Source of the DNA: a virus
Direction: 5' to 3' (one strand)
DNA: 64,000 nt
IMG/VR virus record: IMGVR_UViG_3300032294_002964
Location: 28,078 to 92,077 of that record
Part shown: positions 1 through 64,000 of the stretch, one piece after another
How positions within the stretch are numbered: the stretch's first letter is position 1
How the letters are laid out: every line of letters begins with the position of its first letter
Translations under genes and position numbers: made by a program
The notes under the pieces: generated by a model
Databases searched by the model: none
Seen by the model: the letters and a program-made list of their open reading frames with translations, nothing else
What the model was told of the DNA's origin: nothing

Positions 1-610
1 TAGTTTCACCGTAATAAATTGGAGAATCGTCAACAATATTTCTAAAGTCAAGATTATTATCTTTTAAGACATTATAAATCTCTAACCAATCTTCAGCAAA
101 ATGACATTCAATAATAGCAAATTTACATTTTCTTAATGTGTTTAAGCCACCTTTGATAACTCTTAATTCAGCTCCTTCAACATCTATTTTAATATAATCT
201 ACTTGTTTATCTTCAAAGTACTCATCCAGTGAAATAGATTTTACATTGCCTATTACATTCATTTTACGATGTGCTGTATCGTGACCTACAATATTTGAAA
301 CATGATTGCCAGAATTGTTATTATCACCATATATATCAACATATCCAGAAATATCTGATATTCCTATATTCTCAATTATACAGTTTTTTGATTGTAGATG
401 TTTAATTGCCTCAAAATTAAAAGGATTTAATTCAAAGGAATATATTAATCCATTATCACCCGCTAATTTTTTAAAAAATGATGTTATAACTCCATTACAA
501 GCACCTACATCACAGTAGATACCACCTGATTTTGCATTTTCTTGAAATTTAATGGATATTAGTCTATCCCAATCATTTACTTGTATTTTATATTTTTCCC
601 AAGCTTCCAT
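1..610 (-). CDS. FkbM family methyltransferase (3' end runs off the window)
   Basis: Manually translated, not in the ORF track: MEAWEKYKIQ...YCDVGACNG...SFELNP...KIDVEGAE, the typical FkbM motifs. Confidence 0.85.
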   Translation of the reverse strand, partial: MEAWEKYKIQVNDWDRLISIKFQENAKSGGIYCDVGACNGVITSFFKKLAGDNGLIYSFELNPFNFEAIKHLQSKNCIIENIGISDISGYVDIYGDNNNSGNHVSNIVGHDTAHRKMNVIGNVKSISLDEYFEDKQVDYIKIDVEGAELRVIKGGLNTLRKCKFAIIECHFAEDWLEIYNVLKDNNLDFRNIVDDSPIYYGET

Positions 611-624
611 ATTTTTATTATTTT

Positions 625-1455
625 TTACCAGTATGTTGATCCCTCAACTACTTGATGATTTCTTGTTTTTTCTGAATCATATGGTCTTTTCCAATTTGAA
701 TTATAATACTTATTAACAGCCGCCATATTATCCCATCTATTTCCTTTAATACCAAACATAATTTGCAATCCACCTCCAACATGTACAACTGGTTTACCCA
801 TTTTCTTTATTTGATTGCAAATGGGTAATCCGTATGCACCACATCCAACAAGTGCTATATCAAAATTTAATTTTTGAATATTATTTACCATGTTCTCATA
901 GCAAACATTCCAAGGTAGATCCGTATTACCACCACCGTGTGTTTGATATGTTTTAAAGGTAATTAAATCAAAATCCGGTAATATACTTTTATCTTCAAAA
1001 AGTAATTCTTTTTTAGAATATTGTTCACGAATAGAATCTTCAAATGGATGAACTACTAATACTCTTCTATTTTCCAAAAATTTACTCCACGGATTTTCAT
1101 GGTAGAATGGCTCTAATGCTTGTAATCCAGATATAAACTCAGCATTTTTGCAATAAAAATTAGATATTATAAACTCTTCTGAATTTACATTATCAGGAAA
1201 CCATATTGTTAATAAATCCATATTTGACAAGGCATCAACATATTCATTTATAAAATAATCTAGCACAAAATCAGTAGGTGGTGTTATACCAGCATGATTA
1301 GATGCATGCCATCTTAGTGAGTCATCCCAAGACTTTTTATTAAAAAAGTATTTAACTACTTGTTGCTCTACTGCTCCCATTTTTCCTGCTACAAATGGTA
1401 TAGAAGATGATATTAACTCTCCTATTTTTTTATTTCCTTGTTCTATTGATATCAT
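625..1455 (-). CDS. putative glycosyltransferase-related protein (GT-D-like conserved hypothetical)
   Basis: FDIALVGCGAYGLP...VHVGGGLQIMFGIKGNRW; lies in the glycan cluster. Confidence 0.55.
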   Translation of the reverse strand: MISIEQGNKKIGELISSSIPFVAGKMGAVEQQVVKYFFNKKSWDDSLRWHASNHAGITPPTDFVLDYFINEYVDALSNMDLLTIWFPDNVNSEEFIISNFYCKNAEFISGLQALEPFYHENPWSKFLENRRVLVVHPFEDSIREQYSKKELLFEDKSILPDFDLITFKTYQTHGGGNTDLPWNVCYENMVNNIQKLNFDIALVGCGAYGLPICNQIKKMGKPVVHVGGGLQIMFGIKGNRWDNMAAVNKYYNSNWKRPYDSEKTRNHQVVEGSTYW

Positions 1456-1458
1456 ATT

Positions 1459-2133
1459 TTATCCTAATACATTTTTTATTATTTTCCAATAATCTGCATG
1501 TCTTACATCATTCTCATCAAAAACATCTCCAACAAACTCATAGTTATTTCTTTTTGTTGGAAATGGTTTAATTTCACCACCAAAGCTTAAATTGAATTCA
1601 GAATGTTCTAAAGATCTGTTCTTAACAAACGGATAAATAACTGTTCCAAGAAAATCCTGATCAATTCCCTTTCTTCCAAACTTATTCCATTTTTCAATAA
1701 TTTCAGAAAATCTTATATTTCTCAATATACCATTTCTACATCCCCACATACCACCTAAAATTGGAACCGTATGATACGGATGATCTCTCATAATGTGAAA
1801 GTCTTTATCAGACTCAATCCAATCTTTTATTGCAAAAACCTCTCTATCTGAGAATCTAGAGTCACAATCTCTTGATAGAAATATATCAACATCTTCCTCC
1901 GCTGCCCAAAATCTCCAAAACATCCCATGAAAAGAATCTTTAGATTTTACTAACACAACCTCGACATTATCACCCCTGATAGAATCAATTAATTTTGAAT
2001 CACAAGTATCATCAATGTAAAATCTTGATATCCATCCTGGAAAATATTTGTTCACCAAATCTATATTTTTTAACGCTCCTACCCAATACATTGGCGCATC
2101 TCCCCAAAGTGAGTATGATACTATATTTTTCAT
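1459..2133 (-). CDS. conserved glycan-cluster protein, putative glycosyltransferase
   Basis: SYSLWG, GMFWRF, RDCDSR (DxD), FHIMRDHPYH, ILGGMWG. Confidence 0.55.
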   Translation of the reverse strand: MKNIVSYSLWGDAPMYWVGALKNIDLVNKYFPGWISRFYIDDTCDSKLIDSIRGDNVEVVLVKSKDSFHGMFWRFWAAEEDVDIFLSRDCDSRFSDREVFAIKDWIESDKDFHIMRDHPYHTVPILGGMWGCRNGILRNIRFSEIIEKWNKFGRKGIDQDFLGTVIYPFVKNRSLEHSEFNLSFGGEIKPFPTKRNNYEFVGDVFDENDVRHADYWKIIKNVLG

Positions 2134-2142
2134 ATCTAAATT

Positions 2143-2991
2143 TTATTTTTTAATGTGGCAATCTATCCAGTTATTTTCTAAAACTCTATAACCTGTATTA
2201 TATACTCCATAGATATATTCTTTAGGATTTAAATATTGATAAACCCCATCTGAATTATTTCTAAAAAAACAAATCCACATTCCCACATTCCCACTATTAG
2301 TAATCAGTTTAGAACACTTACTTAAAATATGACTTATAGCTAAAAATATTACAGCCTGATTTAATCTTTGATTTGGTGGTATATGATACTGTGTTGAAGT
2401 TGTAGGATTTGAATAAATTTTATAAGTTTCATTAAAATAAATTGAATCTGGGTATAATTTTAAAACTTTATCATAAAACTCTATTTCATCACTTTGTATT
2501 AATATCTTAAAATCTGGATTACTTTCTTTTACCTCAACTAATTTATCGATCATTTCCTCATGAGTGGGTAAATTAGTCTCAAGGTGCTTATTTAAACCCC
2601 TAAAGCATATAGCTATTGTTTTATCAAAATCTATGTTATATGAATTTACTAATTTTTTTAAGACATCTTTAACGTAATTTGAAGGACTGAAATATTTATT
2701 TACTAAATGTTGAATATTTTTATAATCTAATTTATTATATTCAATAAATTGATCTTCATTTGTTTCGAAAAAATCAATATAATCATCTATGATAGGACCG
2801 TTTTCTACAACACTATCAAAAAAGTAATTAGTAACATCAAGTGGTGTATCTTTATAATAGGCCCATTGTTTACTTGAATCAACAATTGGATATATTTTAT
2901 TTTTATTATAAAATTCAATTATTCTTTTTAATCTGATTGTACAACTACTAAAGAATCCAGCATTATGATCTATAAAAATTGTATTATCCAT
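2143..2991 (-). CDS. putative fucosyltransferase (NodZ/GT23-like)
   Basis: AGFFS at N-terminus, AICFRGLNK, LIQSDE, LSKCSKLITNSGNV resemble fucosyltransferase motifs I-III. Confidence 0.55.
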   Translation of the reverse strand: MDNTIFIDHNAGFFSSCTIRLKRIIEFYNKNKIYPIVDSSKQWAYYKDTPLDVTNYFFDSVVENGPIIDDYIDFFETNEDQFIEYNKLDYKNIQHLVNKYFSPSNYVKDVLKKLVNSYNIDFDKTIAICFRGLNKHLETNLPTHEEMIDKLVEVKESNPDFKILIQSDEIEFYDKVLKLYPDSIYFNETYKIYSNPTTSTQYHIPPNQRLNQAVIFLAISHILSKCSKLITNSGNVGMWICFFRNNSDGVYQYLNPKEYIYGVYNTGYRVLENNWIDCHIKK

Positions 2992-3658
2992 TATTATAAT
3001 TATTTTTTACAAAAACACAATCCCATTGAATATTACCAACGAGTGAGTATCCTTTTTCCTTTAGAAATTCTGTTTCTTCATTAAGACCATAATTATTCTC
3101 TATTAAAAAACAAGTAATATCAACTTTATCAAAATTTATTGACTTTAAAACACTAAGCTCTGCACCTTCCACATCTATTGAAATTAAGTCAATGTTTTTA
3201 ACATTATGTTTATCAAACAGAGTCTCTAATCTCAGAGCTTTCATTTTAATTACTTCTTTTGTTGAATATAGCTCATGATCTTTTGGATATGAACTATACA
3301 TTTGAAGCTCTCTATTAATTCTTTCTAAGTGTTGGCTATTATAAAATTCCATAATTCCTGATAATACATTACAAGGACCACTTATTGATAAAAAATTAAC
3401 ATCCATTTCAATATCAGAAATTGCACAATTCTCTTTTATTGATAATTCTCTAGATACATTAAGCATTTTACTAAACTCTATAGGATTTGGTTCAATTAAA
3501 AGACCCGACCAATTTCTTTCCTTTTCAAAGAAATAAGTATTTGATGCTCCGAATCCATCTAAAGCACCCACTTCAACAAAAAAACCATCTTTTTTTCCTT
3601 TAAAAATTTGAGAATCTAAAATTACGTCTTGTTGAATTTGTGATTTACTATTTATCAT
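2984..3658 (-). CDS. FkbM family methyltransferase
   Basis: FVEVGALDG, SNTYFFE, GLLIEPNP, SIDVEGAE. Confidence 0.9.
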   Translation of the reverse strand: MINSKSQIQQDVILDSQIFKGKKDGFFVEVGALDGFGASNTYFFEKERNWSGLLIEPNPIEFSKMLNVSRELSIKENCAISDIEMDVNFLSISGPCNVLSGIMEFYNSQHLERINRELQMYSSYPKDHELYSTKEVIKMKALRLETLFDKHNVKNIDLISIDVEGAELSVLKSINFDKVDITCFLIENNYGLNEETEFLKEKGYSLVGNIQWDCVFVKNNYNNG

Positions 3659-3660
3659 TT

Positions 3661-4488
3661 TTAATTAAAAATTTTATATAAGAAAAATTTTATATTTTCA
3701 ATCTTATTTTCTTCTGGTATTATATTATCTATAAACCAAGGTGTTTTAAGCATTTCTAAATATTTATCTTGATTGTTATCAAGATAAATAATATATTCGA
3801 TCATTTGTCCAATTGAAACATGTTCATAAAAGCTGACAAATGACTTTATATTAAATTCTTTTCCAATTAAAGGATTTCCCCAATATAAAGGAATTGAATT
3901 AACCGTCATTGGTTCCATTATTTTTTCAGTAGTGTAACCAGGGTGTTGAGGTCTATATGCATTATTTTCAAAAGCTACTGAAAATTTATATTCTGATTGA
4001 AATTTTCTTTTATCTGGAACAGCGTATCCGATATTATTCATCCATCTTCCGCCAGAATCTATTCTCTTATATTTAGATAATTGTTGAACGAACATATTTC
4101 TTTCTTGACAATTACCATTTGATGCTACAAAATTACAAAACTTTCTATTGACCATAGATTCTTCTATAATCTTAGGTCTTATTAAATCATAGTATCCATC
4201 ATATAATAAGTAATGTGGTAGTCTATAATTTCTATCATCATCTAAGTATTCAAATGAGAAAGACCACTGACAATAACCTAAAGGTGGTGCAACATTCTCA
4301 CCGGTATAAAATATTTTAATACAATTATAATTTTGATGTTGATTACCAAATACTGAAAAGAACAAATAATCTGGATTATTTGATATTTCTATATCAAATT
4401 CATCTTTTAAAAGATTGTAGAAATAATTATTAGTTTTATCAAAACCACCCCAAAAATCAGAAAAATCTATTTTAATCTTCTTTTTCAT
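3661..4488 (-). CDS. GT10 family alpha-1,3/4-fucosyltransferase
   Basis: YKFSVAFEN...GYTTEKI...IPLYWG is the GT10 signature. Confidence 0.9.
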   Translation of the reverse strand: MKKKIKIDFSDFWGGFDKTNNYFYNLLKDEFDIEISNNPDYLFFSVFGNQHQNYNCIKIFYTGENVAPPLGYCQWSFSFEYLDDDRNYRLPHYLLYDGYYDLIRPKIIEESMVNRKFCNFVASNGNCQERNMFVQQLSKYKRIDSGGRWMNNIGYAVPDKRKFQSEYKFSVAFENNAYRPQHPGYTTEKIMEPMTVNSIPLYWGNPLIGKEFNIKSFVSFYEHVSIGQMIEYIIYLDNNQDKYLEMLKTPWFIDNIIPEENKIENIKFFLYKIFN

Positions 4489-5174
4489 AATCTTTCTAAT
4501 ACTGGCATATTTTTTCTAGTGTTCCAAGTTATCTCATCTTCTTGCCACTTTGCATGATATTGAACATCTAATTGATCAGCTCTTCTTTTACCAGCGGCAT
4601 GATGTAAATGTTCAAATATGGTTGTATCGTTAATTCTATCATCTATTAACATTCCAGTATCTTTTAAATTGATGTATAACTCACAGTCAGAATACATATG
4701 AGTATAGACTGGACTATAAATTGTTTTGTTTAATTTTTCAAAACATCCCCAGGTCATAATTGGAATAGTTATTGCGGGGTATTGCATATTAGATGAGTCC
4801 GGAAGTTGATATCCATCTCTAACCATAAGACCACCTTCTTTACCTTCTAATTTAGAAATTAGATATTGATCCCAATTTTGTGGTGGTAGAAAATCATCCG
4901 ATGCGAAAACAACAATATCACCAGATTGTCCTTCAGTTGTAGAAGATAATTGATAAGATGGATAACAAACTCCAATTTTATCAGTTTTTACAGTTATTAT
5001 TCTATAATCTAAATTATTAGATTTAAAATACTCTTTAATATAATCAGAGTGTTGTTCAACATTGACCGCAATGTGTGTTTTAATATTTTTTGTATTTGTA
5101 GACCTACCAATCCAGTAAGGATGCATTTGTTTAAATACCTCTGGTCTTATAGTGCACCATAATAAATGAATCAT
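4485..5174 (-). CDS. GT-A fold (GT2-like) glycosyltransferase
   Basis: TIRP, VFASDDF (xDD), YSDCEL, FEHLH. Confidence 0.65.
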   Translation of the reverse strand: MIHLLWCTIRPEVFKQMHPYWIGRSTNTKNIKTHIAVNVEQHSDYIKEYFKSNNLDYRIITVKTDKIGVCYPSYQLSSTTEGQSGDIVVFASDDFLPPQNWDQYLISKLEGKEGGLMVRDGYQLPDSSNMQYPAITIPIMTWGCFEKLNKTIYSPVYTHMYSDCELYINLKDTGMLIDDRINDTTIFEHLHHAAGKRRADQLDVQYHAKWQEDEITWNTRKNMPVLERL

Positions 5175-5195
5175 TAAAATAATAAATTTTAATAA

Positions 5196-5222
5196 TTATA
5201 TCTAATTTTAGATACTTGGTTT
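5196..5222 (-). promoter_or_regulatory. putative phage middle promoter AAC-N18-TATAA for the glycan cluster
   Basis: Minus strand AAAC-CAAGTATCTAAAATTAGA-TATAA; the same spacing recurs at six other gene starts. Confidence 0.55.
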
Positions 5223-5223
5223 C

Positions 5224-5820
5224 TTAAATCTTTTGAATAATTGTAGGAACAGATCCTAACTCCAATACCTTACTTCTATCTAAAAGGAATTCTATATCAT
5301 AGAAGTTAAAGTGGAATGTTAAAGTAAATTCCTTTGAAGATACTTTCTGTTGTGAGTAGTCAAACTTATTATCACTTAATCCCTTTAATATAATTTCTCT
5401 AAATGAGATTTTATAAATACCATCTCTGTGTATATCTACAGCAGTAATTGTAAACGGGTGTAGATATAGATTATCAGTATCTAAATAATGTTTCGCAAGA
5501 ATATCAAAAATAATCCAATAATTTATATCAGCATCTACTGATGCAAATGAAATTGTTATCTCATGTCCACCTATATCTTGTATATTTTTAGCTGGTTTAT
5601 ACATTCTCTCTTTACCTCTAATTAAGTGTTGCATTGGCACCTCAAAAGAAACTCCTGGAAAGCTAACAGCCTTTATAGTTGAGTTTAAATAATCAATTAC
5701 ATTCTCATATTGAATCCAATTTTTTTCTAAAATTGGAGTATATGATTGTATAACCTCTGCGGGTATAAAATTAGGTGGTAGGTTAAAAACAAACTGACTG
5801 GACTGACTACTTAATCTCAT
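5224..5820 (-). CDS. putative tail tube / baseplate-tube (gp19-like fold) structural protein
   Basis: Beta-rich pattern (IKAVSFPG...ITISF...FTLTFHF), preceded by TAATATATA; family assignment is tentative. Confidence 0.4.
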   Translation of the reverse strand: MRLSSQSSQFVFNLPPNFIPAEVIQSYTPILEKNWIQYENVIDYLNSTIKAVSFPGVSFEVPMQHLIRGKERMYKPAKNIQDIGGHEITISFASVDADINYWIIFDILAKHYLDTDNLYLHPFTITAVDIHRDGIYKISFREIILKGLSDNKFDYSQQKVSSKEFTLTFHFNFYDIEFLLDRSKVLELGSVPTIIQKI

Positions 5821-5830
5821 GTTTTATATA

Positions 5831-7771
5831 TTACTTTTTCTTTTTCTTTTGAAACTTAGTTAATCCATTGTTTATAGAATTGGCATTTGTTGTTCCTTTT
5901 TTCTGTAAGTTTTTAGAAACTCTATCATTTGATGTAATTGGAACCTTTTTTCTAACCACAATCGCAACTTCTTGCTCTCTTGGTGGATCAATAATTAAAG
6001 GTGGTTCATCATCTACAGTGTCACCGATTAATTCTATATTTCCACTTCCAACTAAATCATCAATATTGGATCCACTAATTATATCAGATAATGATCCTCC
6101 AAAGCTTGTAGCTGTGTCAAGTATTGTAAATAAACCAGAATAAATAATGTTTTTAAAATTCTGATTTGTTGTAGTTATGTAGAAGTTGACAAATCCAGAT
6201 TTAAACACATTTTTTAAACTAACAAATCTATCCTCAGTTACTTTAAATTGGCACATTCCTAATCTAGCCACAGTTTCTTGAGTAATATATTGTGGAAACT
6301 CAATTAAATCTGAGTCACTTTTAAATACTAATTTTAATTGCTCACAATTTGTAAGATCTAATGGTTCTAAAACATCACCAATTGTTGTGCTATTTCTCTT
6401 AGTCTTAAAAGCAAGTGAAAACTTAAAAACATTATCAAATGGTCTTATTCCTATTTTCATAGCACCTATAGGATGATAATTATCAATTTTCTTAGGCATC
6501 GTAACATTTAAAGCCTGTGGAGAATATGCTGTGACAATTCTTCCAAAATCTGCTATTGAAATTAATGCCGGAACTGGAACCTCTAATGTATTTTCAGGTA
6601 ATGCTGATTTACCAAGTTCCTCAATTCTATATCGATCAAATTTATTTTTAGAATAAATTTTTGGTTTAGAAACATCTCTAACATTTATCTTTTTAAGATT
6701 AACTAAATATTTAGATAATTGATCTGGCTTCATACCATATGAAGCTTTTCTAACAACTATATTACCATCATCTCTATTGATAAGTCTCATTTCAACTTCT
6801 ATAATTGAAGTGGTTGTTGAGTATTTTATAATAGGTCTAAATTCTATAATTTCGGTAAAATCTTTTTCTATTTTATATGTTTGTGTCTTACCTTTTATAT
6901 TTTCCTCAAAAACGGTAACATCAAATTCTAAATAGTAGAATTTATTTAACCTAAGAGAATCATCCATAAATATGGCAAAGGATTCAAATGTGTCGTTATA
7001 GGTTGCGTATATTTCAAAATAATCACCCTGTTTAGACTCCTGCATATAGATACCCAATGCATCTAACTGTGGTCTCTGTGGAACCTGTTGAATTACCTTT
7101 TGTGTTGTTAAAAAGGTAGTAGTAGTTCCTATTGTTGTAATTTTAGTTATGAATCTAAAATCAATAAATATCGGAGCAGTCTGTGATAATCCATCACCTC
7201 CAGTTAAGTAGTAATTTATAGTCCCATCTTTAGCATATCCATCCTCTCTTTGTAATCCAATAAAATAAATAGAGGGAACATTTAATTCAATATATTTATT
7301 CCAAGATATATCTTGATATAATAATGGTGATACATATGTGTTTAAAATTGGCTTGGATGTATCGTTCGCATTATAATAGAAATTAGATATTTCATAAAAT
7401 TTTTTATTTCTATAATCATATGTGTAAAGTCTTAAATATATTCCTTGATACTCTTCAAATGTATAATTAGCGGGAAAATATATTTTAAGTCTATCATGAA
7501 GAATTGGTTCGGAAGGTGAATATCCAGTTACAGATAAAAAATTATACTTAGATGTGTCTAATTTACCATACTTATTCAAAGGCTCATCTATTACAACTAG
7601 TTGATTGTCTTGACTATTATTGGTTATAGTTGTATCTGCGCCAACATATGAATTAATTAAATCTCTAGAATTTTTAACTATTTTATATGGCTCTAAAATA
7701 TAATTAGATGAGTCATATACCCACTCTAATAAAACATTTTTATTTAATCTTTTAAATTCAGACCTCATCAT
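5831..7771 (-). CDS. large putative virion structural protein, paralog of 7778..10387
   Basis: Shares LEWVYD/IEYIYD, YTFEEYQG/WTFGEYKG, APIFIDF/APVFLDF and RKASYGM with its neighbour. Confidence 0.6.
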   Translation of the reverse strand: MMRSEFKRLNKNVLLEWVYDSSNYILEPYKIVKNSRDLINSYVGADTTITNNSQDNQLVVIDEPLNKYGKLDTSKYNFLSVTGYSPSEPILHDRLKIYFPANYTFEEYQGIYLRLYTYDYRNKKFYEISNFYYNANDTSKPILNTYVSPLLYQDISWNKYIELNVPSIYFIGLQREDGYAKDGTINYYLTGGDGLSQTAPIFIDFRFITKITTIGTTTTFLTTQKVIQQVPQRPQLDALGIYMQESKQGDYFEIYATYNDTFESFAIFMDDSLRLNKFYYLEFDVTVFEENIKGKTQTYKIEKDFTEIIEFRPIIKYSTTTSIIEVEMRLINRDDGNIVVRKASYGMKPDQLSKYLVNLKKINVRDVSKPKIYSKNKFDRYRIEELGKSALPENTLEVPVPALISIADFGRIVTAYSPQALNVTMPKKIDNYHPIGAMKIGIRPFDNVFKFSLAFKTKRNSTTIGDVLEPLDLTNCEQLKLVFKSDSDLIEFPQYITQETVARLGMCQFKVTEDRFVSLKNVFKSGFVNFYITTTNQNFKNIIYSGLFTILDTATSFGGSLSDIISGSNIDDLVGSGNIELIGDTVDDEPPLIIDPPREQEVAIVVRKKVPITSNDRVSKNLQKKGTTNANSINNGLTKFQKKKKK

Positions 7772-7777
7772 TTAAAA

Positions 7778-10387
7778 TTATTTTTTACGCCCTCTTGGAA
7801 TATCAGAATTAGGTGGATAGTAATTAGTATCACTATTAGGTGGTGTAGATGGTGGTAATTGTTTTTTAGGACTACTTTTTGGAGGATTTTGTTGTATAAT
7901 CTTATTAGATTTAATTAAATCCTTATCCTTTTTACTTTTTGGAATAAACTCACCAACTGTTACTTCTTGATATTTTAATCCTATACCCCATTTTACTCTT
8001 TTATTTAAAAGACCCGAATTAATATATTCTAATAAATCTTTCGATAAATCTTCAAAATCTGGATTTACTCTTGCTCTTTTAAGAATTGGTTTCAACTCAA
8101 GTTCTGGTGTAAACCAACTTCTAACACCCTCAAATGGATCGATATTTAACCCCTTGAAGTATCCTAAAATCAGATCTATTTTTCTATCATTTATATCTGA
8201 TATATCTTTCTTTAGAAGAGGAACATTACTCTTTCCTGTTAGAGATTTTACTAAATTCTTAGTTTTATTTATCATACTCTCTTTAGTCTCTGGTTTGAAT
8301 CCTAAAGATGGAACAGTAAATAGAAGTATTTTAAACTCTCTCATATTTTGAGGTAGTTTAAACTTATTATTTGGATTAATTCCAATCTCAATTGCTTTTT
8401 GCGATGCTTTCCATCTAGGATTAAACATAAATGAAGCACCTGATAATCCAGAGCCTTTCTTGATTTCCTGATTATCTGAATTACTAACTGTATTAGTATT
8501 TACACCCTTAGGTATATTAGTACCAGAATCTATTGCGTCCTTAACAGATTGTGTAACATCAGGTTTCTCTGGTTGAACAACTGGTTCAGAAAGTCTTATC
8601 TGTTTCAAATCATAGTCGGTTAACATTTTATTCATGTTTGTAGCAGAATCCCAAGGTAAGAAAAATGAGTTGTAAATTATCTTCTTAACACCAAATTCAT
8701 CGACACCATTGATATAGAACAAGTCATACCCACTAGATGATATTTTTTTAATATCTTGATATGAGCTTTCTGGTATTTTAAATACAACTATACCATCTTC
8801 TAATTTATTTTCTGAGCTGTCTTTATAAATATCAAAACTTAAATCCTTTTTATCACTTTTGATTGTTAATTTTAAATTCTGTAATTTAGTTAAATCAATA
8901 GGTAGTTCATTGACTCCATCAGTCTCTATGAGTTTTAATTTAATAAAGTTATCAAATGGAAAGATATAAAAAAGAGATTTGTTATTTGGTATATAAGAAA
9001 TTTTATCAAAAACAAAATTCCTATCATCATTTACTATGTAATAATTACTTGAAAACAAATTAAATGGTATGCTTTTTAATTTTAAAATTGGTTTTGTTCC
9101 AAACGCATTGTTACTAGTATTTGGTAATATTGTAGATTTTATATAATGGACTTCTTTTCTTTTAGCCTTTCTAAGATTTATTTTACTAAGATTTCTTGCA
9201 TATTTTGATATATCACCAGCACCACCAGTACCATTACCAGTTTTTAATCTATCATTTGGCTCACTTCCCATCTTAGCTCCCCCACCTTGTAGCATTCCAT
9301 ATGATGCTTTTCTTTCAATAAAAGTACCATCAACTGAATCTATCAATCTCATAGTAGCATCTATTATAGCAGTAGTTGTTGTAAACTTTAATATTGGTCT
9401 ATATTCAATTTCTTCTCCAAAGTCTTCATTTACTATAAAGGTTGTAGTTTTTGTTTTGACATTTTTTTCAAACAACTCGATAGTGTATTCGACATAATAT
9501 CTATTTCCCTCATAATAGGACTCATCTATGAAATTTTCAAAATCACCAAGAGTACCATTATAAGTTCCATATATTAAGAAGAAATCTCCTTGTGATGATT
9601 CCTCTATTCTAACTCCAAGCTTTTCAAATTCCGGAGTCTGTGGAACAACAACTGTTTTTTTACTAGTTAAGTTAAAGAATTTATTACCGCCAACCGTATC
9701 AACACTTGATATAAAATGAAAATCTAAAAATACTGGAGCAGTTTTAGAAAGACCCAAACCATCTGTGAGATTGAAGTTTATTGAGTTTTCTCTTGTTACA
9801 TTAAGTGATCTTTGATCCGAAACTTTTGTTGTTGATGGAATCTGAATTTTAATATACTTACCCCATTGCTTTTCATTAATTAATAAATTAGGAGATGAAT
9901 ACTCTAATTTATAATTTTGTTCAATATCAGTCATATTGAAAAAATAATTAGAAAGCTCAACTACTTTTGTATTATCAAAATTATAAGTATAAATTCTAAG
10001 ATAGAATCCTTTATATTCACCAAAAGTCCAGTCTACTGGAATATGAACTTTAATTGTGTCATATCTAACAGGAATTGATCTTGCAAAATTTCTTACTTGT
10101 AAAAATGATGAAACATTGCTGTCAACTTGATTTGGCTGACTCGATAGAGGAACTTTACCATATCTATTTTGAATAGTATCTATTTTATAGATCTGATTGT
10201 ATAAGTCATTATTAGTTTGTTTATATCCTCTCGGTGTTGGACGAATCTCATCACCAGATATGAAACATTTAAGTCCGGTTCTTGTATTATGTAAAACATT
10301 ATATGGCTCACCAATCAAATTAGAGTCATCATAAATGTATTCAATTAGAATATTTGGATCAATATTAAAATACTTAGATACTTTCAT
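7778..10387 (-). CDS. large putative virion structural protein, paralog of 5831..7771
   Basis: 869 aa ORF with the shared blocks above; TAATATATA upstream. Confidence 0.6.
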   Translation of the reverse strand: MKVSKYFNIDPNILIEYIYDDSNLIGEPYNVLHNTRTGLKCFISGDEIRPTPRGYKQTNNDLYNQIYKIDTIQNRYGKVPLSSQPNQVDSNVSSFLQVRNFARSIPVRYDTIKVHIPVDWTFGEYKGFYLRIYTYNFDNTKVVELSNYFFNMTDIEQNYKLEYSSPNLLINEKQWGKYIKIQIPSTTKVSDQRSLNVTRENSINFNLTDGLGLSKTAPVFLDFHFISSVDTVGGNKFFNLTSKKTVVVPQTPEFEKLGVRIEESSQGDFFLIYGTYNGTLGDFENFIDESYYEGNRYYVEYTIELFEKNVKTKTTTFIVNEDFGEEIEYRPILKFTTTTAIIDATMRLIDSVDGTFIERKASYGMLQGGGAKMGSEPNDRLKTGNGTGGAGDISKYARNLSKINLRKAKRKEVHYIKSTILPNTSNNAFGTKPILKLKSIPFNLFSSNYYIVNDDRNFVFDKISYIPNNKSLFYIFPFDNFIKLKLIETDGVNELPIDLTKLQNLKLTIKSDKKDLSFDIYKDSSENKLEDGIVVFKIPESSYQDIKKISSSGYDLFYINGVDEFGVKKIIYNSFFLPWDSATNMNKMLTDYDLKQIRLSEPVVQPEKPDVTQSVKDAIDSGTNIPKGVNTNTVSNSDNQEIKKGSGLSGASFMFNPRWKASQKAIEIGINPNNKFKLPQNMREFKILLFTVPSLGFKPETKESMINKTKNLVKSLTGKSNVPLLKKDISDINDRKIDLILGYFKGLNIDPFEGVRSWFTPELELKPILKRARVNPDFEDLSKDLLEYINSGLLNKRVKWGIGLKYQEVTVGEFIPKSKKDKDLIKSNKIIQQNPPKSSPKKQLPPSTPPNSDTNYYPPNSDIPRGRKK

Positions 10388-10418
10388 CCTAAGATAAAAT
10401 TTTAGGATATATATTAAA

Positions 10419-10440
10419 AAACCTCTCTTATGAGAGGTTT
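10419..10440 (-). terminator. intrinsic terminator
   Basis: AAACCTCTC-ttat-GAGAGGTTT hairpin over the stop of 10428..10826, followed by a T run on the minus strand. Confidence 0.6.
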
Positions 10441-10826
10441 AATTTCTTAATATATTCTTGTACTTCTGACTTTATTTCAACATCAGACATCTCAGGATAT
10501 CTTTGTCTGATATCTCTAAATAGTTCAAGTTCATCTTTTTTTAACTCATCCATTTTCTCATTGATGGAATCAATATATTTTTCTAATGTGTTGGATTCAC
10601 TTTCTAAGTCTATTAGTATTTTTAAAAATTCACCCTTTGCGGAATCGACACTGTTTATTTTAGTGTCATCAATTTTATTTTTAATTTCAACTAATTCTTG
10701 ATGCTTCTCTCCAATTGAGGAAACGATGTCTCTCATCATTTTCTCATAAGTTGACAAGTCTGTTGTTAAGTTTAAATAGTCTTTTCTTATATTCACAGCT
10801 CTTTTTAAGAAGATTTCTTGTATCAT
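10428..10826 (-). CDS. hypothetical coiled-coil protein
   Basis: 132 aa helical ORF abutting the upstream gene. Confidence 0.6.
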   Translation of the reverse strand: MIQEIFLKRAVNIRKDYLNLTTDLSTYEKMMRDIVSSIGEKHQELVEIKNKIDDTKINSVDSAKGEFLKILIDLESESNTLEKYIDSINEKMDELKKDELELFRDIRQRYPEMSDVEIKSEVQEYIKKLNLS

Positions 10827-11855
10827 TTAGGCATTCATATTTTTTGGAGGCTCAGGCTCTTTACCTTCTTTTAACATTCTACTTTTTGGAGGAGGTGGTG
10901 GATTAGGTATTGTCTGTTTTTTTCTATTACTAGCCTTCTTGACAACAGGTTTAGGCTCGGCTGTTTCTTTTAATGTAACCGAATCAGTAATTTGTGTATT
11001 AACACCTTTCTTTTCGGAAGCACCGTTTTTCTTATCAATCATAGATTTTATCTCATTGATAATTCTATCTCTAATAATCGATGGATCTTTTAGCAGGTTA
11101 TTTGTAAATTCGTCCGCTAAAAACTCAATAATTGATATCTCATATGAATCCTCCATCATTTCAATGAAGTCTAATCTTGGAATCTTTCCATCTATTTTAA
11201 GATTTATTTTAAATTCATTATTACGCTTTACATTTTTAAACATAGTAATAACTGGATCTTGAACTTCTATTCTCTGAATAGGTGGCTCTTGATTTTGAAC
11301 AGTATTCATTCTTCTATCATTGTTTTCTATTATTGGAGTTGAACTTTCAACATTTTGTTGAGGATCTTCTAATATTCTAGAAAAAACCTCATTTTGTCTT
11401 CTCAGACTATCATCTACGGATGTAGCTCCATATTTTCTCTTTAATTCCTCAATTTCGTCCTCTGGATCAGCCATTATAATAGCTGACTCATTATTTACAT
11501 TTTGATAAAAATCTGGATTAGAATTTCTTATTGCTTGTGATAGACCATCACCACTATTATCATCAGGAATTTTATCCATTGGTATAGATTTAATTTGCTG
11601 AGCAAATGTGTTATAAGTATTTTGATTATCAAAAAACTTTGAAGGATCTACATAATCTTGTTTTGATGGATTTGAAGGTGCTGATTCATTCATAGTAGTA
11701 TAACTATTTATTGGTACGAATATTTTATCATTCATTAAAAGAGATGTATTAACTTTCTCTTTATTTGATGTTATAGCAACATTTTGATAAACATCAACTA
11801 TTTCAAATTCATCACCTGTTAATTTATTTTTAAACCTTTTGTTAATAAAACTCAT
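10827..11855 (-). CDS. hypothetical protein
   Basis: Start moved to MSFINKRF, because the track start lies inside a terminator hairpin and upstream of the AAC-N18-TATAA motif. Confidence 0.65.
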   Translation of the reverse strand: MSFINKRFKNKLTGDEFEIVDVYQNVAITSNKEKVNTSLLMNDKIFVPINSYTTMNESAPSNPSKQDYVDPSKFFDNQNTYNTFAQQIKSIPMDKIPDDNSGDGLSQAIRNSNPDFYQNVNNESAIIMADPEDEIEELKRKYGATSVDDSLRRQNEVFSRILEDPQQNVESSTPIIENNDRRMNTVQNQEPPIQRIEVQDPVITMFKNVKRNNEFKINLKIDGKIPRLDFIEMMEDSYEISIIEFLADEFTNNLLKDPSIIRDRIINEIKSMIDKKNGASEKKGVNTQITDSVTLKETAEPKPVVKKASNRKKQTIPNPPPPPKSRMLKEGKEPEPPKNMNA

Positions 11856-11910
11856 AAAAATATTTAATTTTAGATACTTGTTATAATTGCCAATCCTTAA
11901 AAAGTTTATA

Positions 11911-11938
11911 AAAAAACCCACTCATTTGAGTGGGTTTT
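11911..11938 (-). terminator. intrinsic terminator after gp32
   Basis: AAAACCCACTCA-tt-TGAGTGGGTTTT hairpin. Confidence 0.8.
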
Positions 11939-11956
11939 ATTTATATTTTGATTTAA

Positions 11957-12919
11957 TTAAAAATCTTTAAAGAAGTCATCATCATCACCATCAGTTGATG
12001 GAGTTGAATTTGTAGAAGTCATTGACTCTTCAAAATCAAAATCTTCAGATGTTGGTTTTGACTCTGCTTTAGATGACACAAAGCTCTGTGAAGATTTACC
12101 AGTCATGAAACCAATGATTTCATTAATCTTACCTTGTTGTGCCTCATCCAATCTTTTTGGAGCGAAATCTTCTAAGTTGTGCTCACGATCCATTAAGAAC
12201 TCTCTAATAGTAGTTTGAGCCTTTGGATCAACTTTACCATCTACACCAAGTGGAGCATTTTTGAATACACCTTTGTCTTTGAAATAAATAGGAAGTGAAG
12301 ATGTTTCTGGTTTGAACATAGACATTTTATAGTCTGGATATGTTTCATCACCAGTTTGAATTTCTTTCACTAAAAGAACGAAGTCTTTACCAGCTGAAAG
12401 ATCAAATACATTACAAGATACACCTGAAATCTCACCATTCTTTTCTGCTGAAATCTTATCTTTGATTGTCTTACCGTATTGGAAAGTCATAATTTTACCA
12501 ACTAATTCTGGTTGTTGTTCATCTTCAAGAACTAAAATATAGGAATAATACTTCTTAGAGTAGTTTAACATTTTTGCTCTTTCTTGAAGAATCGCATTCT
12601 TAGAGTTAGTTAATTGGTAGTAAAGATCACTAAGAGCACATTTGTCACCAAAGTTCTTAGGACTATCGAAATAACCTGAAAGCTCTTTTTGATTTTTGAT
12701 ATTAACATAGTGAGAAATTTTCTCAATTGCTAATTGACCTACTTTACCATCTTGGGTTAAGTTAGGAAGGAAACGAACTACCGAACGGTATCCTTTCTTT
12801 TTGTCCTTTACTTTTGATAAATCGATACGATAAATACCATCTGTATTGGTTTTTGTTTGTTCATTCAAAAAGTCCATTTTTGAATCTAAATTGCCGAATA
12901 AATCATCGAATTCTGCCAT
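11957..12919 (-). CDS. gp32: T4 gp32-like single-stranded DNA-binding protein
   Basis: VVRFLP, YYSYILVLED, GKIMTFQYGKTIKDKI, VFDLSAGKDFVL, YPDY, acidic tail DDDDFFKDF. Confidence 0.85.
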   Translation of the reverse strand: MAEFDDLFGNLDSKMDFLNEQTKTNTDGIYRIDLSKVKDKKKGYRSVVRFLPNLTQDGKVGQLAIEKISHYVNIKNQKELSGYFDSPKNFGDKCALSDLYYQLTNSKNAILQERAKMLNYSKKYYSYILVLEDEQQPELVGKIMTFQYGKTIKDKISAEKNGEISGVSCNVFDLSAGKDFVLLVKEIQTGDETYPDYKMSMFKPETSSLPIYFKDKGVFKNAPLGVDGKVDPKAQTTIREFLMDREHNLEDFAPKRLDEAQQGKINEIIGFMTGKSSQSFVSSKAESKPTSEDFDFEESMTSTNSTPSTDGDDDDFFKDF

Positions 12920-12976
12920 AATTGCCGTTAATTTTTTTAATTTTTTGAAATATCTTTTGGATAATTCAATTAAATA

Positions 12977-13003
12977 TTATATCTTTGTTAGTTGTGAAAG
13001 TTT
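12977..13003 (-). promoter_or_regulatory. putative phage middle promoter AAC-N18-TATAA
   Basis: Minus strand AAAC-TTTCACAACTAACAAAGA-TATAA upstream of gp32. Confidence 0.55.
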
Positions 13004-13010
13004 ATCTATT

Positions 13011-13604
13011 TTAGATAAAATATTTCACTATATCCTTATTTAAGCCTCCATGATCAAAAATTTTACAGAATTTAAGATATTCATCATCTGAACCTCTAAA
13101 AAAAGTTCCTTCAAATCCTAATTTAGTTACCACATCACCAACATCAGAAACTGAATCTTCTGTCCAAAGACATCCAAATGGTCTAAATTCTGTTTCACTA
13201 TATAATACCTTTAAGCAGTTAATTAGAACTTCGAAATTATCCTGATCAAATAGACTATCATTAAATGAAACACACATATATTCATAAGATGGTATATCAC
13301 CAGATAAGATATATTTTAATTTATTCTTTTTGTTATCTGGAACCTCTCTATTAATTATTAGATAATCTGACATTAGTCCTAATTGATTATTAGTTAGTGT
13401 TGTATTTAATATATCTACAAAATCATCAGTATCGGTTATTGTTCTTAATCTTGCAGATTCAAAATATACATACCCAATATCGAATCCACTTATATTACCT
13501 ATATTATCTGTGAAATCATAAAAATAGCTTTTAACCTCATCTAATGATGGGAACTTACTTTCTAAATTATTAGACTCAAATATTTTGAATTTTTTTATTA
13601 TCAT
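13011..13604 (-). CDS. hypothetical protein with capsid-targeting-like N-terminal leader
   Basis: MIIKKFKIFES. Confidence 0.6.
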   Translation of the reverse strand: MIIKKFKIFESNNLESKFPSLDEVKSYFYDFTDNIGNISGFDIGYVYFESARLRTITDTDDFVDILNTTLTNNQLGLMSDYLIINREVPDNKKNKLKYILSGDIPSYEYMCVSFNDSLFDQDNFEVLINCLKVLYSETEFRPFGCLWTEDSVSDVGDVVTKLGFEGTFFRGSDDEYLKFCKIFDHGGLNKDIVKYFI

Positions 13605-14137
13605 AATTGAATATTATATTCTGATTTATCCGGTCTAACATAAACAATTTTAGAAATGTTCTTTATTTGATATTTGTAATTAGAATCGGCATATTTTTGT
13701 CCTAAACCTTTTTTAACATAGGCAATTGTAATATGTGGTTTATATTCTGGAAATTGATTAGAATTCGGAAGTTCTGATAATTTCTTATAAACCTCTTCTA
13801 ATTTAGGTGTCTTATTCACTTCAAGTTTAACAACATCAAATTCTGGATTTTCAAATAATGAAATACCACTAATTTCCACTTTGAAGTCATCTTCGGTAGC
13901 ATCTTGAAAACAACTTTGTATTTGCTCATCTGTAACTGTATCATGTATACCATATAATAAAGTTAGGTGTGGTCTTGGTTGTATTCCATAATTTTTACCT
14001 TCTACTTTATAAATATCTTCTTGTTGTATTGAATCTAATAGGTCGGACCAATTTGCAAAGTTATAGTCAACCATTACACAACCATACTCATATCTTGTTT
14101 GTGATTCTTTTATAAATTGTTTGTAATTTTTCATCAT
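13601..14137 (-). CDS. 2H phosphoesterase, T4 57B/Acb1-like, with N-terminal leader
   Basis: Two HxT motifs (PHLTLLYG, YKPHITIAY), GCVM near the N-terminus; leader MMKNYKQFIKES. Confidence 0.75.
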   Translation of the reverse strand: MMKNYKQFIKESQTRYEYGCVMVDYNFANWSDLLDSIQQEDIYKVEGKNYGIQPRPHLTLLYGIHDTVTDEQIQSCFQDATEDDFKVEISGISLFENPEFDVVKLEVNKTPKLEEVYKKLSELPNSNQFPEYKPHITIAYVKKGLGQKYADSNYKYQIKNISKIVYVRPDKSEYNIQL

Positions 14138-14169
14138 AAACTATTTATTAAATTTTTGATACAAAGATT

Positions 14170-14514
14170 GTGAATTGGTATAAAATATTTTTATGTGTTA
14201 GTGTTTTGTTTTTTGCACAGATAGTTACTTGGTTCCAGATGTTTGGTCAATTTAAGTGGGATTTCTTCAAAAACAATTTATTCTTAGTTTGTCTTACTGG
14301 TATACCAATAACATTAATGTATTATTACTCAACTAAATATGGAGTGGAAGGATTTGGAAATTCTTGGTCTTTAAGAATAGTTCAATTTGTAATGGGTATA
14401 ACTATATTTACGCTATTCAATTATTTCTTATTAGATGAGGGTATAGATAAAAAAAACACAATCTGTTTAGGATTGTGTTTTATAATTGTTTTAATACAAG
14501 CTTTTTGGAAGTAA
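14170..14514 (+). CDS. small 4-TM membrane protein (DMT/EamA-like)
   Basis: Four hydrophobic segments in 114 aa. Confidence 0.55.
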   Translation: MNWYKIFLCVSVLFFAQIVTWFQMFGQFKWDFFKNNLFLVCLTGIPITLMYYYSTKYGVEGFGNSWSLRIVQFVMGITIFTLFNYFLLDEGIDKKNTICLGLCFIIVLIQAFWK

Positions 14515-15363
14515 TTATTTTCTTTTATCCATCCAATTTGATATCTCCTGTATGCTATTGAACTCCTTTTGAACTCTATCATTTGATATTAATTGGTATT
14601 TATGATCTTCATATCCTGGTTGTCTTCCAAGAGCGATTTTTATTAGAAAATAATTTTCCCACTGAAAATAACCCATTGGTGTTGAATTTGTTTTCTCAGT
14701 GTTTACATATTTAAATCCTAAACTTTCTAATTCATTTTTTTCATAATTGCTCCAATAATGTGTTGAGTGTATACCGTTAGATTTAGGTTTTAAAAAATCT
14801 AAAAACGCCTCATTTTTTTTAAAAGGACTTTTCAAGTGTTTTAAATTCCAACCAGGAATAAATGACTTATTTTTTTTCTGAAAATCTTCATATGATTCAA
14901 TTCCTTTATCAACAACATTTCTTTCATATCCTAAATTAGCACCTTTAAGTTTTGGAGTACTATCATCAATAGTAGTTGATTTAGTTGCTTTTCTAATCTT
15001 TTCTAATTGTTTAACAGTTGATTCTCTTGGAAGAGCCCCTTCGTTACTTGGTATTTCCTCAGCTGAAACAATTTCTATCGTACCATCTTCATTAAATTTC
15101 AAACCAAAAGAAACAATTCTTCTATTACCAACAACTGGTAAAACTTGACCCTTTAATATTTCAAAGTCGCTTTGACCTTGAAAATCAGGACCAAATGATT
15201 TAATAGCAGATGTTACTCTACCACCAATTGGTAATTCTATTTTAAAGTCAAAATTTTGACCAGAATTACTAGTTATCATTCTTTCAATAGATCTTGGTAG
15301 AAGTTCAAAAAGTTCTTTTTTTGTACCTGCTCCGTAATTTACTCTACATCCTGTTATTTTCAT
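14515..15363 (-). CDS. hypothetical protein (late)
   Basis: 282 aa; TAATATATA upstream; internal leader-like LKHLKSPFKKNE. Confidence 0.6.
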   Translation of the reverse strand: MKITGCRVNYGAGTKKELFELLPRSIERMITSNSGQNFDFKIELPIGGRVTSAIKSFGPDFQGQSDFEILKGQVLPVVGNRRIVSFGLKFNEDGTIEIVSAEEIPSNEGALPRESTVKQLEKIRKATKSTTIDDSTPKLKGANLGYERNVVDKGIESYEDFQKKNKSFIPGWNLKHLKSPFKKNEAFLDFLKPKSNGIHSTHYWSNYEKNELESLGFKYVNTEKTNSTPMGYFQWENYFLIKIALGRQPGYEDHKYQLISNDRVQKEFNSIQEISNWMDKRK

Positions 15364-15438
15364 ATTTAAGATTAAAATTTATAATGTATATATTAAAATC
15401 CATTTTTTATTTTAAATACTCCTATTCTTCTAACTAAA

Positions 15439-15470
15439 TTTGGTAATATGTTAGAATTTTACTAAATTTG
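15439..15470 (+). promoter_or_regulatory. Bacteroidetes sigma70-type promoter (-33 TTTG / -7 TAnnTTTG)
   Basis: TTTG-N20-TAAATTTG just before the ATG at 15475. Confidence 0.65.
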
Positions 15471-15474
15471 CACT

Positions 15475-16008
15475 ATGATAAAGCGCCACAGAAATATTGC
15501 TCACTTAAATTCATTGATATTAGGTTCTATTGAATCTAATAGAGTCGATGAGTTAATGCATTATATTTCTGTTTATCCAAAAGATTTAATTGAAAAGCAC
15601 CACAAAAATGGTCACTCTGCTTTTTTAGAAAACGCTCTATTGAAGGCAAGAAATGAATGTGCAAAATTTTTAATTGAATCTGGATTTATTGTTAGAAATC
15701 CTGAATTTATTATTTTAGATACTAAAATTGAAAACCTTGAATTTGCGATGAAAAATATGGAGTCATTGGGATTTCATTTTAGAGAAGAATTTAAAAGTGG
15801 ATTAGTAAGAAGAATATTGGAACCATATAAAGTATTGGATAATCCTAGAAGAGTTAACATTGCTTTAGAATACTTAGAAAGTGGATTTTTTACAGAGATT
15901 CAATTTGAAGAGGCTTTAGATAAAATTTTTAAGTCTAGTAAAGGTAAAAGATTTGAAAATGTTGTAAGATCTTATATACGTGAATATAAACTTAATAAAA
16001 TTCTATGA
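15475..16008 (+). CDS. hypothetical protein with C-terminal RxxKLxxIL motif
   Basis: Ends IREYKLNKIL. Confidence 0.65.
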   Translation: MIKRHRNIAHLNSLILGSIESNRVDELMHYISVYPKDLIEKHHKNGHSAFLENALLKARNECAKFLIESGFIVRNPEFIILDTKIENLEFAMKNMESLGFHFREEFKSGLVRRILEPYKVLDNPRRVNIALEYLESGFFTEIQFEEALDKIFKSSKGKRFENVVRSYIREYKLNKIL

Positions 16009-16364
16009 ACTGGTTGCAAATTGATAGCTATAAATTTGAAGTAATTGATGATGGCTTTAAATATAGTGGACCACTAAAATCTTATCAAAAAGATATGTGG
16101 TCCAATTTTTCATATCATACTATTAAAATAAAGTGTCCAAGTGATATACATTTAATAGGATTGCGCGATAAGATCTTTTCTGATATGAAATATAAAAAAG
16201 ATGGTCAATATTATAGTTGCATCTTTAAACTGAAATCGACCAGAATTTTATCAGATTTTGGACACTTTAAAATTATTAAAGTTGAAGTTGAAGATATAAA
16301 TATTGATGAAGTATCAAAGGATGTAGAAAGAGATTTAAAACTTTCTGACTTATTTGGATTATAA
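16005..16364 (+). CDS. hypothetical protein with C-terminal motif
   Basis: Ends ERDLKLSDLFGL; ATGA overlap with the upstream gene. Confidence 0.65.
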   Translation: MNWLQIDSYKFEVIDDGFKYSGPLKSYQKDMWSNFSYHTIKIKCPSDIHLIGLRDKIFSDMKYKKDGQYYSCIFKLKSTRILSDFGHFKIIKVEVEDINIDEVSKDVERDLKLSDLFGL

Positions 16365-16392
16365 GATGTTGTCTATAATCTAATAATAATAT

Positions 16393-16707
16393 ATGAAAAG
16401 CGAAATCAAAATTGAATTCTCAAACAAGAAAGAACTGAAAAGAGTTATTGAAAAGGCTTACTTTGAAGAAGGTTATTTAGGTAAACTTTTAACCAAGAAT
16501 AATTTTGTAGAAATAACACCTGAAGTAGATGATATTCTCTACACAGTTGTTAAAGGTTTAAATAACGCAACTATTAAAGTTACTAACAATGATTTGATTG
16601 ATGGATCTTGTAGATTTATAGTAGACGATACTGGGGAAAATCCAAAGCTATTCCCAATTTCTATGTATTGTATCGTTGATGATAATAAAAAATACATTTT
16701 TTACTAA
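16393..16707 (+). CDS. hypothetical protein
   Basis: 104 aa ORF after AAC-N18-TATAA at 16338-16364. Confidence 0.6.
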   Translation: MKSEIKIEFSNKKELKRVIEKAYFEEGYLGKLLTKNNFVEITPEVDDILYTVVKGLNNATIKVTNNDLIDGSCRFIVDDTGENPKLFPISMYCIVDDNKKYIFY

Positions 16708-16708
16708 A

Positions 16709-17650
16709 ATGAATAAATTTGATTTTGAGCAAGTTAACCTTGTTCCACGCAAGTGTGTCGTTGATTCAAGGAGTGAGTGTGATACTTCTGTAAAATTCGG
16801 AAACTTCACATTTAAAATGCCTATTGTTCCTGCAAACATGGAATGTGTCATTGATGAAAATGTTGCTATAAAATTGGCAAAGGCAGGATACTTTTATATA
16901 ATTCACCGATTTAATGTTAATCCGATCTTATTCATTCTGCAAATGAAGAATCTTGGATTGGTTTCATCTATATCACTTGGAGTTAATGAAGACTCTTATA
17001 AGATTATTGATGAAATGAAGTCTACTAGTATGATACCAGACTTTATAACAATTGATATCGCACACGGTCATTCAATCAAAATGGAAAGAATGATTAAATA
17101 TATCAAAGAAAACTTACCTACTGTGTTTGTAATTGCTGGTAATATTTCAACATCTGACGCAGTTAGAGATTTAGAAGAATGGGGAGCTGACGCAACTAAG
17201 GTTGGAATTGGACCGGGAATGGCTTGTACTACTTGGCCGACAACTGGATTTGGATCGAGAAATTGTCAAGCTGCTACGGTATACAACTGTTCTCTTGTTG
17301 CTACTAAACCAATTGTTGCTGATGGTGGTATTCGTGTACCAGGTGACATTGCTAAAAGTTTAGTTCTTGGTGCTACTATGGTAATGGTTGGTGGGATGTT
17401 ATCCGGATTTAAAGACTCTCCAGGTCACTTAGTTAGTATTGATGGTAAATACAAAAAAGAATTTTGGGGATCAGCATCACAATTTCAATCAGGAAAATCA
17501 AATCGTATTGAAGGTACTAAAATTCTAGTTGATTATAAAGATCGTTCTATTTTAGATGAAATGAAATATTTAGAAGAATGTCTTCAAAGTTCAATTTCAT
17601 ACGGTGGTGGAACCGATCTTAGTTGTTTTTCTAAGGTTAAGTGGATTTAA
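16709..17650 (+). CDS. guaC: GMP reductase
   Basis: SRSECDT, PANM, TIDIAHGHS, KVGIGPG.ACTT, ADGGIR, FWGSAS; start set at MNKFDFE. Confidence 0.9.
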   Translation: MNKFDFEQVNLVPRKCVVDSRSECDTSVKFGNFTFKMPIVPANMECVIDENVAIKLAKAGYFYIIHRFNVNPILFILQMKNLGLVSSISLGVNEDSYKIIDEMKSTSMIPDFITIDIAHGHSIKMERMIKYIKENLPTVFVIAGNISTSDAVRDLEEWGADATKVGIGPGMACTTWPTTGFGSRNCQAATVYNCSLVATKPIVADGGIRVPGDIAKSLVLGATMVMVGGMLSGFKDSPGHLVSIDGKYKKEFWGSASQFQSGKSNRIEGTKILVDYKDRSILDEMKYLEECLQSSISYGGGTDLSCFSKVKWI

Positions 17651-18333
17651 ACTTCAAAGGTTACTTTAAAATCACCATGACTATAGTTATAACTGCTGAA
17701 ACCAAATCTATTACACACTAAATCAAATAGTTCTTCTACTTCTTTATCAATTTTACCATTGTAACTTGTGGATTCAAATTCTATTGTTACTTCAACCGCT
17801 TCTTTTGAATAATGTGGTCTATAATAGTCAAATGATAGATTTGTCAATCCGTATTTACTAAATAGTGACTCAATATCTTCTTCATCTGGCCATTTAAAAT
17901 CTTCATCTAGCTTTTGGTCTGGTTTAGAAAAATAGAATGATAACATCATGAATTTAACATCACCTTCATTATTAGGTGGTGGACTAGTACTAATTTTCAT
18001 ATCATACATTGACCAATCTTCATCTTTTAATCTACCTATTGTAGTTTGTATTTGACTAACAATAGATACAAAATCTGTATAATCTTTAACATCATGGAAT
18101 ACAATAATAAAGTGACCTCTGATCACATTTCCAGTATTTATAATTGGTTTGAAATTTTTATAACGAGAACTTTTATCAATATAGTCTTGATAATTCATAT
18201 CATCAATAGGTGACTTAAACAAGATTTTTCTATCATCATCTAAAAAATCTCGCATAGCATCAATAATTATATCCACTTCATTTTCATGAGTGTGATTTTC
18301 ATTTATTCTATTGAAATATTTTAAGTGTTTCAT
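17647..18333 (-). CDS. hypothetical protein with N-terminal leader
   Basis: MKHLKYFNRINE. Confidence 0.65.
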   Translation of the reverse strand: MKHLKYFNRINENHTHENEVDIIIDAMRDFLDDDRKILFKSPIDDMNYQDYIDKSSRYKNFKPIINTGNVIRGHFIIVFHDVKDYTDFVSIVSQIQTTIGRLKDEDWSMYDMKISTSPPPNNEGDVKFMMLSFYFSKPDQKLDEDFKWPDEEDIESLFSKYGLTNLSFDYYRPHYSKEAVEVTIEFESTSYNGKIDKEVEELFDLVCNRFGFSSYNYSHGDFKVTFEV

Positions 18334-18857
18334 TTTTTATCCTCTTCTATTGATGTATAATAAAAATCACATTTTAAATCTAAGAAATTTATAACATCAT
18401 CAAATTTCATTTGTTTATCAAAAATCTCTTTTCTTACATATTTATGCAAGTTGTCTAATGATTTTTGATAATATTCGTCTTTTATATCCATTTTAGACCA
18501 GTCAAAAGATGCTGATTTTTTACTATAAATTGAAAAACCTATTTTAATAACGCCAAAGTTGTCAGTCTTAACATTTAAAATAACAACTGGTTTCCATGCG
18601 TGTTTAGCAGCAGATAGTGATGTATTAAATTCTTTATGATATTTTTCTAACCATTCGCTATTACAAGGTCCACCACTCCACTCACCATTTCTTATGTACA
18701 TCTCCTTATAATCTTCAATCATCTTTGTAATTAAATCTTGATCTTTGCATTCGTATTTAGTACCGATTGAAATAGATACATCACATTCAGAACCATAGAT
18801 ATCTATAAGTCCTAAATCATCTTCTTCAAATTCTTCAAATATTTTTAAATATTTCAT
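18330..18857 (-). CDS. hypothetical protein with N-terminal leader
   Basis: MKYLKIFEEFEE. Confidence 0.65.
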   Translation of the reverse strand: MKYLKIFEEFEEDDLGLIDIYGSECDVSISIGTKYECKDQDLITKMIEDYKEMYIRNGEWSGGPCNSEWLEKYHKEFNTSLSAAKHAWKPVVILNVKTDNFGVIKIGFSIYSKKSASFDWSKMDIKDEYYQKSLDNLHKYVRKEIFDKQMKFDDVINFLDLKCDFYYTSIEEDKK

Positions 18858-19348
18858 ACTTCTAAAACAAATTGACCTCTATAAGCTTTAAAATCTTCTT
18901 TCTTCATTACAGTAATAACAGTTAAAGTGAACTCATTATCACCTGCCTCTAACTGACAAACAATATTTAAATTAGATTTTTTATTCTTTATAACAAATCT
19001 ATTTGGTTCACCTGCTCTAACACCACGAGTTGGATAATCATCTTCATCTTGATAAATATCAAATCTATCTTGCATTAATGCAATTGTTAATTCTTCAACT
19101 CCTGATTCAATTGTATCTAATATTTCATCTTTAGATATACCAGCTTCAATTTTACCACCAGTATCAGTAACCCCATGTCTATATTGTCTTGAAAGAGCAT
19201 GACCGATGGCCTCTACATCAATTCTAATTTCAACTGGCTGTTTGATATCACCAATAAATTCTGGACCCTTTCTATCCATTAATTTTGGACTCACATATCC
19301 AGGTCTAATGGCTTCAGATATTTGTTTGAATGATTTTAAATGTCTCAT
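18854..19348 (-). CDS. hypothetical protein with N-terminal leader, possible BECR/RelE-like fold
   Basis: MRHLKSFKQISE; HALSRQYRH...LTVITVM. Confidence 0.55.
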   Translation of the reverse strand: MRHLKSFKQISEAIRPGYVSPKLMDRKGPEFIGDIKQPVEIRIDVEAIGHALSRQYRHGVTDTGGKIEAGISKDEILDTIESGVEELTIALMQDRFDIYQDEDDYPTRGVRAGEPNRFVIKNKKSNLNIVCQLEAGDNEFTLTVITVMKKEDFKAYRGQFVLEV

Positions 19349-19378
19349 AGATTTATATATTAATTTAATAATATACTA

Positions 19379-19762
19379 TTAACGCCCGTAAATATTTATT
19401 GTATAGACAGATCCACCTGTCCAACCTATTTCACACTCAAGGCCTAATCTACTTAGTCTGTTGATGAACTCTCTCATATCCATTTGAAAGTCCTCTCCTA
19501 AATATCCATCAACACCAGCAGATCCAAAATAATCATCAAATAATATATCAATGGAAGCACACCAAGAACTTTCACTAGGAAATCTAAGAGAATAACAATT
19601 ATCAAGGTCTCCTGAGTGCCATCGTTGTAGATCATCAAAGTTATCTACATATTTTAAATCATATTGATCTGCATACTCTCTAAATATATCTAAAATATCA
19701 TCCAGATAATCATTGATTAAATATTTTTTAGACTCATTAAAATTTTTGAATTTTTTTATCAT
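19379..19762 (-). CDS. hypothetical protein with N-terminal leader
   Basis: MIKKFKNFNES. Confidence 0.65.
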   Translation of the reverse strand: MIKKFKNFNESKKYLINDYLDDILDIFREYADQYDLKYVDNFDDLQRWHSGDLDNCYSLRFPSESSWCASIDILFDDYFGSAGVDGYLGEDFQMDMREFINRLSRLGLECEIGWTGGSVYTINIYGR

Positions 19763-19766
19763 TTAA

Positions 19767-20621
19767 TTAGTAAATTATTATTCCAAGTTCGTGAAGTTCT
19801 TCACTACCATATTCCTCAATAAATTCATCTACTGGATAGAATTCATTTTCGTTTGTTAATTCGATGTCAATATTTAAATCATACTCAGACAAGAATGATT
19901 GTAGTCTTTTAATAGTTGGTAAAATATGATCATTAAATCTAAAAAAATTAAAAGAATTATCTTCTAAATCTATATTAATAGAGTCTTTTAATTCTGAATC
20001 TTTTTTCTCATAAAGCTTATGATATTGACCTATAGTAGAATCAACATCTATATCGTGTTCTTCTAAATCCAATAATATATCTTTAATATCATCAAAAATT
20101 AATTCAAGTGTTGACCTATCAACTGACTCATTAATATCTTCTAAATCTCTAAAAGTTAAATCTAAATAAATAACATGTCTTAGAGATTGTTTTTTGGCGA
20201 ATGGTAACTCATCAATATATCTTTTCATTCTTGAAATACTATTGAACCAAACACCATCAAATGTTCTTAAATAGATACTAGATAACTCTATATTAAATTG
20301 ACTCTCTACGTGTTTTATAGATGATTCAACCTCTTCAAAAAAATCATCATCAATAGCAAAAACTCCTTTTTCAAGTGGTTTCAATCTTATTGAAAAGCTT
20401 TTAAAGCTACCAAGATATCTACCATCTGGTCCTATTTTTGAAAATTCATTATGATCTGTAACTATTTCTTTATCACCCAATGATAGTGCATGTCCAGTAT
20501 AAACATCTGAAACTTCTAATCCACAATCTTTCACACCAACAAAAATATCTGAAATCTCTTGAACAGTTTCCTCACTCTCTTTATTAGATTCAAATAGTTT
20601 ATATGATTTTAAATATCTCAT
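19767..20621 (-). CDS. two-domain hypothetical protein with N-terminal leader
   Basis: MRYLKSYKLFES; internal DINES followed by a second copy of the I-x-D-I helix. Confidence 0.65.
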   Translation of the reverse strand: MRYLKSYKLFESNKESEETVQEISDIFVGVKDCGLEVSDVYTGHALSLGDKEIVTDHNEFSKIGPDGRYLGSFKSFSIRLKPLEKGVFAIDDDFFEEVESSIKHVESQFNIELSSIYLRTFDGVWFNSISRMKRYIDELPFAKKQSLRHVIYLDLTFRDLEDINESVDRSTLELIFDDIKDILLDLEEHDIDVDSTIGQYHKLYEKKDSELKDSINIDLEDNSFNFFRFNDHILPTIKRLQSFLSEYDLNIDIELTNENEFYPVDEFIEEYGSEELHELGIIIY

Positions 20622-20624
20622 AGA

Positions 20625-21011
20625 TTATATATAAAAGTCTATATTTATTCTGGATGTATATGGCCAATTTTCATCCATTTTAAGACCAGATGTTCTCAAT
20701 CCTCTACTATCTAAATAGATGTAAAATGGAGAAATATCACCATCAGCACGATGAAAGTTTGCACTATATCTATAACCAATTTCATTCATAATAGAAATTG
20801 ACTTTTTTAAGGTATTTGAAATTAGGCTATCAAAGAAGAATATACCTCTACTTTTAATTGTAACTCTATATTCACTATTTCCACTATCATCATATCCTTT
20901 AAAAACTTCAACATCATATCCCTCATCTATTAAGTCTGTAAATATATCTTTAAGATGTTCTTGAACATCATCTAATGACTCATTTATGTTAAAATATTTA
21001 AGATACTTCAT
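20625..21011 (-). CDS. hypothetical protein with N-terminal leader
   Basis: MKYLKYFNINES. Confidence 0.65.
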   Translation of the reverse strand: MKYLKYFNINESLDDVQEHLKDIFTDLIDEGYDVEVFKGYDDSGNSEYRVTIKSRGIFFFDSLISNTLKKSISIMNEIGYRYSANFHRADGDISPFYIYLDSRGLRTSGLKMDENWPYTSRINIDFYI

Positions 21012-21790
21012 TACCTTTTAACCATGTAGAAGAAGCTTGAGTTTGATTGACCTTTTATTTCTTCTTCAACTTCTTTTATTTCTTCATTTCCCTGTGTAAT
21101 CATATCAGCAGAATTTATCTTAACACCACCTGGTAAAGTGTAGTCATATCTACCAGTTAAATTACCATATTGTTTCTTAGCCCAACCGGTTACCCACTTT
21201 ACAAATAAATCATCCTTGAATAAGTATTCAGGTCTTATATTAGCATAACCTTCAATCACAACATCATATTTTACATTTGTTAAAATGTGTAATCTATGTT
21301 GCAATTGATTAAAGTGATATTTAAGTGTATATTTATTTAATTGATTCAACATATCAGACATCGAATCAAGTATTGTTTTATAAACACCTAACTCACCTAT
21401 TGTTGTTACATATGATGATAGATATGGTTGATTAGTAACACCAAGGTTTACAGATAGGTTTGGTGTGTTTATACCTAATTGTAATAAGCTCTGTGATCTA
21501 ACTTCGTATAAATATGAAATAGTTTGTATCTCACAAGGCACATTAACATATCTATACTTTGTAAATTCTTCTGTTTGAAATGCTTCTTGATGTATCATAA
21601 AATACATTTTTTGAACAGCATACTGATAATTTCTATAAAAATAAGGAAGTGCCCTTGTTTCTATAATTCTTCGGATTTCAGAATCTGGTAAAACTTTTGG
21701 AAGTGCACAACCCACCGTTATTTCATTTTGAACGAAGTCTATTAATTCTTCAATGGTATATCCATCATTGTATGGTACATATTCATCCAT
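21011..21790 (-). CDS. neck/head-completion protein, T4 gp13-like
   Basis: AKKQYGNL...YTLPGGVKIN...EIKEVEEEI matches the gp13-type C-terminus; TAATATATA upstream. Confidence 0.65.
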   Translation of the reverse strand: MDEYVPYNDGYTIEELIDFVQNEITVGCALPKVLPDSEIRRIIETRALPYFYRNYQYAVQKMYFMIHQEAFQTEEFTKYRYVNVPCEIQTISYLYEVRSQSLLQLGINTPNLSVNLGVTNQPYLSSYVTTIGELGVYKTILDSMSDMLNQLNKYTLKYHFNQLQHRLHILTNVKYDVVIEGYANIRPEYLFKDDLFVKWVTGWAKKQYGNLTGRYDYTLPGGVKINSADMITQGNEEIKEVEEEIKGQSNSSFFYMVKR

Positions 21791-21875
21791 AGGTTTGGTC
21801 TATATTTTATTTATATATTAAATCAAACAAATCAACTTAGAACATACTATAAATAGTAAAATATTTTTAAATTTA

Positions 21876-22991
21876 ATGAAGACTATTGGACTATGTATGA
21901 TTGTAAAAGACGAATCTCATGTTATAACGAGATGTCTAGACTCAGTAAAAAGACTATTAGATTATGTTCTTATTGTAGATACTGGTTCGATTGACGGAAC
22001 GCCTCAAGTTATTTATAACTGGTTATCTCAAAATCAAATTCCAGGTGAGGTTATAATAGAGCCTTGGAAAAACTTTGCATATAATAGAAGTTTTGCTTTA
22101 AAGAAACTTAGAGAAAAAGAAGATATCGACTATGCTTTAATGATAGATGCTGATGAAATTTTAGTATTTGAGAATGATTTTAATGTAGAAATTTTTAAGT
22201 CAAGTTTATACGCAGACATATATGACATATTAACAAATATGGGAGGATTTACATATAATAGACCAACTTTAACATCGAATAGAAGAAATTCAAGATACGA
22301 GGGAGTTGTTCACGAGTTTTTAGCAATGGATGATGGTGGATCAAAAGACTCAGCAAGGGGATTTTATAATTGCCCTATACAAGATAGTGCTAGAAATAGA
22401 AGTTCTAATAAATTTTTAAAAGATGCTGAACTTCTAGAAGAGGCTCTAAAAGATCCAGAATTAAGTGATTGGTTTAGATCAAGGTATACTTTTTATTTAG
22501 CACAGTGCTATAGAGATGGTGGTAAACCAGAGTTATCTTTAGAAAGATACTTAGAAAGATCAAAACAAGGGTTCTGGGAAGAAGAAGTTTACATGAGTCT
22601 TTATACAGCAGCTAACTTAATGAAGGGTTTAAATTATTCTAAAGAAAAAGTTTTACAGACATATATGGAAGCACATGAGGCTCTACCATATAGAGCAGAG
22701 GCTATTCACGGTGCAATTAATTACTGTCGATACAATGGATTAAATCAACAAGGATACATTTTAGGCAAGCATGCTATTACAATAAAATGTCCCGAAAATT
22801 CACTTTTTGTAGAAAAGTGGATTTATGACTACGGAATATTAGATGAATTTTCTATTTTAGCTTTTTGGGCTGGAAATTTTCAAGAATCTAAAGAAGCATG
22901 TGAAAGACTACTGTTTGAAAATAAAATACCCGACCATTATGTTGATCGGGTTAAATCTAATTTACAGTTTGCAATTGATAGACTTAGTTAA
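21876..22991 (+). CDS. GT2 family glycosyltransferase with TPR region
   Basis: LCMIVKDE, VDTGSIDGT, IDADE, GVVHE, FYLAQCYRD. Confidence 0.9.
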   Translation: MKTIGLCMIVKDESHVITRCLDSVKRLLDYVLIVDTGSIDGTPQVIYNWLSQNQIPGEVIIEPWKNFAYNRSFALKKLREKEDIDYALMIDADEILVFENDFNVEIFKSSLYADIYDILTNMGGFTYNRPTLTSNRRNSRYEGVVHEFLAMDDGGSKDSARGFYNCPIQDSARNRSSNKFLKDAELLEEALKDPELSDWFRSRYTFYLAQCYRDGGKPELSLERYLERSKQGFWEEEVYMSLYTAANLMKGLNYSKEKVLQTYMEAHEALPYRAEAIHGAINYCRYNGLNQQGYILGKHAITIKCPENSLFVEKWIYDYGILDEFSILAFWAGNFQESKEACERLLFENKIPDHYVDRVKSNLQFAIDRLS

Positions 22992-24036
22992 AATTAGGTG
23001 ATTCTTTTAATTTAGATAGAATTTCTCTCTCACTCGTCGAGATGTTTTGAGGAATCTTTATATTCATTCTGATAAATAAATCACCAATTGCACCTCTTAG
23101 ATTAAGATCTGGAACACCCTTTCCTTGAAATCTCAGTACCTTTCCATGTTCAGTTCCAGGTTGAACTGAGAAGCTCATTTCACCATGTGGTGTTGATATT
23201 TTATATTCCTTTCCTAAAATTGCATCGATAACTGAAACATATTGATCATAAACTAAATTATTATTTTCTCTTTTAAAAAAAGGATCTTGTTTCTCTTCTA
23301 TGTGAATAATTAAGTCACCTGGTTGTCCTAACTTTATCCAATTTCCCATTTGATTCATTGATAAGTTTACACCACCAACTGCACCACTTGGTATTTTTAT
23401 ATCTACTGTTTCTTCTTTAGGAACAGTTCCCTGACCTCTACAATTATTACAATTTGTTTTAGTAATTTGTCCGTGACCATTGCAAGAGGTACAATTAATT
23501 ATCTGTTGAATTGTACCAAATGGAGTTTGTTGAACAACTCTTCTTTGTCCAGTTCCTTGACAAATACCACAATTTGTTAAATCTCTACCACCATACCCAT
23601 CGCAAGTATTACACTTAACTTGTCTTGTATATCTAAGTGTTTTATCAACACCTTTTATAATATCACCGATAGTTACATCAACTTTTATTCTAAGATCGTT
23701 TCCTCTTCTATTTTGTCTTTGAGAATTCATATTTCCAAATCCAAAAATATCACCAAATCTTGAAAAGATATCATCCATTCCGAATCCACCAAATGGACTT
23801 CCACCTCCTCCAAAATTACCACCTACAGAACCATATGTGTCATATTCTTGTTTCTTTTGTGGATCTGATAATACATCAAATGCCTCAGCACATTCTTTAA
23901 ACTTTTCTTCAGCTGTAGAATCACCTGGATTTTTATCCGGATGATACTTCATAGCCATCTTTCTATATGATTTTTTTATTTCATCAGCTGATGATCCTCT
24001 ATCAACTTCAAGTATTTGATAATAATCTTTACTCAT
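22984..24036 (-). CDS. dnaJ: chaperone DnaJ
   Basis: J domain with HPD, G/F-rich region, four CxxCxGxG repeats. Confidence 0.95.
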   Translation of the reverse strand: MSKDYYQILEVDRGSSADEIKKSYRKMAMKYHPDKNPGDSTAEEKFKECAEAFDVLSDPQKKQEYDTYGSVGGNFGGGGSPFGGFGMDDIFSRFGDIFGFGNMNSQRQNRRGNDLRIKVDVTIGDIIKGVDKTLRYTRQVKCNTCDGYGGRDLTNCGICQGTGQRRVVQQTPFGTIQQIINCTSCNGHGQITKTNCNNCRGQGTVPKEETVDIKIPSGAVGGVNLSMNQMGNWIKLGQPGDLIIHIEEKQDPFFKRENNNLVYDQYVSVIDAILGKEYKISTPHGEMSFSVQPGTEHGKVLRFQGKGVPDLNLRGAIGDLFIRMNIKIPQNISTSEREILSKLKESPNFN

Positions 24037-24080
24037 ATTTTAATTATTCTTTTTATTTTATTTTAACAAAAATTATACCA

Positions 24081-24611
24081 CTATATACTTAGATGTCTGG
24101 ATAATTTTATATCTCTAATTTCTTTTTTCATCTCATCAACTGAAATAGAAGCTAAATAACTAATTTTAGATCCTATATAATCTTCTACTATTAAGGTTAG
24201 AATTTCAGAATTAGTATCAATATTTTCAAAGTCATTTAATTTATCATGATTTTTTAAAAATTTATTTGATAAGAACTCCAAAAATTCTCTTAAATTAAAT
24301 TGCAATTGATACAATTCAAGTCTATAGTTATGTATCTCACCCGGTACTGATGAGAAAATACCTGGCTTATTAATAAAAAACATAGAATAAGCTCTTCTAA
24401 GAGTCGGTAGTATATACTCAATTGGACTATTAGAGTTCTCTATTTTTTTATAGAAAACTGGATCGGTAAATAAATCATAGTGTAAAGTTGTGGAGTCTTT
24501 AAATAACTCTTTAAGGTGTTTAACATCCTCTGTGTTATTTATTCCTCCACACAATGTGCTATAAAGAATCTCATTATCTAAGTCCTTTAATGATTTAAAG
24601 TCACCACTCAT
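24081..24611 (-). CDS. hypothetical protein with C-terminal motif
   Basis: Ends IRDIKLSRHLSI. Confidence 0.6.
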   Translation of the reverse strand: MSGDFKSLKDLDNEILYSTLCGGINNTEDVKHLKELFKDSTTLHYDLFTDPVFYKKIENSNSPIEYILPTLRRAYSMFFINKPGIFSSVPGEIHNYRLELYQLQFNLREFLEFLSNKFLKNHDKLNDFENIDTNSEILTLIVEDYIGSKISYLASISVDEMKKEIRDIKLSRHLSI

Positions 24612-25111
24612 TTTGATAAAATAACTTTTGGATATCTAAATGGCTTACCATTTATTGTATATCCTTTTGATACAACATCAATTATTTTTTTCTCACCAGT
24701 CTCTAACATTGAAACCACCTCGTGTAAATCAGAATCGTATGTCTCTGTTTGAATTTCTTCAATTCCTTGATTTTTCAAAAAATTATGAACTTTATTAAGA
24801 ATAATATTAATTCCCTCAGATTCACCAATTGATTTTTTTGCTATGTGTAAATCATTATCTAAATCAAGAATTGAATTTAACATTTTACCCTTAGTGCTAA
24901 TTACTAATTCTTCTTTTTCTTTTTGAACACGCTTCTTATAGTTTTCAAATTCAGCATAGAGTCTCATGTATGAGTCTTTTGATTTAATCTCAGCATACTC
25001 ATCCATTATCTCATTTAAAACTAATTCACCTGCTTCATCGTGAATAATTTTGAACTTCTTATTATCCTCACCAAGAAGTTTCTTTTCTCTTAAAAATTCT
25101 ACTGTATCCAT
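24608..25111 (-). CDS. grpE: nucleotide exchange factor GrpE
   Basis: RLYAEFENYKKR, YDSDLHEVV, KGYTINGKPFRYPKV. Confidence 0.9.
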   Translation of the reverse strand: MDTVEFLREKKLLGEDNKKFKIIHDEAGELVLNEIMDEYAEIKSKDSYMRLYAEFENYKKRVQKEKEELVISTKGKMLNSILDLDNDLHIAKKSIGESEGINIILNKVHNFLKNQGIEEIQTETYDSDLHEVVSMLETGEKKIIDVVSKGYTINGKPFRYPKVILSK

Positions 25112-25112
25112 A

Positions 25113-25598
25113 TTAATAATTAAATGAAAGTAATTTTTTTACATTATTTGAAACAACAAACTCATAAGTACCAAATTGGTCAGATACTTTCTGAACATCT
25201 AATTTTTCTATTTTAATTTTGAAATCATCGATGTAGTCAACAAGCTCTGATAATGACTGCTTATATACACTGTTTGGAATCCAATAGTCTGGAAACTTAT
25301 CTAAGAACTTATCTACAAAAATTTCTAATGCTTTTTTTCTAATCAATACTTGATTATTGTTATTTATAGACTTATTAGCTAGGAAATCTACAAGATAAGT
25401 ATTAAACTTATGTATTAAGTTATCGGTCTCAATCACCTTTAATAATCCAACAACTAATGCGTCTCTTTCTGATATTTCAAATTCTTTATTCTCTTTTAAT
25501 ATTTTTTCACCTTCTTTGTCAGATCCAACTACATAGTAAACATAGTGATCCCAAAGGCATCTTCGTACCAAATCTTCTGGTGTAACTTTTATATTCAT
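25113..25598 (-). CDS. hypothetical protein
   Basis: First gene of the grpE-dnaJ run; AAC-N18-TATAA at 25622-25648. Confidence 0.6.
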   Translation of the reverse strand: MNIKVTPEDLVRRCLWDHYVYYVVGSDKEGEKILKENKEFEISERDALVVGLLKVIETDNLIHKFNTYLVDFLANKSINNNNQVLIRKKALEIFVDKFLDKFPDYWIPNSVYKQSLSELVDYIDDFKIKIEKLDVQKVSDQFGTYEFVVSNNVKKLLSFNY

Positions 25599-25754
25599 TA
25601 ACGGATATTATAATTTTATATTTATAAGGCTAAATAAGGCAAAAGTTGAATATTAAAATCATCTGAAAAAACTTTGAAAAAATCACATTTTTAATAAAAA
25701 AAATGTTATATATAACATATTATAAAAATAACAAAAAAATAACATTTAAATGAG

Positions 25755-25988
25755 TTGAAAGACCTTATCCAAACTGAGGTTGACACACCTGACGGTGTGG
25801 GCCTCCTTGAACAAATTTACGTGACTGAACTTGGTCATGTTATGGCAAGAATTTATTACAGAAAAAAAGGTATCTGGATAAATAAAAAAATTACATCTCT
25901 CAATTCACTTTTAGAAGGAACTGGTATAATCTCTACAGGTGAATATAAGGTCAAAAAAAGTAAATTACATAAAACTAATTATGGCTGA
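25755..25988 (+). CDS. small hypothetical protein
   Basis: 77 aa, TTG start, fills an intergenic gap. Confidence 0.5.
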   Translation: MKDLIQTEVDTPDGVGLLEQIYVTELGHVMARIYYRKKGIWINKKITSLNSLLEGTGIISTGEYKVKKSKLHKTNYG

Positions 25989-26010
25989 CTGACAAATCAA
26001 CTTAAAGATT

Positions 26011-26019
26011 TAATATATA
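26011..26019 (+). promoter_or_regulatory. putative phage late promoter TAATATATA
   Basis: One representative of about 15 copies placed just upstream of gene starts. Confidence 0.55.
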
Positions 26020-26041
26020 AATAAAATTATTTAACTATTAA

Positions 26042-27280
26042 ATGATTAGTTATTCAGAATATTTACTTGAAAAAAAGCTAGAAAAACTCTTTGAGTCTAA
26101 TATTAAGTTCTCAAAGGGTTTTTTGGGTGCATTAAACTCCATAGATACACCATTATCTAAAAAAATAATGTCATTGCAAAATAATGATGTTGATGTTCAA
26201 TACAACTATATTGATGTTACTGAAGAAAATGATAGTGTGAGTTTCACACCTGATAGAAAAGCTCAAGAAATAATAGCTGGTAAAGAAGAAGTATATAAAG
26301 TGGTTGATAGTGGAAGATATTTAACAAATTCTGAAAGAAATCAACATATCTATGATAGACTAAATCATGAAAGACCTGAAAGTGTTTATCAACCAGAGGT
26401 TGGAACAGTTGGTAAAATATTAGGTGAAACTACTGGAACAACTGGTAAAATATACTGTCTTTTTGAGTGTACGAGTGAGGGTGATAAAGGTAAAAGAACA
26501 ATTATAAACAAAGAGGCTTTAGAGTCTTATGATGCCAGCTTTGACAAAGTTTGGAGCACAAGTAGAAATAAGATAAAAATAGGAAGAGTTATTAGAGCTC
26601 TTCTTAGAGCAGCTGGTATCCAATCAAATGATGCTGAAATTGAAAAGTTTGTAAATCAATACAAATCTACAATTGATATTATCAATGACGCATTCAATAA
26701 ATTTGATGTTGTCAAGGCTTTTGATATTATACACTGGTACAATTATGAAAATTATACTTATGGGACAAATAAGGGGACTTTAGGAAGTTCTTGTATGGCA
26801 GAAGTTCCAGATTCTTGGCTTTATATTTATAGAGCTAATCCAGATATTTGTAATTTGGTTATACTATATGATGAAAGTGGTAAAATCCAAGATGGTAAAT
26901 ATAAATCTGAAAAGATAATAGGAAGAGCACTTCTTTGGACAACAAGAGATGGATATAAATTCATGGATAGAATTTACACTGCAAAAGATAGTGATATTGA
27001 TCTATTCAAAAAATTTGCAGATAGAAATGGCTGGTGGTCTAAAAGAAATCAAAATTCAGGAAGCGGATTTTCAATTGAAAAGGGCGCTGAGGTTAAAAGT
27101 ACACCAACTATAATAGTTGATCTTCAAAAATGGGATGATGAATTTCCATATCTTGATTCACTCATGTATTTAAATAATGAAACTGGTGAAATTTCAAACG
27201 ATGGTGAATCTATAAAAGCAAATTATCTATTACAAAGTACAAGTGGTGGATATGATGAAATAGAAGAGGATGATTATTAA
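26042..27280 (+). CDS. conserved phage protein with N-terminal leader
   Basis: MISYSEYLLE; enzyme-like blocks GTLGSSCM, IGRALLW, FMDRIY, FPYLDS; function unknown. Confidence 0.65.
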   Translation: MISYSEYLLEKKLEKLFESNIKFSKGFLGALNSIDTPLSKKIMSLQNNDVDVQYNYIDVTEENDSVSFTPDRKAQEIIAGKEEVYKVVDSGRYLTNSERNQHIYDRLNHERPESVYQPEVGTVGKILGETTGTTGKIYCLFECTSEGDKGKRTIINKEALESYDASFDKVWSTSRNKIKIGRVIRALLRAAGIQSNDAEIEKFVNQYKSTIDIINDAFNKFDVVKAFDIIHWYNYENYTYGTNKGTLGSSCMAEVPDSWLYIYRANPDICNLVILYDESGKIQDGKYKSEKIIGRALLWTTRDGYKFMDRIYTAKDSDIDLFKKFADRNGWWSKRNQNSGSGFSIEKGAEVKSTPTIIVDLQKWDDEFPYLDSLMYLNNETGEISNDGESIKANYLLQSTSGGYDEIEEDDY

Positions 27281-27284
27281 AAAT

Positions 27285-27314
27285 AAAAAAACCCACTCAA
27301 ATGAGTGGGTTTTT
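27285..27314. terminator. bidirectional intrinsic terminator
   Basis: AAAAAAACCCACTCA-aa-TGAGTGGGTTTTT between convergent genes. Confidence 0.85.
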
Positions 27315-27318
27315 AGTT

Positions 27319-29190
27319 TTACTTAACTTCTTCAAAGTTTATGTCTTCTGCTTGAGGTTGACCATCTTGTTGTGGTTCTTGAGTAGAAGCCTGTGAATAC
27401 AAGTTTGTACTAATTTTATTCCAAGATTCATTTAGTTTTTCCATCTCAGAATCAATCTTAGTAATATCTTGATCTTTATGAGCTGTTCTCAATTCATTTA
27501 AAATTGAGTTCAACTCAGTCTTATCATCTTCGGTCAATTTCTCATCAAACTCTTTAATTTGTTTTTCTGTTTGGAAAATCATATTATCAGCTTGATTTAA
27601 TTTATCTACTTTCTCTTTCTCAAGTCTATCAGATTCAGCATTTGCTTCAGCTTCCGCCTTCATTCTTTCGATTTCTTCTTTAGAAAGTTGAGATCCACCT
27701 TCAATTCGTATTTTATTTTCTTTACCAGTTGCCTGATCTTTTGCAGTTACTGAAAGTATGCCATTAGCATCAATGTCAATTGTACATTCAATTTTTGGAA
27801 CACCGCGAGGTGCTGACATGATTCCATCAAGATGGAATCTACCAAGTGAACGATTATCACGAGCCATTGGTCTTTCACCTTGTAGTACATGTATTTCTAC
27901 GGAAGGTTGGTTATCAGATGCTGTAGAGAATACTTCAGATTTACGAGTTGGTATAGTAGTGTTAGCTTCAATTAGTTTTGTAAATACACCACCCATAGTC
28001 TCAATACCTAAAGAAAGTGGAGTAACATCTAAAAGAAGGACATCAGTGATGTTTCCAGTTAATACTGCTCCTTGAATAGCCGCTCCAATAGCAACAACTT
28101 CATCAGGATTTACAGATTTATTTGGCTTTTTACCAAAATTTTTCTCAATTGCCTCTTGAATTGATGGAATTCTTGTTGACCCACCAACTAAAATAATTTC
28201 ATCAATGTCTGATGCCTTTATCTTTGCATTTGTGAGTGCATTTTTAGCACATTGAATAGCTCTATCAACAAGTGATGATGTCAATTGTTCAAATTTAGAC
28301 CTTGTCATTTTCTTAACAAAGTGTAGAGGCATTCCATCTTTTGCAGTAATATAAGGAAGATTAATTTCACTTTCTGTTGTTGAACTTAATTCAATCTTAG
28401 CTTTCTCAGCGGCATCTTTTAATCTTTGAAGGGCCATTGGATCTTTAGAAAGATCCATTGAGTTTTCAGATTTAAACTCTTCAACCATCCAGTTAATAAT
28501 AGCATTGTCGAAATCGTCACCACCTAAGTGAACATCACCATCAGTAGATTTTACTTCAAAAACACCGTCACCGATTTCAAGTACTGATACATCGTGTGTA
28601 CCACCACCACAGTCAAATACTAAAATTTTAGCATCTTTATTCTTTTTATCAAGGCCATATGCCAAAGCTGCAGCAGTTGGTTCATTGATAATACGCTCAA
28701 CTTCAAGACCAGCTATTTTACCAGCCTCAATAGTTGCAGTTCTTTCAGCATCTCCAAAATATGCGGGTACAGTAATAACTGCTCTTGTAACTTCGTGACC
28801 AAGATAGTCCTCTGCAGTTTTTTTCATTTTTTGAAGAATCATCGCTGAAATTTCCTGAGGAGTATACTTGCGATCATCGATTTGAACTGCCGGAACATTA
28901 TTACCAGTTTTAACTACTTTATAAGGTACTCTTTTGATTTCATCTGTGCAGATTGAAAAATCCTTACCAATGAATCTCTTAATAGAGTAAACTGTTTTTT
29001 CTGGGTTAGTTACTGCCTGTCTTTTGGCAGGATCTCCGATTTTACGATCTTTGTCAGTAAATCCAACAACTGATGGTGTTGTTCTCTTACCTTCTGAATT
29101 TGTGATTACAATTGGGTCATTTCCTTCAACCACAGCTACAGCACTGTTTGTGGTTCCCAAATCAATTCCTATAATTACGTTTTTGCTCAT
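27319..29190 (-). CDS. dnaK: chaperone DnaK (Hsp70)
   Basis: [43 protein letters not shown]. Confidence 0.98.
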
Positions 29191-29217
29191 ATAATTTATT
29201 TTTTTATAACTTGATTT

Positions 29218-29290
29218 TCAAATTGTATGCCAAAAATTTAAATTAGTTTATTTTACTACATTTGACACATTGATATGACATTTTGTCATA
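29218..29290 (-). promoter_or_regulatory. sigma54-like -24/-12 element plus TATGACA-N3-TGTCATA palindrome upstream of dnaK
   Basis: Minus strand TTGGCATACAATTTGA (29218-29233); palindrome at 29274-29290. Confidence 0.5.
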
Positions 29291-29339
29291 TTCATTTACA
29301 GTAGATTATTCTATGAAAAAAATAATTAAAAGTTTAAAT

Positions 29340-31982
29340 TTATCTGACTAATGTTACTCTACCTCTATAAACGTGTGTAACATCGAAAACATCAGTTACA
29401 AAAAACTGATATGCATAAACATCTATTTGACAATCTACACCATTTAAAGTACCATCCCAAATAGGTGGTTCAGACGAAGTTTGATCAAAAATCTTCTCAC
29501 CCCATCTATTAAATATTTGCATTGTAACACTTTTATAATTTGTACCCTTTCCATAAAATACTTCATTTCTTTTATCATCTGTTGGTGTAAAGGCATTTGG
29601 TATATAAAAAGTAAATATTGGAGTTACATTCACAGTACCATAAGAACTATCGACACAACCATATTGATTTTCTGCCAGTAGTGTTATTAAAAAATTACCT
29701 GAGTATAAATAAGAGTGTTGTGGATTAGATAGAGAACTATAAGTACCATCTCCAAAATCCCAAGTGTAACTTGTAGCACCTACTGAATAATTTGTAAAAC
29801 TTACTAAAGGATTATATTCATCAACTTCAGTTGGAAATACAGTAAATCCAGCAGTCGGTGTCGGTCTAACTAAGATAATAGCTGGTGATGAATTTGAAGT
29901 ACATCCATTTATGTTTGTAACTTGTAAAGTTACTTGATAAACTCCACTTGAATTATAAGTGTGTGTTGGGCTTTGTAAGCTTGAAAATTGACCATCTCCA
30001 AAACTCCAGTTCCAAGAATTTATTATACCAGAAGAGGAGTCATTAAAATCCAGTGTTAATGGTGGACATCCAGCACCACTATTAGGAGTAAAAGATACAA
30101 CCGGCAGTGGATTTATAACAATTGGACCTTGGTCAGTACCTACACAACCAAAATTTGATGTAGCCGTTAATGTAACATTAAATGTATTTGCTGATGTATA
30201 AGTGTGTGTTGGATTTGGTACATTCGAAATTATATTGTCTCCAAAATTCCAAACATAATTTATAATTTGTGATGTTGGTGATATTGTACTTAAATTTGTA
30301 AATAGTATATCACTATTTACACATTGATTACCAGAATTAGTAAAGTTAACAATAGGGTTAGGATATATTGTTACTGGATTAGTAATGTTTGATGAGCAGG
30401 ATAAAGATCCATCAGTTGATAAAACTAAAAGATTTACATTATATGTTCCTTCTGAAGAATATGTATATGTTGGATTTTGAAGAAGTGATGTTGATCCAAA
30501 TTCTCCAAATGACCACAGATATTGATTAGATATTGACCAAGATGGTGTTTGTGAATTATTTAAAAATTGTGTCTGAATACCTTGACAATTATTTTGAGCT
30601 AAAAAGCTAGAAACTGGATTTTGCCTAATATTAACAACATCAGAAACTGTATCTCTACAACTTGTGCCTTGTATTCTAACTATTAAATCAACATTATATG
30701 TTCCAGAATTCGGATATGTATAAATTGGAGATTGTAACTGTGATGAGATATTATTACCAAACAACCAAGTATATTCTATGTTATATCCAAACTCTGGTGG
30801 TGTTGTGTTTATAAATGATGTTGGATTTCCAAGACAATTATCATTTACCAAAAAGCTAGCTGTTGGAATTGGATAAACATTTATATTTTGCGATATTTGA
30901 TCAGTGCAACCGTTATCAGTTATAACTTCTAATGTGACAATATACGTACCTGGTGAGATGTATATATGTGATGGATTTGTTAATGTAGATGTTGTTCCAT
31001 CCCCGAAATTCCATAAGTAAGTTCCTAATCCATTGTTAGAAATTGTACTTGTGTTTGTGAAATTGAAAGTACCCTCACACTCACCAGTATATGTAAAAGA
31101 TGGTGTTGGTATTGTTGGCTCTAAAGCTGCTTCTAATGTTAATTCACAACCTGTAGTTGTTGTTATATAACAACTAAGTGTATCATATAGAGTTGGATCT
31201 ACAGTTATACTTGGTGTTGTTTCACCAGTTTCCCATAAATATGTTGCAAAACCAAATGGTGCCGATAATACGGCTTCGGATTGATTTAAACAGTATTGAA
31301 CATTTATTTGATTTGGTGAGCAGGATATAGCATCTATATAAGCGTACCCAAAGTGTCCACCGAGTGAGCAGTCACCTGTTTCGAATTCCAAAGTAACGGT
31401 TTGGCCGACATATGCGCTCAAATCAACAGAAACAGTTGACCAATCTCTCCAAGCGATATTAACGGGATCTCCCTGACTATCAATACTTGGGCAGCTTTGA
31501 AACCCTGGTAGGTTAGAGGCTGCTGTTACCATATATTCTGTACATTCTATTACACTACCGTCTGATCGTCTAACTCTTGAATTAAATCTTGGTTGTTCAT
31601 CATCAGTATGTCCTGGATCTTCAAATACTACCGCATATGCATATTGAACTAGTGTACTTTGTGGAGTAACAATAAATGTAAACGATAGAGCCTCAGCTTC
31701 AGCTCCAATATTATCATTTCCTAATCTAGCAGAGAAACTACCAGAATATACAGTTGATAGTCCACCACAAGTATTTGGATCTATACCTTGTGTCATTAGT
31801 GTTTGTCTACCATTTACAATTCCATTATTTGGTAAAGCTATTGGACAACATTCACCTCTTCTACCTTGCCATCCAGTGAAATTACCTAGTTCGAAGTCAG
31901 CATTATAGCAACCTTGTGAGAACAAGTTCAATGTCAGTATTAAAGACATCGCTAACATCAAATAACTTTTCCATAAAGACAT
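29340..31982 (-). CDS. PKD-repeat protein with T9SS type B (gliding motility-associated) C-terminal domain
   Basis: Signal peptide; multiple W(N/S/D)FGDG...P.H.Y...G.Y.V.L PKD repeats; C-terminal YIPNAFTP...IFNRWGE...WDG...GRVTLVR. Confidence 0.9.
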   Translation of the reverse strand: MSLWKSYLMLAMSLILTLNLFSQGCYNADFELGNFTGWQGRRGECCPIALPNNGIVNGRQTLMTQGIDPNTCGGLSTVYSGSFSARLGNDNIGAEAEALSFTFIVTPQSTLVQYAYAVVFEDPGHTDDEQPRFNSRVRRSDGSVIECTEYMVTAASNLPGFQSCPSIDSQGDPVNIAWRDWSTVSVDLSAYVGQTVTLEFETGDCSLGGHFGYAYIDAISCSPNQINVQYCLNQSEAVLSAPFGFATYLWETGETTPSITVDPTLYDTLSCYITTTTGCELTLEAALEPTIPTPSFTYTGECEGTFNFTNTSTISNNGLGTYLWNFGDGTTSTLTNPSHIYISPGTYIVTLEVITDNGCTDQISQNINVYPIPTASFLVNDNCLGNPTSFINTTPPEFGYNIEYTWLFGNNISSQLQSPIYTYPNSGTYNVDLIVRIQGTSCRDTVSDVVNIRQNPVSSFLAQNNCQGIQTQFLNNSQTPSWSISNQYLWSFGEFGSTSLLQNPTYTYSSEGTYNVNLLVLSTDGSLSCSSNITNPVTIYPNPIVNFTNSGNQCVNSDILFTNLSTISPTSQIINYVWNFGDNIISNVPNPTHTYTSANTFNVTLTATSNFGCVGTDQGPIVINPLPVVSFTPNSGAGCPPLTLDFNDSSSGIINSWNWSFGDGQFSSLQSPTHTYNSSGVYQVTLQVTNINGCTSNSSPAIILVRPTPTAGFTVFPTEVDEYNPLVSFTNYSVGATSYTWDFGDGTYSSLSNPQHSYLYSGNFLITLLAENQYGCVDSSYGTVNVTPIFTFYIPNAFTPTDDKRNEVFYGKGTNYKSVTMQIFNRWGEKIFDQTSSEPPIWDGTLNGVDCQIDVYAYQFFVTDVFDVTHVYRGRVTLVR

Positions 31983-32075
31983 TGGTATTAGTTCCTTGCA
32001 TTATATATTAACTAAAAATTGTAATATAGTACAAACTGTCTATTTTAAAAGAAAAAAGACAACTTTAAAAGTGTC

Positions 32076-33338
32076 TTAATTATCTTCATTTTCAGGATCA
32101 GACTCTTGAAAGAATAGTGTTGGATCTTTCTTCTTCAAGAAGTCTCTTGACTTTAAAAGTCTTTCATTTTGATCTCTGACCCAATCTTTTGCGAGTTCAT
32201 ACGGCTCAATCCCTTTAGTCATTTGCATTACATAACCAAAGTTTGGTTCTTTCTTATAGTATTTAAGAGCATATTCCTTTCTATCAGAACCCATATCAAG
32301 GAATACTTGATATGATTTCTTAATATCTTCTTCTTTATCACTAACCGCCTTCTTGATAATAGAAATTATCTTATTAATTCTCTCATGTGCTTCTTTTTCA
32401 TCTTCTGGGACTTGTCCTAAGATATCATCAATCTTATCATCTAAGATATAACCTACGATGATATGTTCACGATACAAATCATTTGTAAGAAGACCATGAC
32501 GCTCGCAATACCAAGGAGTCTTGATTTTGAAAAAGAAATCTTTTCCATATTCATCCTCAGTTTGAACAATCACACCTTCTTTATCAACTTGAGTTGCATT
32601 CACTTCAATAAGTGAATCTAAATCTTTAGAATCATCTTCAAATGGTGCAATTCTGATAGTAGATATCTTATCTAAGTGATCTTTTATATTTAAATGTTTT
32701 CCAGTAGAATTATCTCTCATTCTCAAAAGAATAAGATCCTCTTCCAAGTATCTTAATACAATTCTATTTGCAGGAGATACATACTCAAAAATTGCAGTAA
32801 TATTGTTATCTATACACCAATCAACAAATTCTTTAACATCTGCTCTGGTTCTATAAACTCTATTGATACCATTAGCTTGTTCATTATCAAATCCCATTTT
32901 AGATTTACCTAAAATTTTACCATTTGGTAATTGAATATATGATGCAATAGATCCATCCTCTTTGTTGTTTACAAATTTTATTTTGTAATTTTTAACAATA
33001 GAGTATGCAGACTCTGGTACTTGATTTAAGTTAAAGAACTTCTCAAGTAGTAAGAATCTTTTATATAGAGTACCATCAGTATTAAATACGAAAGTAAGAC
33101 CTCTCATTTCATATGCTTTAACTTCTGGTCTATTTTCTAATGGAGTGACAAAATCTCGATATTGAGCAAGTCGGTAATTGAAAACAGATATTGGATATCC
33201 ATCAATCACAAATTTAGACTCATAGAATGGAGACTCTTCTCTAGAGCACATCTCGACACAATCTTCATAAGTTGGAAGATAGTGTGATGATAAGTCTGTT
33301 GATTCTTTTAAAAATTCTATGTAGTTAAATATTTTCAT
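32076..33338 (-). CDS. rnlA: T4 Rnl1-like RNA ligase with N-terminal leader
   Basis: EMRGL, KFFN, motif I KEDGS, FEY, EGVIV, KIK; leader MKIFNYIEFLKES. Confidence 0.85.
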   Translation of the reverse strand: MKIFNYIEFLKESTDLSSHYLPTYEDCVEMCSREESPFYESKFVIDGYPISVFNYRLAQYRDFVTPLENRPEVKAYEMRGLTFVFNTDGTLYKRFLLLEKFFNLNQVPESAYSIVKNYKIKFVNNKEDGSIASYIQLPNGKILGKSKMGFDNEQANGINRVYRTRADVKEFVDWCIDNNITAIFEYVSPANRIVLRYLEEDLILLRMRDNSTGKHLNIKDHLDKISTIRIAPFEDDSKDLDSLIEVNATQVDKEGVIVQTEDEYGKDFFFKIKTPWYCERHGLLTNDLYREHIIVGYILDDKIDDILGQVPEDEKEAHERINKIISIIKKAVSDKEEDIKKSYQVFLDMGSDRKEYALKYYKKEPNFGYVMQMTKGIEPYELAKDWVRDQNERLLKSRDFLKKKDPTLFFQESDPENEDN

Positions 33339-33978
33339 TCTTTATGAATTCAAATTTTGGATGCAAATATATGGAATTATCTTTTTCTTCTATATCAAAA
33401 TCTTTTTTAATCATTTGCATTGCTTCTTCATATGTGTCTTTGTAATCTTGTACAAAGCTTAGATCTTTAATATATTTAGTGTGTTTATTGACATTTAATT
33501 TTATACCATCGTCATATAGACCAATTGAAATTTTACCGTTATACTTAGTATTGAATATTTTCTGAATAATAATAAACTTGTTAATATTATTAATCATAAA
33601 CATATCTTGAATTATAGATATTGTGTATTCCACTCCATATCCATTTTCAACACTAACTTTATCCTCATCAACTCCAATTTCATCACAGAAATTACCTAAA
33701 CATCCTAAAAAATCTTGTTGAAACTCTTTATATTCTTTGAAATTTAAAACATTATGACTTGGTCTACTAATGTAAATTACAATTTGTTTATTACATTCTA
33801 CCTGATCTACTTTAGTACTATCTAAAAATCTTTTTAAAGCTTGTGAAATTGTTTTACCTGACTCTCCGTTTCCATCACTATGAACAACATAATGTTCACT
33901 TCCTATTCTAGGAATCCAACCATTATCAATTAAATCAATAAATGCATCTCTTAGTAATTCCTCTGTTATTTTTTTCAT
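33325..33978 (-). CDS. hypothetical protein (I-x-D-x-F-x-D-L family)
   Basis: LLRDAFIDLIDNG. Confidence 0.6.
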   Translation of the reverse strand: MKKITEELLRDAFIDLIDNGWIPRIGSEHYVVHSDGNGESGKTISQALKRFLDSTKVDQVECNKQIVIYISRPSHNVLNFKEYKEFQQDFLGCLGNFCDEIGVDEDKVSVENGYGVEYTISIIQDMFMINNINKFIIIQKIFNTKYNGKISIGLYDDGIKLNVNKHTKYIKDLSFVQDYKDTYEEAMQMIKKDFDIEEKDNSIYLHPKFEFIKNENI

Positions 33979-34472
33979 CTTTCTATATAATCTTTGTGTA
34001 CTATTGTTATGGAATGATCAACATTCCAGAAAATTTCAGAATCTATTGAGTGTAATGCTTTTGACCATAGATCATCATAACCAAGCGATTGATACCTATT
34101 ACGAAGATGGTGCAACTCATTCGTTGGATTGTCTTTTGGTAAAATTTTATCAACTTGTTTAACTGTTTTTATTTTAGTATCGTCAAATAATACATATAAA
34201 TCTTCTGATGATAAGTGTGAAATTATACTTTTAAATTCATTTTTAAACTCTTCGATATTAATATTGTTTAAGTCAAATCTAATAGTGTATCGATACTCAA
34301 ACATATCAGAGATGTCACTTGGGACAGCTTTCTGAATACGTTTACAGTATACACCACTTAGATCTCCTAAATTATTCATTAAATCTCTGATAAAATCAGA
34401 TAGATAATTTACATCTAATTTTGTTGGATTGCCTTTATTAGCTTTAAAAAAGTCCACAAATTTTTTAATCAT
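33975..34472 (-). CDS. hypothetical protein with partial N-terminal leader
   Basis: MIKKFVDFF; TAATATATA at 34480-34488. Confidence 0.6.
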   Translation of the reverse strand: MIKKFVDFFKANKGNPTKLDVNYLSDFIRDLMNNLGDLSGVYCKRIQKAVPSDISDMFEYRYTIRFDLNNINIEEFKNEFKSIISHLSSEDLYVLFDDTKIKTVKQVDKILPKDNPTNELHHLRNRYQSLGYDDLWSKALHSIDSEIFWNVDHSITIVHKDYIER

Positions 34473-34566
34473 AATAGATTATATATTATTTTTTAAAAAA
34501 TCATTTATAATTTTAAATAAATAACAGTTGGTGATTTATTTTCAAATATAGATTAATATATAATTT

Positions 34567-34815
34567 ATGATAGACTATAAAAAGGAAATAATACCTGTAA
34601 TTAAATGGTTAGCAATAGACCTATTCGAGGTTGTAATTGATATTGAGTTATCAAATGGGTTATTATTTAACACAATTGAGTGGAGAAAAGATAAGAAAAA
34701 AGTCTATCTACACAAAATAGAAAATAACTTAGATTATCAATTTGACTTTGATGACTTTGATATAGAAACCAAAAAAGAAATCTACTACTTTCTAGTTAGG
34801 AATTTTCTGAACTAA
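34567..34815 (+). CDS. hypothetical protein
   Basis: 82 aa; TAATATATA at 34554-34562. Confidence 0.55.
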   Translation: MIDYKKEIIPVIKWLAIDLFEVVIDIELSNGLLFNTIEWRKDKKKVYLHKIENNLDYQFDFDDFDIETKKEIYYFLVRNFLN

Positions 34816-35302
34816 ATCTATTTTTATTTTTCTGTTCTAAATACTTCTTCACATCATCATAAGTAACTGCACCTGGATTAACTTTCAGTGTTTCCGCATT
34901 TCCTTCTTTTTTAACTTCAAGTTTCTTTTCCTCAGCTATCTTCATTCTTTCTTCATATTGAGTCTCCATCGTTTTTAATAGATGTCCTAAATAAAAATCA
35001 ATACCTTTATCTTTTACCATTTTTGAATCGAAATTAAAAATAAACTCTTCTGCATTATAATATAGCGCAAAAACATCCTCGTTTATATAATAGTCAATAT
35101 AAACTATTATATCACCAATTGTTCCCTGCATATTAATATTGGTTTTATATTGATTGTTATAGAAAAAGCTGAACTTATCCTTTTCATTGTACCTTCGCTG
35201 ACCATTATGTTCAACAGTGGTAACAAGTCCTAAATTTTGACGATAATATTTGGACTTTTTTAATTCATTAATTAAAGTTGGTCTTGTAACTATATTATAC
35301 AT
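34796..35302 (-). CDS. hypothetical protein
   Basis: 168 aa ORF. Confidence 0.6.
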   Translation of the reverse strand: MYNIVTRPTLINELKKSKYYRQNLGLVTTVEHNGQRRYNEKDKFSFFYNNQYKTNINMQGTIGDIIVYIDYYINEDVFALYYNAEEFIFNFDSKMVKDKGIDFYLGHLLKTMETQYEERMKIAEEKKLEVKKEGNAETLKVNPGAVTYDDVKKYLEQKNKNRFSSENS

Positions 35303-35322
35303 AAATTATGTATTTAAGAACA

Positions 35323-35886
35323 TTATTCCCCTACCTCGATCTCTAGATTTTCCTCTTTTCCAAAGTTTTTATCATATTCAATTTTAAGATCAACTAAGAA
35401 GTTGTCATCTATTGATTCTATTTCAACATTTTTACTTAAAACTGGATAGACAGTACCATCTTCATCATACTTCTTAAATTTAACATAACAGTTCTTAATA
35501 TCTTTATAAGAGAAATTTTTTGTTTTATCTTTAACTATTGCCTCTTCTAATGGTATAGATATGTAAAGATCATATCTAGATTTATCACTGTCTTCAAAAT
35601 AAAATTTTATATTATCATTAAGTGCTGAATATTTACTAAACTCGCTATCAACTAAATTTAAACCTAAATCTTGAAAAGATATTTTAGACTTATCCTTTTC
35701 TTCTTTCTGACCTCTCTTTAAAGCATCACTCATTTTAATTAAATTATCATCAGTAGCTTCCTCTTTATTCTCTTCAAAATAAGACTCTATTTTGATCTTT
35801 AATTTATGTAGAGCTGTTTTAACATACTCTTCAGGAGTTTCATAAACATTTTCATTTATAAAATCTGTAAATTTTGATATCTTCAT
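35323..35886 (-). CDS. hypothetical protein with N-terminal leader
   Basis: MKISKFTDFINE. Confidence 0.65.
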   Translation of the reverse strand: MKISKFTDFINENVYETPEEYVKTALHKLKIKIESYFEENKEEATDDNLIKMSDALKRGQKEEKDKSKISFQDLGLNLVDSEFSKYSALNDNIKFYFEDSDKSRYDLYISIPLEEAIVKDKTKNFSYKDIKNCYVKFKKYDEDGTVYPVLSKNVEIESIDDNFLVDLKIEYDKNFGKEENLEIEVGE

Positions 35887-35907
35887 TTTATATGTGTGTT
35901 TTTATAA

Positions 35908-36171
35908 TCAACCTTTAGTCCTAAAGTGTTTAATTTTGTTGTAGTAAATACTTAAAAATATATCTTTAATTTCTCTAATTGGATTATTTCCAGAAAAGTA
36001 AAAATAAAGTCCAAAGAATAATCCCGCAAGGCAATACATAGCCAAATTCGCACTCCAATAAGATCCTGTTAAATCTATCAGAATCAATTGAACTGCGTCG
36101 AACCCTAGCGGGTTCAGAAACATCGCTATCATTAGAAATACTGTTGCTAGTCTTTTCTTTTTTTCCTTCAT
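35908..36171 (-). CDS. small 2-TM membrane protein
   Basis: Basic N-terminus, two hydrophobic segments; TAATATATA upstream; holin-like topology only. Confidence 0.55.
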   Translation of the reverse strand: MKEKKKRLATVFLMIAMFLNPLGFDAVQLILIDLTGSYWSANLAMYCLAGLFFGLYFYFSGNNPIREIKDIFLSIYYNKIKHFRTKG

Positions 36172-36277
36172 TACTTGATATACAACTCTCAGAGTCCATA
36201 ATTTTTTTATTTTTTCAGATATAGTCCATCCCTACGCATCCCTTCACTTGACTATTCTTGATATACTATATATTATT

Positions 36278-36778
36278 TTATAAAATAGTACTTATCTTTT
36301 TATTTCTAATCTCTTCTTTTGTAGATATATCTTTATATTTTAAATTCCAAGTTACTGCTAATGTTTTTACATTTAACCACTTAACTAGACAGAAAATGGC
36401 TATAGATCCATACTCAGTTTGATTCTCTAAAAATTCCTCTAATTCTTTATCCGAGTTAAATGAAACCATATCACAACTATAATTCTTAGCCACCAATTTA
36501 TTACCTTCAACTTGAACTAATTGAAAAAGCGGTCCTTTAACAACCATTTTAACTTTTTTTCTGAAAAAGTCAAAGTATTCACCGAACCATATATCAGGAT
36601 GAACGGTAGCCATTTCAACATTAGAATTATCACCAGATCCCATTCTCATACAATTATCATATAAAATTTTCAATGAAGATACATCTAAACTATCATTAAA
36701 ATAGAATTGAGGATCTTGTTTTTCCATTTTGGAAAATAAACTTACATCAAATGACATATTAAATATTAATTTTTTCAA
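36278..36778 (-). CDS. hypothetical protein with C-terminal motif
   Basis: Ends IRNKKISTIL. Confidence 0.6.
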   Translation of the reverse strand: MKKLIFNMSFDVSLFSKMEKQDPQFYFNDSLDVSSLKILYDNCMRMGSGDNSNVEMATVHPDIWFGEYFDFFRKKVKMVVKGPLFQLVQVEGNKLVAKNYSCDMVSFNSDKELEEFLENQTEYGSIAIFCLVKWLNVKTLAVTWNLKYKDISTKEEIRNKKISTIL

Positions 36779-37367
36779 CTTGAATTCCAGAGTTTATCAA
36801 AAAGTTAACTCCTTCAAGGTCTTTATAGTCTTCTATATATACAACTCTTTTAATTCCTGATTGTAGTACAGACTTAGAACAATCTTTACAAGGTGAGTGT
36901 GTCAGATACAAAGTAGCACCTTCACAAGAATGACCCCATCTTGCACATTTTAAAATAGCATTTGATTCAGCATGAATAGTGTACCAATGTGTTTCCCAAT
37001 TTTCAGTTTCACAACAATTATCATATCCAGATGGTGTTCCGTTATAACCATCAGATATAATCATTCCATTTTTAACGATTAATGCTCCAACCTTCTTTCT
37101 TTCACAGTGTGAAAGTTCAGACCATTCTTTTGCCATTTTTAAATAGGCAATATCATATTTTAATTGTTTATCACTCATACTAAGCAGTTGATTTAATTTT
37201 TTATCTCTTTCTTCTTTTTTTCTCTCAGGATTAAAAATTTTATCCATCTCACTTGCGACAGCAGTAGATGTTACAATCCAATTTGATCCAGATTGTCTTG
37301 ACTTCGTATTAATAATATTAGAAGCCTTTTTTATTTTATCAAGTAATTGTCTATCAAGTTTTCTCAT
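36759..37367 (-). CDS. dCMP deaminase (ComEB-like) with N-terminal extension
   Basis: KVGALIV, GYNGTP, HAESNA, SPCKDC; core begins at MSDK (37178). Confidence 0.9.
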   Translation of the reverse strand: MRKLDRQLLDKIKKASNIINTKSRQSGSNWIVTSTAVASEMDKIFNPERKKEERDKKLNQLLSMSDKQLKYDIAYLKMAKEWSELSHCERKKVGALIVKNGMIISDGYNGTPSGYDNCCETENWETHWYTIHAESNAILKCARWGHSCEGATLYLTHSPCKDCSKSVLQSGIKRVVYIEDYKDLEGVNFLINSGIQVEKINI

Positions 37368-38119
37368 TCTACAGACCAATCTTTTGGTAAAAATTTGCAA
37401 TCATTATTCTCAATAAAATGCTTTCTCCAAGAGACCATAAATTCTTTTATATCATCTAATTTAGATACTACTATTTCACCATGTGTCTTATTAGAATGTT
37501 TAACCTCTATGTTTAATAACTTATCTAATCTAGATTTATGTAATTTTTTAATACCTAAAATAGATTTTATTTGATTCTTAATTTCAAGTTTTCTATTTTC
37601 AGGCATTACACTTTCAAAATTCATCAAAGAATTAGCAAGTTTTCTAGCCCTAATAATTTCTCTATTATCAATTGGTTCACCATTTATTGGAGCTTTATAA
37701 ATTATTGATAATTGTGTTTTGTAATCATCAGCTTTTCTTTCATACTTGTCGTGACAATGTACACAAACAGAAAGAACATCATGAAAATTGTGTGACTTTA
37801 TTTCAAGTGGGAAGTATTTCCTATAACAGTGAGGTACAACATGATGTCTTGTTAAAAATTCATTTGTACCACAGACAACACAGATATTTAACATCTCTGT
37901 TAATCCATAACTTCTTTGATGATTTCCTAATCCATTAGGTTTGAAATTAAGCTTTACAACCTTAGGATCATTACTAATGATATCACCAAGATTTCTTTTA
38001 ACATACCACATTGCTTTCTTCTCATCACATCTGAACATGAGAATTCCATCTGGAGATTGTACCTGCCAGTTACCGTATATTTTACGATCCTTTGGTATGA
38101 CTCCACCAAAGATTGCCAT
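37364..38119 (-). CDS. HNH-family protein resembling the C-terminal region of EXD2
   Basis: PDG...CDEKKAMWY, CVVCG, HHVVPHCYR, HDVLSVCVHCH. Confidence 0.7.
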   Translation of the reverse strand: MAIFGGVIPKDRKIYGNWQVQSPDGILMFRCDEKKAMWYVKRNLGDIISNDPKVVKLNFKPNGLGNHQRSYGLTEMLNICVVCGTNEFLTRHHVVPHCYRKYFPLEIKSHNFHDVLSVCVHCHDKYERKADDYKTQLSIIYKAPINGEPIDNREIIRARKLANSLMNFESVMPENRKLEIKNQIKSILGIKKLHKSRLDKLLNIEVKHSNKTHGEIVVSKLDDIKEFMVSWRKHFIENNDCKFLPKDWSVE

Positions 38120-38120
38120 A

Positions 38121-38660
38121 TTATGCTCTTTCGACTTGGAAGAAATCTAACTCAACCATAGTTGGTCTACTGAAAATAAGAACTTCTACTTTCAATTTCT
38201 TCTTAGATTCGTCAATACTTTGAACAGTACCTTTGAAAGTACTAAATGCTCCATCAATAACTTTAACTTCTTCTCCAGCTGAGAATAATGTAGTATCTGG
38301 GGTTATATTATCGTTAGTTTCTTGATCATTAAGCATTCTTTTAACTTCCCATTCTTGTAGTGGTGAAACATCTCCACTTTTGGTTCTTACAAATCCAGCA
38401 GAACCTCTGATACCTTTTAGAAAGTTATTTATCTCACCGACATGTGATGTTTGTATAAACAGATAGCCTGGATAGAGAATTCTGTCTTTAGCAATTTTTT
38501 TACCATTTTTAACACTAAAAACCTTTTCAGTAGGAATGATTGTTCTACCAAGAATGTCTGATAAACCTTCTCTGGTTAATTCCAAACCTAACTTCTCTAA
38601 AACAGATTTTTCTCTGTTATTTTGAGTACGAATAGCGTACCAATTCATTTGTTCTGCCAT
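38121..38660 (-). CDS. nusG: transcription elongation factor NusG
   Basis: WYAIRT, IIPTE, YPGYLFI (NGN domain); GEEVKVIDGAFSTFKGTV (KOW), VLIFSRPTMVELDFFQVE. Confidence 0.92.
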   Translation of the reverse strand: MAEQMNWYAIRTQNNREKSVLEKLGLELTREGLSDILGRTIIPTEKVFSVKNGKKIAKDRILYPGYLFIQTSHVGEINNFLKGIRGSAGFVRTKSGDVSPLQEWEVKRMLNDQETNDNITPDTTLFSAGEEVKVIDGAFSTFKGTVQSIDESKKKLKVEVLIFSRPTMVELDFFQVERA

Positions 38661-38661
38661 A

Positions 38662-39054
38662 TTATTTAACTTTTGTTTTATAAAATTTCAATTCTTCTTC
38701 GATAAAATCAGGATATTTATCAACTAAATAAACTAAATCATCTTCTTTATTAAGTTGTAACTTCATCATTAGTAAATTAAAATCTTTATTATCTAAAGAT
38801 GATTTATCAACTTTACCACTCTTACTCCAAAACCAATTAGGATAAGGTTTATCTAACATAAAGTAGTACCATAAATCTAAACAAGATGATTTGTCAACAT
38901 TTTTATTATTTAAAAATTGTGCTTTTGTTGGATATTTTTTAGAAAAATACCTATTGAAGATAAAAAAGAACTTCTCTTTATCTTCAATAGTTATATTTTT
39001 CCAGTCTTTTTTATTCCTAAAAAGTGCGTTTGCTACATCTATTAGTTCAGCCAT
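38662..39054 (-). CDS. hypothetical protein, possible clamp-loader small subunit (gp62-like)
   Basis: FFIFNRYFS pattern, size and position next to the exonuclease; tentative. Confidence 0.35.
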   Translation of the reverse strand: MAELIDVANALFRNKKDWKNITIEDKEKFFFIFNRYFSKKYPTKAQFLNNKNVDKSSCLDLWYYFMLDKPYPNWFWSKSGKVDKSSLDNKDFNLLMMKLQLNKEDDLVYLVDKYPDFIEEELKFYKTKVK

Positions 39055-39055
39055 T

Positions 39056-40024
39056 TTAAATACCGTTATAAACTTGATTCATATTATTAACAATTTCATC
39101 CGGAAAGTTGTGTACTCTTAAATCTATTAACTTCATATTGCTTTGGATCTTGTTCACAATATGTTCAATATTAGTTTTAGATATCTTTTTCTTTTCACAA
39201 ATAATATCCGCAATATTTTCAAATAGATCAGGGTCTTGTAATGAAGGATCTCCAAATTCTGATAAGTATGTTTCATAAATAGATTGAGCACCTTTAGCAC
39301 CAATTCCTCTAACCTTACCAGATTTTGTACTATGGTATACAGATTGTATGTTATCACTAACATCACCTGATATTACTTTTATCAATAGTGATTGAATACT
39401 ATTAATTTCATTTAAATTATACTTATTAATAAATCTGTTCATTAAGTTAATGAATTCTTGATTATCATTTAAATCAAAAATGTCATTGTTATTTTTATTT
39501 CCAACTTTATTTAAAAATATTTGATAGTTCTTAGGTAAGAATATCTTTTCTTGATTATACATTTCATTACTCATGAAATTTATCCATTCAGCATCTAGAT
39601 CAAATCTAATTAATTGTTTTATATCATAGTCATTTGATACAATAAAATTTGATTGACCTCTTTCATTATTTTTTTGAACTAAAAATGATATCCAATCATC
39701 TCCTTCAATTCTTGGACTTTCTAAAAGTTTTACACCTTTTAAAGATGATTTAAACTCATCATATGCCTTATAAACAAATCCCCAATCAATATCTGAGTCT
39801 TTTTTACGAGTTGCTTTATAATTTGAATTTAAGTTCTTTCTCCAAGATTTCTCTTTTGAGTCAGATACAACATAGATATTACAAAAAGGATACATCTTCT
39901 TGTAGTTACTAATAGAGTTTTCTAACGATTGAGTTAGAGCACCATAAAGTAAATTATTCTTATGTAAGGTAAAAACTAATCTCGAAAGTATGTAATTTCC
40001 ATCGATTATACAGTTTAATAACAT
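39056..40024 (-). CDS. T4 RNase H-like 5'-3' exonuclease
   Basis: IIDGN, SWRK...YKATR, EGDD, VSNDYDIKQL, GDVSDNI. Confidence 0.85.
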   Translation of the reverse strand: MLLNCIIDGNYILSRLVFTLHKNNLLYGALTQSLENSISNYKKMYPFCNIYVVSDSKEKSWRKNLNSNYKATRKKDSDIDWGFVYKAYDEFKSSLKGVKLLESPRIEGDDWISFLVQKNNERGQSNFIVSNDYDIKQLIRFDLDAEWINFMSNEMYNQEKIFLPKNYQIFLNKVGNKNNNDIFDLNDNQEFINLMNRFINKYNLNEINSIQSLLIKVISGDVSDNIQSVYHSTKSGKVRGIGAKGAQSIYETYLSEFGDPSLQDPDLFENIADIICEKKKISKTNIEHIVNKIQSNMKLIDLRVHNFPDEIVNNMNQVYNGI

Positions 40025-40105
40025 TAAAAATTATTATTTTTTATTTATAGTGGGTAACTTGAATTTAGTTGAAGATTGTAAAATCTCATTTTAATATATA
40101 ATGAT

Positions 40106-41668
40106 ATGTCTAAGATACGCTCATATAACAAATTTAATGAAGAGGCTGAACTTAATCTAAGAGAACTTGGTAAAACAATAGATGGAGAGTTTAGAGGTAA
40201 TATTTTAGTTCAAAAATTAAAAGACCATCAAATACTATCAACTACTAATAATAAAAGTGTAGTTGTTGATAAGATGAAAGATGATGGTGAATGGGTTGAA
40301 CCAGAAGATGCTATTGATAATATAACAGATCCAGATGGTAACTACGATATAGATAAAGCTAATTCTTACTTTAAAAGGGGAAATAGATTCATTAAAGTTT
40401 TCAAAGACGAGGATGATGAAGAGTATCAATTAAATCAATTTAAAAAGACAAAAGAATTTGGGTCAAAAGGGGCTGGTAGATTAATTAGAGAATTTGAATC
40501 AATTCAGTGTATATTTTTAGGAGTTAAACAAGCTTTTCCTGATCAAATGATAACATCAGCGAATATATTTAGATTTTTTAGAAGATATATTGAATTATTG
40601 GAGAGTAATGAATCATTAGTTAAGTTAAATATCAATGTTAAAATCACTGAAGAGTTATTAGAAGATTTTCTTCAAGATAAAAACTGGTTATCTACATTCT
40701 ATAGAATACCTAATAAATTATGGTCGAATAGATATAATTTTATAGATCGAAATGAGAAATATTTGATATACCATGTTGGTAATAAAGATGTGGACTCTAT
40801 CTATGTAGTAATAGCTAATCAATTTAAAAAACTGTCAATATCTGGTGACTTCAGGGATATCAATATAACAAAGTGGTGTCCAGCTGATGTCTATATGATA
40901 TCTGTGAAGTATAAAAATCAGATTCTAAGAGAAGTTAAATCTACGAAGAATATATCTGAGTTAAATGCTATTGTTGATAAATTTTTTGATGAGAAAAAAT
41001 TGATTCCGGTATCATTAAAGAAAATTGATAAAAGTTCCGAATTCAAGATCATTACAAACAGAGAGGCTGAGAAAGAACTACCAGAATTTGAGATGTCTAC
41101 ATTAATGGTTAATAGTAATCCTCTTAAAGGAATTGGATCTAAAATATCAACATTTTCTACCTGGAAATACAGAAATAATAAAGATGTGGATCATAAATCG
41201 AGAGTTTTAAACTTAGACTCATCTGATACTTCTAAAAAACAAGATATTGATGGTGAGGTTGAGGGTTCTTCATCCAGACACGGTAAAATATCATTTAAGG
41301 CGATGAAGAGAATAATTGATTCTTATAAAGGTAAGGTATCTTTTACACCGATTCAGTCAACAACTGAATTATCTGATTTAGATATTTCTGAATTAGAAGA
41401 AACTGCATCTGATTTAAAGACAGAAATAGATGAGATATCTCCAGATAAATTATTATTAAGCACATCATCAAATCGATCAAGTGATATATCTGGAAATGAG
41501 AAAAAATTAATTTCAAAAATACAGTCTCTTCAAATTGTATTAGCAATGTCCCAAATTTATGGTCAAGATGTAAATATTGCCAATAGTATAATTACTAAAA
41601 TTATGAGATATGCACTGTCTATACAGACAGATAAATTTGATACTCCGAGATATCTAAGAATTATTTAG
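40106..41668 (+). CDS. hypothetical protein with N-terminal leader, possible PD-(D/E)xK-like nuclease fold
   Basis: MSKIRSYNKFNEE; KWCPADVY...IPVSLKK; TAATATATA at 40092-40100. Confidence 0.55.
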   Translation: MSKIRSYNKFNEEAELNLRELGKTIDGEFRGNILVQKLKDHQILSTTNNKSVVVDKMKDDGEWVEPEDAIDNITDPDGNYDIDKANSYFKRGNRFIKVFKDEDDEEYQLNQFKKTKEFGSKGAGRLIREFESIQCIFLGVKQAFPDQMITSANIFRFFRRYIELLESNESLVKLNINVKITEELLEDFLQDKNWLSTFYRIPNKLWSNRYNFIDRNEKYLIYHVGNKDVDSIYVVIANQFKKLSISGDFRDINITKWCPADVYMISVKYKNQILREVKSTKNISELNAIVDKFFDEKKLIPVSLKKIDKSSEFKIITNREAEKELPEFEMSTLMVNSNPLKGIGSKISTFSTWKYRNNKDVDHKSRVLNLDSSDTSKKQDIDGEVEGSSSRHGKISFKAMKRIIDSYKGKVSFTPIQSTTELSDLDISELEETASDLKTEIDEISPDKLLLSTSSNRSSDISGNEKKLISKIQSLQIVLAMSQIYGQDVNIANSIITKIMRYALSIQTDKFDTPRYLRII

Positions 41669-41924
41669 GCCAGAATTTACCTAAATTATTTGTATTATCT
41701 GTTAAATTTTCATTTAATATCTGATCTATCTTATGTTGTCTTTTAACAGCTTGTGGAATTTCATCAGACCAATCTACTAATCCATTTTCCGTTCTTTCAT
41801 AAGAAATGTAATCCTCATGATAGTATGAAAAATTGGTGTCATTCTCATAGTCAAAGTCCCAATAGTCCCACCAGTCAAAGTGACCACCATCTTCTAATAT
41901 TTGTCTTTGATTATGATTCATCAT
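41661..41924 (-). CDS. small acidic hypothetical protein with near-terminal motif
   Basis: KRQHKIDQIL. Confidence 0.55.
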   Translation of the reverse strand: MMNHNQRQILEDGGHFDWWDYWDFDYENDTNFSYYHEDYISYERTENGLVDWSDEIPQAVKRQHKIDQILNENLTDNTNNLGKFWPK

Positions 41925-42454
41925 CTTAATATTTGTTGTAATTGTATATCTCGGTAGAGTGAATTAAAAGTTTCTCTGATATCATCTCTTTTAATATCAT
42001 AATACTGTTTATTAGTATAATAATCCCAAGATTTACTTTGAACCTCTTTATTCACACTAGTGTATATATCTTTGACTAAATCTATACAATTTTCTTTTTT
42101 GCAGTAATCGATTAAATTTCCAATAAAATCAAATTCTATTTTTTGAAATCCATCATAAAATTGAATTTTTGAATAATTTCTTAAATAGTTTTTAATATTA
42201 ACTTCGTTATACTCTCTTGTATCTTGACCTGGATCTGCAAATAAAGGTGATATAAAGTAAAATTTATAGTCTGTTTTTTGAAGATTTTTTACAACTTTTA
42301 AAATATCTCTACTGTTTCTTAAATCTAAGAATATATTTATTTCAGTATCACTTATAATATCAAATACTGGAAGCCAGGCGACATTATATCTAAAGGCTCT
42401 ATTCTTAGATATCTTCCACTCTCCCGACTTTGGTATGATACTATTTAAGTCCAT
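41921..42454 (-). CDS. hypothetical protein with C-terminal motif
   Basis: Ends YRDIQLQQILR. Confidence 0.6.
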   Translation of the reverse strand: MDLNSIIPKSGEWKISKNRAFRYNVAWLPVFDIISDTEINIFLDLRNSRDILKVVKNLQKTDYKFYFISPLFADPGQDTREYNEVNIKNYLRNYSKIQFYDGFQKIEFDFIGNLIDYCKKENCIDLVKDIYTSVNKEVQSKSWDYYTNKQYYDIKRDDIRETFNSLYRDIQLQQILR

Positions 42455-42785
42455 TTTCTTTTAAAATATTAAATACGAGAACTCTGTCTTTTTCTCTAGT
42501 TCCTAGAGAGTCTTTTTTAGGTTTTCTATCTCTATAATAAGTAGATCTTTTTCTATTTGGTGAATATTTCGATCCATATCTGGACTCATATCCATTTGTA
42601 GTGTGACTTTTATAAAAATTTGAATCTTGACCACCTATTTCATCAGACCAGATATGATTAGGCAGTTTATCACCATTTGGAGTTGTATAACTCCACCAAC
42701 CTTCGGAATTAAACCTTTTAAGTCTTTTCCTGACTATGGTTTCCATTTTATATCTTCTCCACTGCCTGGTTCTCATAACAGACAA
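42441..42785 (-). CDS. basic hypothetical protein
   Basis: R/K-rich; TATATTTG at 42783-42790 suggests the start is the second Met (MRTRQ). Confidence 0.55.
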   Translation of the reverse strand: MSVMRTRQWRRYKMETIVRKRLKRFNSEGWWSYTTPNGDKLPNHIWSDEIGGQDSNFYKSHTTNGYESRYGSKYSPNRKRSTYYRDRKPKKDSLGTREKDRVLVFNILKENGLK

Positions 42786-42796
42786 ATATAGAAAAA

Positions 42797-43252
42797 TTAT
42801 ATTAAATTTTCAAGTTTATAGTTCCTTTGAAGTGATTTTATGTATGCCTCACATACAGGTACACCTATTTCTTCTGATGAGATATTTTCTAATTCTAACT
42901 TAATATTAAGTATTTTAGAATCATTATGTGAAAAATTAACCTCAGATTTAATGAATTTTACTGAAATCAAAAATTGATTTAAAACACTACCTTTTTTATC
43001 GTGAGAAACATGTATAACATACTTTACATCTTTTAGAAAATTATCAAAATTTAAATACTTAAAATTAACGGAGTCTATTGAGAAAGTTACATCAATTTTA
43101 TTATCATTTAATGTATTTGTATAAGACAATTCGTAACATAAATCTTTAATGTGATAATTCTCTGTTACTAAAACAAATTCAAAAAGATTTGAATAAATAG
43201 GTTCTAACTCCATAGTAGATTTAGAAGGCATTGCGAAATAAGGTAGAGGCAT
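42797..43252 (-). CDS. hypothetical protein with C-terminal motif, possibly tail-tube derived
   Basis: MPLPYF...EPIYSNLFEF at the N-terminus; ends QRNYKLENLI. Confidence 0.5.
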   Translation of the reverse strand: MPLPYFAMPSKSTMELEPIYSNLFEFVLVTENYHIKDLCYELSYTNTLNDNKIDVTFSIDSVNFKYLNFDNFLKDVKYVIHVSHDKKGSVLNQFLISVKFIKSEVNFSHNDSKILNIKLELENISSEEIGVPVCEAYIKSLQRNYKLENLI

Positions 43253-45090
43253 TAGTTCAATATTTGATTTTTTCTAAGTTCTGAGTTTTTACCAAACCAG
43301 ATATCTAAATATTGATCTGATAGTTCATCCTTAGTAATTTTTGTTAACTTAGGACTATTTATAATTTCTTGGTACTCATCATCAACAAGAGCAGCAAGAC
43401 CCTTTTTGTATTTAATTTCCCAGAGTTTTAAATCCTCTTTTTGAGACCAATCATTATATTCTGTTTGTGAATAGAATAATAGTTTCTTTTTAGATTTCTT
43501 ATTAATTGTTACTACAATAGGTGTTTCAACTTTATATACCATATTTCTATCAAATAGATTTGGCCAGTACTTATTAAAGAAATTTAATAATAGACCAGCA
43601 ATAGAATTACCATCGACATCAGCATCAACATAGAATAATATTCTACCATATCTCAAATCTCTTAAATCTGGTTCTTGTCCTAATTTAAGACCTAAGGCAG
43701 CCATCAAATTAACAACCTCATTATTTTGAACAAGCTTTTGATTAGTCAATTCAGATACATTTGTGAACTTACCTTTCAAGGCAAAAGCTCCCATGAATTG
43801 TGGATCTCTATATTTTCTAAAAGCTGATATAGCTGAATCTCCCTCAAATATACCCATTGAACATTTCCATCTATCTTTATTTTTAGCATCAATTAACTTT
43901 TCAACTTTTATTTTAGATAGATTTTTATTTAACTCTCTGGCTAATTTACTATCATCAGCATTCTTTTTCTGTTTAACCCAATCTAATATAGAATCAACAA
44001 TTTCTGATTTTAAAATAGATTTAATCATTTTATCTGGAACTTGATAAGTATATCCAAAGTCCTTTACCTCAGTGATTAACTTCTCCTTTGTTTGAGATGA
44101 GAAACTTGGATTAACAACTGTTGAATTTATAAAAATAGATAAGTGATTTTTTAATTCGGATGGTTTTACATCAACTTTATGTTTCTTTTGAAAGAACTCT
44201 CTCATCTCTGAGATGATCTGATTTAAAATATATTCAACATGTGTTCCACCGTCATAAGTATCTGTTGTATTCACAAAAGAAACTTGGTGAAATCCATCAT
44301 CAGTAGATGTCACTGCAATTGACCAAGATTTATCCTTATTACTCTCAAAGAAGTAAGATTCTTTATAGAACTTAATATAGTCTTCAAATGATTTGATTGA
44401 TATTAAATCACCATTAAAATAAACTTTAATACCTGGATTACACCCCGCAATATCGATAACTCTTTTTTGAATCATTTTAAAATGTGACTCATCAATTTCA
44501 ATCAGTCCAAATTTTTCATAATCTGGTGTGAAGTATATCTCTGTAAAGTTTTTAGATGATTTAGATATTTTAGGTTCCAATCTCTCTCTCATATTATTTT
44601 TAAATGTCTGAGTAAATAGATTTTTACCATCTGCAGTACTAATTGAAAATTCAGTTGAATAGATATTAGTTAATGTTGAACCAACACCGTTAGTACCGGC
44701 ACCTGTTCTACTTTCATCGTCATTAAAATTAGACCCAGCTTTAAGATTTGAGAATATCATTTCTGGAATCCACTCATTATGCTCGTCATGTTTAACTACT
44801 GGTATACCACCATTATCCCATACGGAAATAATTTTATTATCTAATATATTTACTTTGATGGTATTTAACTTTGAACCCTCTCTTTTGTACTCATCAACAG
44901 AGTTAGTTATGATTTCGTCAAATATTTTTAGAAATCCTGGATTATAGGTTACTTCTTTTTGAATCATCTTACCATCTTCAAAAAGATATTTTTTAGCAGT
45001 GTGTGGTTTTATAGATCCAACATACATTCCAGGTCTTGCAAGTACGTGTGATATATCATCTAATTTTCTAAATTTTTTCTCTAAGCTCAT
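43252..45090 (-). CDS. type II DNA topoisomerase ATPase/TOPRIM subunit (T4 gp39+60-like)
   Basis: HVLARPGMYVGS, EIITNSVD, GTNGVGS, EGDSA, DADVDG, YKKGLA. Confidence 0.95.
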   Translation of the reverse strand: MSLEKKFRKLDDISHVLARPGMYVGSIKPHTAKKYLFEDGKMIQKEVTYNPGFLKIFDEIITNSVDEYKREGSKLNTIKVNILDNKIISVWDNGGIPVVKHDEHNEWIPEMIFSNLKAGSNFNDDESRTGAGTNGVGSTLTNIYSTEFSISTADGKNLFTQTFKNNMRERLEPKISKSSKNFTEIYFTPDYEKFGLIEIDESHFKMIQKRVIDIAGCNPGIKVYFNGDLISIKSFEDYIKFYKESYFFESNKDKSWSIAVTSTDDGFHQVSFVNTTDTYDGGTHVEYILNQIISEMREFFQKKHKVDVKPSELKNHLSIFINSTVVNPSFSSQTKEKLITEVKDFGYTYQVPDKMIKSILKSEIVDSILDWVKQKKNADDSKLARELNKNLSKIKVEKLIDAKNKDRWKCSMGIFEGDSAISAFRKYRDPQFMGAFALKGKFTNVSELTNQKLVQNNEVVNLMAALGLKLGQEPDLRDLRYGRILFYVDADVDGNSIAGLLLNFFNKYWPNLFDRNMVYKVETPIVVTINKKSKKKLLFYSQTEYNDWSQKEDLKLWEIKYKKGLAALVDDEYQEIINSPKLTKITKDELSDQYLDIWFGKNSELRKNQILN

Positions 45091-45180
45091 AATAGTTATA
45101 TATATGTATGTTTTTAATCGTTGTTTTTAAACAAATTTAATTTTACGGTTATATATACTGAATAAAAATTTGAAAATTGA

Positions 45181-46521
45181 ATGTCTCAGAAAACTATCAC
45201 AGAATTCTTATCCAATGAATACAAAGAATTCGCTCTTTATTCTATTGAGGGTAGAGCAATACCTTCAGTAATTGATGGATTTAAACCTACGCAGAGAAAA
45301 ATTATACACATTGCCAATTTAGTTTGGAAAACAGGAACTGAGAAGAATCTTAAAGTTTTTCAATTATCTGGTAAAGTTGCATCTGATGCATTCTATCATC
45401 ACGGTGATATGTCACTATCAAATGCTATCATAAATTTAGCACAGAAATTTAAAAATAACGCACCTCTTTTAGAAGAAGATGGTCAGTTTGGTTCTCTTAG
45501 ATCTCCTCAAGCAGGCGCACCAAGATATATTGGTACTAAATTAAGTGCTAACTTTAGGTTAATTTATAAAGACTTTGAACTATTAGAATATAAAGAAGAA
45601 GAGGGTGAGAAAATAGAACCAAAATATTTCTTACCAATTATTCCAACTGTATTAATCAATGGTGGTTCAGGTATCGCTGTTGGTTTTGCTTCTAATATAT
45701 TAAATAGAGATATTAAGGAAGTTATAGATGTGTGTGTTAAATACCTTAACGGTAAAAAAATAACAACAGTTAAACCATCTCTAAATGGATTTACAGGCAC
45801 ATATACACAAGATATAGAAAATAACAAAAAATGGCACATAAGAGGTAAATTTGAAAGAATTAACTCATCTACAGTTAAGATTACCGAACTACCACCGTCA
45901 ATGACATATGAAAAATATGAAGAGATACTTGATAAATTAATTGAAAATAAAGATATTGTATCCTATGAAGATAACTGTAAAGACAACATAGACTATACAA
46001 TTAAATTTACAAGAGTTGGATTAGAGATACTAGATGATGAAAAGATAGTAAAACTTCTGAAATTAGAAGAATCTGAAACTGAGAATTTTAACACACTTGA
46101 TGAAGGTGGTAAATTGAAGATATTTGAAAGTGTTGATGATATAATAAAATACTTTGTTGATTTTAGATTAGGTTACTACCAGATTAGAAAAGATCATCAA
46201 TTGGATAAGATGCAACACGAACTTAAAGTTTTAGGTAATCGTGGTAAATTTATCAAGGCAATTTTAGATGGCAAGATAGTAGTTAATAATAAATCAAAAG
46301 ATGAAATAGTATCTCAGATTGAGTCTATGGCTATTGAAATGATAGATGGTTCTTATGATTATCTTTTGAGGATGCCTATCTACTCTTTAACAAAAGAGAT
46401 GTTTGAAAAGTTAAAAGAAGATTTTTCAAATAAGAAAGATGAGATTGAAAAACTTAAATTAGTTGATCCAAAAGATATGTACTTAGAGGATTTGTCGGAG
46501 TTAAAAAAGAAAGTAAAATGA
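45181..46521 (+). CDS. gp52: type II DNA topoisomerase breakage-reunion subunit (T4 gp52-like)
   Basis: RAIPSVIDGFKPTQRK, YHHGD, APRY (catalytic Tyr), GIAVGF, ITELP. Confidence 0.95.
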   Translation: MSQKTITEFLSNEYKEFALYSIEGRAIPSVIDGFKPTQRKIIHIANLVWKTGTEKNLKVFQLSGKVASDAFYHHGDMSLSNAIINLAQKFKNNAPLLEEDGQFGSLRSPQAGAPRYIGTKLSANFRLIYKDFELLEYKEEEGEKIEPKYFLPIIPTVLINGGSGIAVGFASNILNRDIKEVIDVCVKYLNGKKITTVKPSLNGFTGTYTQDIENNKKWHIRGKFERINSSTVKITELPPSMTYEKYEEILDKLIENKDIVSYEDNCKDNIDYTIKFTRVGLEILDDEKIVKLLKLEESETENFNTLDEGGKLKIFESVDDIIKYFVDFRLGYYQIRKDHQLDKMQHELKVLGNRGKFIKAILDGKIVVNNKSKDEIVSQIESMAIEMIDGSYDYLLRMPIYSLTKEMFEKLKEDFSNKKDEIEKLKLVDPKDMYLEDLSELKKKVK

Positions 46522-46886
46522 AATTTATCCCAGAATTCATATTGTCAATAGACTTATATGACAATCATACTTTGAAAAGATTCAATCATATTGTTTTCAA
46601 AAAAGATGATAATGTTGTTATACTCATCGATGACTCTGAAAAAGTTAATGATGTTTCAAAAATGCCACATTATATACAAGAGGATTATTTAAAGTATAAC
46701 TCAAAACAAATAGAGGAAAGGGACATAAATTTCTTAATAAAGAAGTTAGAATGGTGGTGTGGAATGGGTAATGATGAAACAAATAAAGTACCACCTTCAT
46801 CAGATAAGTATGATGAGTATATGGAGAAGATTCAAATTCTTAAAAATATCAAAAGAGACATTAAAATAAAAAGTTTGTTATCTTGA
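46518..46886 (+). CDS. hypothetical protein with C-terminal motif
   Basis: Ends KRDIKIKSLLS. Confidence 0.6.
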   Translation: MKFIPEFILSIDLYDNHTLKRFNHIVFKKDDNVVILIDDSEKVNDVSKMPHYIQEDYLKYNSKQIEERDINFLIKKLEWWCGMGNDETNKVPPSSDKYDEYMEKIQILKNIKRDIKIKSLLS

Positions 46887-46904
46887 TTTTTATTTGTATA
46901 TTTG
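46874..46904 (+). promoter_or_regulatory. Bacteroidetes sigma70-type promoter
   Basis: TTTG-N19-TATATTTG. Confidence 0.7.
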
Positions 46905-46929
46905 TACCTTATCTTAAAATACATAAATA

Positions 46930-47511
46930 ATGTTTGAATCAACACCAACTGTTAAAAAATTCTTTTACATAAATGTAATTGCGTTCCTATTATCACTAAT
47001 TCTTACTAACTTCATATTTGGTAATTTTGCCTTATGGAATTTTAGAGGTGATAGTTTCCAAGTATGGCAATTAATTACACATCAATTTCTACATGGTGGT
47101 CTTCTACATATCGCCTTTAATATGTTGGCTCTTCTTAGTTTAGGTGGTCACGTTGAAAACTTTTTAGGTGAAAAGAAGTTTACATATTTTTACTTGATAA
47201 GTGGAGTATTTGCCGGATTATTTCATATGTTATTAGTGGACTCTACACATCCAATGGTTGGTGCCTCTGGTGCCATTTTTGCAATATTTGCATTCTTCGG
47301 ACTTGCCTATCCTGATGAAAAACTATACGCATTTTTTATCCCAATTGGTATAAAAGCAAAAAGACTTCTTTTTGCACTAATTGGATTAGAAGTAATATTA
47401 GCATTGTTTTCAACTGGTGATGGTGTTGGACACTGGGCACATATCGGAGGAGCTATTTCAGGCATTTTATTCTTTTACATTAATAAAAAGTATTTAAAAA
47501 ATATATACTAA
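46930..47511 (+). CDS. rhomboid family intramembrane serine protease
   Basis: WQLITHQFLHG, HIAFNM, GASGA, AHIGG. Confidence 0.93.
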   Translation: MFESTPTVKKFFYINVIAFLLSLILTNFIFGNFALWNFRGDSFQVWQLITHQFLHGGLLHIAFNMLALLSLGGHVENFLGEKKFTYFYLISGVFAGLFHMLLVDSTHPMVGASGAIFAIFAFFGLAYPDEKLYAFFIPIGIKAKRLLFALIGLEVILALFSTGDGVGHWAHIGGAISGILFFYINKKYLKNIY

Positions 47512-48066
47512 GTGAAACCTTTAATCATTTTAGATATTGATGAAACCTTAATTCACACTGAGAGTGTTCCTTTAGAATATGAAATGCACTATGATTATGA
47601 TTTCAAATTTAAAGGTCTTGGGAAGTCTTTTTATTATACAAAAAAGAGACCATTTCTTGATCAGTTTTTGAAATATGTTTTTGAAAATTTTGATGTTGCA
47701 ATCTGGACAGCAGCTGGTGAGGATTACGCTTTAGAAATTTTAAAAGGAATTAATGTTGATAAATCTAAATTAAAATTCTTTTATACTCAAGAAAACTGTA
47801 CTATTAAACTTAGTTATGATTATTCAGACTACTATGGTGTGAAAAATTTAAATAAATTAAAGAAAAAAGGATACAATTTAGATAAAGTTCTGATCGTGGA
47901 TGATAAATCTGAGACTGCTGTAAACAACTATAGTAATCTAATACAGGTTAAACCATTTACAGACGATTTAGATGATACAGAACTACTTAAATTAATTTCA
48001 TACTTAGAAACTATTAAAGATGAACCCAATTATAGAAGAATTGAAAAACGAGGATGGTCGGTATAG
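47512..48066 (+). CDS. HAD phosphatase, FCP1/NIF family
   Basis: LDIDETLIH, KRPFL, IWTAA, IVDD. Confidence 0.85.
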   Translation: MKPLIILDIDETLIHTESVPLEYEMHYDYDFKFKGLGKSFYYTKKRPFLDQFLKYVFENFDVAIWTAAGEDYALEILKGINVDKSKLKFFYTQENCTIKLSYDYSDYYGVKNLNKLKKKGYNLDKVLIVDDKSETAVNNYSNLIQVKPFTDDLDDTELLKLISYLETIKDEPNYRRIEKRGWSV

Positions 48067-48442
48067 AGTTAGAAAACTATCTGATTATAAGATACAATTA
48101 GACTATAAAGTTCCTATATTCGCTGCTCATGAAGATTCCGTTAGAGTTATTGATACAATAAGAGTAAAGGTTAGGTACGGAATTGATAAGGATGAGCGTA
48201 GACACTCTAATGAGTTACCTACTTACTACTTAATACCATTTAAGGATCGTTTCATTCAAATATTATCACAAAGTTGGAAAATTAAGAAAAAATTCATACA
48301 TTTGCAAAGGAAAAGTGGTCTCAATACAATTGATGGATATTTAATTTCGGGATTGTATTGTGGATTTATTTTTGATGATAAAAGTTGGACAAGAGATTAT
48401 TTAATTAGTAAAATATTAGAAAATGAAACCGGAAGTAATTAA
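48020..48442 (+). CDS. hypothetical protein with near-terminal motif
   Basis: TRDYLISKILE. Confidence 0.55.
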   Translation: MNPIIEELKNEDGRYRVRKLSDYKIQLDYKVPIFAAHEDSVRVIDTIRVKVRYGIDKDERRHSNELPTYYLIPFKDRFIQILSQSWKIKKKFIHLQRKSGLNTIDGYLISGLYCGFIFDDKSWTRDYLISKILENETGSN

Positions 48443-48791
48443 GCAACATATAGATAACAACATTACAAAAATGTTGGAAACGGATTCTTATGATGGTACC
48501 AGAACAAAGGTTCTAAGGATTGTTAATACTTTTCGTGAGAGAATTCCTGGTGTTGAACTAGAATATAAAAATATAGAGTCAATAACAGACTCTAGATCAA
48601 GATATACTGCCTTCTATGTATATTTTGCACAAAAAAGAATAATCGACCTCTACAGACTTGAGAGAAAAAGACTGAGTATTTCACCATTAAGATCTTATAA
48701 AACTCTACTCTTTAAAGAAAGATTAGATCGTAGAGAAAATTTACCTTTTACATATAGTCCAAAATATAAAAGATTTCTCAAAACTATCTAA
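48423..48791 (+). CDS. hypothetical protein
   Basis: 122 aa basic ORF. Confidence 0.55.
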   Translation: MKPEVIKQHIDNNITKMLETDSYDGTRTKVLRIVNTFRERIPGVELEYKNIESITDSRSRYTAFYVYFAQKRIIDLYRLERKRLSISPLRSYKTLLFKERLDRRENLPFTYSPKYKRFLKTI

Positions 48792-48812
48792 TATCTAGGT
48801 CATATAATTAGT

Positions 48813-49121
48813 ATGACTCAGAGTATTGATCTAACAAGTAGTATTGATCTAACAAGTAGACTCGCATTCGTGACTCAACCAAATGTATTAGTAATAAATG
48901 CACCTAATAATGAAAAGTTGTTAGAGATAACTAATGATGGTGATGTATTTTTCAGACTTAATGGTGAGTGGAAAAAAATTGAATGTGAGAATGATATATC
49001 ACTTATGTTTGTCGCTGTTATATCAGGATTGACTGGTTTTTCATACAAGGATAAAAACGAATTAATCTGTAAAATTATCAACAATTACAGAGAAAATAAG
49101 ATCGATAATATTTTGTCATGA
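48813..49121 (+). CDS. hypothetical protein with C-terminal motif
   Basis: Ends YRENKIDNILS; AAC-N18-TATAA at 48781-48807. Confidence 0.6.
   Translation: MTQSIDLTSSIDLTSRLAFVTQPNVLVINAPNNEKLLEITNDGDVFFRLNGEWKKIECENDISLMFVAVISGLTGFSYKDKNELICKIINNYRENKIDNILS
48822..48857 (+). repeat. 18-bp tandem duplication (SIDLTS x2)
   Basis: AGTATTGATCTAACAAGT twice, in frame. Confidence 0.85.
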
Positions 49122-49122
49122 T

Positions 49123-49362
49123 GTGATTTATACTTATATTTGTCTTATGACAAACAAGGATAAGAATACAATCTGGAATATACTTAGCAAGTATGATAAC
49201 ACATTGACTTCTATGTGTGATTCTCTTTCTAATATTTTGCAAGAAAAAGCAGATAACTCTGATTACAAAAATGTTTTTAGTAACTATCGTAAGATGGAAA
49301 AAGAAGATACAAACTTAGTAGATTCTATCTTAGGAGATAAGATATTAGTTGCTGTTAACTAA
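49123..49362 (+). CDS. small hypothetical protein
   Basis: Likely starts at MTNKD, after TTTG-N19-TATATTTG (49112-49142). Confidence 0.5.
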   Translation: MIYTYICLMTNKDKNTIWNILSKYDNTLTSMCDSLSNILQEKADNSDYKNVFSNYRKMEKEDTNLVDSILGDKILVAVN

Positions 49363-50110
49363 ATAACTTTTTATTAACCCATTCTGAAAAATCTTTATAA
49401 GACTCTTTTAGTGACTCTAAAAGAGTTTTTTCTTCTAAGAAATCTTTTAAATCCTTTTTATATCCAGAGTTTGTTTCATCTGTTGGATCATTAGTCCATT
49501 GTCTATTGAACGACAATTCCTTAGGTGTTTTAAATCCAAAATATTTTAAAACAGAGACTTCGTTTTCAACAACCTCAATTCCTTTCCAATTATGACCCAT
49601 TACTACAACTCCAGCTTCTTTATCTTTAACTGGATTTTTCTCACGCAAAGTAGAGTGCATATTTTCAATCCAAGTTAATCTCTCTATGAGATTAGAATAG
49701 ATTGAATTCATTTTTCCCCATCTAACAGAACCAAAGAACACGATAATATCTGATTCATATATTTTGTTTGCTACAACATATAATTCATCATCTGAGTTAT
49801 TCATAGATGCCCAACATCTGATGAAATTATGAGGATTTTTCTTACTATCTTTTAACATTGCTTCTTTAAGTCCACATCTATTTCCTTCTTCTCTAGAAAC
49901 ATTACCCTCACAAGGATAAATTTTTAACTTGGATATATCTATAACTTCACAGTTTGTTAGTTTCTTTTGAAACTCAATAGCAAGTTGAGAAGATTTTGGA
50001 GTTTCTTTAGCACCAGACCATCTATTAGATGTTGTTAAGAACAAAATCCTACTACCAGATTTATCTTTAGATTTAAGATACTTAAAAAAAGTTGTAATTT
50101 CTTTTTTCAT
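49355..50110 (-). CDS. flavodoxin-like / NADPH-dependent FMN reductase family protein
   Basis: ILFLTTSNR, IYPCEG, DIIVFFGSVRWG, LIERL. Confidence 0.75.
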   Translation of the reverse strand: MKKEITTFFKYLKSKDKSGSRILFLTTSNRWSGAKETPKSSQLAIEFQKKLTNCEVIDISKLKIYPCEGNVSREEGNRCGLKEAMLKDSKKNPHNFIRCWASMNNSDDELYVVANKIYESDIIVFFGSVRWGKMNSIYSNLIERLTWIENMHSTLREKNPVKDKEAGVVVMGHNWKGIEVVENEVSVLKYFGFKTPKELSFNRQWTNDPTDETNSGYKKDLKDFLEEKTLLESLKESYKDFSEWVNKKLFS

Positions 50111-50185
50111 ATTGAGTATATATTAATATATTTGTGTATAAAAAATGGATATCATGATGTTTCATGAAACAAATAAATTAAAAAT

Positions 50186-50599
50186 ATGACTTTTAATGAC
50201 TCGGTAAAATCCTTAGTTTATAGTATAGCTGAGGAAACAATTAGTGGAAGAATTCAATGGATTCCTAATAGTGACTGTAAAATGCAGATTACTGTTGAGG
50301 ATATGAATTTTGAATTTATAGTCACATGGAAACTTGATGTAGATAATGGATGGGTAATGAATTCTGGATGGATGAATATAAAATCTAATAAGGTTGACTT
50401 TACTATTCATTCTTATAATTTTCCAGAACCAATGAAACAATTAACTGATTATTTATATAATCAGTACTTTTTCAAGTACAAACCATCTGAGCAATCTATT
50501 ATTGATCAAATGGAAAATGTAACAAAGAAGTTATCTATTGTTGAATATAGAGATAAAAAATTATCCAATCTTTTTGGTATTTTAAATGACAAGAAATGA
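50186..50599 (+). CDS. hypothetical protein with near-terminal motif
   Basis: YRDKKLSNLF. Confidence 0.6.
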   Translation: MTFNDSVKSLVYSIAEETISGRIQWIPNSDCKMQITVEDMNFEFIVTWKLDVDNGWVMNSGWMNIKSNKVDFTIHSYNFPEPMKQLTDYLYNQYFFKYKPSEQSIIDQMENVTKKLSIVEYRDKKLSNLFGILNDKK

Positions 50600-50993
50600 T
50601 TTAAATGGGCTTTACTGGTTTTGGTCTAAAACACAACTTAGAAACAAAAAAGGTGAGGTTAATAGCAGAAGTATATTATTATTTGAAACATATTTAAAAA
50701 CAGTTGTTTTAACAATGAAATATAACGGTCAATCAAAAGCGGAGTTTAATAAAAACTACAAAAGAATCGCTGATATTATTGAAAAATCAGATGATCCAAA
50801 TAGACAATCTGCTTTAGCACAAACACAAGCAGGCAGAATAAGTGATGAATGGAAGGCTATTAATAGAGCAATGGCCGCTAAAGAAATGGGACATGAACAC
50901 TTATTTGAAATCTTCTTTAGAAGAGCATACGATTTGGGTTCAGTTGGTAAACAAGAATACAGAGAATATCAATTATCAAAATTAGGAATATAA
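50586..50993 (+). CDS. hypothetical protein with C-terminal motif
   Basis: Ends YREYQLSKLGI. Confidence 0.6.
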   Translation: MTRNDLNGLYWFWSKTQLRNKKGEVNSRSILLFETYLKTVVLTMKYNGQSKAEFNKNYKRIADIIEKSDDPNRQSALAQTQAGRISDEWKAINRAMAAKEMGHEHLFEIFFRRAYDLGSVGKQEYREYQLSKLGI

Positions 50994-50994
50994 T

Positions 50995-51666
50995 ATGGAA
51001 TATCCAATACAACTAAACACTGAAGAGTTTAAGAATGTTTTAACTACTTTACTCGAAAATAATCGAGTTGATGAAATCGTCGAGACTGGATCCTATCACG
51101 GAGATGGTAGTACGCTTATTTTCGCACAAACTGGTAGATATGTCTATGGAATAGAATGTAATCCAGAACATTATGTAATTTCACATAATAACCTTGTAGA
51201 ATACACAAATGTATGTATGATACATGGACTCTCCTTGAAAAGAGAAGACTTAATCAAGGGACTATTAAATGAGAGATTTGATAGAGTAGGTACAAATTAT
51301 GACTCAGAACATCCAAAAACAGCATATATGAGAGAGATTAACTACCAAGTTTCTGTTGAAAATGCCTTAGATGTATTCTGTAATAATAACAGACACCAAT
51401 TGATATTTTTAGACAGTGCTGGTGGCGTTGGATATTTAGAGTTTAAAGAAGTCATGTCTTGGGATCCTTGTAATCTAATGAATAAGGTTCTTATATTAGA
51501 TGATATAAATCATATTAAACACATTAGATCGGTTAATGATCTTTTAGAGAGAGGTTTCACAATCGGAATTTCCGAAGAACAAAGATTTGCATGGATTTCT
51601 TTTCAAGAAGTTAGTAACAGAAATATATTACTCTCAGAAACAATTAAGAATTTAAATACTAAATAA
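50995..51666 (+). CDS. putative class I SAM-dependent methyltransferase
   Basis: IVETGSYHGDGST, YGIE, IFLDS, LILDD. Confidence 0.7.
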   Translation: MEYPIQLNTEEFKNVLTTLLENNRVDEIVETGSYHGDGSTLIFAQTGRYVYGIECNPEHYVISHNNLVEYTNVCMIHGLSLKREDLIKGLLNERFDRVGTNYDSEHPKTAYMREINYQVSVENALDVFCNNNRHQLIFLDSAGGVGYLEFKEVMSWDPCNLMNKVLILDDINHIKHIRSVNDLLERGFTIGISEEQRFAWISFQEVSNRNILLSETIKNLNTK

Positions 51667-51667
51667 T

Positions 51668-52048
51668 ATGCTTGGAAAAAACACAATAAAAGTATCTCAA
51701 AAATTTATTGAGATATATCAAAACTTCAATGTTTCAGATCAAAGAGAAAAAATGAGTGAACTATCAAAAAAAGAATTATATCTTCTTTTAGACTCTTGTG
51801 TTGATAGTCATGATGAAGATGATCCAACTGTTATTCTTAATTTATCTCCATATTTTTTGGAGTTAAAAGAGATTTTGAAAATTCAATCCGGTGATGAAGT
51901 TAATAATGATATTTTAAAGGAGTTGCAAAAAGATACCGACTTTAGATTATCGAGTGATAGAGTATCAGAGAGTGGTGAAAAATTACCAAGTATATACACA
52001 AGAGATCAAGTTAGAGAACTCAAGCTTAATAAAATTTTTGATAAGTAA
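51668..52048 (+). CDS. hypothetical protein with C-terminal motif
   Basis: Ends VRELKLNKIFDK. Confidence 0.6.
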   Translation: MLGKNTIKVSQKFIEIYQNFNVSDQREKMSELSKKELYLLLDSCVDSHDEDDPTVILNLSPYFLELKEILKIQSGDEVNNDILKELQKDTDFRLSSDRVSESGEKLPSIYTRDQVRELKLNKIFDK

Positions 52049-52067
52049 TATTTTATCCTTATATTTG
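52037..52067 (+). promoter_or_regulatory. Bacteroidetes sigma70-type promoter
   Basis: TTTG-N19-TATATTTG. Confidence 0.7.
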
Positions 52068-52087
52068 TATTTCTAAATATTCCAAGA

Positions 52088-54229
52088 ATGAAATTTAAAC
52101 ATTTTGAAACAGAGTCAGGTAAGACTATAAAAACAGCCGAATTTGATGGATATAGTGTGGGAGATCGATTACTTGAAGGTCTTATGTTCCAAGTAGATAT
52201 CCAAGATGATGGAACAATGAAGGTTTATGTTAAAGATAAAGATCAAAAATGGTTTGATCAATTTAATACCGCAAAGTGGCTTGAGGAAGCTCAAAAATTT
52301 GCAGAAGGTAATGATATTTTTGAAGATCCTATTTCAGGAGAAGAATGCTGGGCAGTTACCGATGAAGTGACTACTTTGCCTCAAAAAACCGGTCATGTAA
52401 TTAAAACATCAACTATTGATGAAATTCTAAATTCTAAAGTTTCTAAAACTCTTGAAAAGGATCTTGGTGAAACTGAAGAAAAGGCTGAAGTCAAAGAACC
52501 TTTAATTGGTCAATATAAGCCGAAACGAAAGTTCTTAAATTTTATCACCGGACTTAAAGGTCGAATTCGACTTTTAAATAATTCTGCCTTTATTAAGGGT
52601 GAACAACTATCTGGGATGCTTGAAGGAGTTATCTTTAAAGTAACTATCTGTGATGAAGGTACAATCAACTTTGAAGAGGTTGATACAAACCAAACTACAC
52701 CAGATATGATACAACGACTTATCGATGAAATCGATGCTCGTGATGTAACTGGATATACTCAGAAATTTGTAGTATCTGGTCTCGATTTTTATGATGATGA
52801 TGCAAAATCTTGCTATCTTGAAGTAGAACACAAAAAACCAATTGATATGTTATTCTCACTATTTGACGAAGAAAAACCACAAGTAACTGAAACTGGTATG
52901 TCTATTCTTGACGCACTTTTCAGTTCTGAAACTGATGAAGAACTTGCCCGAGAATTTGAAGGTGAGTCTGATGAAGAAATTCAAAAAGAGTCTGAACCAG
53001 AGATAGTAGAAAACGAAGCTCAGAAAATGATGCGTGAATCCTTTGAAAAGATGAACGCTGAAAAAGTTCAAGAGTTGAAAGAACGAATTGAAAAGACTGA
53101 AAAAGAAATCAGTAAGTTGCGTATTGATGTAAAGCAAGCGGAGTCTAAAATTACATCTTCTTCCAAAGATTTGAAAGTTCTTAATACACGATTAGAGTCT
53201 TTGAGTCCAAAAGATCCTTCTGTTGGTTATGACTTCTTTGTTTCGAATGAAAACAAAACTGGTATTGAACCAGATGAAAACTTGGTATCGGTTGTTGAAA
53301 AGATTGCACCACTTTTGAAACTCAATACACCAGTTGTGATTAATATGTTGACTAAAGGATACTACACAATCAAAGTTCAGAAACAAGGGCCAGAAGAGGA
53401 TAAAAATAAACTGGATAAAGAAATTTATCAAAAGATCCAAAAGATTGATGTAATGGGTAAAGTTACTATGGTTGATACTTGTGAATTCGAGTACCGGGGT
53501 GATATGACTTGGCATCAATTGGTTGATAAGATGATCCGAATGGGATTTGATCAAAATCCAGACTTTGATAAAGAGTGTGGTTCAAACTCTTATGAGACTA
53601 AAGAGGAAGAAAAAGATGAAACTAATAACGATATGAATGATATGAAGAGCGCCATTATGAAGATGGCAGAAGATTTGGAAAAAAGTGGTACGAAGGGTAT
53701 GGTCGATTTGGCTGAGAGTAATATCAAGTCTATTGAAGAAAACTCGGAAGTGAAGTTTAAGGAATTGGTAGTATTTGATACACCAACTGATATTGTAATC
53801 ATCGGAAACAGGGATGAAGATGCTAAAGAGATTGTTGACTTTATGATTACTGATGATGAAACCGGATTTGATTTGTATGTTGATGGCAAAGAAAAAATGT
53901 CAATGATGTCGAGTGGATTTGGTGCTGTTATGACACTTAATGAATATAAAAAATTATATTCTCTAAAGGGTGAGGATATGGCAGAATATCACATTGTCGA
54001 AGGTGTTATTATTCCAGGATTTGTAGGTAAAATTGAAATTGGTGCTAAATTGGATGATGGTAGTATTTCAACAGATTTTGATTTAACAGATTATATTCAA
54101 CATCAACATGACTACTGTGATGTTATTGTAAACATTACTGGGAATCCAGAAATGTTTAAATTGAATGAAGACCTTTCTCTACCAACTGCAATTTTGAGAG
54201 ATATTAAGATTGATAAAATCATTAAATAA
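52088..54229 (+). CDS. large acidic multidomain protein with coiled coil and C-terminal motif
   Basis: 713 aa; internal repeat LEGLMFQV/LEGVIFKV; ends LRDIKIDKIIK. Confidence 0.7.
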   Translation: MKFKHFETESGKTIKTAEFDGYSVGDRLLEGLMFQVDIQDDGTMKVYVKDKDQKWFDQFNTAKWLEEAQKFAEGNDIFEDPISGEECWAVTDEVTTLPQKTGHVIKTSTIDEILNSKVSKTLEKDLGETEEKAEVKEPLIGQYKPKRKFLNFITGLKGRIRLLNNSAFIKGEQLSGMLEGVIFKVTICDEGTINFEEVDTNQTTPDMIQRLIDEIDARDVTGYTQKFVVSGLDFYDDDAKSCYLEVEHKKPIDMLFSLFDEEKPQVTETGMSILDALFSSETDEELAREFEGESDEEIQKESEPEIVENEAQKMMRESFEKMNAEKVQELKERIEKTEKEISKLRIDVKQAESKITSSSKDLKVLNTRLESLSPKDPSVGYDFFVSNENKTGIEPDENLVSVVEKIAPLLKLNTPVVINMLTKGYYTIKVQKQGPEEDKNKLDKEIYQKIQKIDVMGKVTMVDTCEFEYRGDMTWHQLVDKMIRMGFDQNPDFDKECGSNSYETKEEEKDETNNDMNDMKSAIMKMAEDLEKSGTKGMVDLAESNIKSIEENSEVKFKELVVFDTPTDIVIIGNRDEDAKEIVDFMITDDETGFDLYVDGKEKMSMMSSGFGAVMTLNEYKKLYSLKGEDMAEYHIVEGVIIPGFVGKIEIGAKLDDGSISTDFDLTDYIQHQHDYCDVIVNITGNPEMFKLNEDLSLPTAILRDIKIDKIIK

Positions 54230-54257
54230 GTATAATAATACACACACTTAACTTTAT

Positions 54258-54743
54258 ATGAAACGTACATTTAAAAAATGGATTACTTATAAAATAATGA
54301 AGCTCTTTGTAAGGTCAAGAAGAACTTTTAAAAGAGCATTGAAGACAATTGATCCCTCAACAAAGGGTAAATTGAACGACTTACAAAAGCCATTGTATGA
54401 TATCTGTATCAAACTGATTGGTGAGTCTACTACACAACTAAGATCAAACTCAATTGACTATGTTTATCATATAGAGTCTGATAAATACTTGGTGATTATA
54501 AAGCCAAATAATGACTCTAATCGTGAGATATACTCTGTTTCACTTATTGAGTATAAGGATGATTCAAAAAACCTCTTAGGATTTGTGGAGATTGCTTTTC
54601 CACCAGAAGAGGCTAGAGTAATCATTCATAAGTTTGAGAAAGAGACTCAAAAGAGGATGAAGACAAAACAGATACAAAAGACTGTTAAAGTTGCGAACCA
54701 CCTAAATGAGATTTTGAAAGAAATGTCAGAGGAATGTTTGTAA
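54258..54743 (+). CDS. hypothetical protein
   Basis: 161 aa ORF. Confidence 0.6.
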   Translation: MKRTFKKWITYKIMKLFVRSRRTFKRALKTIDPSTKGKLNDLQKPLYDICIKLIGESTTQLRSNSIDYVYHIESDKYLVIIKPNNDSNREIYSVSLIEYKDDSKNLLGFVEIAFPPEEARVIIHKFEKETQKRMKTKQIQKTVKVANHLNEILKEMSEECL

Positions 54744-54767
54744 AATAGAAAATAATTCTTATATTTG
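54737..54767 (+). promoter_or_regulatory. Bacteroidetes sigma70-type promoter
   Basis: TTTG-N19-TATATTTG. Confidence 0.7.
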
Positions 54768-54786
54768 TAAAAATAATACATCGAAG

Positions 54787-56373
54787 ATGATAGTAAAAAA
54801 TATACACGAAAAACTTCTGAACACAATTCAGACAATGTTGATTGACACAAAAGTCAATCTTCCATATTACGGTGAGTTTAACCTTCACATTAACTTTCAC
54901 GAGCAAGATTCTATTGGTACTTGTGCGGTTAACGTGACTTCAAAAGGTATGAACTTTTTCTACTCACCAAAGTTCCTTGAGCATATGTCTCAGAAAGAGG
55001 TGAATTTTATCGCATTGCACGAAGATTTCCACCTTCTTTTCAATCACCCTCGTCGTACAATTACTGGTCAATATGACCACAAACTTTCTAATATCGCTCA
55101 AGACATGATTATTAATCACGTTATTTGGGAAGATATTTCACACGCATTCGTAGAAATTCCTAAGAACAAAGATGGTAAGAACATGGCTCTATTCGTTCCG
55201 AAAGAGTACACTGGTAAACTTATCTTTGAAGAGTTGTATGAGTGGTTGAAAGAGAAGAAAGAAGAATTCCAAAAGAAGCAGAAAGAAGGTAAGTGCAAGA
55301 ACTCACAATGTCAGTCTTGCAACGGTACAGGTAAGAAACAAGACCAAGGTGGTCAGGGTCAACAGCAAGGTCAAGGCCAACAACAAGGTCAGGGTCAAGG
55401 TCAGGGTCAAGGTCAACAAGATGGTCAAGGACAAGGTCAGGGTCAAGGTCAACAAGATGGTCAAGGACAAGGTCAGGGTCAGAGCCAAGGCCAAGGTGGT
55501 GGACAACCAGGTGGCCAAAATGGTAATGGCGGTGGTGGAAACCAAGACGAGTCATGTCCAGACTGTGGTGGCACCGGAAACGAAGGTGGTAAAGACGCCT
55601 CTGGTAAACCATCATACGGTCCTTATGGTAAGAACCCATCTAAAGATGGTGAATCAATTGACACTTGGAGTACAGACCAAATTTTCCAAGATTTGGAAAA
55701 TGGTACTGGTGAATACCTTGACAAGCATATTGGTGACGATGTACCAGAAGAAATGCGTGAAGCAATGGTGCGTGATGTGATGGACAGACTTGCATCTCGT
55801 GGTCTTTCAGCGGGTAATGTTGAGACAACTCTTAACAAACTTCGCAAGCAGCGTAAAGACTACTTGAAAGAGATCAAGCGTTCTGTATCTAATATGATCT
55901 TTGGTCATATCAAGCAAAAGACCATTGTTAAACCAAATCGTCGTCAAATTGCAGGATTGAAAGGTAACCGTAAGATTAAGAGTAAAGTAAACGTTATTCT
56001 TGACACATCTGGTTCTATGGGTGGTCAAGGTACATTCGAAAGAGTTCTTTCTTATGTATATCGAAATGATATAGAAATCAACTTTATCCAAGGTGATACC
56101 GAAGTGAAGTGGGTAGAGAACTTCAAGAAGGCTAAACAACTTGAGACTATGAAAATTCACGGTCTTGGTGGTACAGTTCTTCAACCATCTGTTGACTATG
56201 TAGTTGAACACTACAACGAGTACAACACTGTTGTATTGACCGATGGTTACACAGACAATTTGGACTTGTCAAAAGTTAAAGGTCGAGTGTTGATGATTAC
56301 AGTTGGTGTGAAAGTACCAATCGCAAGAACTAACAACAAGGTTAAGCAAATCGTATTAGAAAATACTCATTAA
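54787..56373 (+). CDS. DUF2201-like metallopeptidase + vWA protein
   Basis: HEDFH (HExxH), NIAQDMIIN, MIDAS DTSGSM, GGT, LTDG; GQ-rich linker. Confidence 0.85.
   Translation: MIVKNIHEKLLNTIQTMLIDTKVNLPYYGEFNLHINFHEQDSIGTCAVNVTSKGMNFFYSPKFLEHMSQKEVNFIALHEDFHLLFNHPRRTITGQYDHKLSNIAQDMIINHVIWEDISHAFVEIPKNKDGKNMALFVPKEYTGKLIFEELYEWLKEKKEEFQKKQKEGKCKNSQCQSCNGTGKKQDQGGQGQQQGQGQQQGQGQGQGQGQQDGQGQGQGQGQQDGQGQGQGQSQGQGGGQPGGQNGNGGGGNQDESCPDCGGTGNEGGKDASGKPSYGPYGKNPSKDGESIDTWSTDQIFQDLENGTGEYLDKHIGDDVPEEMREAMVRDVMDRLASRGLSAGNVETTLNKLRKQRKDYLKEIKRSVSNMIFGHIKQKTIVKPNRRQIAGLKGNRKIKSKVNVILDTSGSMGGQGTFERVLSYVYRNDIEINFIQGDTEVKWVENFKKAKQLETMKIHGLGGTVLQPSVDYVVEHYNEYNTVVLTDGYTDNLDLSKVKGRVLMITVGVKVPIARTNNKVKQIVLENTH
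55342..55540 (+). repeat. Gly/Gln coding low-complexity repeat
   Basis: GGTCAA/GGTCAG iterations encoding (GQ)n with QQDGQ units. Confidence 0.85.
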
Positions 56374-56399
56374 AAAGAGGACCTTCGGGTCCTTTTTTT
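56372..56399 (+). terminator. intrinsic terminator with cUUCGg tetraloop
   Basis: AGGACC-TTCG-GGTCCT followed by a T run. Confidence 0.85.
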
Positions 56400-56411
56400 A
56401 TACATATATAG

Positions 56412-56879
56412 ATGATAATATTAATTAGATGTGATAAAGAAGTCAGAAGTTATAATAACTGGACGACTACTTTTAATTCGGAAATTGGGGATATTAATGA
56501 GGTATTTACCAGTAATGGATTATCTACGCTTCTTCTATATAAAAGAAAACTACCTGATGAAGTTAGAAAATCTACAACTCAAAAAAGAGGAATAGGTTCA
56601 ATTTCGTCACTTGATTTTTCACTATTAACACAAGACTGCATTCTATTATATCATGGTGATGTTCTTGATGAACAGAAAGATGTGAAGGCTATTGAGGAGT
56701 TATTTCAACTTTGTCACAACAATCAAAAACATCTAGTTCTACAATTTAGTTTAGAAAACCAACATTTGATTAATCATATTTGTACTGGATCGGAAGTCTA
56801 TATTCATAGAGATGAATTGAAGACATTCTTAGTAAGACTAGATCGAGAATTAAAGATTAGTAAACTATTTAGCGAATAG
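56412..56879 (+). CDS. hypothetical protein with C-terminal motif
   Basis: Ends DRELKISKLFSE. Confidence 0.6.
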   Translation: MIILIRCDKEVRSYNNWTTTFNSEIGDINEVFTSNGLSTLLLYKRKLPDEVRKSTTQKRGIGSISSLDFSLLTQDCILLYHGDVLDEQKDVKAIEELFQLCHNNQKHLVLQFSLENQHLINHICTGSEVYIHRDELKTFLVRLDRELKISKLFSE

Positions 56880-57453
56880 CAATATAATTTCCTTTCCACT
56901 TCATAGGTGGTAATTTATAGTCAAACATAATCCAATCAATTTTTACATCACTATTTTTTAAATAGTGTTCAAATCTACTAATTGGATAAGAAAGTATTTT
57001 TTTTGGATCTATGTTGGTACTCCTATCTAAATCATCCACTACATCCATTGTCACTGCTTTTCTCAAAACGGAGTGGTTGGTAAAAGACCTTTTTTTGGCA
57101 ATTGTATGAAATTGAATATCTAATTCTTTAAGAATATTTTTTGAAACAGGTTCAAAACCTTCACTCAGTAAATAATTATGTAGGTGAGTTATTGATTGAA
57201 AATCATCCGAATCTAAATAGTGTTCATTTTTTAATAGAAAATGAGGAGAAAATACTTTAAATTTAAACTCGTTATGTGCTTTGGTTCCAGGAAAAACATT
57301 AACATCATCTATTCCATAGCTATAGTTTATTTCAAAACCATCATCCTTTAGAACAGATAATATATCATTGACATTATTGAGAATTTCTTCTCTAAAAGGA
57401 TCACCGTCAAATGGATCTTTTGACTCTAAAAATAATTTCCAGTTCTTAATCAT
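56869..57453 (-). CDS. hypothetical protein with N-terminal leader
   Basis: MIKNWKLFLES; paralog of the next ORF (HLHNYLLSEGFEP / HLDSYLRSEEFEP). Confidence 0.65.
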   Translation of the reverse strand: MIKNWKLFLESKDPFDGDPFREEILNNVNDILSVLKDDGFEINYSYGIDDVNVFPGTKAHNEFKFKVFSPHFLLKNEHYLDSDDFQSITHLHNYLLSEGFEPVSKNILKELDIQFHTIAKKRSFTNHSVLRKAVTMDVVDDLDRSTNIDPKKILSYPISRFEHYLKNSDVKIDWIMFDYKLPPMKWKGNYIAIR

Positions 57454-57914
57454 AGTTTAATTAATTCTCCAATTTTAAAAATATTTCCATTTTTATCATT
57501 ATAAAATCTTAGATAATCAGGTAGATTATATTGAAAATCAATTCTAGTTAAATCGATAACATCCTTATTTACACCAGTTAACATTTTTAGTAATGTGCTA
57601 ATAGGATACTGAGTAAGTTGTCCACTTCTTCTTTGAACAACAACATCTAATTCCTTACCGACAGAAGAATGAGGTTCAAATTCTTCACTTCTTAAATAAC
57701 TATCCAAGTGTAATACAGTTTGAACTTCCTCTATTCCTATTTTTCCCTCTATTATAAAAGAAACCTTAACTTTACCAAACTCTTCTACATAACTCCTTAT
57801 TAGAACTCTAATGTGGTGATCTACTTTCAAAGAAAGAAGAATATCTCTGATATTATCAAGTATTTCTTGGTCTCTACTATTTGACTCTAAAAATAATTTC
57901 CAGTTCTTAATCAT
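57419..57914 (-). repeat. 35-bp exact direct repeat encoding the leader of two tandem paralogs
   Basis: TTTGACTCTAAAAATAATTTCCAGTTCTTAATCAT at 57419-57453 and 57880-57914. Confidence 0.85.
57450..57914 (-). CDS. hypothetical protein with N-terminal leader
   Basis: MIKNWKLFLES. Confidence 0.65.
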   Translation of the reverse strand: MIKNWKLFLESNSRDQEILDNIRDILLSLKVDHHIRVLIRSYVEEFGKVKVSFIIEGKIGIEEVQTVLHLDSYLRSEEFEPHSSVGKELDVVVQRRSGQLTQYPISTLLKMLTGVNKDVIDLTRIDFQYNLPDYLRFYNDKNGNIFKIGELIKL

Positions 57915-58153
57915 CAGAATTCTATTTTTTCTACATTTTTTAATTCTACTTCATATTCTTTGCCATCAACTTCAACGGTGATTAAACCATCATCATCAAC
58001 ACTCATTGGATTGAGTGCCATATCTGGGTCATTATCTGGTAAATTATTTACAATAGTTGCATAGATAAATCCTTTACTCATTATGCATCTTCTGATATCC
58101 TCAAGGGTGAAGTTTTTATATTTAAATGCTTCAAAAAATTTCAAGTATCTCAT
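57914..58153 (-). CDS. small hypothetical protein with N-terminal leader
   Basis: Start reset to MRYLKFFEAF, directly after the palindromic promoter. Confidence 0.6.
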   Translation of the reverse strand: MRYLKFFEAFKYKNFTLEDIRRCIMSKGFIYATIVNNLPDNDPDMALNPMSVDDDGLITVEVDGKEYEVELKNVEKIEF

Positions 58154-58170
58154 TTTAATATATATTAAAA
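58153..58170. promoter_or_regulatory. palindromic, bidirectional putative late promoter
   Basis: TTTTAATATATATTAAAA contains TAATATATA on both strands, between divergent leader-bearing genes. Confidence 0.6.
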
Positions 58171-58183
58171 ACCATTTTTTAAA

Positions 58184-58963
58184 ATGAAGTACTTGAAAAA
58201 GTTCAATGAAGAACTTAAACCACAAACATATAAAAGTGCGGCTAGAAAACTTAATAAAATAGTTAAAGAGAAACCAGCTTTGGCTAAAGCTATTGGAGCA
58301 GAGAAAAGAGCTAAAGATCTTGAAGAATACGCGAAAAAAATTGAAGATTTAGGTCAAATTGATCAATGGAAAAAAAATATAGATCAGTTTTCTAAATATG
58401 GTGAGTTTAATATTGAACTATCAAGAAAGGGTGTTAGTAATCTTCTATCATCAAAAGTATATACATTTTATTTAGACTTGAGTACAGATATAGAAATGCT
58501 AATAGACTCTTGGGATGAAGAAGATCCAGATAATAGAGATATCTCATTTGGATTTGCAGGTGGTTTAATTCCTAAAAATATTGAAGATCTCAATGAGATT
58601 AAAATGAATTATACATCAGAATTTTATAATGGATTCTTTTGGGGATTTTGGTTATATGTAGACTATAAAGTTGAAAATAGTGAAGTCTCTTTTAAGGGAA
58701 TCAGATTGTATGATTATGATTCAGTGCCTAATATTCAGATTGCTGATAGAAAGTCAGTAGTAAATCTAAAGAAATTATTAGTTAATTGCTTTGATGAAAC
58801 ATTTGATTATCCAAGTGGATATAAAGATATTCCTAATATGTATGATAAAATTAATCAATCAGCTATTCAAGATCTTGAAATATCATCGACACATGGTATT
58901 GATATGGGTAGAATAAAAGAAGATATTAAAAATACACCAATAATGTCATTTTATAAACAATGA
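58184..58963 (+). CDS. hypothetical protein with N-terminal leader
   Basis: MKYLKKFNEE; paralog of the next ORF (TYKSAARKL/TYLKAGELL, ADRKS/SDRKS). Confidence 0.65.
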   Translation: MKYLKKFNEELKPQTYKSAARKLNKIVKEKPALAKAIGAEKRAKDLEEYAKKIEDLGQIDQWKKNIDQFSKYGEFNIELSRKGVSNLLSSKVYTFYLDLSTDIEMLIDSWDEEDPDNRDISFGFAGGLIPKNIEDLNEIKMNYTSEFYNGFFWGFWLYVDYKVENSEVSFKGIRLYDYDSVPNIQIADRKSVVNLKKLLVNCFDETFDYPSGYKDIPNMYDKINQSAIQDLEISSTHGIDMGRIKEDIKNTPIMSFYKQ

Positions 58964-59757
58964 AACACTTAAAGAAATTTGAAGAATTAAACATATCAAC
59001 ATATCTCAAAGCTGGTGAATTGCTTAGGAAGGGCGGACATAGCAAAAGAGGAGATAAAATGATTGATTGGGCGATGAAAGGTGAACTTAATAAAACACCC
59101 GAACTAAATCTGTGGATTAAATGGATGAACGAGTATCCGCCAAGAGGTGGTAGATCTGCTATTAAAAGGGGAATTGTCAGTGATCTACCTTTAAAGGTTA
59201 GAATAAATTCAATACATGTTAATTTAGATATGTTGAGTGAGGATATTAATTATCATAAAGATGAGAATAATTTTCCGATTTCACTGTCTATATCATTTAA
59301 TATAGATGAATCGGAACTTGAAAAGATTAATCCTGAGTACATTAAAAGTGTTAAAGATGAATGTAAATCTTCAAGTGGATTCAAATTATACCCAATGGAA
59401 CTTTATATGAGCTTTAAGTTAGATGAAAATGGACATATTGCTGAGAATCCTAAATTAAATATATTTTCATATAATGAAATAGGTGCGATGTTTAGTGATA
59501 GAAAGTCTGCTAACAATTTCAAAACAATTCTTAAAAAAGTATTAAGTAATGAAATAAAAGTCTATACTTATTATAAAGATGAAGATGATGATAGTCCAAT
59601 GACTAATTCTGAAGCCATTCTAGATAGAATACCTAAATTAATACCTACTATTGATATATCTGATGTAGAAATTATATTAGACGCATTTAAGAATATCAAT
59701 ACTAATAGTTTATATGCGGATGATCCAAATGATGCTTTGAAAAGAATTTCAAATTAA
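58960..59757 (+). CDS. hypothetical protein with N-terminal leader
   Basis: MKHLKKFEEL. Confidence 0.65.
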   Translation: MKHLKKFEELNISTYLKAGELLRKGGHSKRGDKMIDWAMKGELNKTPELNLWIKWMNEYPPRGGRSAIKRGIVSDLPLKVRINSIHVNLDMLSEDINYHKDENNFPISLSISFNIDESELEKINPEYIKSVKDECKSSSGFKLYPMELYMSFKLDENGHIAENPKLNIFSYNEIGAMFSDRKSANNFKTILKKVLSNEIKVYTYYKDEDDDSPMTNSEAILDRIPKLIPTIDISDVEIILDAFKNINTNSLYADDPNDALKRISN

Positions 59758-59881
59758 CTATATTTGCAGTATGATAACTAAGTATAAACTTTTCTGCGGC
59801 AATTAAAAAAATTTAAAGATGTGTTCAGTATATTTTGACTTTTTCGGTATTTATAATTAATATATAAAAATAAAAAAGTAT

Positions 59882-60742
59882 ATGAGAATATATTGGACAA
59901 AAGAGGAAGAAGATGAATTAAGATATTATTATGAAAATCTTGGATTATCGGTTTCTGAATTTTATAAGGATTTTATAAAAAAATATCCATATAGAACAAT
60001 AGAATCTTTGAAGATAAAGATAGTTAAACTTAAATTAAGGCATACAAAAGAACAAAAATTTCAAATAAAATCAAGGTTCACTAAGGGTGAAAATAATGGA
60101 ATGTTTGGTAAAGAAGGACCAAATAAAGGATTAACTAAAGATAATTCAGAAAGAATTAAAAATTCATCTGAGAAGATGTCTAAAACCAGAAAAGAAATGT
60201 TTAAGTGTGGATTATTATCATTATCAGGTGAAAACAATGGAATGTTCGGTAAAGATCCTTGGAATAAAGGTTTAACAAAATATACACATAATAGTTTATT
60301 GGAAGCTGGATTAAAGCAATCAAGATTCAGAAGAGAATATTGGGAATCTCTAAGTGATGAAGATAAAGACAAAATAGTTGGTGATTTATCACTTGCTGCT
60401 AATAAAGCTAAGAAAGACACAAAAATTGAAACCATAGTTAAAGATACACTTGATGGTTTAGATATTAAATATGTAAAAAACTTTAGGTGTGATAGATATA
60501 TTTTTGACTTTTATCTAACAGATTTTAATTTTGTAATAGAGTGTCAAGGTGATTACTGGCATGGTAACCCTGAGTATTTTAATGAGCTTAACGAGATACA
60601 ATTAAAAAACTTGGAAAGAGATAAGAGAAAGATAAATTATTTACAAGAAAATAATATAAAATCATTATATTTGTGGGAAAATGAAATATATAAATTTAAG
60701 ACAAATCTTGATAAAATAATCTTAGATAAGATAAATGAGTAA
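59882..60742 (+). CDS. putative free-standing homing endonuclease (NUMOD3-like repeats + Vsr/DUF559-like domain)
   Basis: GENNGMFGK twice, WNKGLTK, DF...IECQGDYWH, RDKRK, LWENEI. Confidence 0.75.
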   Translation: MRIYWTKEEEDELRYYYENLGLSVSEFYKDFIKKYPYRTIESLKIKIVKLKLRHTKEQKFQIKSRFTKGENNGMFGKEGPNKGLTKDNSERIKNSSEKMSKTRKEMFKCGLLSLSGENNGMFGKDPWNKGLTKYTHNSLLEAGLKQSRFRREYWESLSDEDKDKIVGDLSLAANKAKKDTKIETIVKDTLDGLDIKYVKNFRCDRYIFDFYLTDFNFVIECQGDYWHGNPEYFNELNEIQLKNLERDKRKINYLQENNIKSLYLWENEIYKFKTNLDKIILDKINE

Positions 60743-61922
60743 GTATATAAAAAAATATAAACAATTTGTAAATGAGAACAAAATCTCAACTGAGATTCCT
60801 TTGCCAAATGATATCATAGAGATATCAAATGCTTATATTGACGCAGATAAAGATATTTTCTTAGTTGGTGGTGCTGTTAGGGATTTTATTCAAGGAATTG
60901 AACCTAAAGATTATGATCTAGTTACAAACGCTCTTCCTAATGAATCAAAAGAAATATTAAAAGGATTTAATGTCTCTGATGAACAGGGTAAAAATTTCGG
61001 AGTGCTTAGAGTTTTTACAAAAGATGAACCAACTGGGTATGAAATTGCGTCATATAGAAGAGATATTTCTGGTGGTAGAGATACCAAGGGTGACGACCAA
61101 AAGGTTGAAATGGGTGGTGATGTTACAATAGAAGATGATTGTAATAGACGAGACCTAACTATGAATGCCTTATTCTATGATATCAAAAACAAACAAATTG
61201 TTGATTTAGTTGGTGGTGTTGAGGATATCAAAAATGGAATAGTTAGAGCGGTTGGTGACGCTGGGCAAAGATTTATAGAAGACCGATTAAGAATCTGTAG
61301 AATATTTAGATTTGCAGCAAGAACCGGTGGTGAAATAGACTCAAAAACAGCTCAAGCTATTAGAAATGATAATAGATTAAAAGGAGTTGGACCTAAAGAT
61401 GATGTTTCTCAAGAAAGAGTATGGGAAGAAATTAAAAAGGCTTTCAAACAGGCTAAATCTTTTAAACATTATCTTGAATTCTTTAATGAGTTTGATATGT
61501 GGGAAGAAGTATTTCCAGGATCTAAAATCAATACAGATATTGATGAATGTGAAGAACTAACTTCATATGTTGCAAACCTGTTTAAGCTTGAAAACACTTC
61601 TAGATTAGAACAGAAAATGATCTTAGAGTATAAGATTGAATCTGATATTGCTACTAAAGTTGTTTTCCTAATTGACTTACTTCAATTGACTGTTGAGACT
61701 GCATTTGATCTTTACAAAAAGAAGATTAGATGTCATGTTACAAACCATCAAATTATTGATTGGTTGGATACTAATGGTATACATAAGTCTATCTTTATTA
61801 GATTTATTGATTATGTACCAACTGTATCTGCAGAAGATTTAATGTCACAAGGATTCAAGGGTAGAGAACTTGGTGATGAAATAAAAAAGAGAGAAATTGA
61901 AAAATTTAAACAAATGTTATGA
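60735..61922 (+). CDS. cca: class II tRNA nucleotidyltransferase (CCA-adding) / poly(A) polymerase family, with N-terminal leader
   Basis: LVGGAVRD, KDYDLVT, RRDLTMNA, FIEDRLR, RFAAR, SQERV; leader MSKYIKKYKQFVNE. Confidence 0.88.
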   Translation: MSKYIKKYKQFVNENKISTEIPLPNDIIEISNAYIDADKDIFLVGGAVRDFIQGIEPKDYDLVTNALPNESKEILKGFNVSDEQGKNFGVLRVFTKDEPTGYEIASYRRDISGGRDTKGDDQKVEMGGDVTIEDDCNRRDLTMNALFYDIKNKQIVDLVGGVEDIKNGIVRAVGDAGQRFIEDRLRICRIFRFAARTGGEIDSKTAQAIRNDNRLKGVGPKDDVSQERVWEEIKKAFKQAKSFKHYLEFFNEFDMWEEVFPGSKINTDIDECEELTSYVANLFKLENTSRLEQKMILEYKIESDIATKVVFLIDLLQLTVETAFDLYKKKIRCHVTNHQIIDWLDTNGIHKSIFIRFIDYVPTVSAEDLMSQGFKGRELGDEIKKREIEKFKQML

Positions 61923-62164
61923 AAAAATTCACAGAGTCGATAGATAACAACGAGGAGAATGATTTCTCAATAGAGTCTGTACAGGCAAAACTTAGAAATA
62001 AGTTAGGTCCTTTTTGGACTCTATCTGAGATGATTTCAAATTCCGATACATTTGAAAAACTTCTTTCAACTGAAAAAGGAAGAGAATTAATTATTGGATG
62101 TGCTAAACAATGTGAGTTAAATAAAGAAAGAATCTTAGAACTTATAAAAATAACAGAGGAGTGA
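61919..62164 (+). CDS. small hypothetical protein with short leader
   Basis: MKKFTES. Confidence 0.5.
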   Translation: MKKFTESIDNNEENDFSIESVQAKLRNKLGPFWTLSEMISNSDTFEKLLSTEKGRELIIGCAKQCELNKERILELIKITEE

Positions 62165-62277
62165 TGATTTTACCTGATATCAATACAATGGTCTTTATGC
62201 ACATGACTTCTTCATTTGGTTAAAGAACCATCAACTTTAATATTTAAGTTTTATATATAACGAAAAATATAAAATTA

Positions 62278-63015
62278 ATGACTTTTTATTTAACATATCT
62301 CAAAGATGTTATTGGTAATAACTACTTGGGTATAAAATTCGATAATAATACAGTTGAACCCTTTTTAAATAAGCTTAAAGACATCTTAACAGATGAAGAG
62401 TATGATGTCTATACTGGTAATCAACAAAAAAGAGACCATGGATCATACCATATGACAGTTATTAATGTTATGGATTATAATCGTCTTTCAAAAGAAATTG
62501 GTGTGGATAAGTTTATTAATTCTCTTGAAGTTGTTTTTGATACTCAAATTGATGACTTAAAAATGTTAGGAGTTGGTACAGCCACAAAGAATGAAAACAC
62601 ATCCTACTTTGTTGTCTGTAAATCGGAGAAATTAAATTCGGTAAGAGAAAGATATGGTCTTCCTGAGCATGATATGCACATTACCTTAGGATTCAAATGG
62701 AAAGATGTATTTGGTGTGAGAAAGAACCAGGTTTTGGAAAATAATTCTAAATTTTTGAAACTTCTTAAACAAGAATTTTATAAGAAAGAAAATTTTAATT
62801 TTATTCGCCAAATTTCAAATTTTGATGAAGATCCAGAGTTAGATATTGTACCAATTTCAATAACAGAGTCTCATTTAAAAGTTTTAGTAGGTGATAAAAT
62901 AATGGATATAGGATTAATTGATGGTGATAATAAACTTTTTATTTTCACTAAATATAAAAAATCCTCGGAAGTGGTCAGATTACCACTTACTGAGATATAT
63001 AGAATTTTAAAATAA
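62278..63015 (+). CDS. 2H phosphoesterase (RNA-repair-associated type)
   Basis: RD...YHMTVI and HITLGF. Confidence 0.75.
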   Translation: MTFYLTYLKDVIGNNYLGIKFDNNTVEPFLNKLKDILTDEEYDVYTGNQQKRDHGSYHMTVINVMDYNRLSKEIGVDKFINSLEVVFDTQIDDLKMLGVGTATKNENTSYFVVCKSEKLNSVRERYGLPEHDMHITLGFKWKDVFGVRKNQVLENNSKFLKLLKQEFYKKENFNFIRQISNFDEDPELDIVPISITESHLKVLVGDKIMDIGLIDGDNKLFIFTKYKKSSEVVRLPLTEIYRILK

Positions 63016-63034
63016 ATTAAAATAAATTTATAAT

Positions 63035-63367
63035 ATGCAATCACAATTATTTACGCGTTATTCTTATGATGAATGTACGAATGAAGAAAAACTGTTTGAA
63101 AAACTTGATGAGCTACTTAATGAAGGTAAAGTAGAGTATAATACTGAGAATCAGTACACTTTTAAAATCAAAGACCTTGATTTATCTGACTATGAAATTC
63201 AAGAACTATGTGATCTATTTGAAGAAGTAGAAGTATTTCCTTATATTGAAGATGATGATACGGACGACTTTGATGATTTTGATGATTACAATGATTTTGA
63301 TGATGATGGTGATGATTATAACGGAAGGCGTTATAAATCAAAGGATGATGATTACGATGATTTTTAA
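63035..63367 (+). CDS. highly acidic small protein
   Basis: D/E-rich, with a (DDF/DDY)n tail. Confidence 0.6.
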   Translation: MQSQLFTRYSYDECTNEEKLFEKLDELLNEGKVEYNTENQYTFKIKDLDLSDYEIQELCDLFEEVEVFPYIEDDDTDDFDDFDDYNDFDDDGDDYNGRRYKSKDDDYDDF

Positions 63368-63373
63368 TTATTT

Positions 63374-63505
63374 TTTGGTAGTTTAGATTTTTTCCGTATA
63401 TTTGTAAAACAAACAACGAAACACACTTCTCAAAAAAGAGAAAAAAACTTTGAAAAAAGTTTGGTGAATGAAAAAAGTTTCGTATATTTGTAAAACAAAC
63501 AACGA
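63374..63505 (+). promoter_or_regulatory. two tandem Bacteroidetes sigma70-type promoters sharing a 25-bp direct repeat
   Basis: CGTATATTTGTAAAACAAACAACGA at 63395-63419 and 63481-63505, each with TTTG 19 nt upstream of the TAnnTTTG. Confidence 0.75.
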
Positions 63506-63520
63506 TAAAAAACACAAGAG

Positions 63521-63751
63521 ATGATTCAAGAAAAAGATAATGTTGTATTTCTCTTATGGGGTAAATATGCACAGAACAGATTCGATTCTTTAGTTAAGTC
63601 TACGAATATGTATCATGGCAAATCCCATGTTGTAATTACTGCCCCACATCCTGCAGCTGAGGTATACGGAAGTATGAAGGCTGGATTTGTTGGCAGTAAT
63701 TGTTTTATGAAAGCTAATGATAACTTATCAAAACCTATTAATTGGATATGA
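63521..63751 (+). pseudogene. ung: C-terminal fragment of family 1 uracil-DNA glycosylase
   Basis: VVFLLWGKYAQ, APHPAA, GFVGSNCF.KAN, PINW; the N-terminal catalytic GQDPY half is absent. Confidence 0.7.
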
Positions 63752-63990
63752 CACAAAAATCAAACGAAGAACAGAACGGCTTTTTAGCCAAACCCGTGTT
63801 AGCAGCCGTTGTTCACTTTTTTAAGGTGAGATGGACTGCAAAAAGATTTAATATATGGACACAAAAATTAGACAAAACTTACAAGGGAGGATATTGGCTT
63901 GGATATGATAACAAAATTTATTACGGACACCCAATGCTTGTATTCTTTTTGTCCGCTCAAAATAGTTGGTGGCTCGACAATGGCTGCTAA
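63742..63990 (+). CDS. small hypothetical protein bounded by an inverted repeat
   Basis: 82 aa ORF whose stop lies in the right arm (GCTAAC) of a 15-bp inverted repeat. Confidence 0.5.
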   Translation: MDMTQKSNEEQNGFLAKPVLAAVVHFFKVRWTAKRFNIWTQKLDKTYKGGYWLGYDNKIYYGHPMLVFFLSAQNSWWLDNGC

Positions 63991-64000
63991 CTCACGAACA

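Follow-up and report, generated by a model that had tools for sequence, protein, structure and literature searches.

A short N-terminal leader on unrelated proteins of a huge phage resembles the T4 capsid-loading signal

Results

Tagged genes in the window

The 64,000-nucleotide stretch analysed here (the window) comes from a 92-kb record with 127 proteins and a CheckV completeness of 13%, representing ~13% of a huge phage of the Mahaphage clade with a genome of ~0.6 Mb. The phage is uncultivated, has a Bacteroidetes host, and encodes both DnaK and DnaJ. Tandem arrays at 13-21 kb and 56-62 kb of the window are made up of genes whose products begin with a short leader, or tag, of 8-14 residues starting at Met1. 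The leader takes two forms – type A (M-K-[YH]-[LI]-K-x-[FY]) and type B (M-I-K-K-[YFW]-x-x-F-[IL]-x) – and closes in both with [FIL]-x-Glu, the next residue being Ser, Asn or Ala.

An earlier note on this DNA had quoted 20 such N-termini, and all 20 are present in the window. Its coordinates identify the correct ORFs, but for those on the minus strand (13 genes) the numbers are the low ORF end, so that the leader lies at the high end (e.g. 13604, not 13011); at 57914 the leader MRYLKFFE is present as described, but the actual start is the ATG at 58153. A leader profile HMM trained exclusively on another genome (LR745206) recovers 15 window ORFs at E<=0.01 together with four to five further weak fits, among them three borderline scores (E 0.03-0.25) and two poor ones. 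These genes are as follows, a slash separating each leader from the residue after it.

Window ORFs at E<=0.01
13011..13604, minus strand: 197-aa ORF, type B leader MIIKKFKIFE/S, E 1e-4; body matching no family
13601..14137, minus strand: 178-aa ORF, MMKNYKQFIKE/S, E 0.009; body a 2H phosphoesterase (LigT / Acb1-like; PF13563 2.7e-10, PF23474 2e-6)
17647..18333, minus strand: 228-aa ORF, MKHLKYFNRINE/N, E 2e-4
18330..18857, minus strand: 175-aa ORF, MKYLKIFE/E, E 4e-7
18854..19348, minus strand: 164-aa ORF, MRHLKSFKQISE/A, E 1.5e-4; AATATATA motif at 19361-19354, 5 nt from the ATG
19379..19762, minus strand: 127-aa ORF, MIKKFKNFNE/S, E 3e-4
19767..20621, minus strand: 284-aa ORF, MRYLKSYKLFE/S, E 1e-6; promoter-like motif at 20633-20626, 4 nt from the ATG
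20625..21011, minus strand: 128-aa ORF, MKYLKYFNINE/S, E 3e-5
40106..41668, plus strand: 520-aa ORF, MSKIRSYNKFNE/E, E 0.003; body matching phrog_1462 (unknown function); promoter-like motif at 40093-40100, 5 nt from the ATG
56869..57453, minus strand: 194-aa ORF, MIKNWKLFLE/S, E 0.003; paralogue of 57450
57450..57914, minus strand: 154-aa ORF, MIKNWKLFLE/S, E 0.002
57914..58153, minus strand: 79-aa ORF from the ATG at 58153, MRYLKFFE/A, E 0.005; divergent from 58184, with which it has in common a palindromic TATATATA region at 58157-58166
58184..58963, plus strand: 259-aa ORF, MKYLKKFNE/E, E 1.5e-6
58960..59757, plus strand: 265-aa ORF, MKHLKKFE/E, E 2e-6; weak paralogue of 58184
60735..61922, plus strand: 395-aa ORF, MSKYIKKYKQFVNE/N, E 3e-6; body a CCA-adding / poly(A) polymerase-type nucleotidyltransferase (PF01743 5e-29, domain from residue 41)

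Borderline scores
32076..33338, minus strand: 420-aa ORF, MKIFNYIEFLKE/S; T4 Rnl1-type RNA ligase (PF09511 6e-21)
33975..34472, minus strand: 165-aa doubtful member, MIKKFVDFFKANK, lacking the Glu, E 0.035; promoter-like motif at 34487-34480
35323..35886, minus strand: 187-aa ORF, MKISKFTDFINE/N, E 0.08

Poor scores
26042..27280, plus strand: 412-aa ORF, MISYSEYLLE/K, a pattern match only, E 0.98; promoter-like motif at 26012-26019
61919..62164, plus strand: 81-aa weak, short candidate, MKKFTE/S, E 0.68

Untagged
21011..21790, minus strand: first gene of the operon running from 21790 to 17647; product matching the C-terminal part of phrog_211 'head-tail adaptor Ad2' (3e-15); AATATATA motif at 21819-21812

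Four further tagged genes lie directly upstream of the window within the source record, so that 19-24 of its 127 proteins, about one in six, are tagged overall. The enrichment check that the earlier note called for is clear-cut: the pattern M[KR][YH]LK.[FY] occurs at the N-terminus of 10 of the 127 record proteins, at none of 480 internal Met residues and at none of 26,632 other positions, with a mean of 0.002 in 500 shuffles. A looser leader pattern gives 18 occurrences where 1.1 are expected. Chance is excluded as the source of this recurrence. Base composition is not its cause either, because PTm1, a Tenacibaculum phage of equal GC content (29.7%), yields no HMM match at E<=0.01 among 313 proteins.

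Comparison was extended to a complete relative, LR745206 (634 kb, 916 ORFs), two huge phages of 462 and 735 kb, PTm1, Lak-B1 and T4. In LR745206 the tag is present on 114 of the 916 ORFs, which form 108 unrelated BLAST clusters, and the 462-kb and 735-kb phages each have their own version of it. No such expansion was found in PTm1, Lak-B1 or T4; the tag is limited to the clade of the source phage. With 12-15% of all ORFs tagged, the "greatly expanded set" proposed earlier was an understatement. None of the papers searched connects such a tag with huge phages.

One leader, many bodies

Conservation runs at 1-2.2 bits from P10 to P1', then falls to 0.4 and 0.1 bits past Glu-[S/N/A]. In the window the Glu falls at residues 8-14; of 108 LR745206 leaders, 88 have it at residue 8, 9 or 11. 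L/I4 and F/Y7 are kept in type A leaders, with variable spacing to the Glu, and type B leaders, like the ligase orthologues described below, keep Y..F[IL].E. Of the 108, 69 have F, I or L at P3, and S, N or A occupies P1' in 70%; in the shortest leaders (MKYLKxFE/S) P3 is not hydrophobic.

Behind the leader the proteins have little in common. After leader trimming, one related pair is left among 24 tagged proteins. Three of those in the window are recognizable enzymes – the Rnl1 RNA ligase, the CCA-adding enzyme and the 2H/Acb1-like phosphoesterase – and tagged proteins of LR745206 include NUDIX, RNase T, DHH, M15 peptidase and MazE-like members. Turnover is high, similar to that of the T4 internal proteins: 10 of 23 record cargoes have no homologue in the 634-kb LR745206, and between orthologues of the two phages the leader is 57% conserved, against 42% for the next 18 residues and 37% for the body. 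The tag is thus carried by otherwise unrelated, rapidly diverging proteins. In the ligase at 32076, leader plus linker form a 19-residue add-on relative to T4 RnlA, residue 5 of which aligns to residue 24 of the window protein. Across 120 ligase orthologues (>=71% identity) the leader residues Y6, F9, [IL]10, E12 and S13 are kept.

Resemblance to the T4 capsid-targeting sequence

The capsid-targeting sequence (CTS) of the T4 internal proteins was reportedly described by Mullaney and Black in 1996. IPI, IPII and IPIII carry it as MKTYQEFIAE / MKTFKEF... (PMC9026906, PMC3012670), and mutagenesis assigns positions 4 and 7 to targeting and 8 and 10 to processing (PMC9026906). The T4 cleavage rule is L/I-X-E, and the gp23 propeptide has 65 residues (PMC9026906). 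The likeness to this sequence that the earlier note pointed out is real and measurable: the tag conserves the T4 determinants Y4, F7, I/L8 and E10, and in the ligase orthologues Y6, F9, [IL]10 and E12 correspond to CTS positions 4, 7, 8 and 10. The leader at 26042 is equal in length to MKTYQEFIAE and has Y4, Y7, L8 and E10, with positions 1, 4, 6 and 10 exact and 7 and 8 conservative. One T4 feature is not general, as the shortest leaders, with their non-hydrophobic P3, do not follow the L/I-X-E rule.

The resemblance is also recovered from the opposite direction. An HMM built from the phage leaders alone ranks T4 gp61.1 (MKTFKEFIKED) first, IPI third, IPIII fourth and IPII sixth of 273 T4 N-termini, with low absolute scores (E 0.07-0.2, 6-8 bits). 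The pattern [YFW]..[FY][ILV].E[SNHA] finds, in all of T4, only the CTS of IPII and IPIII, the gp23 site (FGSFLTE/A at residue 65) and a single further place; its LR745206 matches are 12 N-termini plus 10 sites within the protease-scaffold protein.

Head genes and promoter-like motifs

The portal (gp20), protease (gp21), scaffold (gp22) and capsid (gp23) genes are absent from the 92-kb record; locating the prohead protease and scaffold, as the earlier note had proposed, was possible in relatives, where the set is found in T4 order in LR745206, LR756501 and LR756500. LR745206 encodes a portal (phrog_213, 2e-59), a protease-scaffold at 198546-200669 (phrog_207, 4e-30; weak PF03420 match) with its protease domain in residues ~1-265, and a capsid protein like gp23 (PF07068, 7e-26). 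Its scaffold contains ~13 tandem NIxYSEY[LI]AE/N repeats, ranking second of 387 in site density, and the leader at 26042 is almost identical to the repeat I-x-YSEYLAE; the scaffold repeats go undetected by the leader HMM. The same head-gene and scaffold-repeat picture is seen in the 735-kb relative. PTm1 and Lak-B1 have a similar protease-scaffold, yet lack the tag family.

The claim that most tagged genes or their operons follow TAATATATA is borne out in the record, where [AT]ATATATA lies upstream of the gene or operon for 21 of 24. In LR745206 this motif stands before the genes for portal, protease, capsid and sheath. It occurs at 53 of 112 tagged genes against 128 of 804 others (OR 4.7, P 1e-12); the tagged set is poor in the host-type TAnnTTTG (6/112 vs 113/804). 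Tagged genes and head genes thus have the TATATATA promoter motif in common. The earlier note would have abandoned its reading had the leader been equally common on early non-virion genes; given this enrichment and depletion, it is not. The TATATATA motif is also upstream of both topoisomerase II genes, and so is not strictly a head-gene signal.

Discussion

We favour the reading of the leader as a portable N-terminal address peptide of the T4 CTS type, to which the sequence comparisons lead us to give a probability of about 0.55; as a T4 capsid-targeting signal it is supported but unproven. Core docking, packaging, cleavage and injection of the tagged proteins are what we infer only. The short amphipathic leader would dock newly made cargo on the scaffold core as the prohead assembles, and a gp21-type prohead protease, scaffold-fused in this clade, would cut after the leader Glu, freeing mature cargo within the head to exit with the DNA at the next infection. 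That cargo would comprise more than 100 mostly orphan, acidic, fast-turnover proteins together with RNA-repair and counter-defence-type enzymes. Given the likeness to the T4 capsid-loading signal, such phages may bring more than 100 ready-made proteins into the host.

Several observations weigh against a CTS. The scale, at 12-15% of ORFs, is unprecedented; the motif at the topoisomerase genes, the tagless PTm1 and Lak-B1, the low absolute T4 scores, the scaffold repeats missed by the leader HMM, the non-hydrophobic P3 of the shortest leaders and the lack of head genes on the 92-kb record also count against it; and the cargo is acidic, with a median pI of 4.8 against 5.5 for other proteins. T4 IPI-III are basic proteins. 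T4 RnlA and CCA enzymes act, to our knowledge, in the cytoplasm, and we know of no packaging of either.

The strongest alternative, which we nonetheless think unlikely, is that the tag is a docking helix, cleaved or not, for a destination other than the capsid, such as the membrane, a replication or assembly factory, the phage DnaK/DnaJ chaperone or another hub protein. Its Lys-plus-aromatic amphipathic character is like that of membrane-targeting helices, the phage has its own DnaK and DnaJ, the cargo is acidic and enzyme-rich, and the promoter motif extends beyond head genes. Furthermore, a second, C-terminal tag on 7-10% of the phage's proteins is mutually exclusive with the leader (LR745206 proteins with both: 0, ~8 expected, P 1.6e-4), suggestive of general protein sorting to more than one address. 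A non-capsid destination leaves unexplained, however, the invariant Glu plus small residue at which conservation ends abruptly, the match to the CTS determinants and the gp23 cleavage site, and the retrieval of T4 internal proteins by the tag profile.

We regard as quite improbable a role in expression or stability, in which the leader would aid translation of leaderless or Shine-Dalgarno-less late mRNAs, or protect or mark proteins for proteolysis. No Shine-Dalgarno sequences were seen, the first codons are AU-rich, and in about one third of tagged genes the TATATATA motif is just 4-5 nt from the ATG, which with T4-like spacing would give leaderless mRNAs; but the motif is likewise spaced at 0-8 nt in 65 untagged genes, and it is missing nearby in half of the tagged ones. 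Synonymous codons at conserved leader positions follow genome-wide usage (Lys AAA 53 / AAG 19), with Leu encoded by five codons and Ser by both TCN and AGT, and this freedom indicates that selection acts on the peptide and that the RNA sequence is not what is conserved. Conservation also reaches residues 8-14 and stops at a protease-like site, and PTm1, with equal GC content and host phylum, is tagless. That the tagged genes are merely highly diverged paralogues of one expanding family, their N-terminus inherited and serving as no address, is very improbable indeed, since – despite the tandem arrays, the detectable paralogue pairs (two in the record, six in LR745206) and the mostly orphan bodies, for which deep homology is possible – the tag is found on known folds with no relation to each other (Rnl1 ligase, PolyA_pol nucleotidyltransferase, 2H phosphoesterase, NUDIX, RNase T, M15 peptidase, DHH, Toprim) in proteins of 63 to 1284 aa, is an extension relative to T4 RnlA, and gives way straight afterwards to background identity.

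Among known systems, the T4 CTS is the closest to the tag. Both lie at the extreme N-terminus, with lengths of 10-19 (T4) and 8-14 (tag) residues, and both have an M-K start, aromatic or hydrophobic residues at 4 and 7, I/L at 8, and a final Glu followed by a small residue. Carriers are otherwise unrelated and fast-evolving in each, and the clade of the source phage, like T4, has portal, gp21-like protease, scaffold and gp23-like capsid genes. Copy number sets them apart: T4 has three or four, against 20-plus per 92 kb and over 110 per genome for the tag. Its prevailing form, MKYLKxF(N)ES, is a variant in its own right, and the putative cargo, instead of being small and basic as in T4, is acidic and takes in enzymes. 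The protease is fused to a repeat-rich scaffold, and the host belongs to the Bacteroidetes.

In phiKZ, 201phi2-1 (89 virion proteins) and SPN3US, head and ejection propeptides are removed by gp175/gp245 at S/A/G-X-E (PMC5694885, PMC10052503, PMC9026906). These phages have, as proposed here, a large capsid, dozens of internal proteins and cleavage after Glu by a gp21-related protease, but they come from another lineage, the chimalliviruses and their relatives, with RNA polymerases in the virion, and their propeptides are long and without a shared short consensus. Assignment of the tag to this type is ruled out, as it is short with a shared consensus, its P3 is F, I or L rather than S/A/G, and the head module of the relatives is gp23/gp21-like. 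Encapsulin cargo-loading peptides are short and portable, and suffice to load unrelated enzymes into an HK97-fold shell. In these respects they are like what is proposed for the tag, but they are usually C-terminal and uncleaved, bind the shell directly, and serve cellular nanocompartments, not virions. The Dar anti-restriction proteins of phage P1, packaged via DarA/Hdf (PMC9024508, PMC12810830), are counter-defence proteins that travel in the head and enter the host with the DNA, as would be the case here. They are loaded through an ordered protein-protein hierarchy, not by one N-terminal consensus on many cargoes.

Origin and gene content of the DNA

The 92,077 bp IMG/VR record, of which the window covers bases 28078-92077, is linear, has a GC content of 29%, and is 13% complete (CheckV), which makes it a fragment of a phage genome of some 0.6-0.7 Mb. 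In the phage collection searched, it matches a single entry at the nucleotide level, LR745206.1, an uncultured phage of 634,780 bp. This genome is one of the four largest that Al-Shayeb et al. 2020 curated, belongs to the Mahaphage clade, and is predicted to have Bacteroidetes hosts (PMC7162821). The window corresponds by synteny to about 440-520 kb in LR745206. It contains T4-type replication and accessory genes – a gp32-like SSB, both topoisomerase II subunits, a dCMP deaminase and an RNase H-like exonuclease – together with genes for a NusG-like protein, DnaK, DnaJ and glycosyltransferases. Other features are:

5831-7771, large protein of 646 aa, no family match
7778-10387, its paralogue of 869 aa, no family match, preceded by a AATATATA motif and a terminator-like hairpin
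22984-24036, DnaJ homologue, identified by N-terminal sequence only
27319-29190, DnaK (Hsp70) homologue, identified by N-terminal sequence only

The large paralogues share 35% identity across 610 residues and are probably structural or fibre-like. The DnaJ and DnaK genes have neither a tag nor the TATATATA motif.

A common leader on unrelated proteins

An earlier note on this DNA described a T4-like leader at the N-terminus of about 20 proteins, and the observation is confirmed and extended here by pattern counts, a profile HMM, and relatives. All of the N-termini quoted there are present; the positions assigned to them are the low ends of the ORFs, such that minus-strand leaders lie at the opposite end. 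ORFs were called from ATG starts only, and the 36 N-terminal residues lost in this way (GTG/TTG starts) were disregarded. The strict pattern M[KR][YH]LK.[FY] begins 10 of the 127 record ORFs, and is found at none of 480 internal Met residues, at none of 26,632 other positions, and with a mean of 0.002 in shuffled sequences. An HMM trained on LR745206 leaders only recovers 19 ORFs at E<=0.01 and 23 at E<=0.1, 15 strong ones being in the window; three to five further ORFs match by pattern (32076, 35323, 26042 and 61919, with 33975 doubtful). The leader has two forms, MK[YH][LI]Kx[FY](0-4 residues)E[SN] and MI(I)KK[YFW]xxF[IL]xE[SN]. Chance or AT-rich composition is ruled out by the shuffles, the internal-position counts, and a control phage, PTm1.

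When the first 16 residues are trimmed, all-against-all BLAST leaves similarity in just one pair among the 24 tagged proteins of the record, and the 114 tagged proteins of LR745206 fall into 108 BLAST clusters. The recognizable cargo folds in the window – a 2H/Acb1-like phosphoesterase, a T4 Rnl1 RNA ligase and a PolyA_pol-type nucleotidyltransferase – are mutually unrelated, and those of LR745206 add NFACT-R, M15 peptidase, NUDIX, RNase T, DHH, Toprim and MazE-like folds; about 100 of 111 LR745206 cargoes have no Pfam match. BLAST and the differing Pfam folds rule out a single paralogous family. The leader is an add-on to a known enzyme, residue 24 of the window ligase aligning with residue 5 of T4 RnlA. 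At conserved leader positions synonymous codons follow genome-wide usage, with Ser encoded by both TCN and AGT, so that it is the amino acids that are under selection; the same free variation rules out a conserved element at the DNA or RNA level, such as a recombination site or a translation enhancer. Identity between orthologues of the record and LR745206 is 57% over the first 12 residues, 42% over the next 18, and 37% in the body. No LR745206 homologue was found for 10 of 23 cargoes, and PHROGs and PADLOC searches of the window's orphan cargoes gave almost no matches.

Three LR745206 paralogues of 1284, 641 and 458 aa (592352-596206, 249113-251038 and 101389) have leaders of different lengths (MKYISRFHLNEN, MKLHKYNHFLGIKPLNEN and MKSINEN), each ending [LI]NE/N – the slash marking the position after Glu – directly before the homologous body, consistent with bodies that start at the predicted cut.

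Similarity to the T4 capsid-targeting sequence

The capsid-targeting sequence (CTS) was compared using the complete T4 genome sequence, in which IPII and IPIII begin MKTYQEFIAE/A and IPI begins MKTFKEFTS. Mutagenesis of the T4 CTS assigns targeting to residues 4 and 7 and processing to residues 8 and 10, and the prohead protease gp21 cleaves after L/I-X-E, shortening gp23 by 65 residues (PMC9026906). In 120 orthologues of the tagged ligase from this clade the leader reads M-K-I-[FH]-N-Y-x-x-F-[IL]-[KR]-E-S, F9 and E12 being invariant and Y6 almost invariant; it keeps the same four determinant positions as the CTS, offset by two. The 26042 N-terminus, MISYSEYLLE, equals the CTS in length, with Y4, Y7, L8 and E10. 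The leader HMM, trained without T4, ranks IPI, IPIII and IPII 3rd, 4th and 6th among 273 T4 N-termini behind gp61.1 in first place, at low scores of 6-11 bits. T4 gp61.1 (AF158101 18966-19130, minus strand), an uncharacterised 54-residue protein beginning MKTFKEFIKED, is the best T4 match to the profile, above IPI-III, and looks like a CTS-bearing protein.

The eight-residue pattern [YFW]..[FY][ILV].E[SNHA] occurs at four places in all of T4: two CTSs, the gp23 maturation site FGSFLTE/A (residues 59-66), and one other. Aligned on the Glu, the leaders have an information content of 1.0-2.2 bits from P10 to P1', followed by 0.4 and 0.1 bits; P3 is F/I/L in 64% and P1' is S/N/A in 70%. This abrupt end to conservation after the leader Glu and P1' is the boundary expected of a removable propeptide. 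An AlphaFold model of the tagged RNA ligase (30 orthologues) is poor (mean pLDDT 57.7), with residues 1-21 below 50 and a short helix at 6-12, and is uninformative on docking. A literature search found no paper describing expansion of the CTS in huge phages.

Head genes of the clade

Location of the prohead protease and scaffold genes had been proposed as a check; a search of the 92-kb record for head genes found none, and the genes are present in LR745206, where portal, a fused protease-scaffold, and a gp23-like capsid protein lie in T4 order.

Head genes of LR745206
Portal: phrog_213, 2e-59
Protease, first 265 of 707 residues: head-maturation protease phrog_207, 4e-30; PF03420, 20 bits, sub-threshold
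Capsid protein, gp23-like: PF07068, 7e-26

Beyond the protease, the remaining residues make up a scaffold in which a 14-residue unit, NIxYSEY[LI]AE/N[LV]DK, is repeated in tandem about 13 times. The density of [ILVF].E[SNAG] in the protease-scaffold is 2.77 per 100 residues versus 0.47 +/- 0.46 for the proteome (rank 2nd of 387), and the eight-residue pattern occurs in LR745206 at 12 N-termini, at 10 sites in this protein alone, and at 11 elsewhere. The repeats are the same in the 735-kb phage LR756501 and degenerate in the 462-kb phage LR756500, and PTm1 has LSE/G and ITE/S repeats instead. These repeats and sites make it very probable that the protease of the lineage has retained the T4 rule, hydrophobic-X-Glu followed by a small residue, and the leaders finish in exactly such a site.

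The idea that the leader copies the scaffold repeat was rejected, as leader HMMs miss the repeats and only the shorter Y..[FY][IL].E[SN] is common to both; 26042 is the only near copy of the repeat in the window. What the two share is a predicted cleavage-type site, and mimicry is not claimed. No co-variation of leader variant and repeat is evident across three lineages.

Three further LR745206 genes carry scaffold-type repeats or a leader:

460435-460686, minus strand, 83-residue protein of four scaffold-type 14-residue repeats (YEDYIAES, YSEYISEN, YCDYLCEN, YSDYLKD), terminating in the C-terminal tag RKKKIKNLFN
202508-202897, leader-bearing gene, 129-residue product (MIKKYKLFKEG)
204294-204803, leader-bearing gene, acidic 169-residue product (MKINKYKKFLEKD)

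The first may be a small core or scaffold accessory protein. The other two follow the capsid gene immediately downstream and share its orientation, with a peptidase gene (phrog_4191) between them, and the 129-residue protein is the likely source of the NFACT-R Pfam match.

Upstream motifs

In LR745206, [AT]ATATATA lies upstream of 181 ORFs, including portal, protease, capsid, sheath and other large structural genes, and TAnnTTTG (Bacteroidetes housekeeping type) upstream of 119. The former is enriched at tagged genes (53/112 vs 128/804, OR 4.7, P 1e-12) and the latter depleted (6/112 vs 113/804, P 0.01). As the earlier note had claimed of most tagged genes or their operons, a motif precedes them in this record, [AT]ATATATA standing at the gene or operon head in 21 of 24; in the operon running from 21790 to 17647 the first gene is untagged, and its product matches a portion of a head-tail adaptor family. 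Virion genes are not alone in having the motif, which both topoisomerase II genes also carry. Window instances include 19354-19361, 20626-20633, 40093-40100 and 58159-58166, and a palindromic TATATATA at 58157-58166 is common to two divergent tagged genes.

The distance from motif to ATG is bimodal across LR745206, at 4-5 nt (74 cases) and 19-25 nt; given a T4-like spacing from late promoter to transcription start, the 4-5 nt class would yield leaderless mRNAs. Two window genes, encoding a 713-aa orphan (52088-54229) and an HNH-family protein of 528 aa (54787-56373), are both preceded by TATATTTG, of the Bacteroidetes housekeeping -7 type, which suggests a separate early class read by host polymerase.

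A second, C-terminal tag

The motif R-[DE]-x-K-[IL]-x-x-[IL]-[LIF] ends 66 of 916 LR745206 proteins and 13 of 127 in this record; at internal positions it matches only 13 times over 195,636 residues.

Examples of window ORFs with the C-terminal tag
15475-16008
16005-16364
42797-43252
46518-46886
48813-49121
51668-52048
52088-54229
56412-56879

No protein has both tags, versus about 8 expected (P 1.6e-4), and two mutually exclusive tags point to a broader sorting logic. The spacing is like that of a PIP-box with D/E/N replacing Q, and the tag also ends LR745206 ORF 189488-189649, the continuation of a gp55-like small sigma protein (189151-189516; Sigma70_r2, E 0.005). The C-terminus of T4 gp55 binds the sliding clamp, and by analogy the tag might be a clamp-binding motif.

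Distribution among phages

Leader HMM counts at E<=0.01 (LR756501, LR756500 and Lak-B1 covered over their first 400 kb, short of their final 335, 62 and 148 kb, respectively)
LR745206 (training genome): 114/916 ORFs
This record: 19/127 ORFs
LR756500 (462 kb): 29/530 ORFs, first 400 kb; MKYIKEYEEFINE variant
LR756501 (735 kb): 19/526 ORFs, first 400 kb; MIKKFKLFES variant
Lak-B1 (TAG read as Gln): 2/444 ORFs, first 400 kb
Tenacibaculum phage PTm1 (cultured, GC 29.7%): 0/313 ORFs; same head module
T4: 1/273 ORFs

From these counts, leader expansion is a trait of the largest Mahaphage genomes, and not of AT-rich Bacteroidetes phages generally.

Discussion

We favor, with a probability of roughly 55%, the reading that the leader is a capsid-targeting propeptide of the T4 type, which the prohead protease removes and which has been multiplied onto more than 100 cargoes. 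Several findings count against capsid loading. The number of cargoes is far beyond precedent; 201phi2-1 virions already contain 89 proteins. The tagged set is shifted towards acidic proteins (median pI 4.8, against 5.5 for the remainder; P 3e-10), unlike the T4 internal proteins, which are basic. The shortest leaders (KxFE/S) have no hydrophobic P3, PTm1 and Lak phages do without the tag, and a second tag is present.

That the leader is instead a docking tag for another destination is unlikely. A role in expression or stability is more doubtful still, and as a translation enhancer it is opposed by the free variation of synonymous sites. Pure common descent is highly improbable given the all-against-all BLAST and the different Pfam folds.

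Building on capsid targeting, we more tentatively propose that in Mahaphage-clade phages (462-735 kb) a T4-derived N-terminal peptide would load more than 100 proteins per capsid for injection with the DNA, including a putative RNA-repair and counter-defence kit (RNA ligase, CCA-adding enzyme, 2H/Acb1-like phosphoesterase, NUDIX and RNase T), and that together with the exclusive C-terminal tag about 20% of the proteome would be addressed. If the tag acts as the T4 CTS does, sequence alone would suffice to list the 'first-minute' proteome that the largest known phages inject, with more than 100 candidate counter-defence or host-takeover proteins per genome, mostly orphans, and this would give a direct handle on the purpose of the extra coding capacity of huge phages. 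The leader would also serve as a short tag of natural origin with which to load foreign proteins into very large capsids. A mechanism serving 3-4 proteins in T4 would then have been widened to a proteome-scale sorting system, and we know of no phage with a comparable degree of sorting, in which about 20% of the proteome carries an address.

What the first reader, a model, noticed from the sequence alone, without database searches (positions are those of the whole stretch)
13601..63015. RNA-repair and anti-defence enzymes carry the packaging-like leader: a possible pre-loaded counter-defence kit
Seen: the Rnl1-like ligase (32076-33338), the CCA-adding enzyme (60735-61922) and the 57B/Acb1-like 2H phosphoesterase (13601-14137) each begin with the leader, directly ahead of the catalytic domain. 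A second 2H enzyme (62278) and a HAD phosphatase (47512) lack it. Established: T4 Rnl1 with Pnk repairs PrrC-cut tRNA, and Acb1 degrades CBASS cyclic nucleotides. Inference: this phage may package tRNA-repair and signal-degrading enzymes so that they act at injection, before phage translation begins.
Basis: partly seen in the sequence, partly recalled or inferred. Interest (0 to 1): 0.8.

Follow-up and report, generated by a model that had tools for sequence, protein, structure and literature searches.

The report
Capsid-loading tag on megaphage RNA-repair enzymes
A giant uncultured phage of Bacteroidota-type hosts puts a short tag, matching the one phage T4 uses to load proteins into its head, on an RNA ligase, a tRNA-tail (CCA-type) enzyme, a 2H phosphoesterase and about a hundred unrelated late proteins, so these enzymes are probably delivered ready-made with the DNA, though no one has examined such a virion.

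Summary
Observation confirmed. Rnl1-family ligase (32076-33338, -), class II CCA/poly(A)-type nucleotidyltransferase (60735-61922, +) and 2H phosphoesterase (13601-14137, -) each start with an 11-14-residue leader, K-x-Y-x-x-F-[ILV]-x-E-[S/N]. The second 2H enzyme and the HAD phosphatase lack it.

The leader is an add-on:
- 122 of 125 full-length Rnl1 representatives align only from query residue 16 or later.
- AlphaFold leaves 2H residues 1-16 disordered ahead of a confident domain.
- A more distant megaphage (LR756504) has Rnl1 and CCA genes without the leader.

The leader is a genome-wide tag. It heads 16 ORFs in the window and 118 of 907 in the complete relative LR745206 (109 unrelated clusters), with almost no interior matches. 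Selection acts on the protein, not the DNA.

Its four conserved positions are the T4 IPIII positions mapped for targeting (Y4, F7) and processing (I8, E10). A model built from the megaphage leaders alone picks out T4 IPII and IPIII. Relatives encode a gp23-like capsid protein and a gp21-like protease with its His and Ser. 84% of tagged genes lie in units headed by a motif also found before head genes.

Packaging, cleavage, injection and counter-defence activity are all inferred. The Acb1 and CCA specificities are unresolved. This scan noted the same tag before on other megaphage DNA.

The parts
32076..33338 (-). Rnl1-family RNA ligase, 420 aa, with leader
   Evidence: Pfam PF09511 75.8 bits (cut-off 28.3); PHROG 562 E 3e-56 covering residues 24-385. 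KEDG motif visible in the translation. Leader HMM 10.5 bits.
33303..33338 (-). Rnl1 leader, residues 1-12 (MKIFNYIEFLKE), predicted cut after Glu12
   Evidence: 122 of 125 full-length representatives align only from query residue 16 or later. The LR756504 ortholog starts at MIEKFHIPSYEE, without it. About 119 close orthologs keep the pattern.
60735..61922 (+). Class II tRNA nucleotidyltransferase / poly(A) polymerase family enzyme, 395 aa, with leader
   Evidence: Pfam PF01743 101.6 bits; PHROG 2244 E 6e-58 covering residues 39-393. NCBIfam hits all below cut-off, so specificity is open. Leader HMM 24.2 bits.
60735..60776 (+). Nucleotidyltransferase leader, residues 1-14 (MSKYIKKYKQFVNE), predicted cut after Glu14
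   Evidence: Orthologs in LR745206 and LR756502 and about 119 metagenomic relatives keep K-x-Y-x-x-F-h-x-E-[NS]. The LR756504 ortholog lacks it.
13601..14137 (-). 2H phosphoesterase, 178 aa, two HxT motifs, with leader
   Evidence: Pfam 2_5_RNA_ligase2 40.9 bits, Acb1 27.9 bits (cut-off 27). AlphaFold domain 17-178 at pLDDT about 95. Foldseek gives a generic 2H fold.
14105..14137 (-). 2H leader, residues 1-11 (MMKNYKQFIKE), predicted cut after Glu11
   Evidence: Residues 1-16 have pLDDT below 50, with a detached short helix at 6-13. Y5 and F8 are nearly invariant in 50 homologs down to 44% identity. The leader is kept in nearly all of the 120 relatives listed; the few without it look like truncated or fragmentary calls.
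34480..34487 (-). AATATATA late-type promoter-like motif heading the overlapping three-gene unit 33975-34472 / 33325-33978 / Rnl1
   Evidence: The same motif sits 10-40 nt before the portal-like gene, the protease and a 1910-aa ORF (presumed structural, not annotated) in LR745206.
59859..59866 (+). AATATATA motif before 59882-60742, which overlaps the nucleotidyltransferase gene; a second copy at 60685-60692 lies 50 nt before its start
62278..63015 (+). Second 2H enzyme (2H-SAK), no leader
   Evidence: Pfam PF22547 77 bits; N-terminus MTFYLTYLKD.
47512..48066 (+). NIF/FCP1-type HAD phosphatase, no leader, although a late-type motif lies 12 nt upstream
   Evidence: Pfam PF03031 124.5 bits; motif at 47500-47507.
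13011..13604 (-). Leader-bearing ORF (MIIKKFKIFES), 197 aa, no family, overlapping the 2H gene end
   Evidence: HMM 16.6 bits; no Pfam or PHROG hit.
17647..21011 (-). Tandem array of six leader-bearing ORFs without family: 17647-18333, 18330-18857, 18854-19348, 19379-19762, 19767-20621, 20625-21011
   Evidence: HMM 10.6-22.3 bits; no Pfam families above cut-off.
35323..35886 (-). Leader-bearing ORF (MKISKFTDFINEN), 187 aa
   Evidence: HMM 15.0 bits.
40106..41668 (+). Leader-bearing ORF (MSKIRSYNKFNEE), 520 aa, PHROG 1462 of unknown function, late motif 13 nt upstream
56869..57914 (-). Two leader-bearing ORFs (MIKNWKLFLES): 56869-57453 and 57450-57914
   Evidence: HMM 11.3 and 13.4 bits.
58184..59757 (+). 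Two leader-bearing ORFs (MKYLKKFNEE, MKHLKKFEEL): 58184-58963 and 58960-59757
   Evidence: HMM 15.6 and 14.1 bits; late motif at 58157-58164.

Best explanation
The three enzymes carry a T4-type capsid targeting propeptide. It is an 11-14-residue N-terminal amphipathic segment, K-x-Y-x-x-F-[ILV]-x-E followed by S or N, bolted onto otherwise ordinary catalytic domains. Proposed mechanism, by analogy with T4 IPI-III and Alt. (1) The genes are transcribed late, together with head genes. (2) The aromatic pair (Y, F) docks the precursor onto the scaffolding core of the prohead. (3) The gp21-family prohead protease cuts after the Glu of the hydrophobic-x-Glu box and frees the mature enzyme inside the shell. 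(4) The enzymes leave with the DNA at the next infection. The phage would then enter the cell with RNA-end repair and nucleotide-phosphodiester-hydrolysing activities already made. Shown here: the tag exists, is an add-on, is under protein-level selection, is shared by about 13% of the proteome of a complete relative, matches the mapped functional positions of the T4 tag, goes with a late-type promoter motif, and the clade has T4-type head and protease genes. Inferred: docking, cleavage, presence in virions, ejection, and any counter-defence role.
For: Add-on. 122 of 125 near-full-length Rnl1 representatives (32-59% identity) align from query residue 16 or later, median 20, to their own residue 3. 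Pfam and PHROG matches start after the leader. AlphaFold gives 2H residues 1-16 pLDDT below 50 and the domain about 95. LR756504 has Rnl1 and CCA genes without the leader, although 64 of its other ORFs carry the same tag.
Selection. About 120 orthologs of each enzyme keep Y, F, h and E while other positions vary. Synonymous codon use in the leader equals the genome-wide use, for example Ser AGT 21% against 24%.
A tag, not a family. 118 of 907 ORFs in LR745206 carry it, with 3 interior hits at the same 8-bit threshold, and the mature parts fall into 109 BLAST clusters.
Likeness to T4. Mutagenesis of the IPIII tag maps targeting to residues 4 and 7 and processing to 8 and 10 (PMC9026906); these are Y, F, I and E of MKTYQEFIAE. 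The leader HMM, built without any T4 sequence, scores IPII and IPIII at 10.7 bits over residues 1-11, and 21 other T4 proteins at 4.4 bits or less.
Machinery in relatives. Gp23 Pfam matches above cut-off. The adjacent 700-aa ORF matches T4 gp21 by hhalign at 88% probability, E 2.9e-6, with GEFDHP and VSSR kept. An invariant LNES follows the protease domain, and the capsid protein's N-terminal region ends in FHxINEN.
Timing. 99 of 118 tagged genes lie in units headed by [AT]ATATATA, against 265 of 789 others; only 7 lie behind the host-type TAnnTTTG. The motif sits 10-40 nt before the portal-like, protease and large structural genes.
Cargo theme in LR745206. The families identified are PolyA_pol, Rnl1, 2H (fused to a DEDD exonuclease), nucleotide cyclase and NFACT-R. 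No replication, tail or terminase family appears.
Against: There are no virion, proteomic or cleavage data for any member of this uncultured clade. The window's own 92-kb contig lacks the head module, so protease and capsid genes are known only from relatives. About 118 cargo species is far more than T4's handful. Tagged proteins are on average acidic (-0.062 net charge per residue against -0.016), whereas T4 internal proteins are basic. The protease match is below Pfam's cut-off, and the PDB profile hit to 5JBL is only E 0.66. The 2H gene has no late motif within 60 nt. A depletion of internal h-x-E-[SN] sites in tagged proteins (O/E 0.81 against 1.19) is not significant, and control motifs drift the same way. 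The MAFFT alignment places the capsid protein's INEN box opposite T4 gp23 residues 36-40, not the known Glu65 cut. T4 Rnl1 also has a late morphogenetic role in tail-fibre attachment, which could explain late expression without packaging.
Confidence: 0.55

Rival explanations
1. The leader does target proteins to the prohead and is cut there, but the tagged proteins serve head assembly or stay in the capsid as core, filler or charge-balancing material. The enzymes are not delivered as working effectors.
For: Many tagged ORFs are small and acidic, with poly-Asp/Glu stretches after the leader, which recalls scaffold-derived acidic peptides. Tagged genes flank the capsid gene in LR745206.
Against: Rnl1, the nucleotidyltransferase and 2H keep intact catalytic motifs, and their orthologs are conserved at 45-98% identity. 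That is hard to explain for filler. T4 shows that tag-fused enzymes are ejected and active (PMC9026906).
Confidence: 0.12
2. The leader is a tag for a different late-stage process: recognition by the phage's own DnaK/DnaJ chaperones, a degradation or activation signal, a modification-enzyme recognition site, or sorting to another compartment. The likeness to the T4 tag is convergent.
For: The window encodes DnaK and DnaJ (27319-29190, 22984-24036). A second, C-terminal tag marks another 10% of ORFs, almost never the same ones, and goes with early-type promoters, so this phage sorts proteins by terminal tags in general. An earlier scan case (e1-127136) first took a shared phage N-terminal tag for a capsid signal, and its follow-up re-read it as a radical-SAM recognition site (a reading that a later check only partly upheld).
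Against: This does not explain why the four conserved positions are exactly the T4 targeting and processing positions, why the tag always ends in hydrophobic-x-Glu as in gp21 substrates, or why the same box follows the protease domain.
Confidence: 0.2
3. The enzymes work only in the producing cell late in infection: Rnl1 as a tail-fibre attachment helper or RNA repair enzyme, the nucleotidyltransferase finishing phage tRNAs. The leader is irrelevant to their role, or is a leftover of cassette recombination at conserved gene starts.
For: T4 gp63 (Rnl1) has a late morphogenetic role (established knowledge; the PHROG 562 name). An earlier scan follow-up (e1-5692573) favoured maturation of phage tRNAs.
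Against: The pattern is conserved across about 120 orthologs per enzyme with free synonymous variation, which argues for function. No tRNA gene lies in the window. The untagged 2H and HAD enzymes also have late-type motifs, so the tag is not simply a property of late genes.
Confidence: 0.1

Closest known systems
Phage T4 capsid targeting sequence on internal proteins IPI, IPII, IPIII and Alt, removed by prohead protease gp21 (Mullaney and Black 1996, cited in PMC9026906 and PMC3012670)
   Same: A short N-terminal propeptide on unrelated proteins. Same spacing, K-x-Y-x-x-F-[ILV]-x-E followed by a small residue. The conserved residues are those mapped for targeting (4, 7) and processing (8, 10). 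Relatives have a gp21-like protease and a gp23-like capsid protein. In T4 the cargo includes a counter-defence protein (IPI*) and an enzyme (Alt).
   Different: About 16 tagged ORFs in this window and 118 in a complete relative, against a handful in T4. Cargo is mostly acidic rather than basic. Cargo includes an RNA ligase, a CCA/poly(A)-type nucleotidyltransferase, 2H phosphoesterase, cyclase and NFACT-R, none known as T4 head cargo. The leader has two registers (MKYLKxYKLFES and MxKKYxQFIKES). Nothing has been shown experimentally.
Ejection proteins of giant phages phiKZ and SPN3US, processed by their prohead protease (PMC5694885, PMC7411985, PMC10052503)
   Same: Large capsids carrying tens of different proteins, many trimmed after Glu by a gp21-related protease and delivered into the cell.
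   Different: Those phages have no short shared N-terminal tag of this kind, according to the T4/SPN3US comparison papers. Their cleavage motif is reported (from memory, not read here) as small-x-Glu rather than hydrophobic-x-Glu. Their hallmark cargo is a virion RNA polymerase.
T4 tRNA repair (Pnkp plus Rnl1 against PrrC) and Acb1 (gene 57B) against CBASS
   Same: An Rnl1-family ligase and a 2H phosphoesterase encoded by a T4-type phage. A P-loop AAA_33 kinase is also present on the contig.
   Different: In T4 these enzymes are made after infection and are not known to be packaged. Here the ligase and one 2H enzyme carry the head tag. Assignment of the 2H enzyme to Acb1 is not established. 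A nucleotidyltransferase is an additional tagged enzyme.

Membership tests
T4-type capsid targeting sequence / internal-protein system | Short N-terminal propeptide shared by otherwise unrelated proteins | tested here: met
   HMM hits: 16 window ORFs, and 118 of 907 in LR745206 with 3 interior hits at the same 8-bit threshold; mature parts fall into 109 clusters.
T4-type capsid targeting sequence / internal-protein system | Targeting residues (IPIII Tyr4, Phe7) and processing residues (Ile8, Glu10) in the same spacing | tested here: met
   Y-x-x-F-[ILV]-x-E in all three enzymes and their orthologs. T4 IPII and IPIII score 10.7 bits with the megaphage HMM. Mapping taken from PMC9026906.
T4-type capsid targeting sequence / internal-protein system | Phage encodes a gp21-family prohead protease and a gp23-type capsid protein | tested here: inconclusive
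   Met in relatives LR745206, LR756502 and LR756504: Gp23 Pfam above cut-off; protease hhalign 88% probability, E 2.9e-6, His and Ser kept. The window's own 92-kb contig does not include the head module.
T4-type capsid targeting sequence / internal-protein system | Late expression together with head genes | tested here: inconclusive
   84% of tagged genes lie in units headed by [AT]ATATATA, a motif also before the protease, portal-like and large structural genes. That this motif is a late promoter is inferred, not measured.
T4-type capsid targeting sequence / internal-protein system | Protein present in virions, cut after Glu, ejected into the host | not testable with these tools
   Uncultured phage; no proteomic data held.
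Rnl1 (T4 RnlA) RNA ligase | Family profile over near full length, with the KxDG adenylylation motif | tested here: met
   PF09511 75.8 bits (cut-off 28.3); PHROG 562 covers residues 24-385; KEDG present. NCBIfam equivalog TIGR02308 scores 134 bits, below its cut-off of 242, so this is a family member but not an equivalog.
Class II CCA-adding enzyme | PolyA_pol head domain, plus specificity for CCA addition rather than poly(A) | tested here: inconclusive
   PF01743 101.6 bits. All NCBIfam CCA and PcnB models are below cut-off and PcnB scores highest.
Acb1 anti-CBASS 2H nuclease | Acb1 profile match and Acb1-specific fold; activity on cyclic oligonucleotides | tested here: inconclusive
   PF23474 27.9 bits against a cut-off of 27, while the general 2H family scores 40.9 bits. 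Foldseek ranks Usb1, a phage phosphodiesterase and Acb1 alike, TM 0.47-0.63. Activity not testable.

The most novel reading that the evidence does not exclude
Megaphages of this clade use a T4-type head-loading tag on over a hundred unrelated late proteins, about 13% of the proteome. They inject a ready-made enzyme payload (RNA ligase, CCA-type nucleotidyltransferase, 2H phosphodiesterase with or without a DEDD exonuclease, nucleotide cyclase, NFACT-R RNA-binding protein) that repairs RNA ends and destroys or makes nucleotide signals before any phage gene is expressed. A second, almost mutually exclusive C-terminal tag on mostly early-promoter proteins would make this a two-tag system for sorting the proteome.
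Probability: 0.35. Interest if true: 0.85.

Novelty: new variant of a known kind. Interest (0 to 1): 0.7.

Why it matters
If the tag works as in T4, the content of an uncultured megaphage's capsid can be read from its genome sequence. That content would include RNA-repair and nucleotide-processing enzymes, a class of injected cargo not described for any phage. This would help explain what very large capsids and genomes are for. It would extend the idea of pre-loaded counter-defence from single inhibitors (IPI*, DarA/B) to whole enzyme sets. It would also give a simple, testable rule (Y-x-x-F-h-x-E) for finding delivered effectors in metagenomes and for loading foreign proteins into other T4-type heads.

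Tried and rejected
1. Nucleotide-level explanation (translation-start or recombination motif): rejected. Synonymous codon use in the leader equals the genome-wide use.
2. One expanded paralog family: rejected. 118 tagged proteins fall into 109 clusters once the first 18 residues are removed.
3. Depletion of internal h-x-E-[SN] sites in tagged proteins, as a signature of protease exposure: O/E 0.81 against 1.19, but within about 1.3 sd, and control motifs drift the same way. Inconclusive.
5. Protease against solved structures. The single-sequence PDB search gave no meaningful hit. The profile search gave T4 gp21 (5JBL) only at E 0.66. hhalign against T4 gp21 was clearer.
6. Foldseek on the 2H model could not tell Acb1 from other 2H subfamilies.
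7. The WATATATA motif is not over-represented in the window overall: 29 sites against 29.9 expected. Only its position (all 16 AATATATA sites lie within about 100 nt upstream of a co-oriented start) and its link to tagged genes carry information.
8. A scan of alternative internal start codons found no further leaders in the contig.
9. No tRNA genes in the window, so a local link between the nucleotidyltransferase and phage tRNAs could not be examined.
10. Two weak HMM hits were set aside: a TonB-receptor signal peptide outside the window (8.0 bits) and 52088-54229 (7.0 bits, early-type promoter, C-terminal tag).


Full report
WHAT THE DNA IS. The window is the right-hand 64 kb of a 92-kb virus contig with 27-35% G+C. 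Its nearest records are three uncultured 'huge phage' genomes of 634-642 kb: LR745206, LR756502 and the more distant LR756504. The Rnl1 orthologs are 69%, 69% and 40% identical. Near-identical proteins lie on metagenomic contigs of up to 633 kb. Many genes have the Bacteroidota-type TAnnTTTG promoter element upstream, which points to a Bacteroidota host. I fetched LR745206 and LR756504 whole for genome-wide counts.

- 2H phosphoesterase: MMKNYKQFIKE|S
- Rnl1: MKIFNYIEFLKE|S
- nucleotidyltransferase: MSKYIKKYKQFVNE|N

Their identities hold at family level. RNA_lig_T4_1 and PHROG 562 match the ligase. PolyA_pol and PHROG 2244 match the nucleotidyltransferase. The 2'-5' RNA ligase (2H) family matches the third enzyme, which has two HxT motifs. 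The second 2H (2H-SAK) and the NIF-type HAD phosphatase have no leader.

Two labels need softening:
- The nucleotidyltransferase cannot be called CCA-adding rather than poly(A) polymerase. Every NCBIfam equivalog is below its cut-off and PcnB scores highest.
- The 2H enzyme is only marginally Acb1-like: 27.9 bits against a cut-off of 27. Foldseek ranks Usb1, a phage phosphodiesterase and Acb1 about equally.

THE LEADER IS AN ADDED EXTENSION.
- Rnl1: a full scan of 1.8 billion representatives gave 150 best homologs. Of 125 that are near full length with their own N-terminus aligned, 122 align only from query residue 16 or later (median 20) to their own residue 3. Three have leader-like N-termini of their own.
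- The LR756504 ortholog begins at the first conserved helix, with no room upstream for a leader. The same is true of its nucleotidyltransferase.
- 2H: AlphaFold on a 50-sequence alignment gives residues 1-16 pLDDT below 50 (a detached short helix) and the domain from residue 17 about 95.
- About 120 orthologs of each enzyme, down to about 45% identity for 2H, keep the pattern while other leader positions vary.

IT IS A GENOME-WIDE TAG. A strict pattern hits 11 of 128 N-termini in the contig against 0.09 expected from the interior rate. I built an HMM from the N-termini that matched this strict pattern. At 10 bits or more, the counts are as follows:

| Genome | Tagged ORFs | Interior hits |
|---|---|---|
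| Own contig | 19 of 128 (16 in the window) | 0 |
| LR745206 | 105 of 907 | 2 |

At 8 bits or more the counts are 118 for LR745206 and 64 of 887 for LR756504, with 3 and 1 interior hits. With the first 18 residues removed, the 118 LR745206 proteins form 109 BLAST clusters, so this is not one family. Synonymous codon use inside the leader equals genome-wide use, including the split of Ser between TCN and AGY, so selection acts on the peptide. LR756504 uses the tag on other proteins but not on its Rnl1 or nucleotidyltransferase. The tag is therefore gained and lost gene by gene.

WHY A CAPSID TAG IS THE BEST READING.
1. Residue match. T4 IPII and IPIII begin MKTYQEFIAE|A. Amber-suppressor mutagenesis placed targeting at residues 4 and 7 and processing at 8 and 10 (PMC9026906). 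These are Tyr, Phe, Ile and Glu, the four conserved positions of the megaphage leader in the same spacing.
2. Independent recognition. The megaphage HMM contains no T4 sequence, yet it scores IPII and IPIII at 10.7 bits over residues 1-11. The 21 other T4 proteins tested score 4.4 bits or less.
3. Head machinery. All three relatives have a Gp23-family capsid protein above Pfam's cut-off. Just upstream lies a 700-aa ORF whose first 170 or so residues match T4 gp21: BLASTP E 0.001, hhalign 88% probability and E 2.9e-6, with the catalytic His (GEFDHP) and Ser (VSSR) conserved. The rest of that ORF is acidic and scaffold-like.
4. The same box elsewhere. An invariant L-N-E-S follows the protease domain. 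The N-terminal region of the capsid protein ends in F-H-x-I-N-E-N. Both are copies of the box that ends the leader.
5. Timing. The motif [AT]ATATATA sits 10-40 nt before starts. It precedes the portal-like gene, the protease and a 1910-aa ORF (presumed structural, not annotated), with a variant before the capsid gene. By transcription unit, 99 of 118 tagged genes are behind it, against 265 of 789 others. Only 7 are behind the host-type element. In the window, the Rnl1 unit and the nucleotidyltransferase unit are both headed by it; the 2H gene is not within 60 nt.
6. Cargo theme. The identifiable tagged proteins of LR745206 are the same three enzymes, a nucleotide cyclase, an NFACT-R RNA-binding protein (encoded right after the capsid gene), DUF6576 and a DEDD exonuclease. 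No replication, tail or terminase family appears among them. In LR745206 the exonuclease is fused to the 2H enzyme through a joint reading I-S-E-S-I-N-E-N, two cleavage-type boxes.

WHAT IS NOT SHOWN. No step of docking, cleavage, packaging or ejection has been observed for this clade. Specific weaknesses:
- The head genes come from relatives, because the contig is a fragment.
- The protease match is sub-threshold in Pfam and weak against PDB.
- The number of tagged species is far above T4's.
- The tagged proteins are on average acidic, unlike T4's basic internal proteins.
- The site-avoidance test was inconclusive.
- The alignment does not place the capsid protein's box at T4's known Glu65 cut.

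The counter-defence part (PrrC, CBASS, PARIS) rests only on what the enzyme families do elsewhere. The 2H enzyme could equally open 2',3'-cyclic phosphate RNA ends. That would fit a heal-and-seal route with Rnl1 and the untagged AAA_33 kinase found on the contig.

RIVALS.
- A head-internal role without delivery.
- A different late-stage tag system. The phage encodes DnaK and DnaJ. It also has a second, C-terminal tag, R-x-x-K-[IL]-x-x-[IL]-[LF], on 93 of 907 LR745206 ORFs. Only one of those also carries the leader, against about 12 expected if independent, and half are in early-type units.
- Purely intracellular late roles for the enzymes.

None of these explains the residue-for-residue match with the mapped T4 positions together with the protease-type box.

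EARLIER WORK AND NOVELTY. The T4 tag and its use to load foreign proteins are textbook (PMC3012670, PMC9026906). I found no paper linking it to huge phages or to RNA-repair enzymes. This scan has noted the same or similar tags on other DNA, including tagged CCA-type enzymes in related megaphages and RNA-ligase-like cargo in marine T4-like phages. Those are unverified AI notes. I used them as leads for the promoter motif, the C-terminal tag and the rival readings, and re-tested what I could.

VERDICT. Observation confirmed. The packaging reading is well supported by sequence evidence but unproven. This is a new variant of a known kind.

Noticed in passing
window 15475-56879 (e.g. 15475-16008, 16005-16364, 46518-46886, 48813-49121, 51668-52048, 56412-56879); LR745206 genome-wide: A C-terminal tag, R-x-x-K-[IL]-x-x-[IL]-[LF], ends 14 of 128 contig ORFs and 93 of 907 LR745206 ORFs (about 0.8 expected). 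It is almost mutually exclusive with the N-terminal leader: 1 overlap against about 12 expected. Half of its carriers lie in units behind the host-type TAnnTTTG element. This may be a second sorting or turnover tag for early proteins.
   Followed up: partly
window, upstream of 46930, 52088, 54787, 63521 and others: Bacteroidota-type promoter element TAnnTTTG (for example CTTATATTTGTA) precedes a distinct set of genes. Together with [AT]ATATATA units it splits the genome into two promoter classes.
   Followed up: partly
L042:8260-9573 (LR745206 448257-449573, - strand): In LR745206 the tagged 2H enzyme is fused to a DEDD (RNase T-type) exonuclease. The joint reads K-I-S-E-S-I-N-E-N, two protease-type boxes, which suggests a cargo polyprotein cut at maturation. 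In the window the 2H gene is instead followed by an unrelated tagged ORF (13011-13604).
   Followed up: partly
L029:18546-20000 and L030 (LR745206 198546-202434): The protease and an acidic scaffold-like region are one 707-aa ORF directly upstream of the gp23-like capsid gene, with an invariant LNES after the protease domain. An NFACT-R RNA-binding protein with the leader is encoded right after the capsid gene (202508-202897).
   Followed up: partly
window 22984-24036 and 27319-29190: Phage-encoded DnaJ-like and DnaK-like (Hsp70) genes, judged from their N-terminal sequences only.
   Followed up: no
window 52001-56000: A local G+C rise to 35%, against 27-30% elsewhere. The region includes a 713-aa ORF without family and a 528-aa HNH-endonuclease-like ORF (PHROG 1314, E 6e-39), possibly mobile or recently acquired DNA.
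   Followed up: no
G000:C1:3737-4153 (outside the window, about 24 kb before its start): An untagged AAA_33 P-loop kinase (Pfam 70 bits), a candidate polynucleotide kinase partner for the ligase.
   Followed up: no
window 59882-60742: The ORF overlapping the start of the nucleotidyltransferase gene has a weak Vsr-type endonuclease match in its C-terminal part (NCBIfam TIGR00632, E 5e-7, below cut-off).
   Followed up: no
protein P0428 (metagenomic, 788 aa): An Rnl1 homolog fused behind a P-loop kinase-like N-terminal half. This is a single-chain kinase-ligase arrangement in another lineage.
   Followed up: no

Follow-up and report, generated by a model that had tools for sequence, protein, structure and literature searches.

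The window analysed here is a stretch of 64,000 nucleotides from a 92-kb contig, which represents about 13% of one uncultured huge Bacteroidota phage. Proteins encoded on both of its strands share a short peptide (hereafter, the tag) at or near the C-terminus. The initial annotation had reported about 16 copies, and all 16 were found where it had placed them: 15 lie 0-17 residues before the stop (12 of these 15 at 0-2 residues), and one is internal. Four further carriers are encoded on the same contig beyond the window. The relevant features of the window are the following:

15475..16008, plus strand: carrier, 177 aa, ends IREYKLNKIL-stop
16005..16364, plus strand: carrier, 119 aa, ends ERDLKLSDLFGL-stop
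22984..24036, minus strand: dnaJ (tblastn matches to annotated DnaJ genes), rival candidate for reader of the tag
24081..24611, minus strand: carrier, 176 aa, ends IRDIKLSRHLSI-stop, between grpE and dnaJ
24608..25111, minus strand: grpE (Pfam GrpE, 3e-21), rival candidate reader
27319..29190, minus strand: dnaK/Hsp70 (Pfam HSP70, 7.9e-251), rival candidate reader
36278..36778, minus strand: carrier, 166 aa, ends IRNKKISTIL-stop
36759..37400, minus strand: dCMP deaminase, 213 aa, with a 75-aa N-terminal extension ending in the tag ERDKKLNQLLS
41661..41924, minus strand: carrier, 87 aa, tag KRQHKIDQIL 17 residues before the stop
41921..42454, minus strand: carrier, 177 aa, ends YRDIQLQQILR-stop
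42797..43252, minus strand: carrier, 151 aa, ends QRNYKLENLI-stop
46518..46886, plus strand: carrier, 122 aa, ends KRDIKIKSLLS-stop
48020..48442, plus strand: carrier, 140 aa, tag TRDYLISKIL 7 residues before the stop
48813..49121, plus strand: carrier, 102 aa, ends YRENKIDNILS-stop
50186..50599, plus strand: carrier, 137 aa, tag YRDKKLSNLF 7 residues before the stop
50586..50993, plus strand: carrier, 135 aa, ends YREYQLSKLGI-stop
51668..52048, plus strand: carrier, 126 aa, ends VRELKLNKIFDK-stop
52088..54229, plus strand: largest carrier, 713 aa, ends LRDIKIDKIIK-stop
54787..56373, plus strand: DUF2201 zincin-VWA protein (Pfam DUF2201_N, 2.5e-16; DUF2201, 2e-7), candidate reader
56412..56879, plus strand: carrier, 155 aa, ends DRELKISKLFSE-stop

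When only matches ending within 3 residues of the C-terminus are counted, 13 of the 130 ORFs on the contig have the strict pattern R[DENQ]x[KQ][IL]xx[IL][LIF]; the number expected is 0.004 from per-protein shuffles and 0.01 when shuffling is restricted to the last 20 residues. Internal matches number 3 (0.2 expected). The C-terminal enrichment is strong, and the initial observation is confirmed. The clade-wide comparison counts 17 tagged ORFs among the 130. The pooled motif, drawn from 146 tags of this contig and LR745206, reads K(-4), h(-1), R0, [DEN]1, K3, [IL]4, [IL]7, [LIGF]8, usually followed by one or two further residues (the modes of the tag-to-stop distance) and the stop. The Arg is encoded by four codons (AGA 14, CGT 2, CGA 2, AGG 1) and each Ile/Leu position by 5-8 different codons; this variety indicates selection on the peptide and not on the DNA, as had been proposed. 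A literature search found no description of the tag, in line with the earlier statement that no phage signal of this form was known.

The carriers, which range from 87 to 713 aa on the contig and from 41 to 731 aa overall, have nothing in common beyond the tail, and the initial description of them as otherwise unrelated stands. None of those on the contig matched Pfam or PHROGs, 113 of the LR745206 carriers lack a Pfam domain, and no enzyme domain ending with the tag was found, also as first reported. They are numerous, and tandem arrays are frequent among them. Carriers evolve fast (core genes are at 70-83% identity in the relatives compared), and the tag is unchanged in homologs at 46-55% identity while the remaining protein diverges. 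Homologs of the carrier at 15475..16008 within this identity range preserve REYKLxK[IL]L, and tagged homologs also exist for 36278..36778 (LR756502, 32% identity), 41921..42454 (LR745206, 40%), and 50586..50993 (LR745206 and LR756502, 57-67%). Among carriers whose promoter class could be called, host-type promoters (TAnnTTTG) outnumber late promoters in four genomes (63 v 14, 43 v 9, 26 v 2, and 10 v 1), which supports the earlier assignment to a pre-late accessory class. Proteins with the late N-terminal leader have the opposite bias (45 late v 1 host-type); the leader and the C-terminal tag almost never occur on the same protein, and the contig carriers were confirmed to lack the leader.

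Two cases point to portability. The family of the 713-aa carrier has 538 homologs, of which about 30 representatives end in the tag, while other members end with the core or carry another module at the C-terminus; by sequence comparison, the tag is borne in this family by an optional C-terminal extension, lacked or replaced in many homologs. In an AlphaFold2 model of the carrier (mean pLDDT 81.5) the tag lies within a predicted terminal helix, residues 700-712; fold and sequence searches of the PDB with this protein gave no match. The second case is the internal copy at 36759..37400. Its position agrees with the initial annotation, although it is in fact the end of a small tagged ORF fused in frame to the deaminase: the deaminase domain start, MSDKQ, directly follows the tag (Pfam dCMP_cyt_deam_1 spans residues 83-189), and in LR745206 a tagged ORF of 51 aa and a deaminase of 139 aa are distinct genes, the former just upstream of the latter. 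Together, the optional extension and the fusion further support portability.

The tag is restricted to one clade of huge phages. In complete relatives it occurs on 11-17% of ORFs, including 129/995 in LR745206 and 127/1010 in LR756502; the IMG/VR genomes G002 (77/521) and G001 are also positive, and LR756504 has a variant, R-K-x-[IKR]-I-x-x-L-L, on 108/627 ORFs. Searches of the Lak-A2 phage (0/672 ORFs) and of four complete huge phages, G003-G006 (0/471 in G006), found no tag. The tag-bearing genomes form a single clade, and the spelling differs by lineage, with D/E or K at +1 and -IL or -LGI endings.

We interpret the motif as a portable C-terminal docking tag present on about 13% of the proteins of this huge-phage clade, with a probability of roughly 60%. 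It would form an amphipathic helix of 9-13 residues with the consensus K(-4)..h-R-[DEN]-x-K-[IL]-x-x-[IL]-[LIGF], usually 1-2 residues before the stop. A helical wheel, drawn by hand from the pooled positions, shows the invariant Arg flanked by positions 4 and 7, centrally within the hydrophobic face; this arrangement fits protein docking and not membrane binding. Such a helix would plug many different small early/middle proteins into one shared partner, and the tag behaves like an address label on about one gene in eight, on this contig and across the clade. Of the initial proposal of a portable signal routed to one hub, portability holds; the chaperone and protease components then suggested as the hub are also found in tag-less huge phages.

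Profiling for co-occurring genes, as initially envisaged, yields a short list: 18 proteins, belonging to about 11 families, occur in LR756502, G002, and LR756504 and are missing from G003, G006, and Lak. Of these families, DUF2201 alone has domains for peptide binding or processing. The DUF2201 protein consists of a zincin-like metallopeptidase with an invariant HEDFH, two DnaJ-type CxxCxGxG motifs on either side of a linker rich in G/Q, and a VWA domain whose MIDAS motif (DTSGS) is intact; its invariant motifs, including HExxH and MIDAS, are kept in 11 homologs. Its partner gene, which encodes a MoxR-like AAA+ ATPase, lies beyond this contig and is adjacent to the DUF2201 gene in LR756501. 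The leading candidate for the shared partner, though less likely than not to be correct, is this phage ATPase with its VWA-zincin co-factor. A MoxR AAA+ protein with a VWA-zincin partner was absent from the hubs listed in the initial annotation. The VWA domain or the ATPase ring may capture the tail, as CbbQO captures the C-terminus of the Rubisco large subunit, and the tagged protein, or anything it holds, could next be remodeled by the machine or clipped by the zincin.

DUF2201 identity is 70-81% in tag-bearing genomes and 50% in LR756504; the candidate pair is found in G001 and not in G004 or G005, and each of the 16 IMG/VR loci that encode this DUF2201 protein also has tagged ORFs (in total, 77 of 448 ORFs). 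Both genes lie behind host-type promoters, as the carriers do, and have the strongest high-expression codon style (GC3 in the 91st-99th percentile; DUF2201 in the 99th among contig genes of 150 aa or more). Because the tag-bearing genomes are one clade, this co-occurrence counts as just one event in evolution and provides a lead, not proof; several other clade-specific genes have the same pattern. DUF2201 neighborhoods are only moderately tag-rich (55th-95th percentile), and those of MoxR are average. In LR756501 the pair is present at 40-47% identity, yet no R-tag was found, and cyanophage S-TIM54 has a homologous pair with no shared tail seen in the 38 kb around it. The acidic +1 residue, which would suit a MIDAS site, is replaced by Lys in LR756504, and the AlphaFold2 model of the MoxR-like protein is poor (pLDDT 55).

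Alternatively, take-over proteins could dock through the tag on a host Bacteroidota protein (RNA polymerase, ribosome, beta-clamp, or AAA+ protease). The carriers do resemble host take-over genes in being small, fast-evolving, and behind host-type promoters, and the [IL]-x-x-[IL]-L spacing of the tag (h, +3, +4) is similar to that of helix motifs of the PIP-like and LxxLL types; a search for a phage beta-clamp, moreover, found none. We nevertheless consider a host reader unlikely, since Lak phages also infect Bacteroidota (Prevotella) yet are tag-less, and lineage-specific spelling is more easily explained by a co-evolving phage partner than by a conserved host hub.

The tag might instead be a tether or degron for a phage ClpC-like unfoldase with ClpP, serving scheduled clearance or marking adaptors that bring in host proteins. 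The 703-aa ClpC-like AAA+ protein of the contig (77-78% identical in relatives) lacks the adaptor-binding N-domain and keeps the UVR coil and the VGF ClpP-docking loop, and ClpP genes are found in complete relatives. Directly upstream of clpC-like, a small gene in the closest tag-bearing lineage (ClpC-like at least 65% identical) has a tag-like end, R-[RDE]-[DE]-x-[IL]-I-x-x-[IL]-L, and then a polar tail; this gene is, however, absent from tag-bearing LR756504. Further, ClpC-like proteins at 59-62% identity occur in four tag-less complete huge phages (two also without the N-domain), and ClpP in tag-less Lak and LR756511. The ORFs around clpC-like are tag-poor (2.7%), the gene has no high-expression codon style, and the last tag residues vary, unlike those of degrons that depend on the terminal carboxylate, all of which makes a Clp reader rather improbable.

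A tail with no reader, either a MinD/FtsA-type membrane-targeting amphipathic helix or a conserved terminal helix in a single, extremely diverged family of paralogs, is very improbable: it is short, basic, hydrophobic, and at the extreme C-terminus, as is the MinD membrane helix, membrane segments are predicted in some carriers, and carriers are many and often in tandem, but the Arg is central and not at the edge of the hydrophobic face, the carriers vary widely in size and are alike in nothing but the tail, and the tag is gained and lost as a module in the 713-aa family and was fused, with its small ORF, to a deaminase. DnaK prefers Leu/Ile cores with basic flanks. Recruitment of the phage Hsp70 system (DnaK, DnaJ, GrpE) to fold or hold marginally stable small proteins would suit this preference, the presence of all three genes in the window, and the tagged gene between grpE and dnaJ, also seen in LR745206 (YREIKLTKILR-stop, immediately upstream of dnaJ), but it is the least probable reading, as tag-less Lak-A2 has DnaK (50% identity), DnaJ, and a GrpE homolog (28%), an invariant Arg followed by Asp/Glu is unexpected under loose DnaK specificity, and dnaJ/dnaK neighborhoods are not tag-rich, except that of dnaK in LR756504 (88th percentile).

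For the docking tag with a putative MoxR/DUF2201 reader, one of the closest known systems is the MoxR-VWA pair CbbQO, which requires an exact C-terminal motif on its client: truncation or extension of the Rubisco large subunit motif by a single residue abolishes recognition, and the motif occurs only where CbbQ-CbbO genes are present (PMC8718961). Similarly, the tag lies 0-2 residues from the end in genomes with a MoxR-like/VWA pair. Unlike CbbQ-CbbO, which has one client, the pair here would have more than 100, and its VWA protein adds a zincin domain and a DnaJ-type zinc finger. VWA-domain MIDAS sites bind peptides, and zincins process small, fast-diverging proteins with a conserved C-terminal peptide in modules functionally coupled to the vWA-MoxR pair in conflict systems (Kaur, Burroughs, Iyer, Aravind 2020, PMC7159879). 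The carriers are likewise small, rapidly diverging, and conserved only in a C-terminal peptide. Those systems are bacterial, with one or few precursors beside the peptidase and with FxSxx, RxD, or acidic motifs, whereas here the carriers are dispersed along a phage genome of 600 kb, and zincin and VWA domain are parts of one protein.

A MoxR AAA+/vWA pair whose vWA protein has an N-terminal metallopeptidase is described from group 2.2 jumbo phages by Iyer et al. (2021), who suggested that it serves virion assembly, a point against the reader candidate; tagged proteins are not mentioned (PMC7824862). The pair described here is homologous to it (hhalign against S-TIM54: probability 99.3% for the MoxR-like ATPase, 94% for the DUF2201 peptidase domain). 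In this phage, both genes lie behind host-type, non-late promoters. Clp degrons and tethers (the ssrA tag, the MuA-type motif, and the ClpX-binding tail of SspB) are also short C-terminal peptides on unrelated proteins, recognized by a single machine, and the phage ClpC-like ATPase and the ClpP of complete relatives extend the parallel; the tag differs in having no fixed terminal residue or carboxylate context. Finally, the T4 capsid-targeting sequence of internal proteins resembles the tag in being short, portable, and shared by many phage proteins that are otherwise unrelated. While the T4 signal is N-terminal, cleaved, and borne by late proteins, the tag is C-terminal and borne by non-late proteins; a T4-like N-terminal leader is also encoded by this phage, but other proteins carry it.

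All 16 copies of the C-terminal peptide listed in the initial annotation were found at their positions, and a strict form of the pattern matches the C-termini of 13 of 130 ORFs, against expectations of 0.004 when whole proteins are shuffled and 0.01 when the last 20 residues are shuffled; the observation is confirmed, far beyond chance. This peptide (hereafter the R-tag) is a short helix motif with an invariant arginine (R0), and the otherwise unrelated proteins that end with it are referred to as carriers, four more of which lie on the contig outside the window. The arginine is specified by four codons and the Ile/Leu positions by five to eight, a variety indicating that constraint acts on the peptide, and because the codons differ at each conserved position, a DNA-level signal (a promoter or ribosome-binding site lying within the gene ends) is excluded. 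The claim that the carriers share no other similarity also held, as the sequence upstream of the tag aligns in none of them.

A profile pooled from 146 tags of the contig and of LR745206, an uncultured huge-phage record, has K at position -4, S or Q at -3, a hydrophobic residue at -1, the invariant R at 0, D, E, or N at +1, K at +3, I or L at +4 and again at +7, and L, I, G, or F at +8, usually followed by one or two residues and the stop. The distance from the end of the tag to the stop is 0–2 residues in 104 of the 146 (mode 1), and the residues after position 8 vary both in identity (K, D, N, E, S, I) and in number (0 to 7). On a helical wheel drawn by hand, residues -4, 0, 4, 7, and 8 share a face that has the arginine at its center, which fits a protein-protein interface and speaks against a membrane-binding helix. 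This agrees with the amphipathic spacing proposed earlier, and an AlphaFold2 model of the 713-aa carrier (52088-54229, plus strand; mean pLDDT 81.5) likewise shows the tag as a terminal helix, at residues 700–712. Individual tags (e.g., YRENKIDNILS, encoded at 48813-49121) resemble the catalytic loop of AGC protein kinases and could mislead motif-based annotation. A kinase catalytic loop (compare YRDLKLDNIL) was rejected as an explanation, since the carriers have no Pfam kinase match and the tag forms their last 10 residues; with no kinase domain present, the resemblance is taken as coincidence.

The 64-kb window lies within a single 92-kb contig (28% G+C) that CheckV estimates at ∼13% of a genome. 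Its gene set is typical of huge phages and comprises DnaK, DnaJ, and GrpE, a gp32-like SSB, both topoisomerase II subunits, a FEN nuclease, a CCA-adding or poly(A) polymerase, an Rnl1-type RNA ligase, a NusG homolog, a GMP reductase, and a protein with PKD repeats and a type IX secretion signal domain. The chaperone operon (22984-25598, minus strand) has the order hypothetical gene, grpE, a tagged 176-aa gene, and dnaJ, with dnaK (27319-29190, minus strand) ∼3 kb away, and this order is conserved in LR745206 and LR756502. Transcription units are headed by Bacteroidota-type promoters (TAnnTTTG) and by the motif AATATATA. The nearest cataloged relatives are the uncultured phages LR745206 (635 kb) and LR756502 (642 kb), with core proteins 70–83% identical; no close relative at the DNA level was found among cataloged phages.

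Whole genomes of these and other phages were fetched and their ORFs called identically. In addition to the counts listed here, scoring of a DNA pattern for the tag was positive for the IMG/VR genome G001 (476 kb) and negative for G004 and G005.

Tagged ORFs by genome
This contig: 17 of 130
LR745206: 129 of 995
LR756502: 127 of 1010
IMG/VR genome G002 (344 kb): 77 of 521, mainly R-E-x-K-L-K-E-L-G-I-stop
Huge-phage record LR756504 (first 400 kb): 108 of 627, variant R-K-x-[IKR]-I-x-x-L-L
Prevotella phage Lak-A2 (MK250019.1): 0 of 672
IMG/VR genome G003: none, and no other C-terminal motif in a de novo search
IMG/VR genome G006: 0 of 471

By core-gene identity, all of the tag-bearing genomes form one clade, from which G003 and G006 are distant, and the tag is a clade-wide feature. 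The lysine at +1 in LR756504 limits the acidic +1 residue to some lineages, and the constant core is R0, [IL]4, and [IL]7.

The carriers themselves are largely unrecognizable: none of the 20 on the contig matched Pfam or PHROGs, and essentially none of the 113 in LR745206 matched Pfam. Most of those on the contig have either no detectable homolog in LR745206 or LR756502 or one at only 25–40% identity, while the neighboring core genes are at 70–83%. Where homologs do exist, the tail is the best-conserved part; in the 177-aa family (represented here at 15475-16008, plus strand), REYKLxK[IL]L is constant at 46–55% overall identity. The family of the 713-aa carrier comprises 538 proteins built on a 380-residue core, and ∼30 representatives bear a C-terminal extension ending in the tag; of the others, some end after the core and some have different ends (e.g., ...NYPNSIV-stop). 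Because these ends are interchangeable, the tag travels as a module. The C-terminal modules seen in the family are the R-tag extension, ...Y-x-x-x-N-Y-P-N-S-I-V-stop, and ...L-G-[YF]-x-x-L-I.... The 713-aa carrier has no match in the PDB by sequence or by fold, and the family core (residues 130–510, ending ...CGSNSY) matches no known fold or family. One internal copy of the tag occurs in the following ORF:

36759-37400, minus strand: dCMP deaminase fused to a tagged ORF, starting 75 codons early, with the tag directly preceding the Met of the deaminase itself

LR745206 has two genes side by side instead, a tagged ORF of 51 aa and a deaminase of 139 aa; the internal copy is therefore the end of a small tagged ORF joined in frame to the deaminase, in what looks like a fusion via loss of a stop codon.

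Promoter class was assigned heuristically from consensus motifs, as the nearest upstream promoter motif in the transcription unit, and the ∼35–60% of carriers per genome without a class were left out of the following counts. Classed carriers lie predominantly behind host-type promoters, with host-type versus late counts of 63 vs. 14 in LR745206, 43 vs. 9 in LR756502, 26 vs. 2 in G002, and 10 vs. 1 on this contig. The reverse holds for proteins with a separate N-terminal leader (MK[HY]LKxF...), of which 45 in LR745206 are late and one is host-type. In its fuller form (M-K-[HY]-L-K-x-[FY]-x-x-[FI]-x-E), this leader begins ∼12 of the contig's proteins and 61 in LR745206, and almost all of their genes follow the AATATATA (late) motif:

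13011-62164: N-terminal leader proteins, e.g., at 17647-18333, 18330-18857, 19767-20621, and 58184-58963

The leader resembles the capsid-targeting sequence of T4, which is an N-terminal leader on late, head-packaged proteins. The tag is not such a sequence, being C-terminal and carried mostly by proteins with host-type promoters among those classed; both signals occur on only 0–2 proteins per genome. Reading the tag as portable, a docking or address label carried by accessory proteins that are not late, is well supported.

As candidates for a reader (a partner protein recognizing the tag), we considered proteins of LR745206 with homologs in LR756502 and G002 and none in G003, G006, or Lak-A2. 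This gene-content filter passes 94 proteins, and adding a homolog in the sampled part of LR756504 leaves 18, in ∼11 families: two DNA methylases, a class I tRNA synthetase family, an RNA ligase, paralogs of the window ORF at 26042-27280 (itself behind the late motif), several unknowns, and a DUF2201 protein. The last is the best conserved of these families (79%, 73%, and 53% identity) and alone among them has domains for binding or processing peptides:

54787-56373, plus strand: DUF2201 protein, with the zincin motif HEDFH, two CxxCxGxG motifs, and a VWA domain with DTSGS MIDAS

The HEDFH motif is invariant in 11 homologs, and the MIDAS motif of the VWA domain is intact. The two DnaJ-type CxxCxGxG motifs flank a G/Q-rich low-complexity linker of 30–90 residues, its length differing between relatives. 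Its candidate partner, which passed the first step of the filter, is a 373-aa MoxR-like AAA+ ATPase (Walker A, GVAKS; Walker B region, EELNRA). Because its structural model was poor (the alignment being shallow), profile comparison was used in its place, and this matched the annotated MoxR-like ATPase of cyanophage S-TIM54 with an hhalign probability of 99.3%. The ATPase is found in G001 (85% identity), LR756502 (77%), G002 (71%), LR756504 (54%), and the huge-phage record LR756501 (42–47%), where its gene adjoins that for DUF2201, and is absent from G003–G006 and Lak. Judging by gene order in LR745206, the copy of the present phage would lie just past the end of the contig. Like the carriers, both genes have host-type promoters; both also favor C-ending codons and CGT (GC3 in the 91st–99th percentile), a style shared with the highly expressed SSB but not with the ClpC-like gene. 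The DUF2201 gene has the most biased codon use of this kind on the contig.

Tagged ORFs occur at all 16 IMG/VR loci found with this DUF2201 protein (77 of 448 ORFs), mostly upstream and on the same strand, and account for 2.7% of ORFs around clpC-like genes; tag density is only moderately high near DUF2201 and average near the MoxR-like gene. Six R-tag genomes have the VWA-zincin gene, and the ATPase accompanies it in five of them (the sixth is this contig, which stops short of the expected position). The initial annotation had proposed phylogenetic profiling for a co-occurring receptor gene; since the tag-bearing genomes are a single clade, the co-occurrence of the pair with the tag counts as one evolutionary event. 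Among tag-less phages, Lak-A2 and G003–G006 are without the pair, and LR756501 has it. In S-TIM54, the homologous MoxR/VWA-peptidase pair lies beside structural genes, and no shared protein tail was seen in the 38 kb around it.

The 735-kb phage LR756501 lacks the R-tag despite having the pair. It has 103 copies of D-P-Y-G-E-E-x-W, which end a protein, directly follow its N-terminal leader, or now and then lie farther inside; the backwards pattern gave none, nor did three other huge phages. In a sampled 41 kb (LR756501.1, 158319-199611), seven look-alikes were found (one with S for P): four within three residues of the stop, two directly after the leader, and one internal. A gene with this type of motif is directly downstream of the LR756501 clpC-like gene.

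We tentatively favor the phage MoxR/DUF2201 pair as the reader of the tag, with a probability of roughly one in four. Tagged proteins could then constitute an extensive repertoire of rapidly evolving, mutually replaceable clients or adaptors, each docking through its C-terminal helix on a highly expressed MoxR AAA+/VWA-zincin machine. The machine would remodel or clip the tagged proteins, or host proteins held by them, and tag and reader would co-evolve between phage lineages; this mechanism, too, is tentative. Coordination of the +1 Asp/Glu by the MIDAS site is weakened as a general rule by the lysine at +1 in LR756504.

Recognition of the tag by a hub of the host is the less probable alternative that fares best. 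Also unlikely is recognition by ClpP together with the following ATPase:

16713-19194 of the same contig (L001), ∼9–11 kb before the window start: ClpC-like ATPase, 703 aa, without Clp_N

The N-terminus of this protein is acidic (SEDDDDVDD), and the protein retains a UVR coil and a VGF loop for ClpP docking. The closest tag-bearing lineage, in which ClpC-like is at least 65% identical, has immediately upstream a small gene whose product terminates in a tag-like R-[RDE]-[DE]-x-[IL]-I-x-x-[IL]-L plus a polar tail, yet tag-bearing LR756504 lacks this gene, and Pfam identified it as neither Clp_N nor ClpS. On this contig, the conserved 116-aa gene before clpC-like ends in RREDLINELL plus a polar tail. 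ClpC-like has 557 IMG/VR relatives, and four complete genomes with a 59–62% identical copy are tag-less; in two of these four the copy is also without the N-domain, so loss of this domain and presence of the tag do not go together. In most tag-less phages the relatives retain Clp_N and are without the small upstream gene. ClpP occurs in tagged and untagged phages alike, and tag-less Lak-A2 encodes both ClpP and a ClpX with a putative intein. The sole AAA_2 (Clp-type) match in Lak-A2 (MK250019.1, ∼7300-9546, minus strand) looks like ClpX, with a CxxC zinc-finger start, and the insert splitting its AAA+ domain may be an intein. Reading by Clp is thus alive but weak. That the tag has no reader at all seems very improbable, and the Hsp70 system (DnaK/DnaJ/GrpE) hardly recommends itself as reader, given that Lak-A2 has DnaK, DnaJ, and a GrpE homolog (28% identity) yet no tags. 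The remaining odds belong to explanations outside this set.

Huge-phage genomes contain small genes without assigned function by the hundreds, and one label on at least 100 such genes per genome sorts them into a single functional class. The tag is a direct experimental handle, one peptide with which to fish for one partner, and could mark contigs of this clade for classification in metagenomes. If the MoxR/VWA-zincin pair is that partner, a chaperone pair widespread in large phages would gain a function, and viruses a new way of managing fast-evolving take-over or counter-defense proteins; a machine of the kind proposed would amount to a tag-addressed protein-handling system over about one eighth of a huge-phage proteome.

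No published description of the tag was found in a full-text literature search, and several known signals differ from it. Degrons of the ssrA/ClpX type end in a fixed non-polar sequence whose carboxylate is free (e.g., LAA-COOH) and are excluded by the variable residues, 0 to 7 in number, past position 8. The bacterial beta-clamp motif (QL[SD]LF or QLxLxL) has Gln at position 1 and hydrophobic residues at 2, 4, and 5; it is ruled out by the spacing of the tag's hydrophobic residues (h, +3, +4) and by the invariant Arg, which precedes the first of these by four positions. Only 9 of the 146 tags have Gln at position 3, and no phage beta-clamp domain was found. The PIP box (Qxx[ILM]xx[FY][FY]) has a conserved Gln and an aromatic pair; the tag has no conserved Gln and has I/L then L/I/G at positions 7 and 8 (Phe at 8 in 16 of 146). 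Membrane-targeting amphipathic helices of the MinD/FtsA type have a hydrophobic face edged by basic residues, none of them invariant, and the invariant, central arginine of the tag speaks against them.

The closest analogs for the tag's possible mode of action are CbbQO, the zincin/vWA-MoxR systems, and a pair known from jumbo phages. A MoxR/vWA-metallopeptidase pair has been noted in group 2.2 jumbo phages, with a proposed role in virion assembly and no mention of tagged proteins (Iyer et al., 2021, PMC7824862). The MIDAS site of VWA domains binds peptides, and zincins coupled to vWA-MoxR systems process small proteins that diverge fast but conserve a C-terminal peptide (Kaur et al., 2020, PMC7159879); similarly, a zincin with its catalytic motif (HEDFH) occurs here together with fast-diverging carriers that retain their tail. 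CbbQO, a MoxR-VWA machine, requires that the large subunit of Rubisco end in an exact motif, and this motif occurs only together with cbbQ and cbbO (PMC8718961). As with CbbQO, genomes of this phage clade pair an AAA+ ATPase of the MoxR class with a VWA protein that has a MIDAS motif, and the position of the tag is fixed relative to the free C-terminus (0–2 residues before the stop in 104 of 146).
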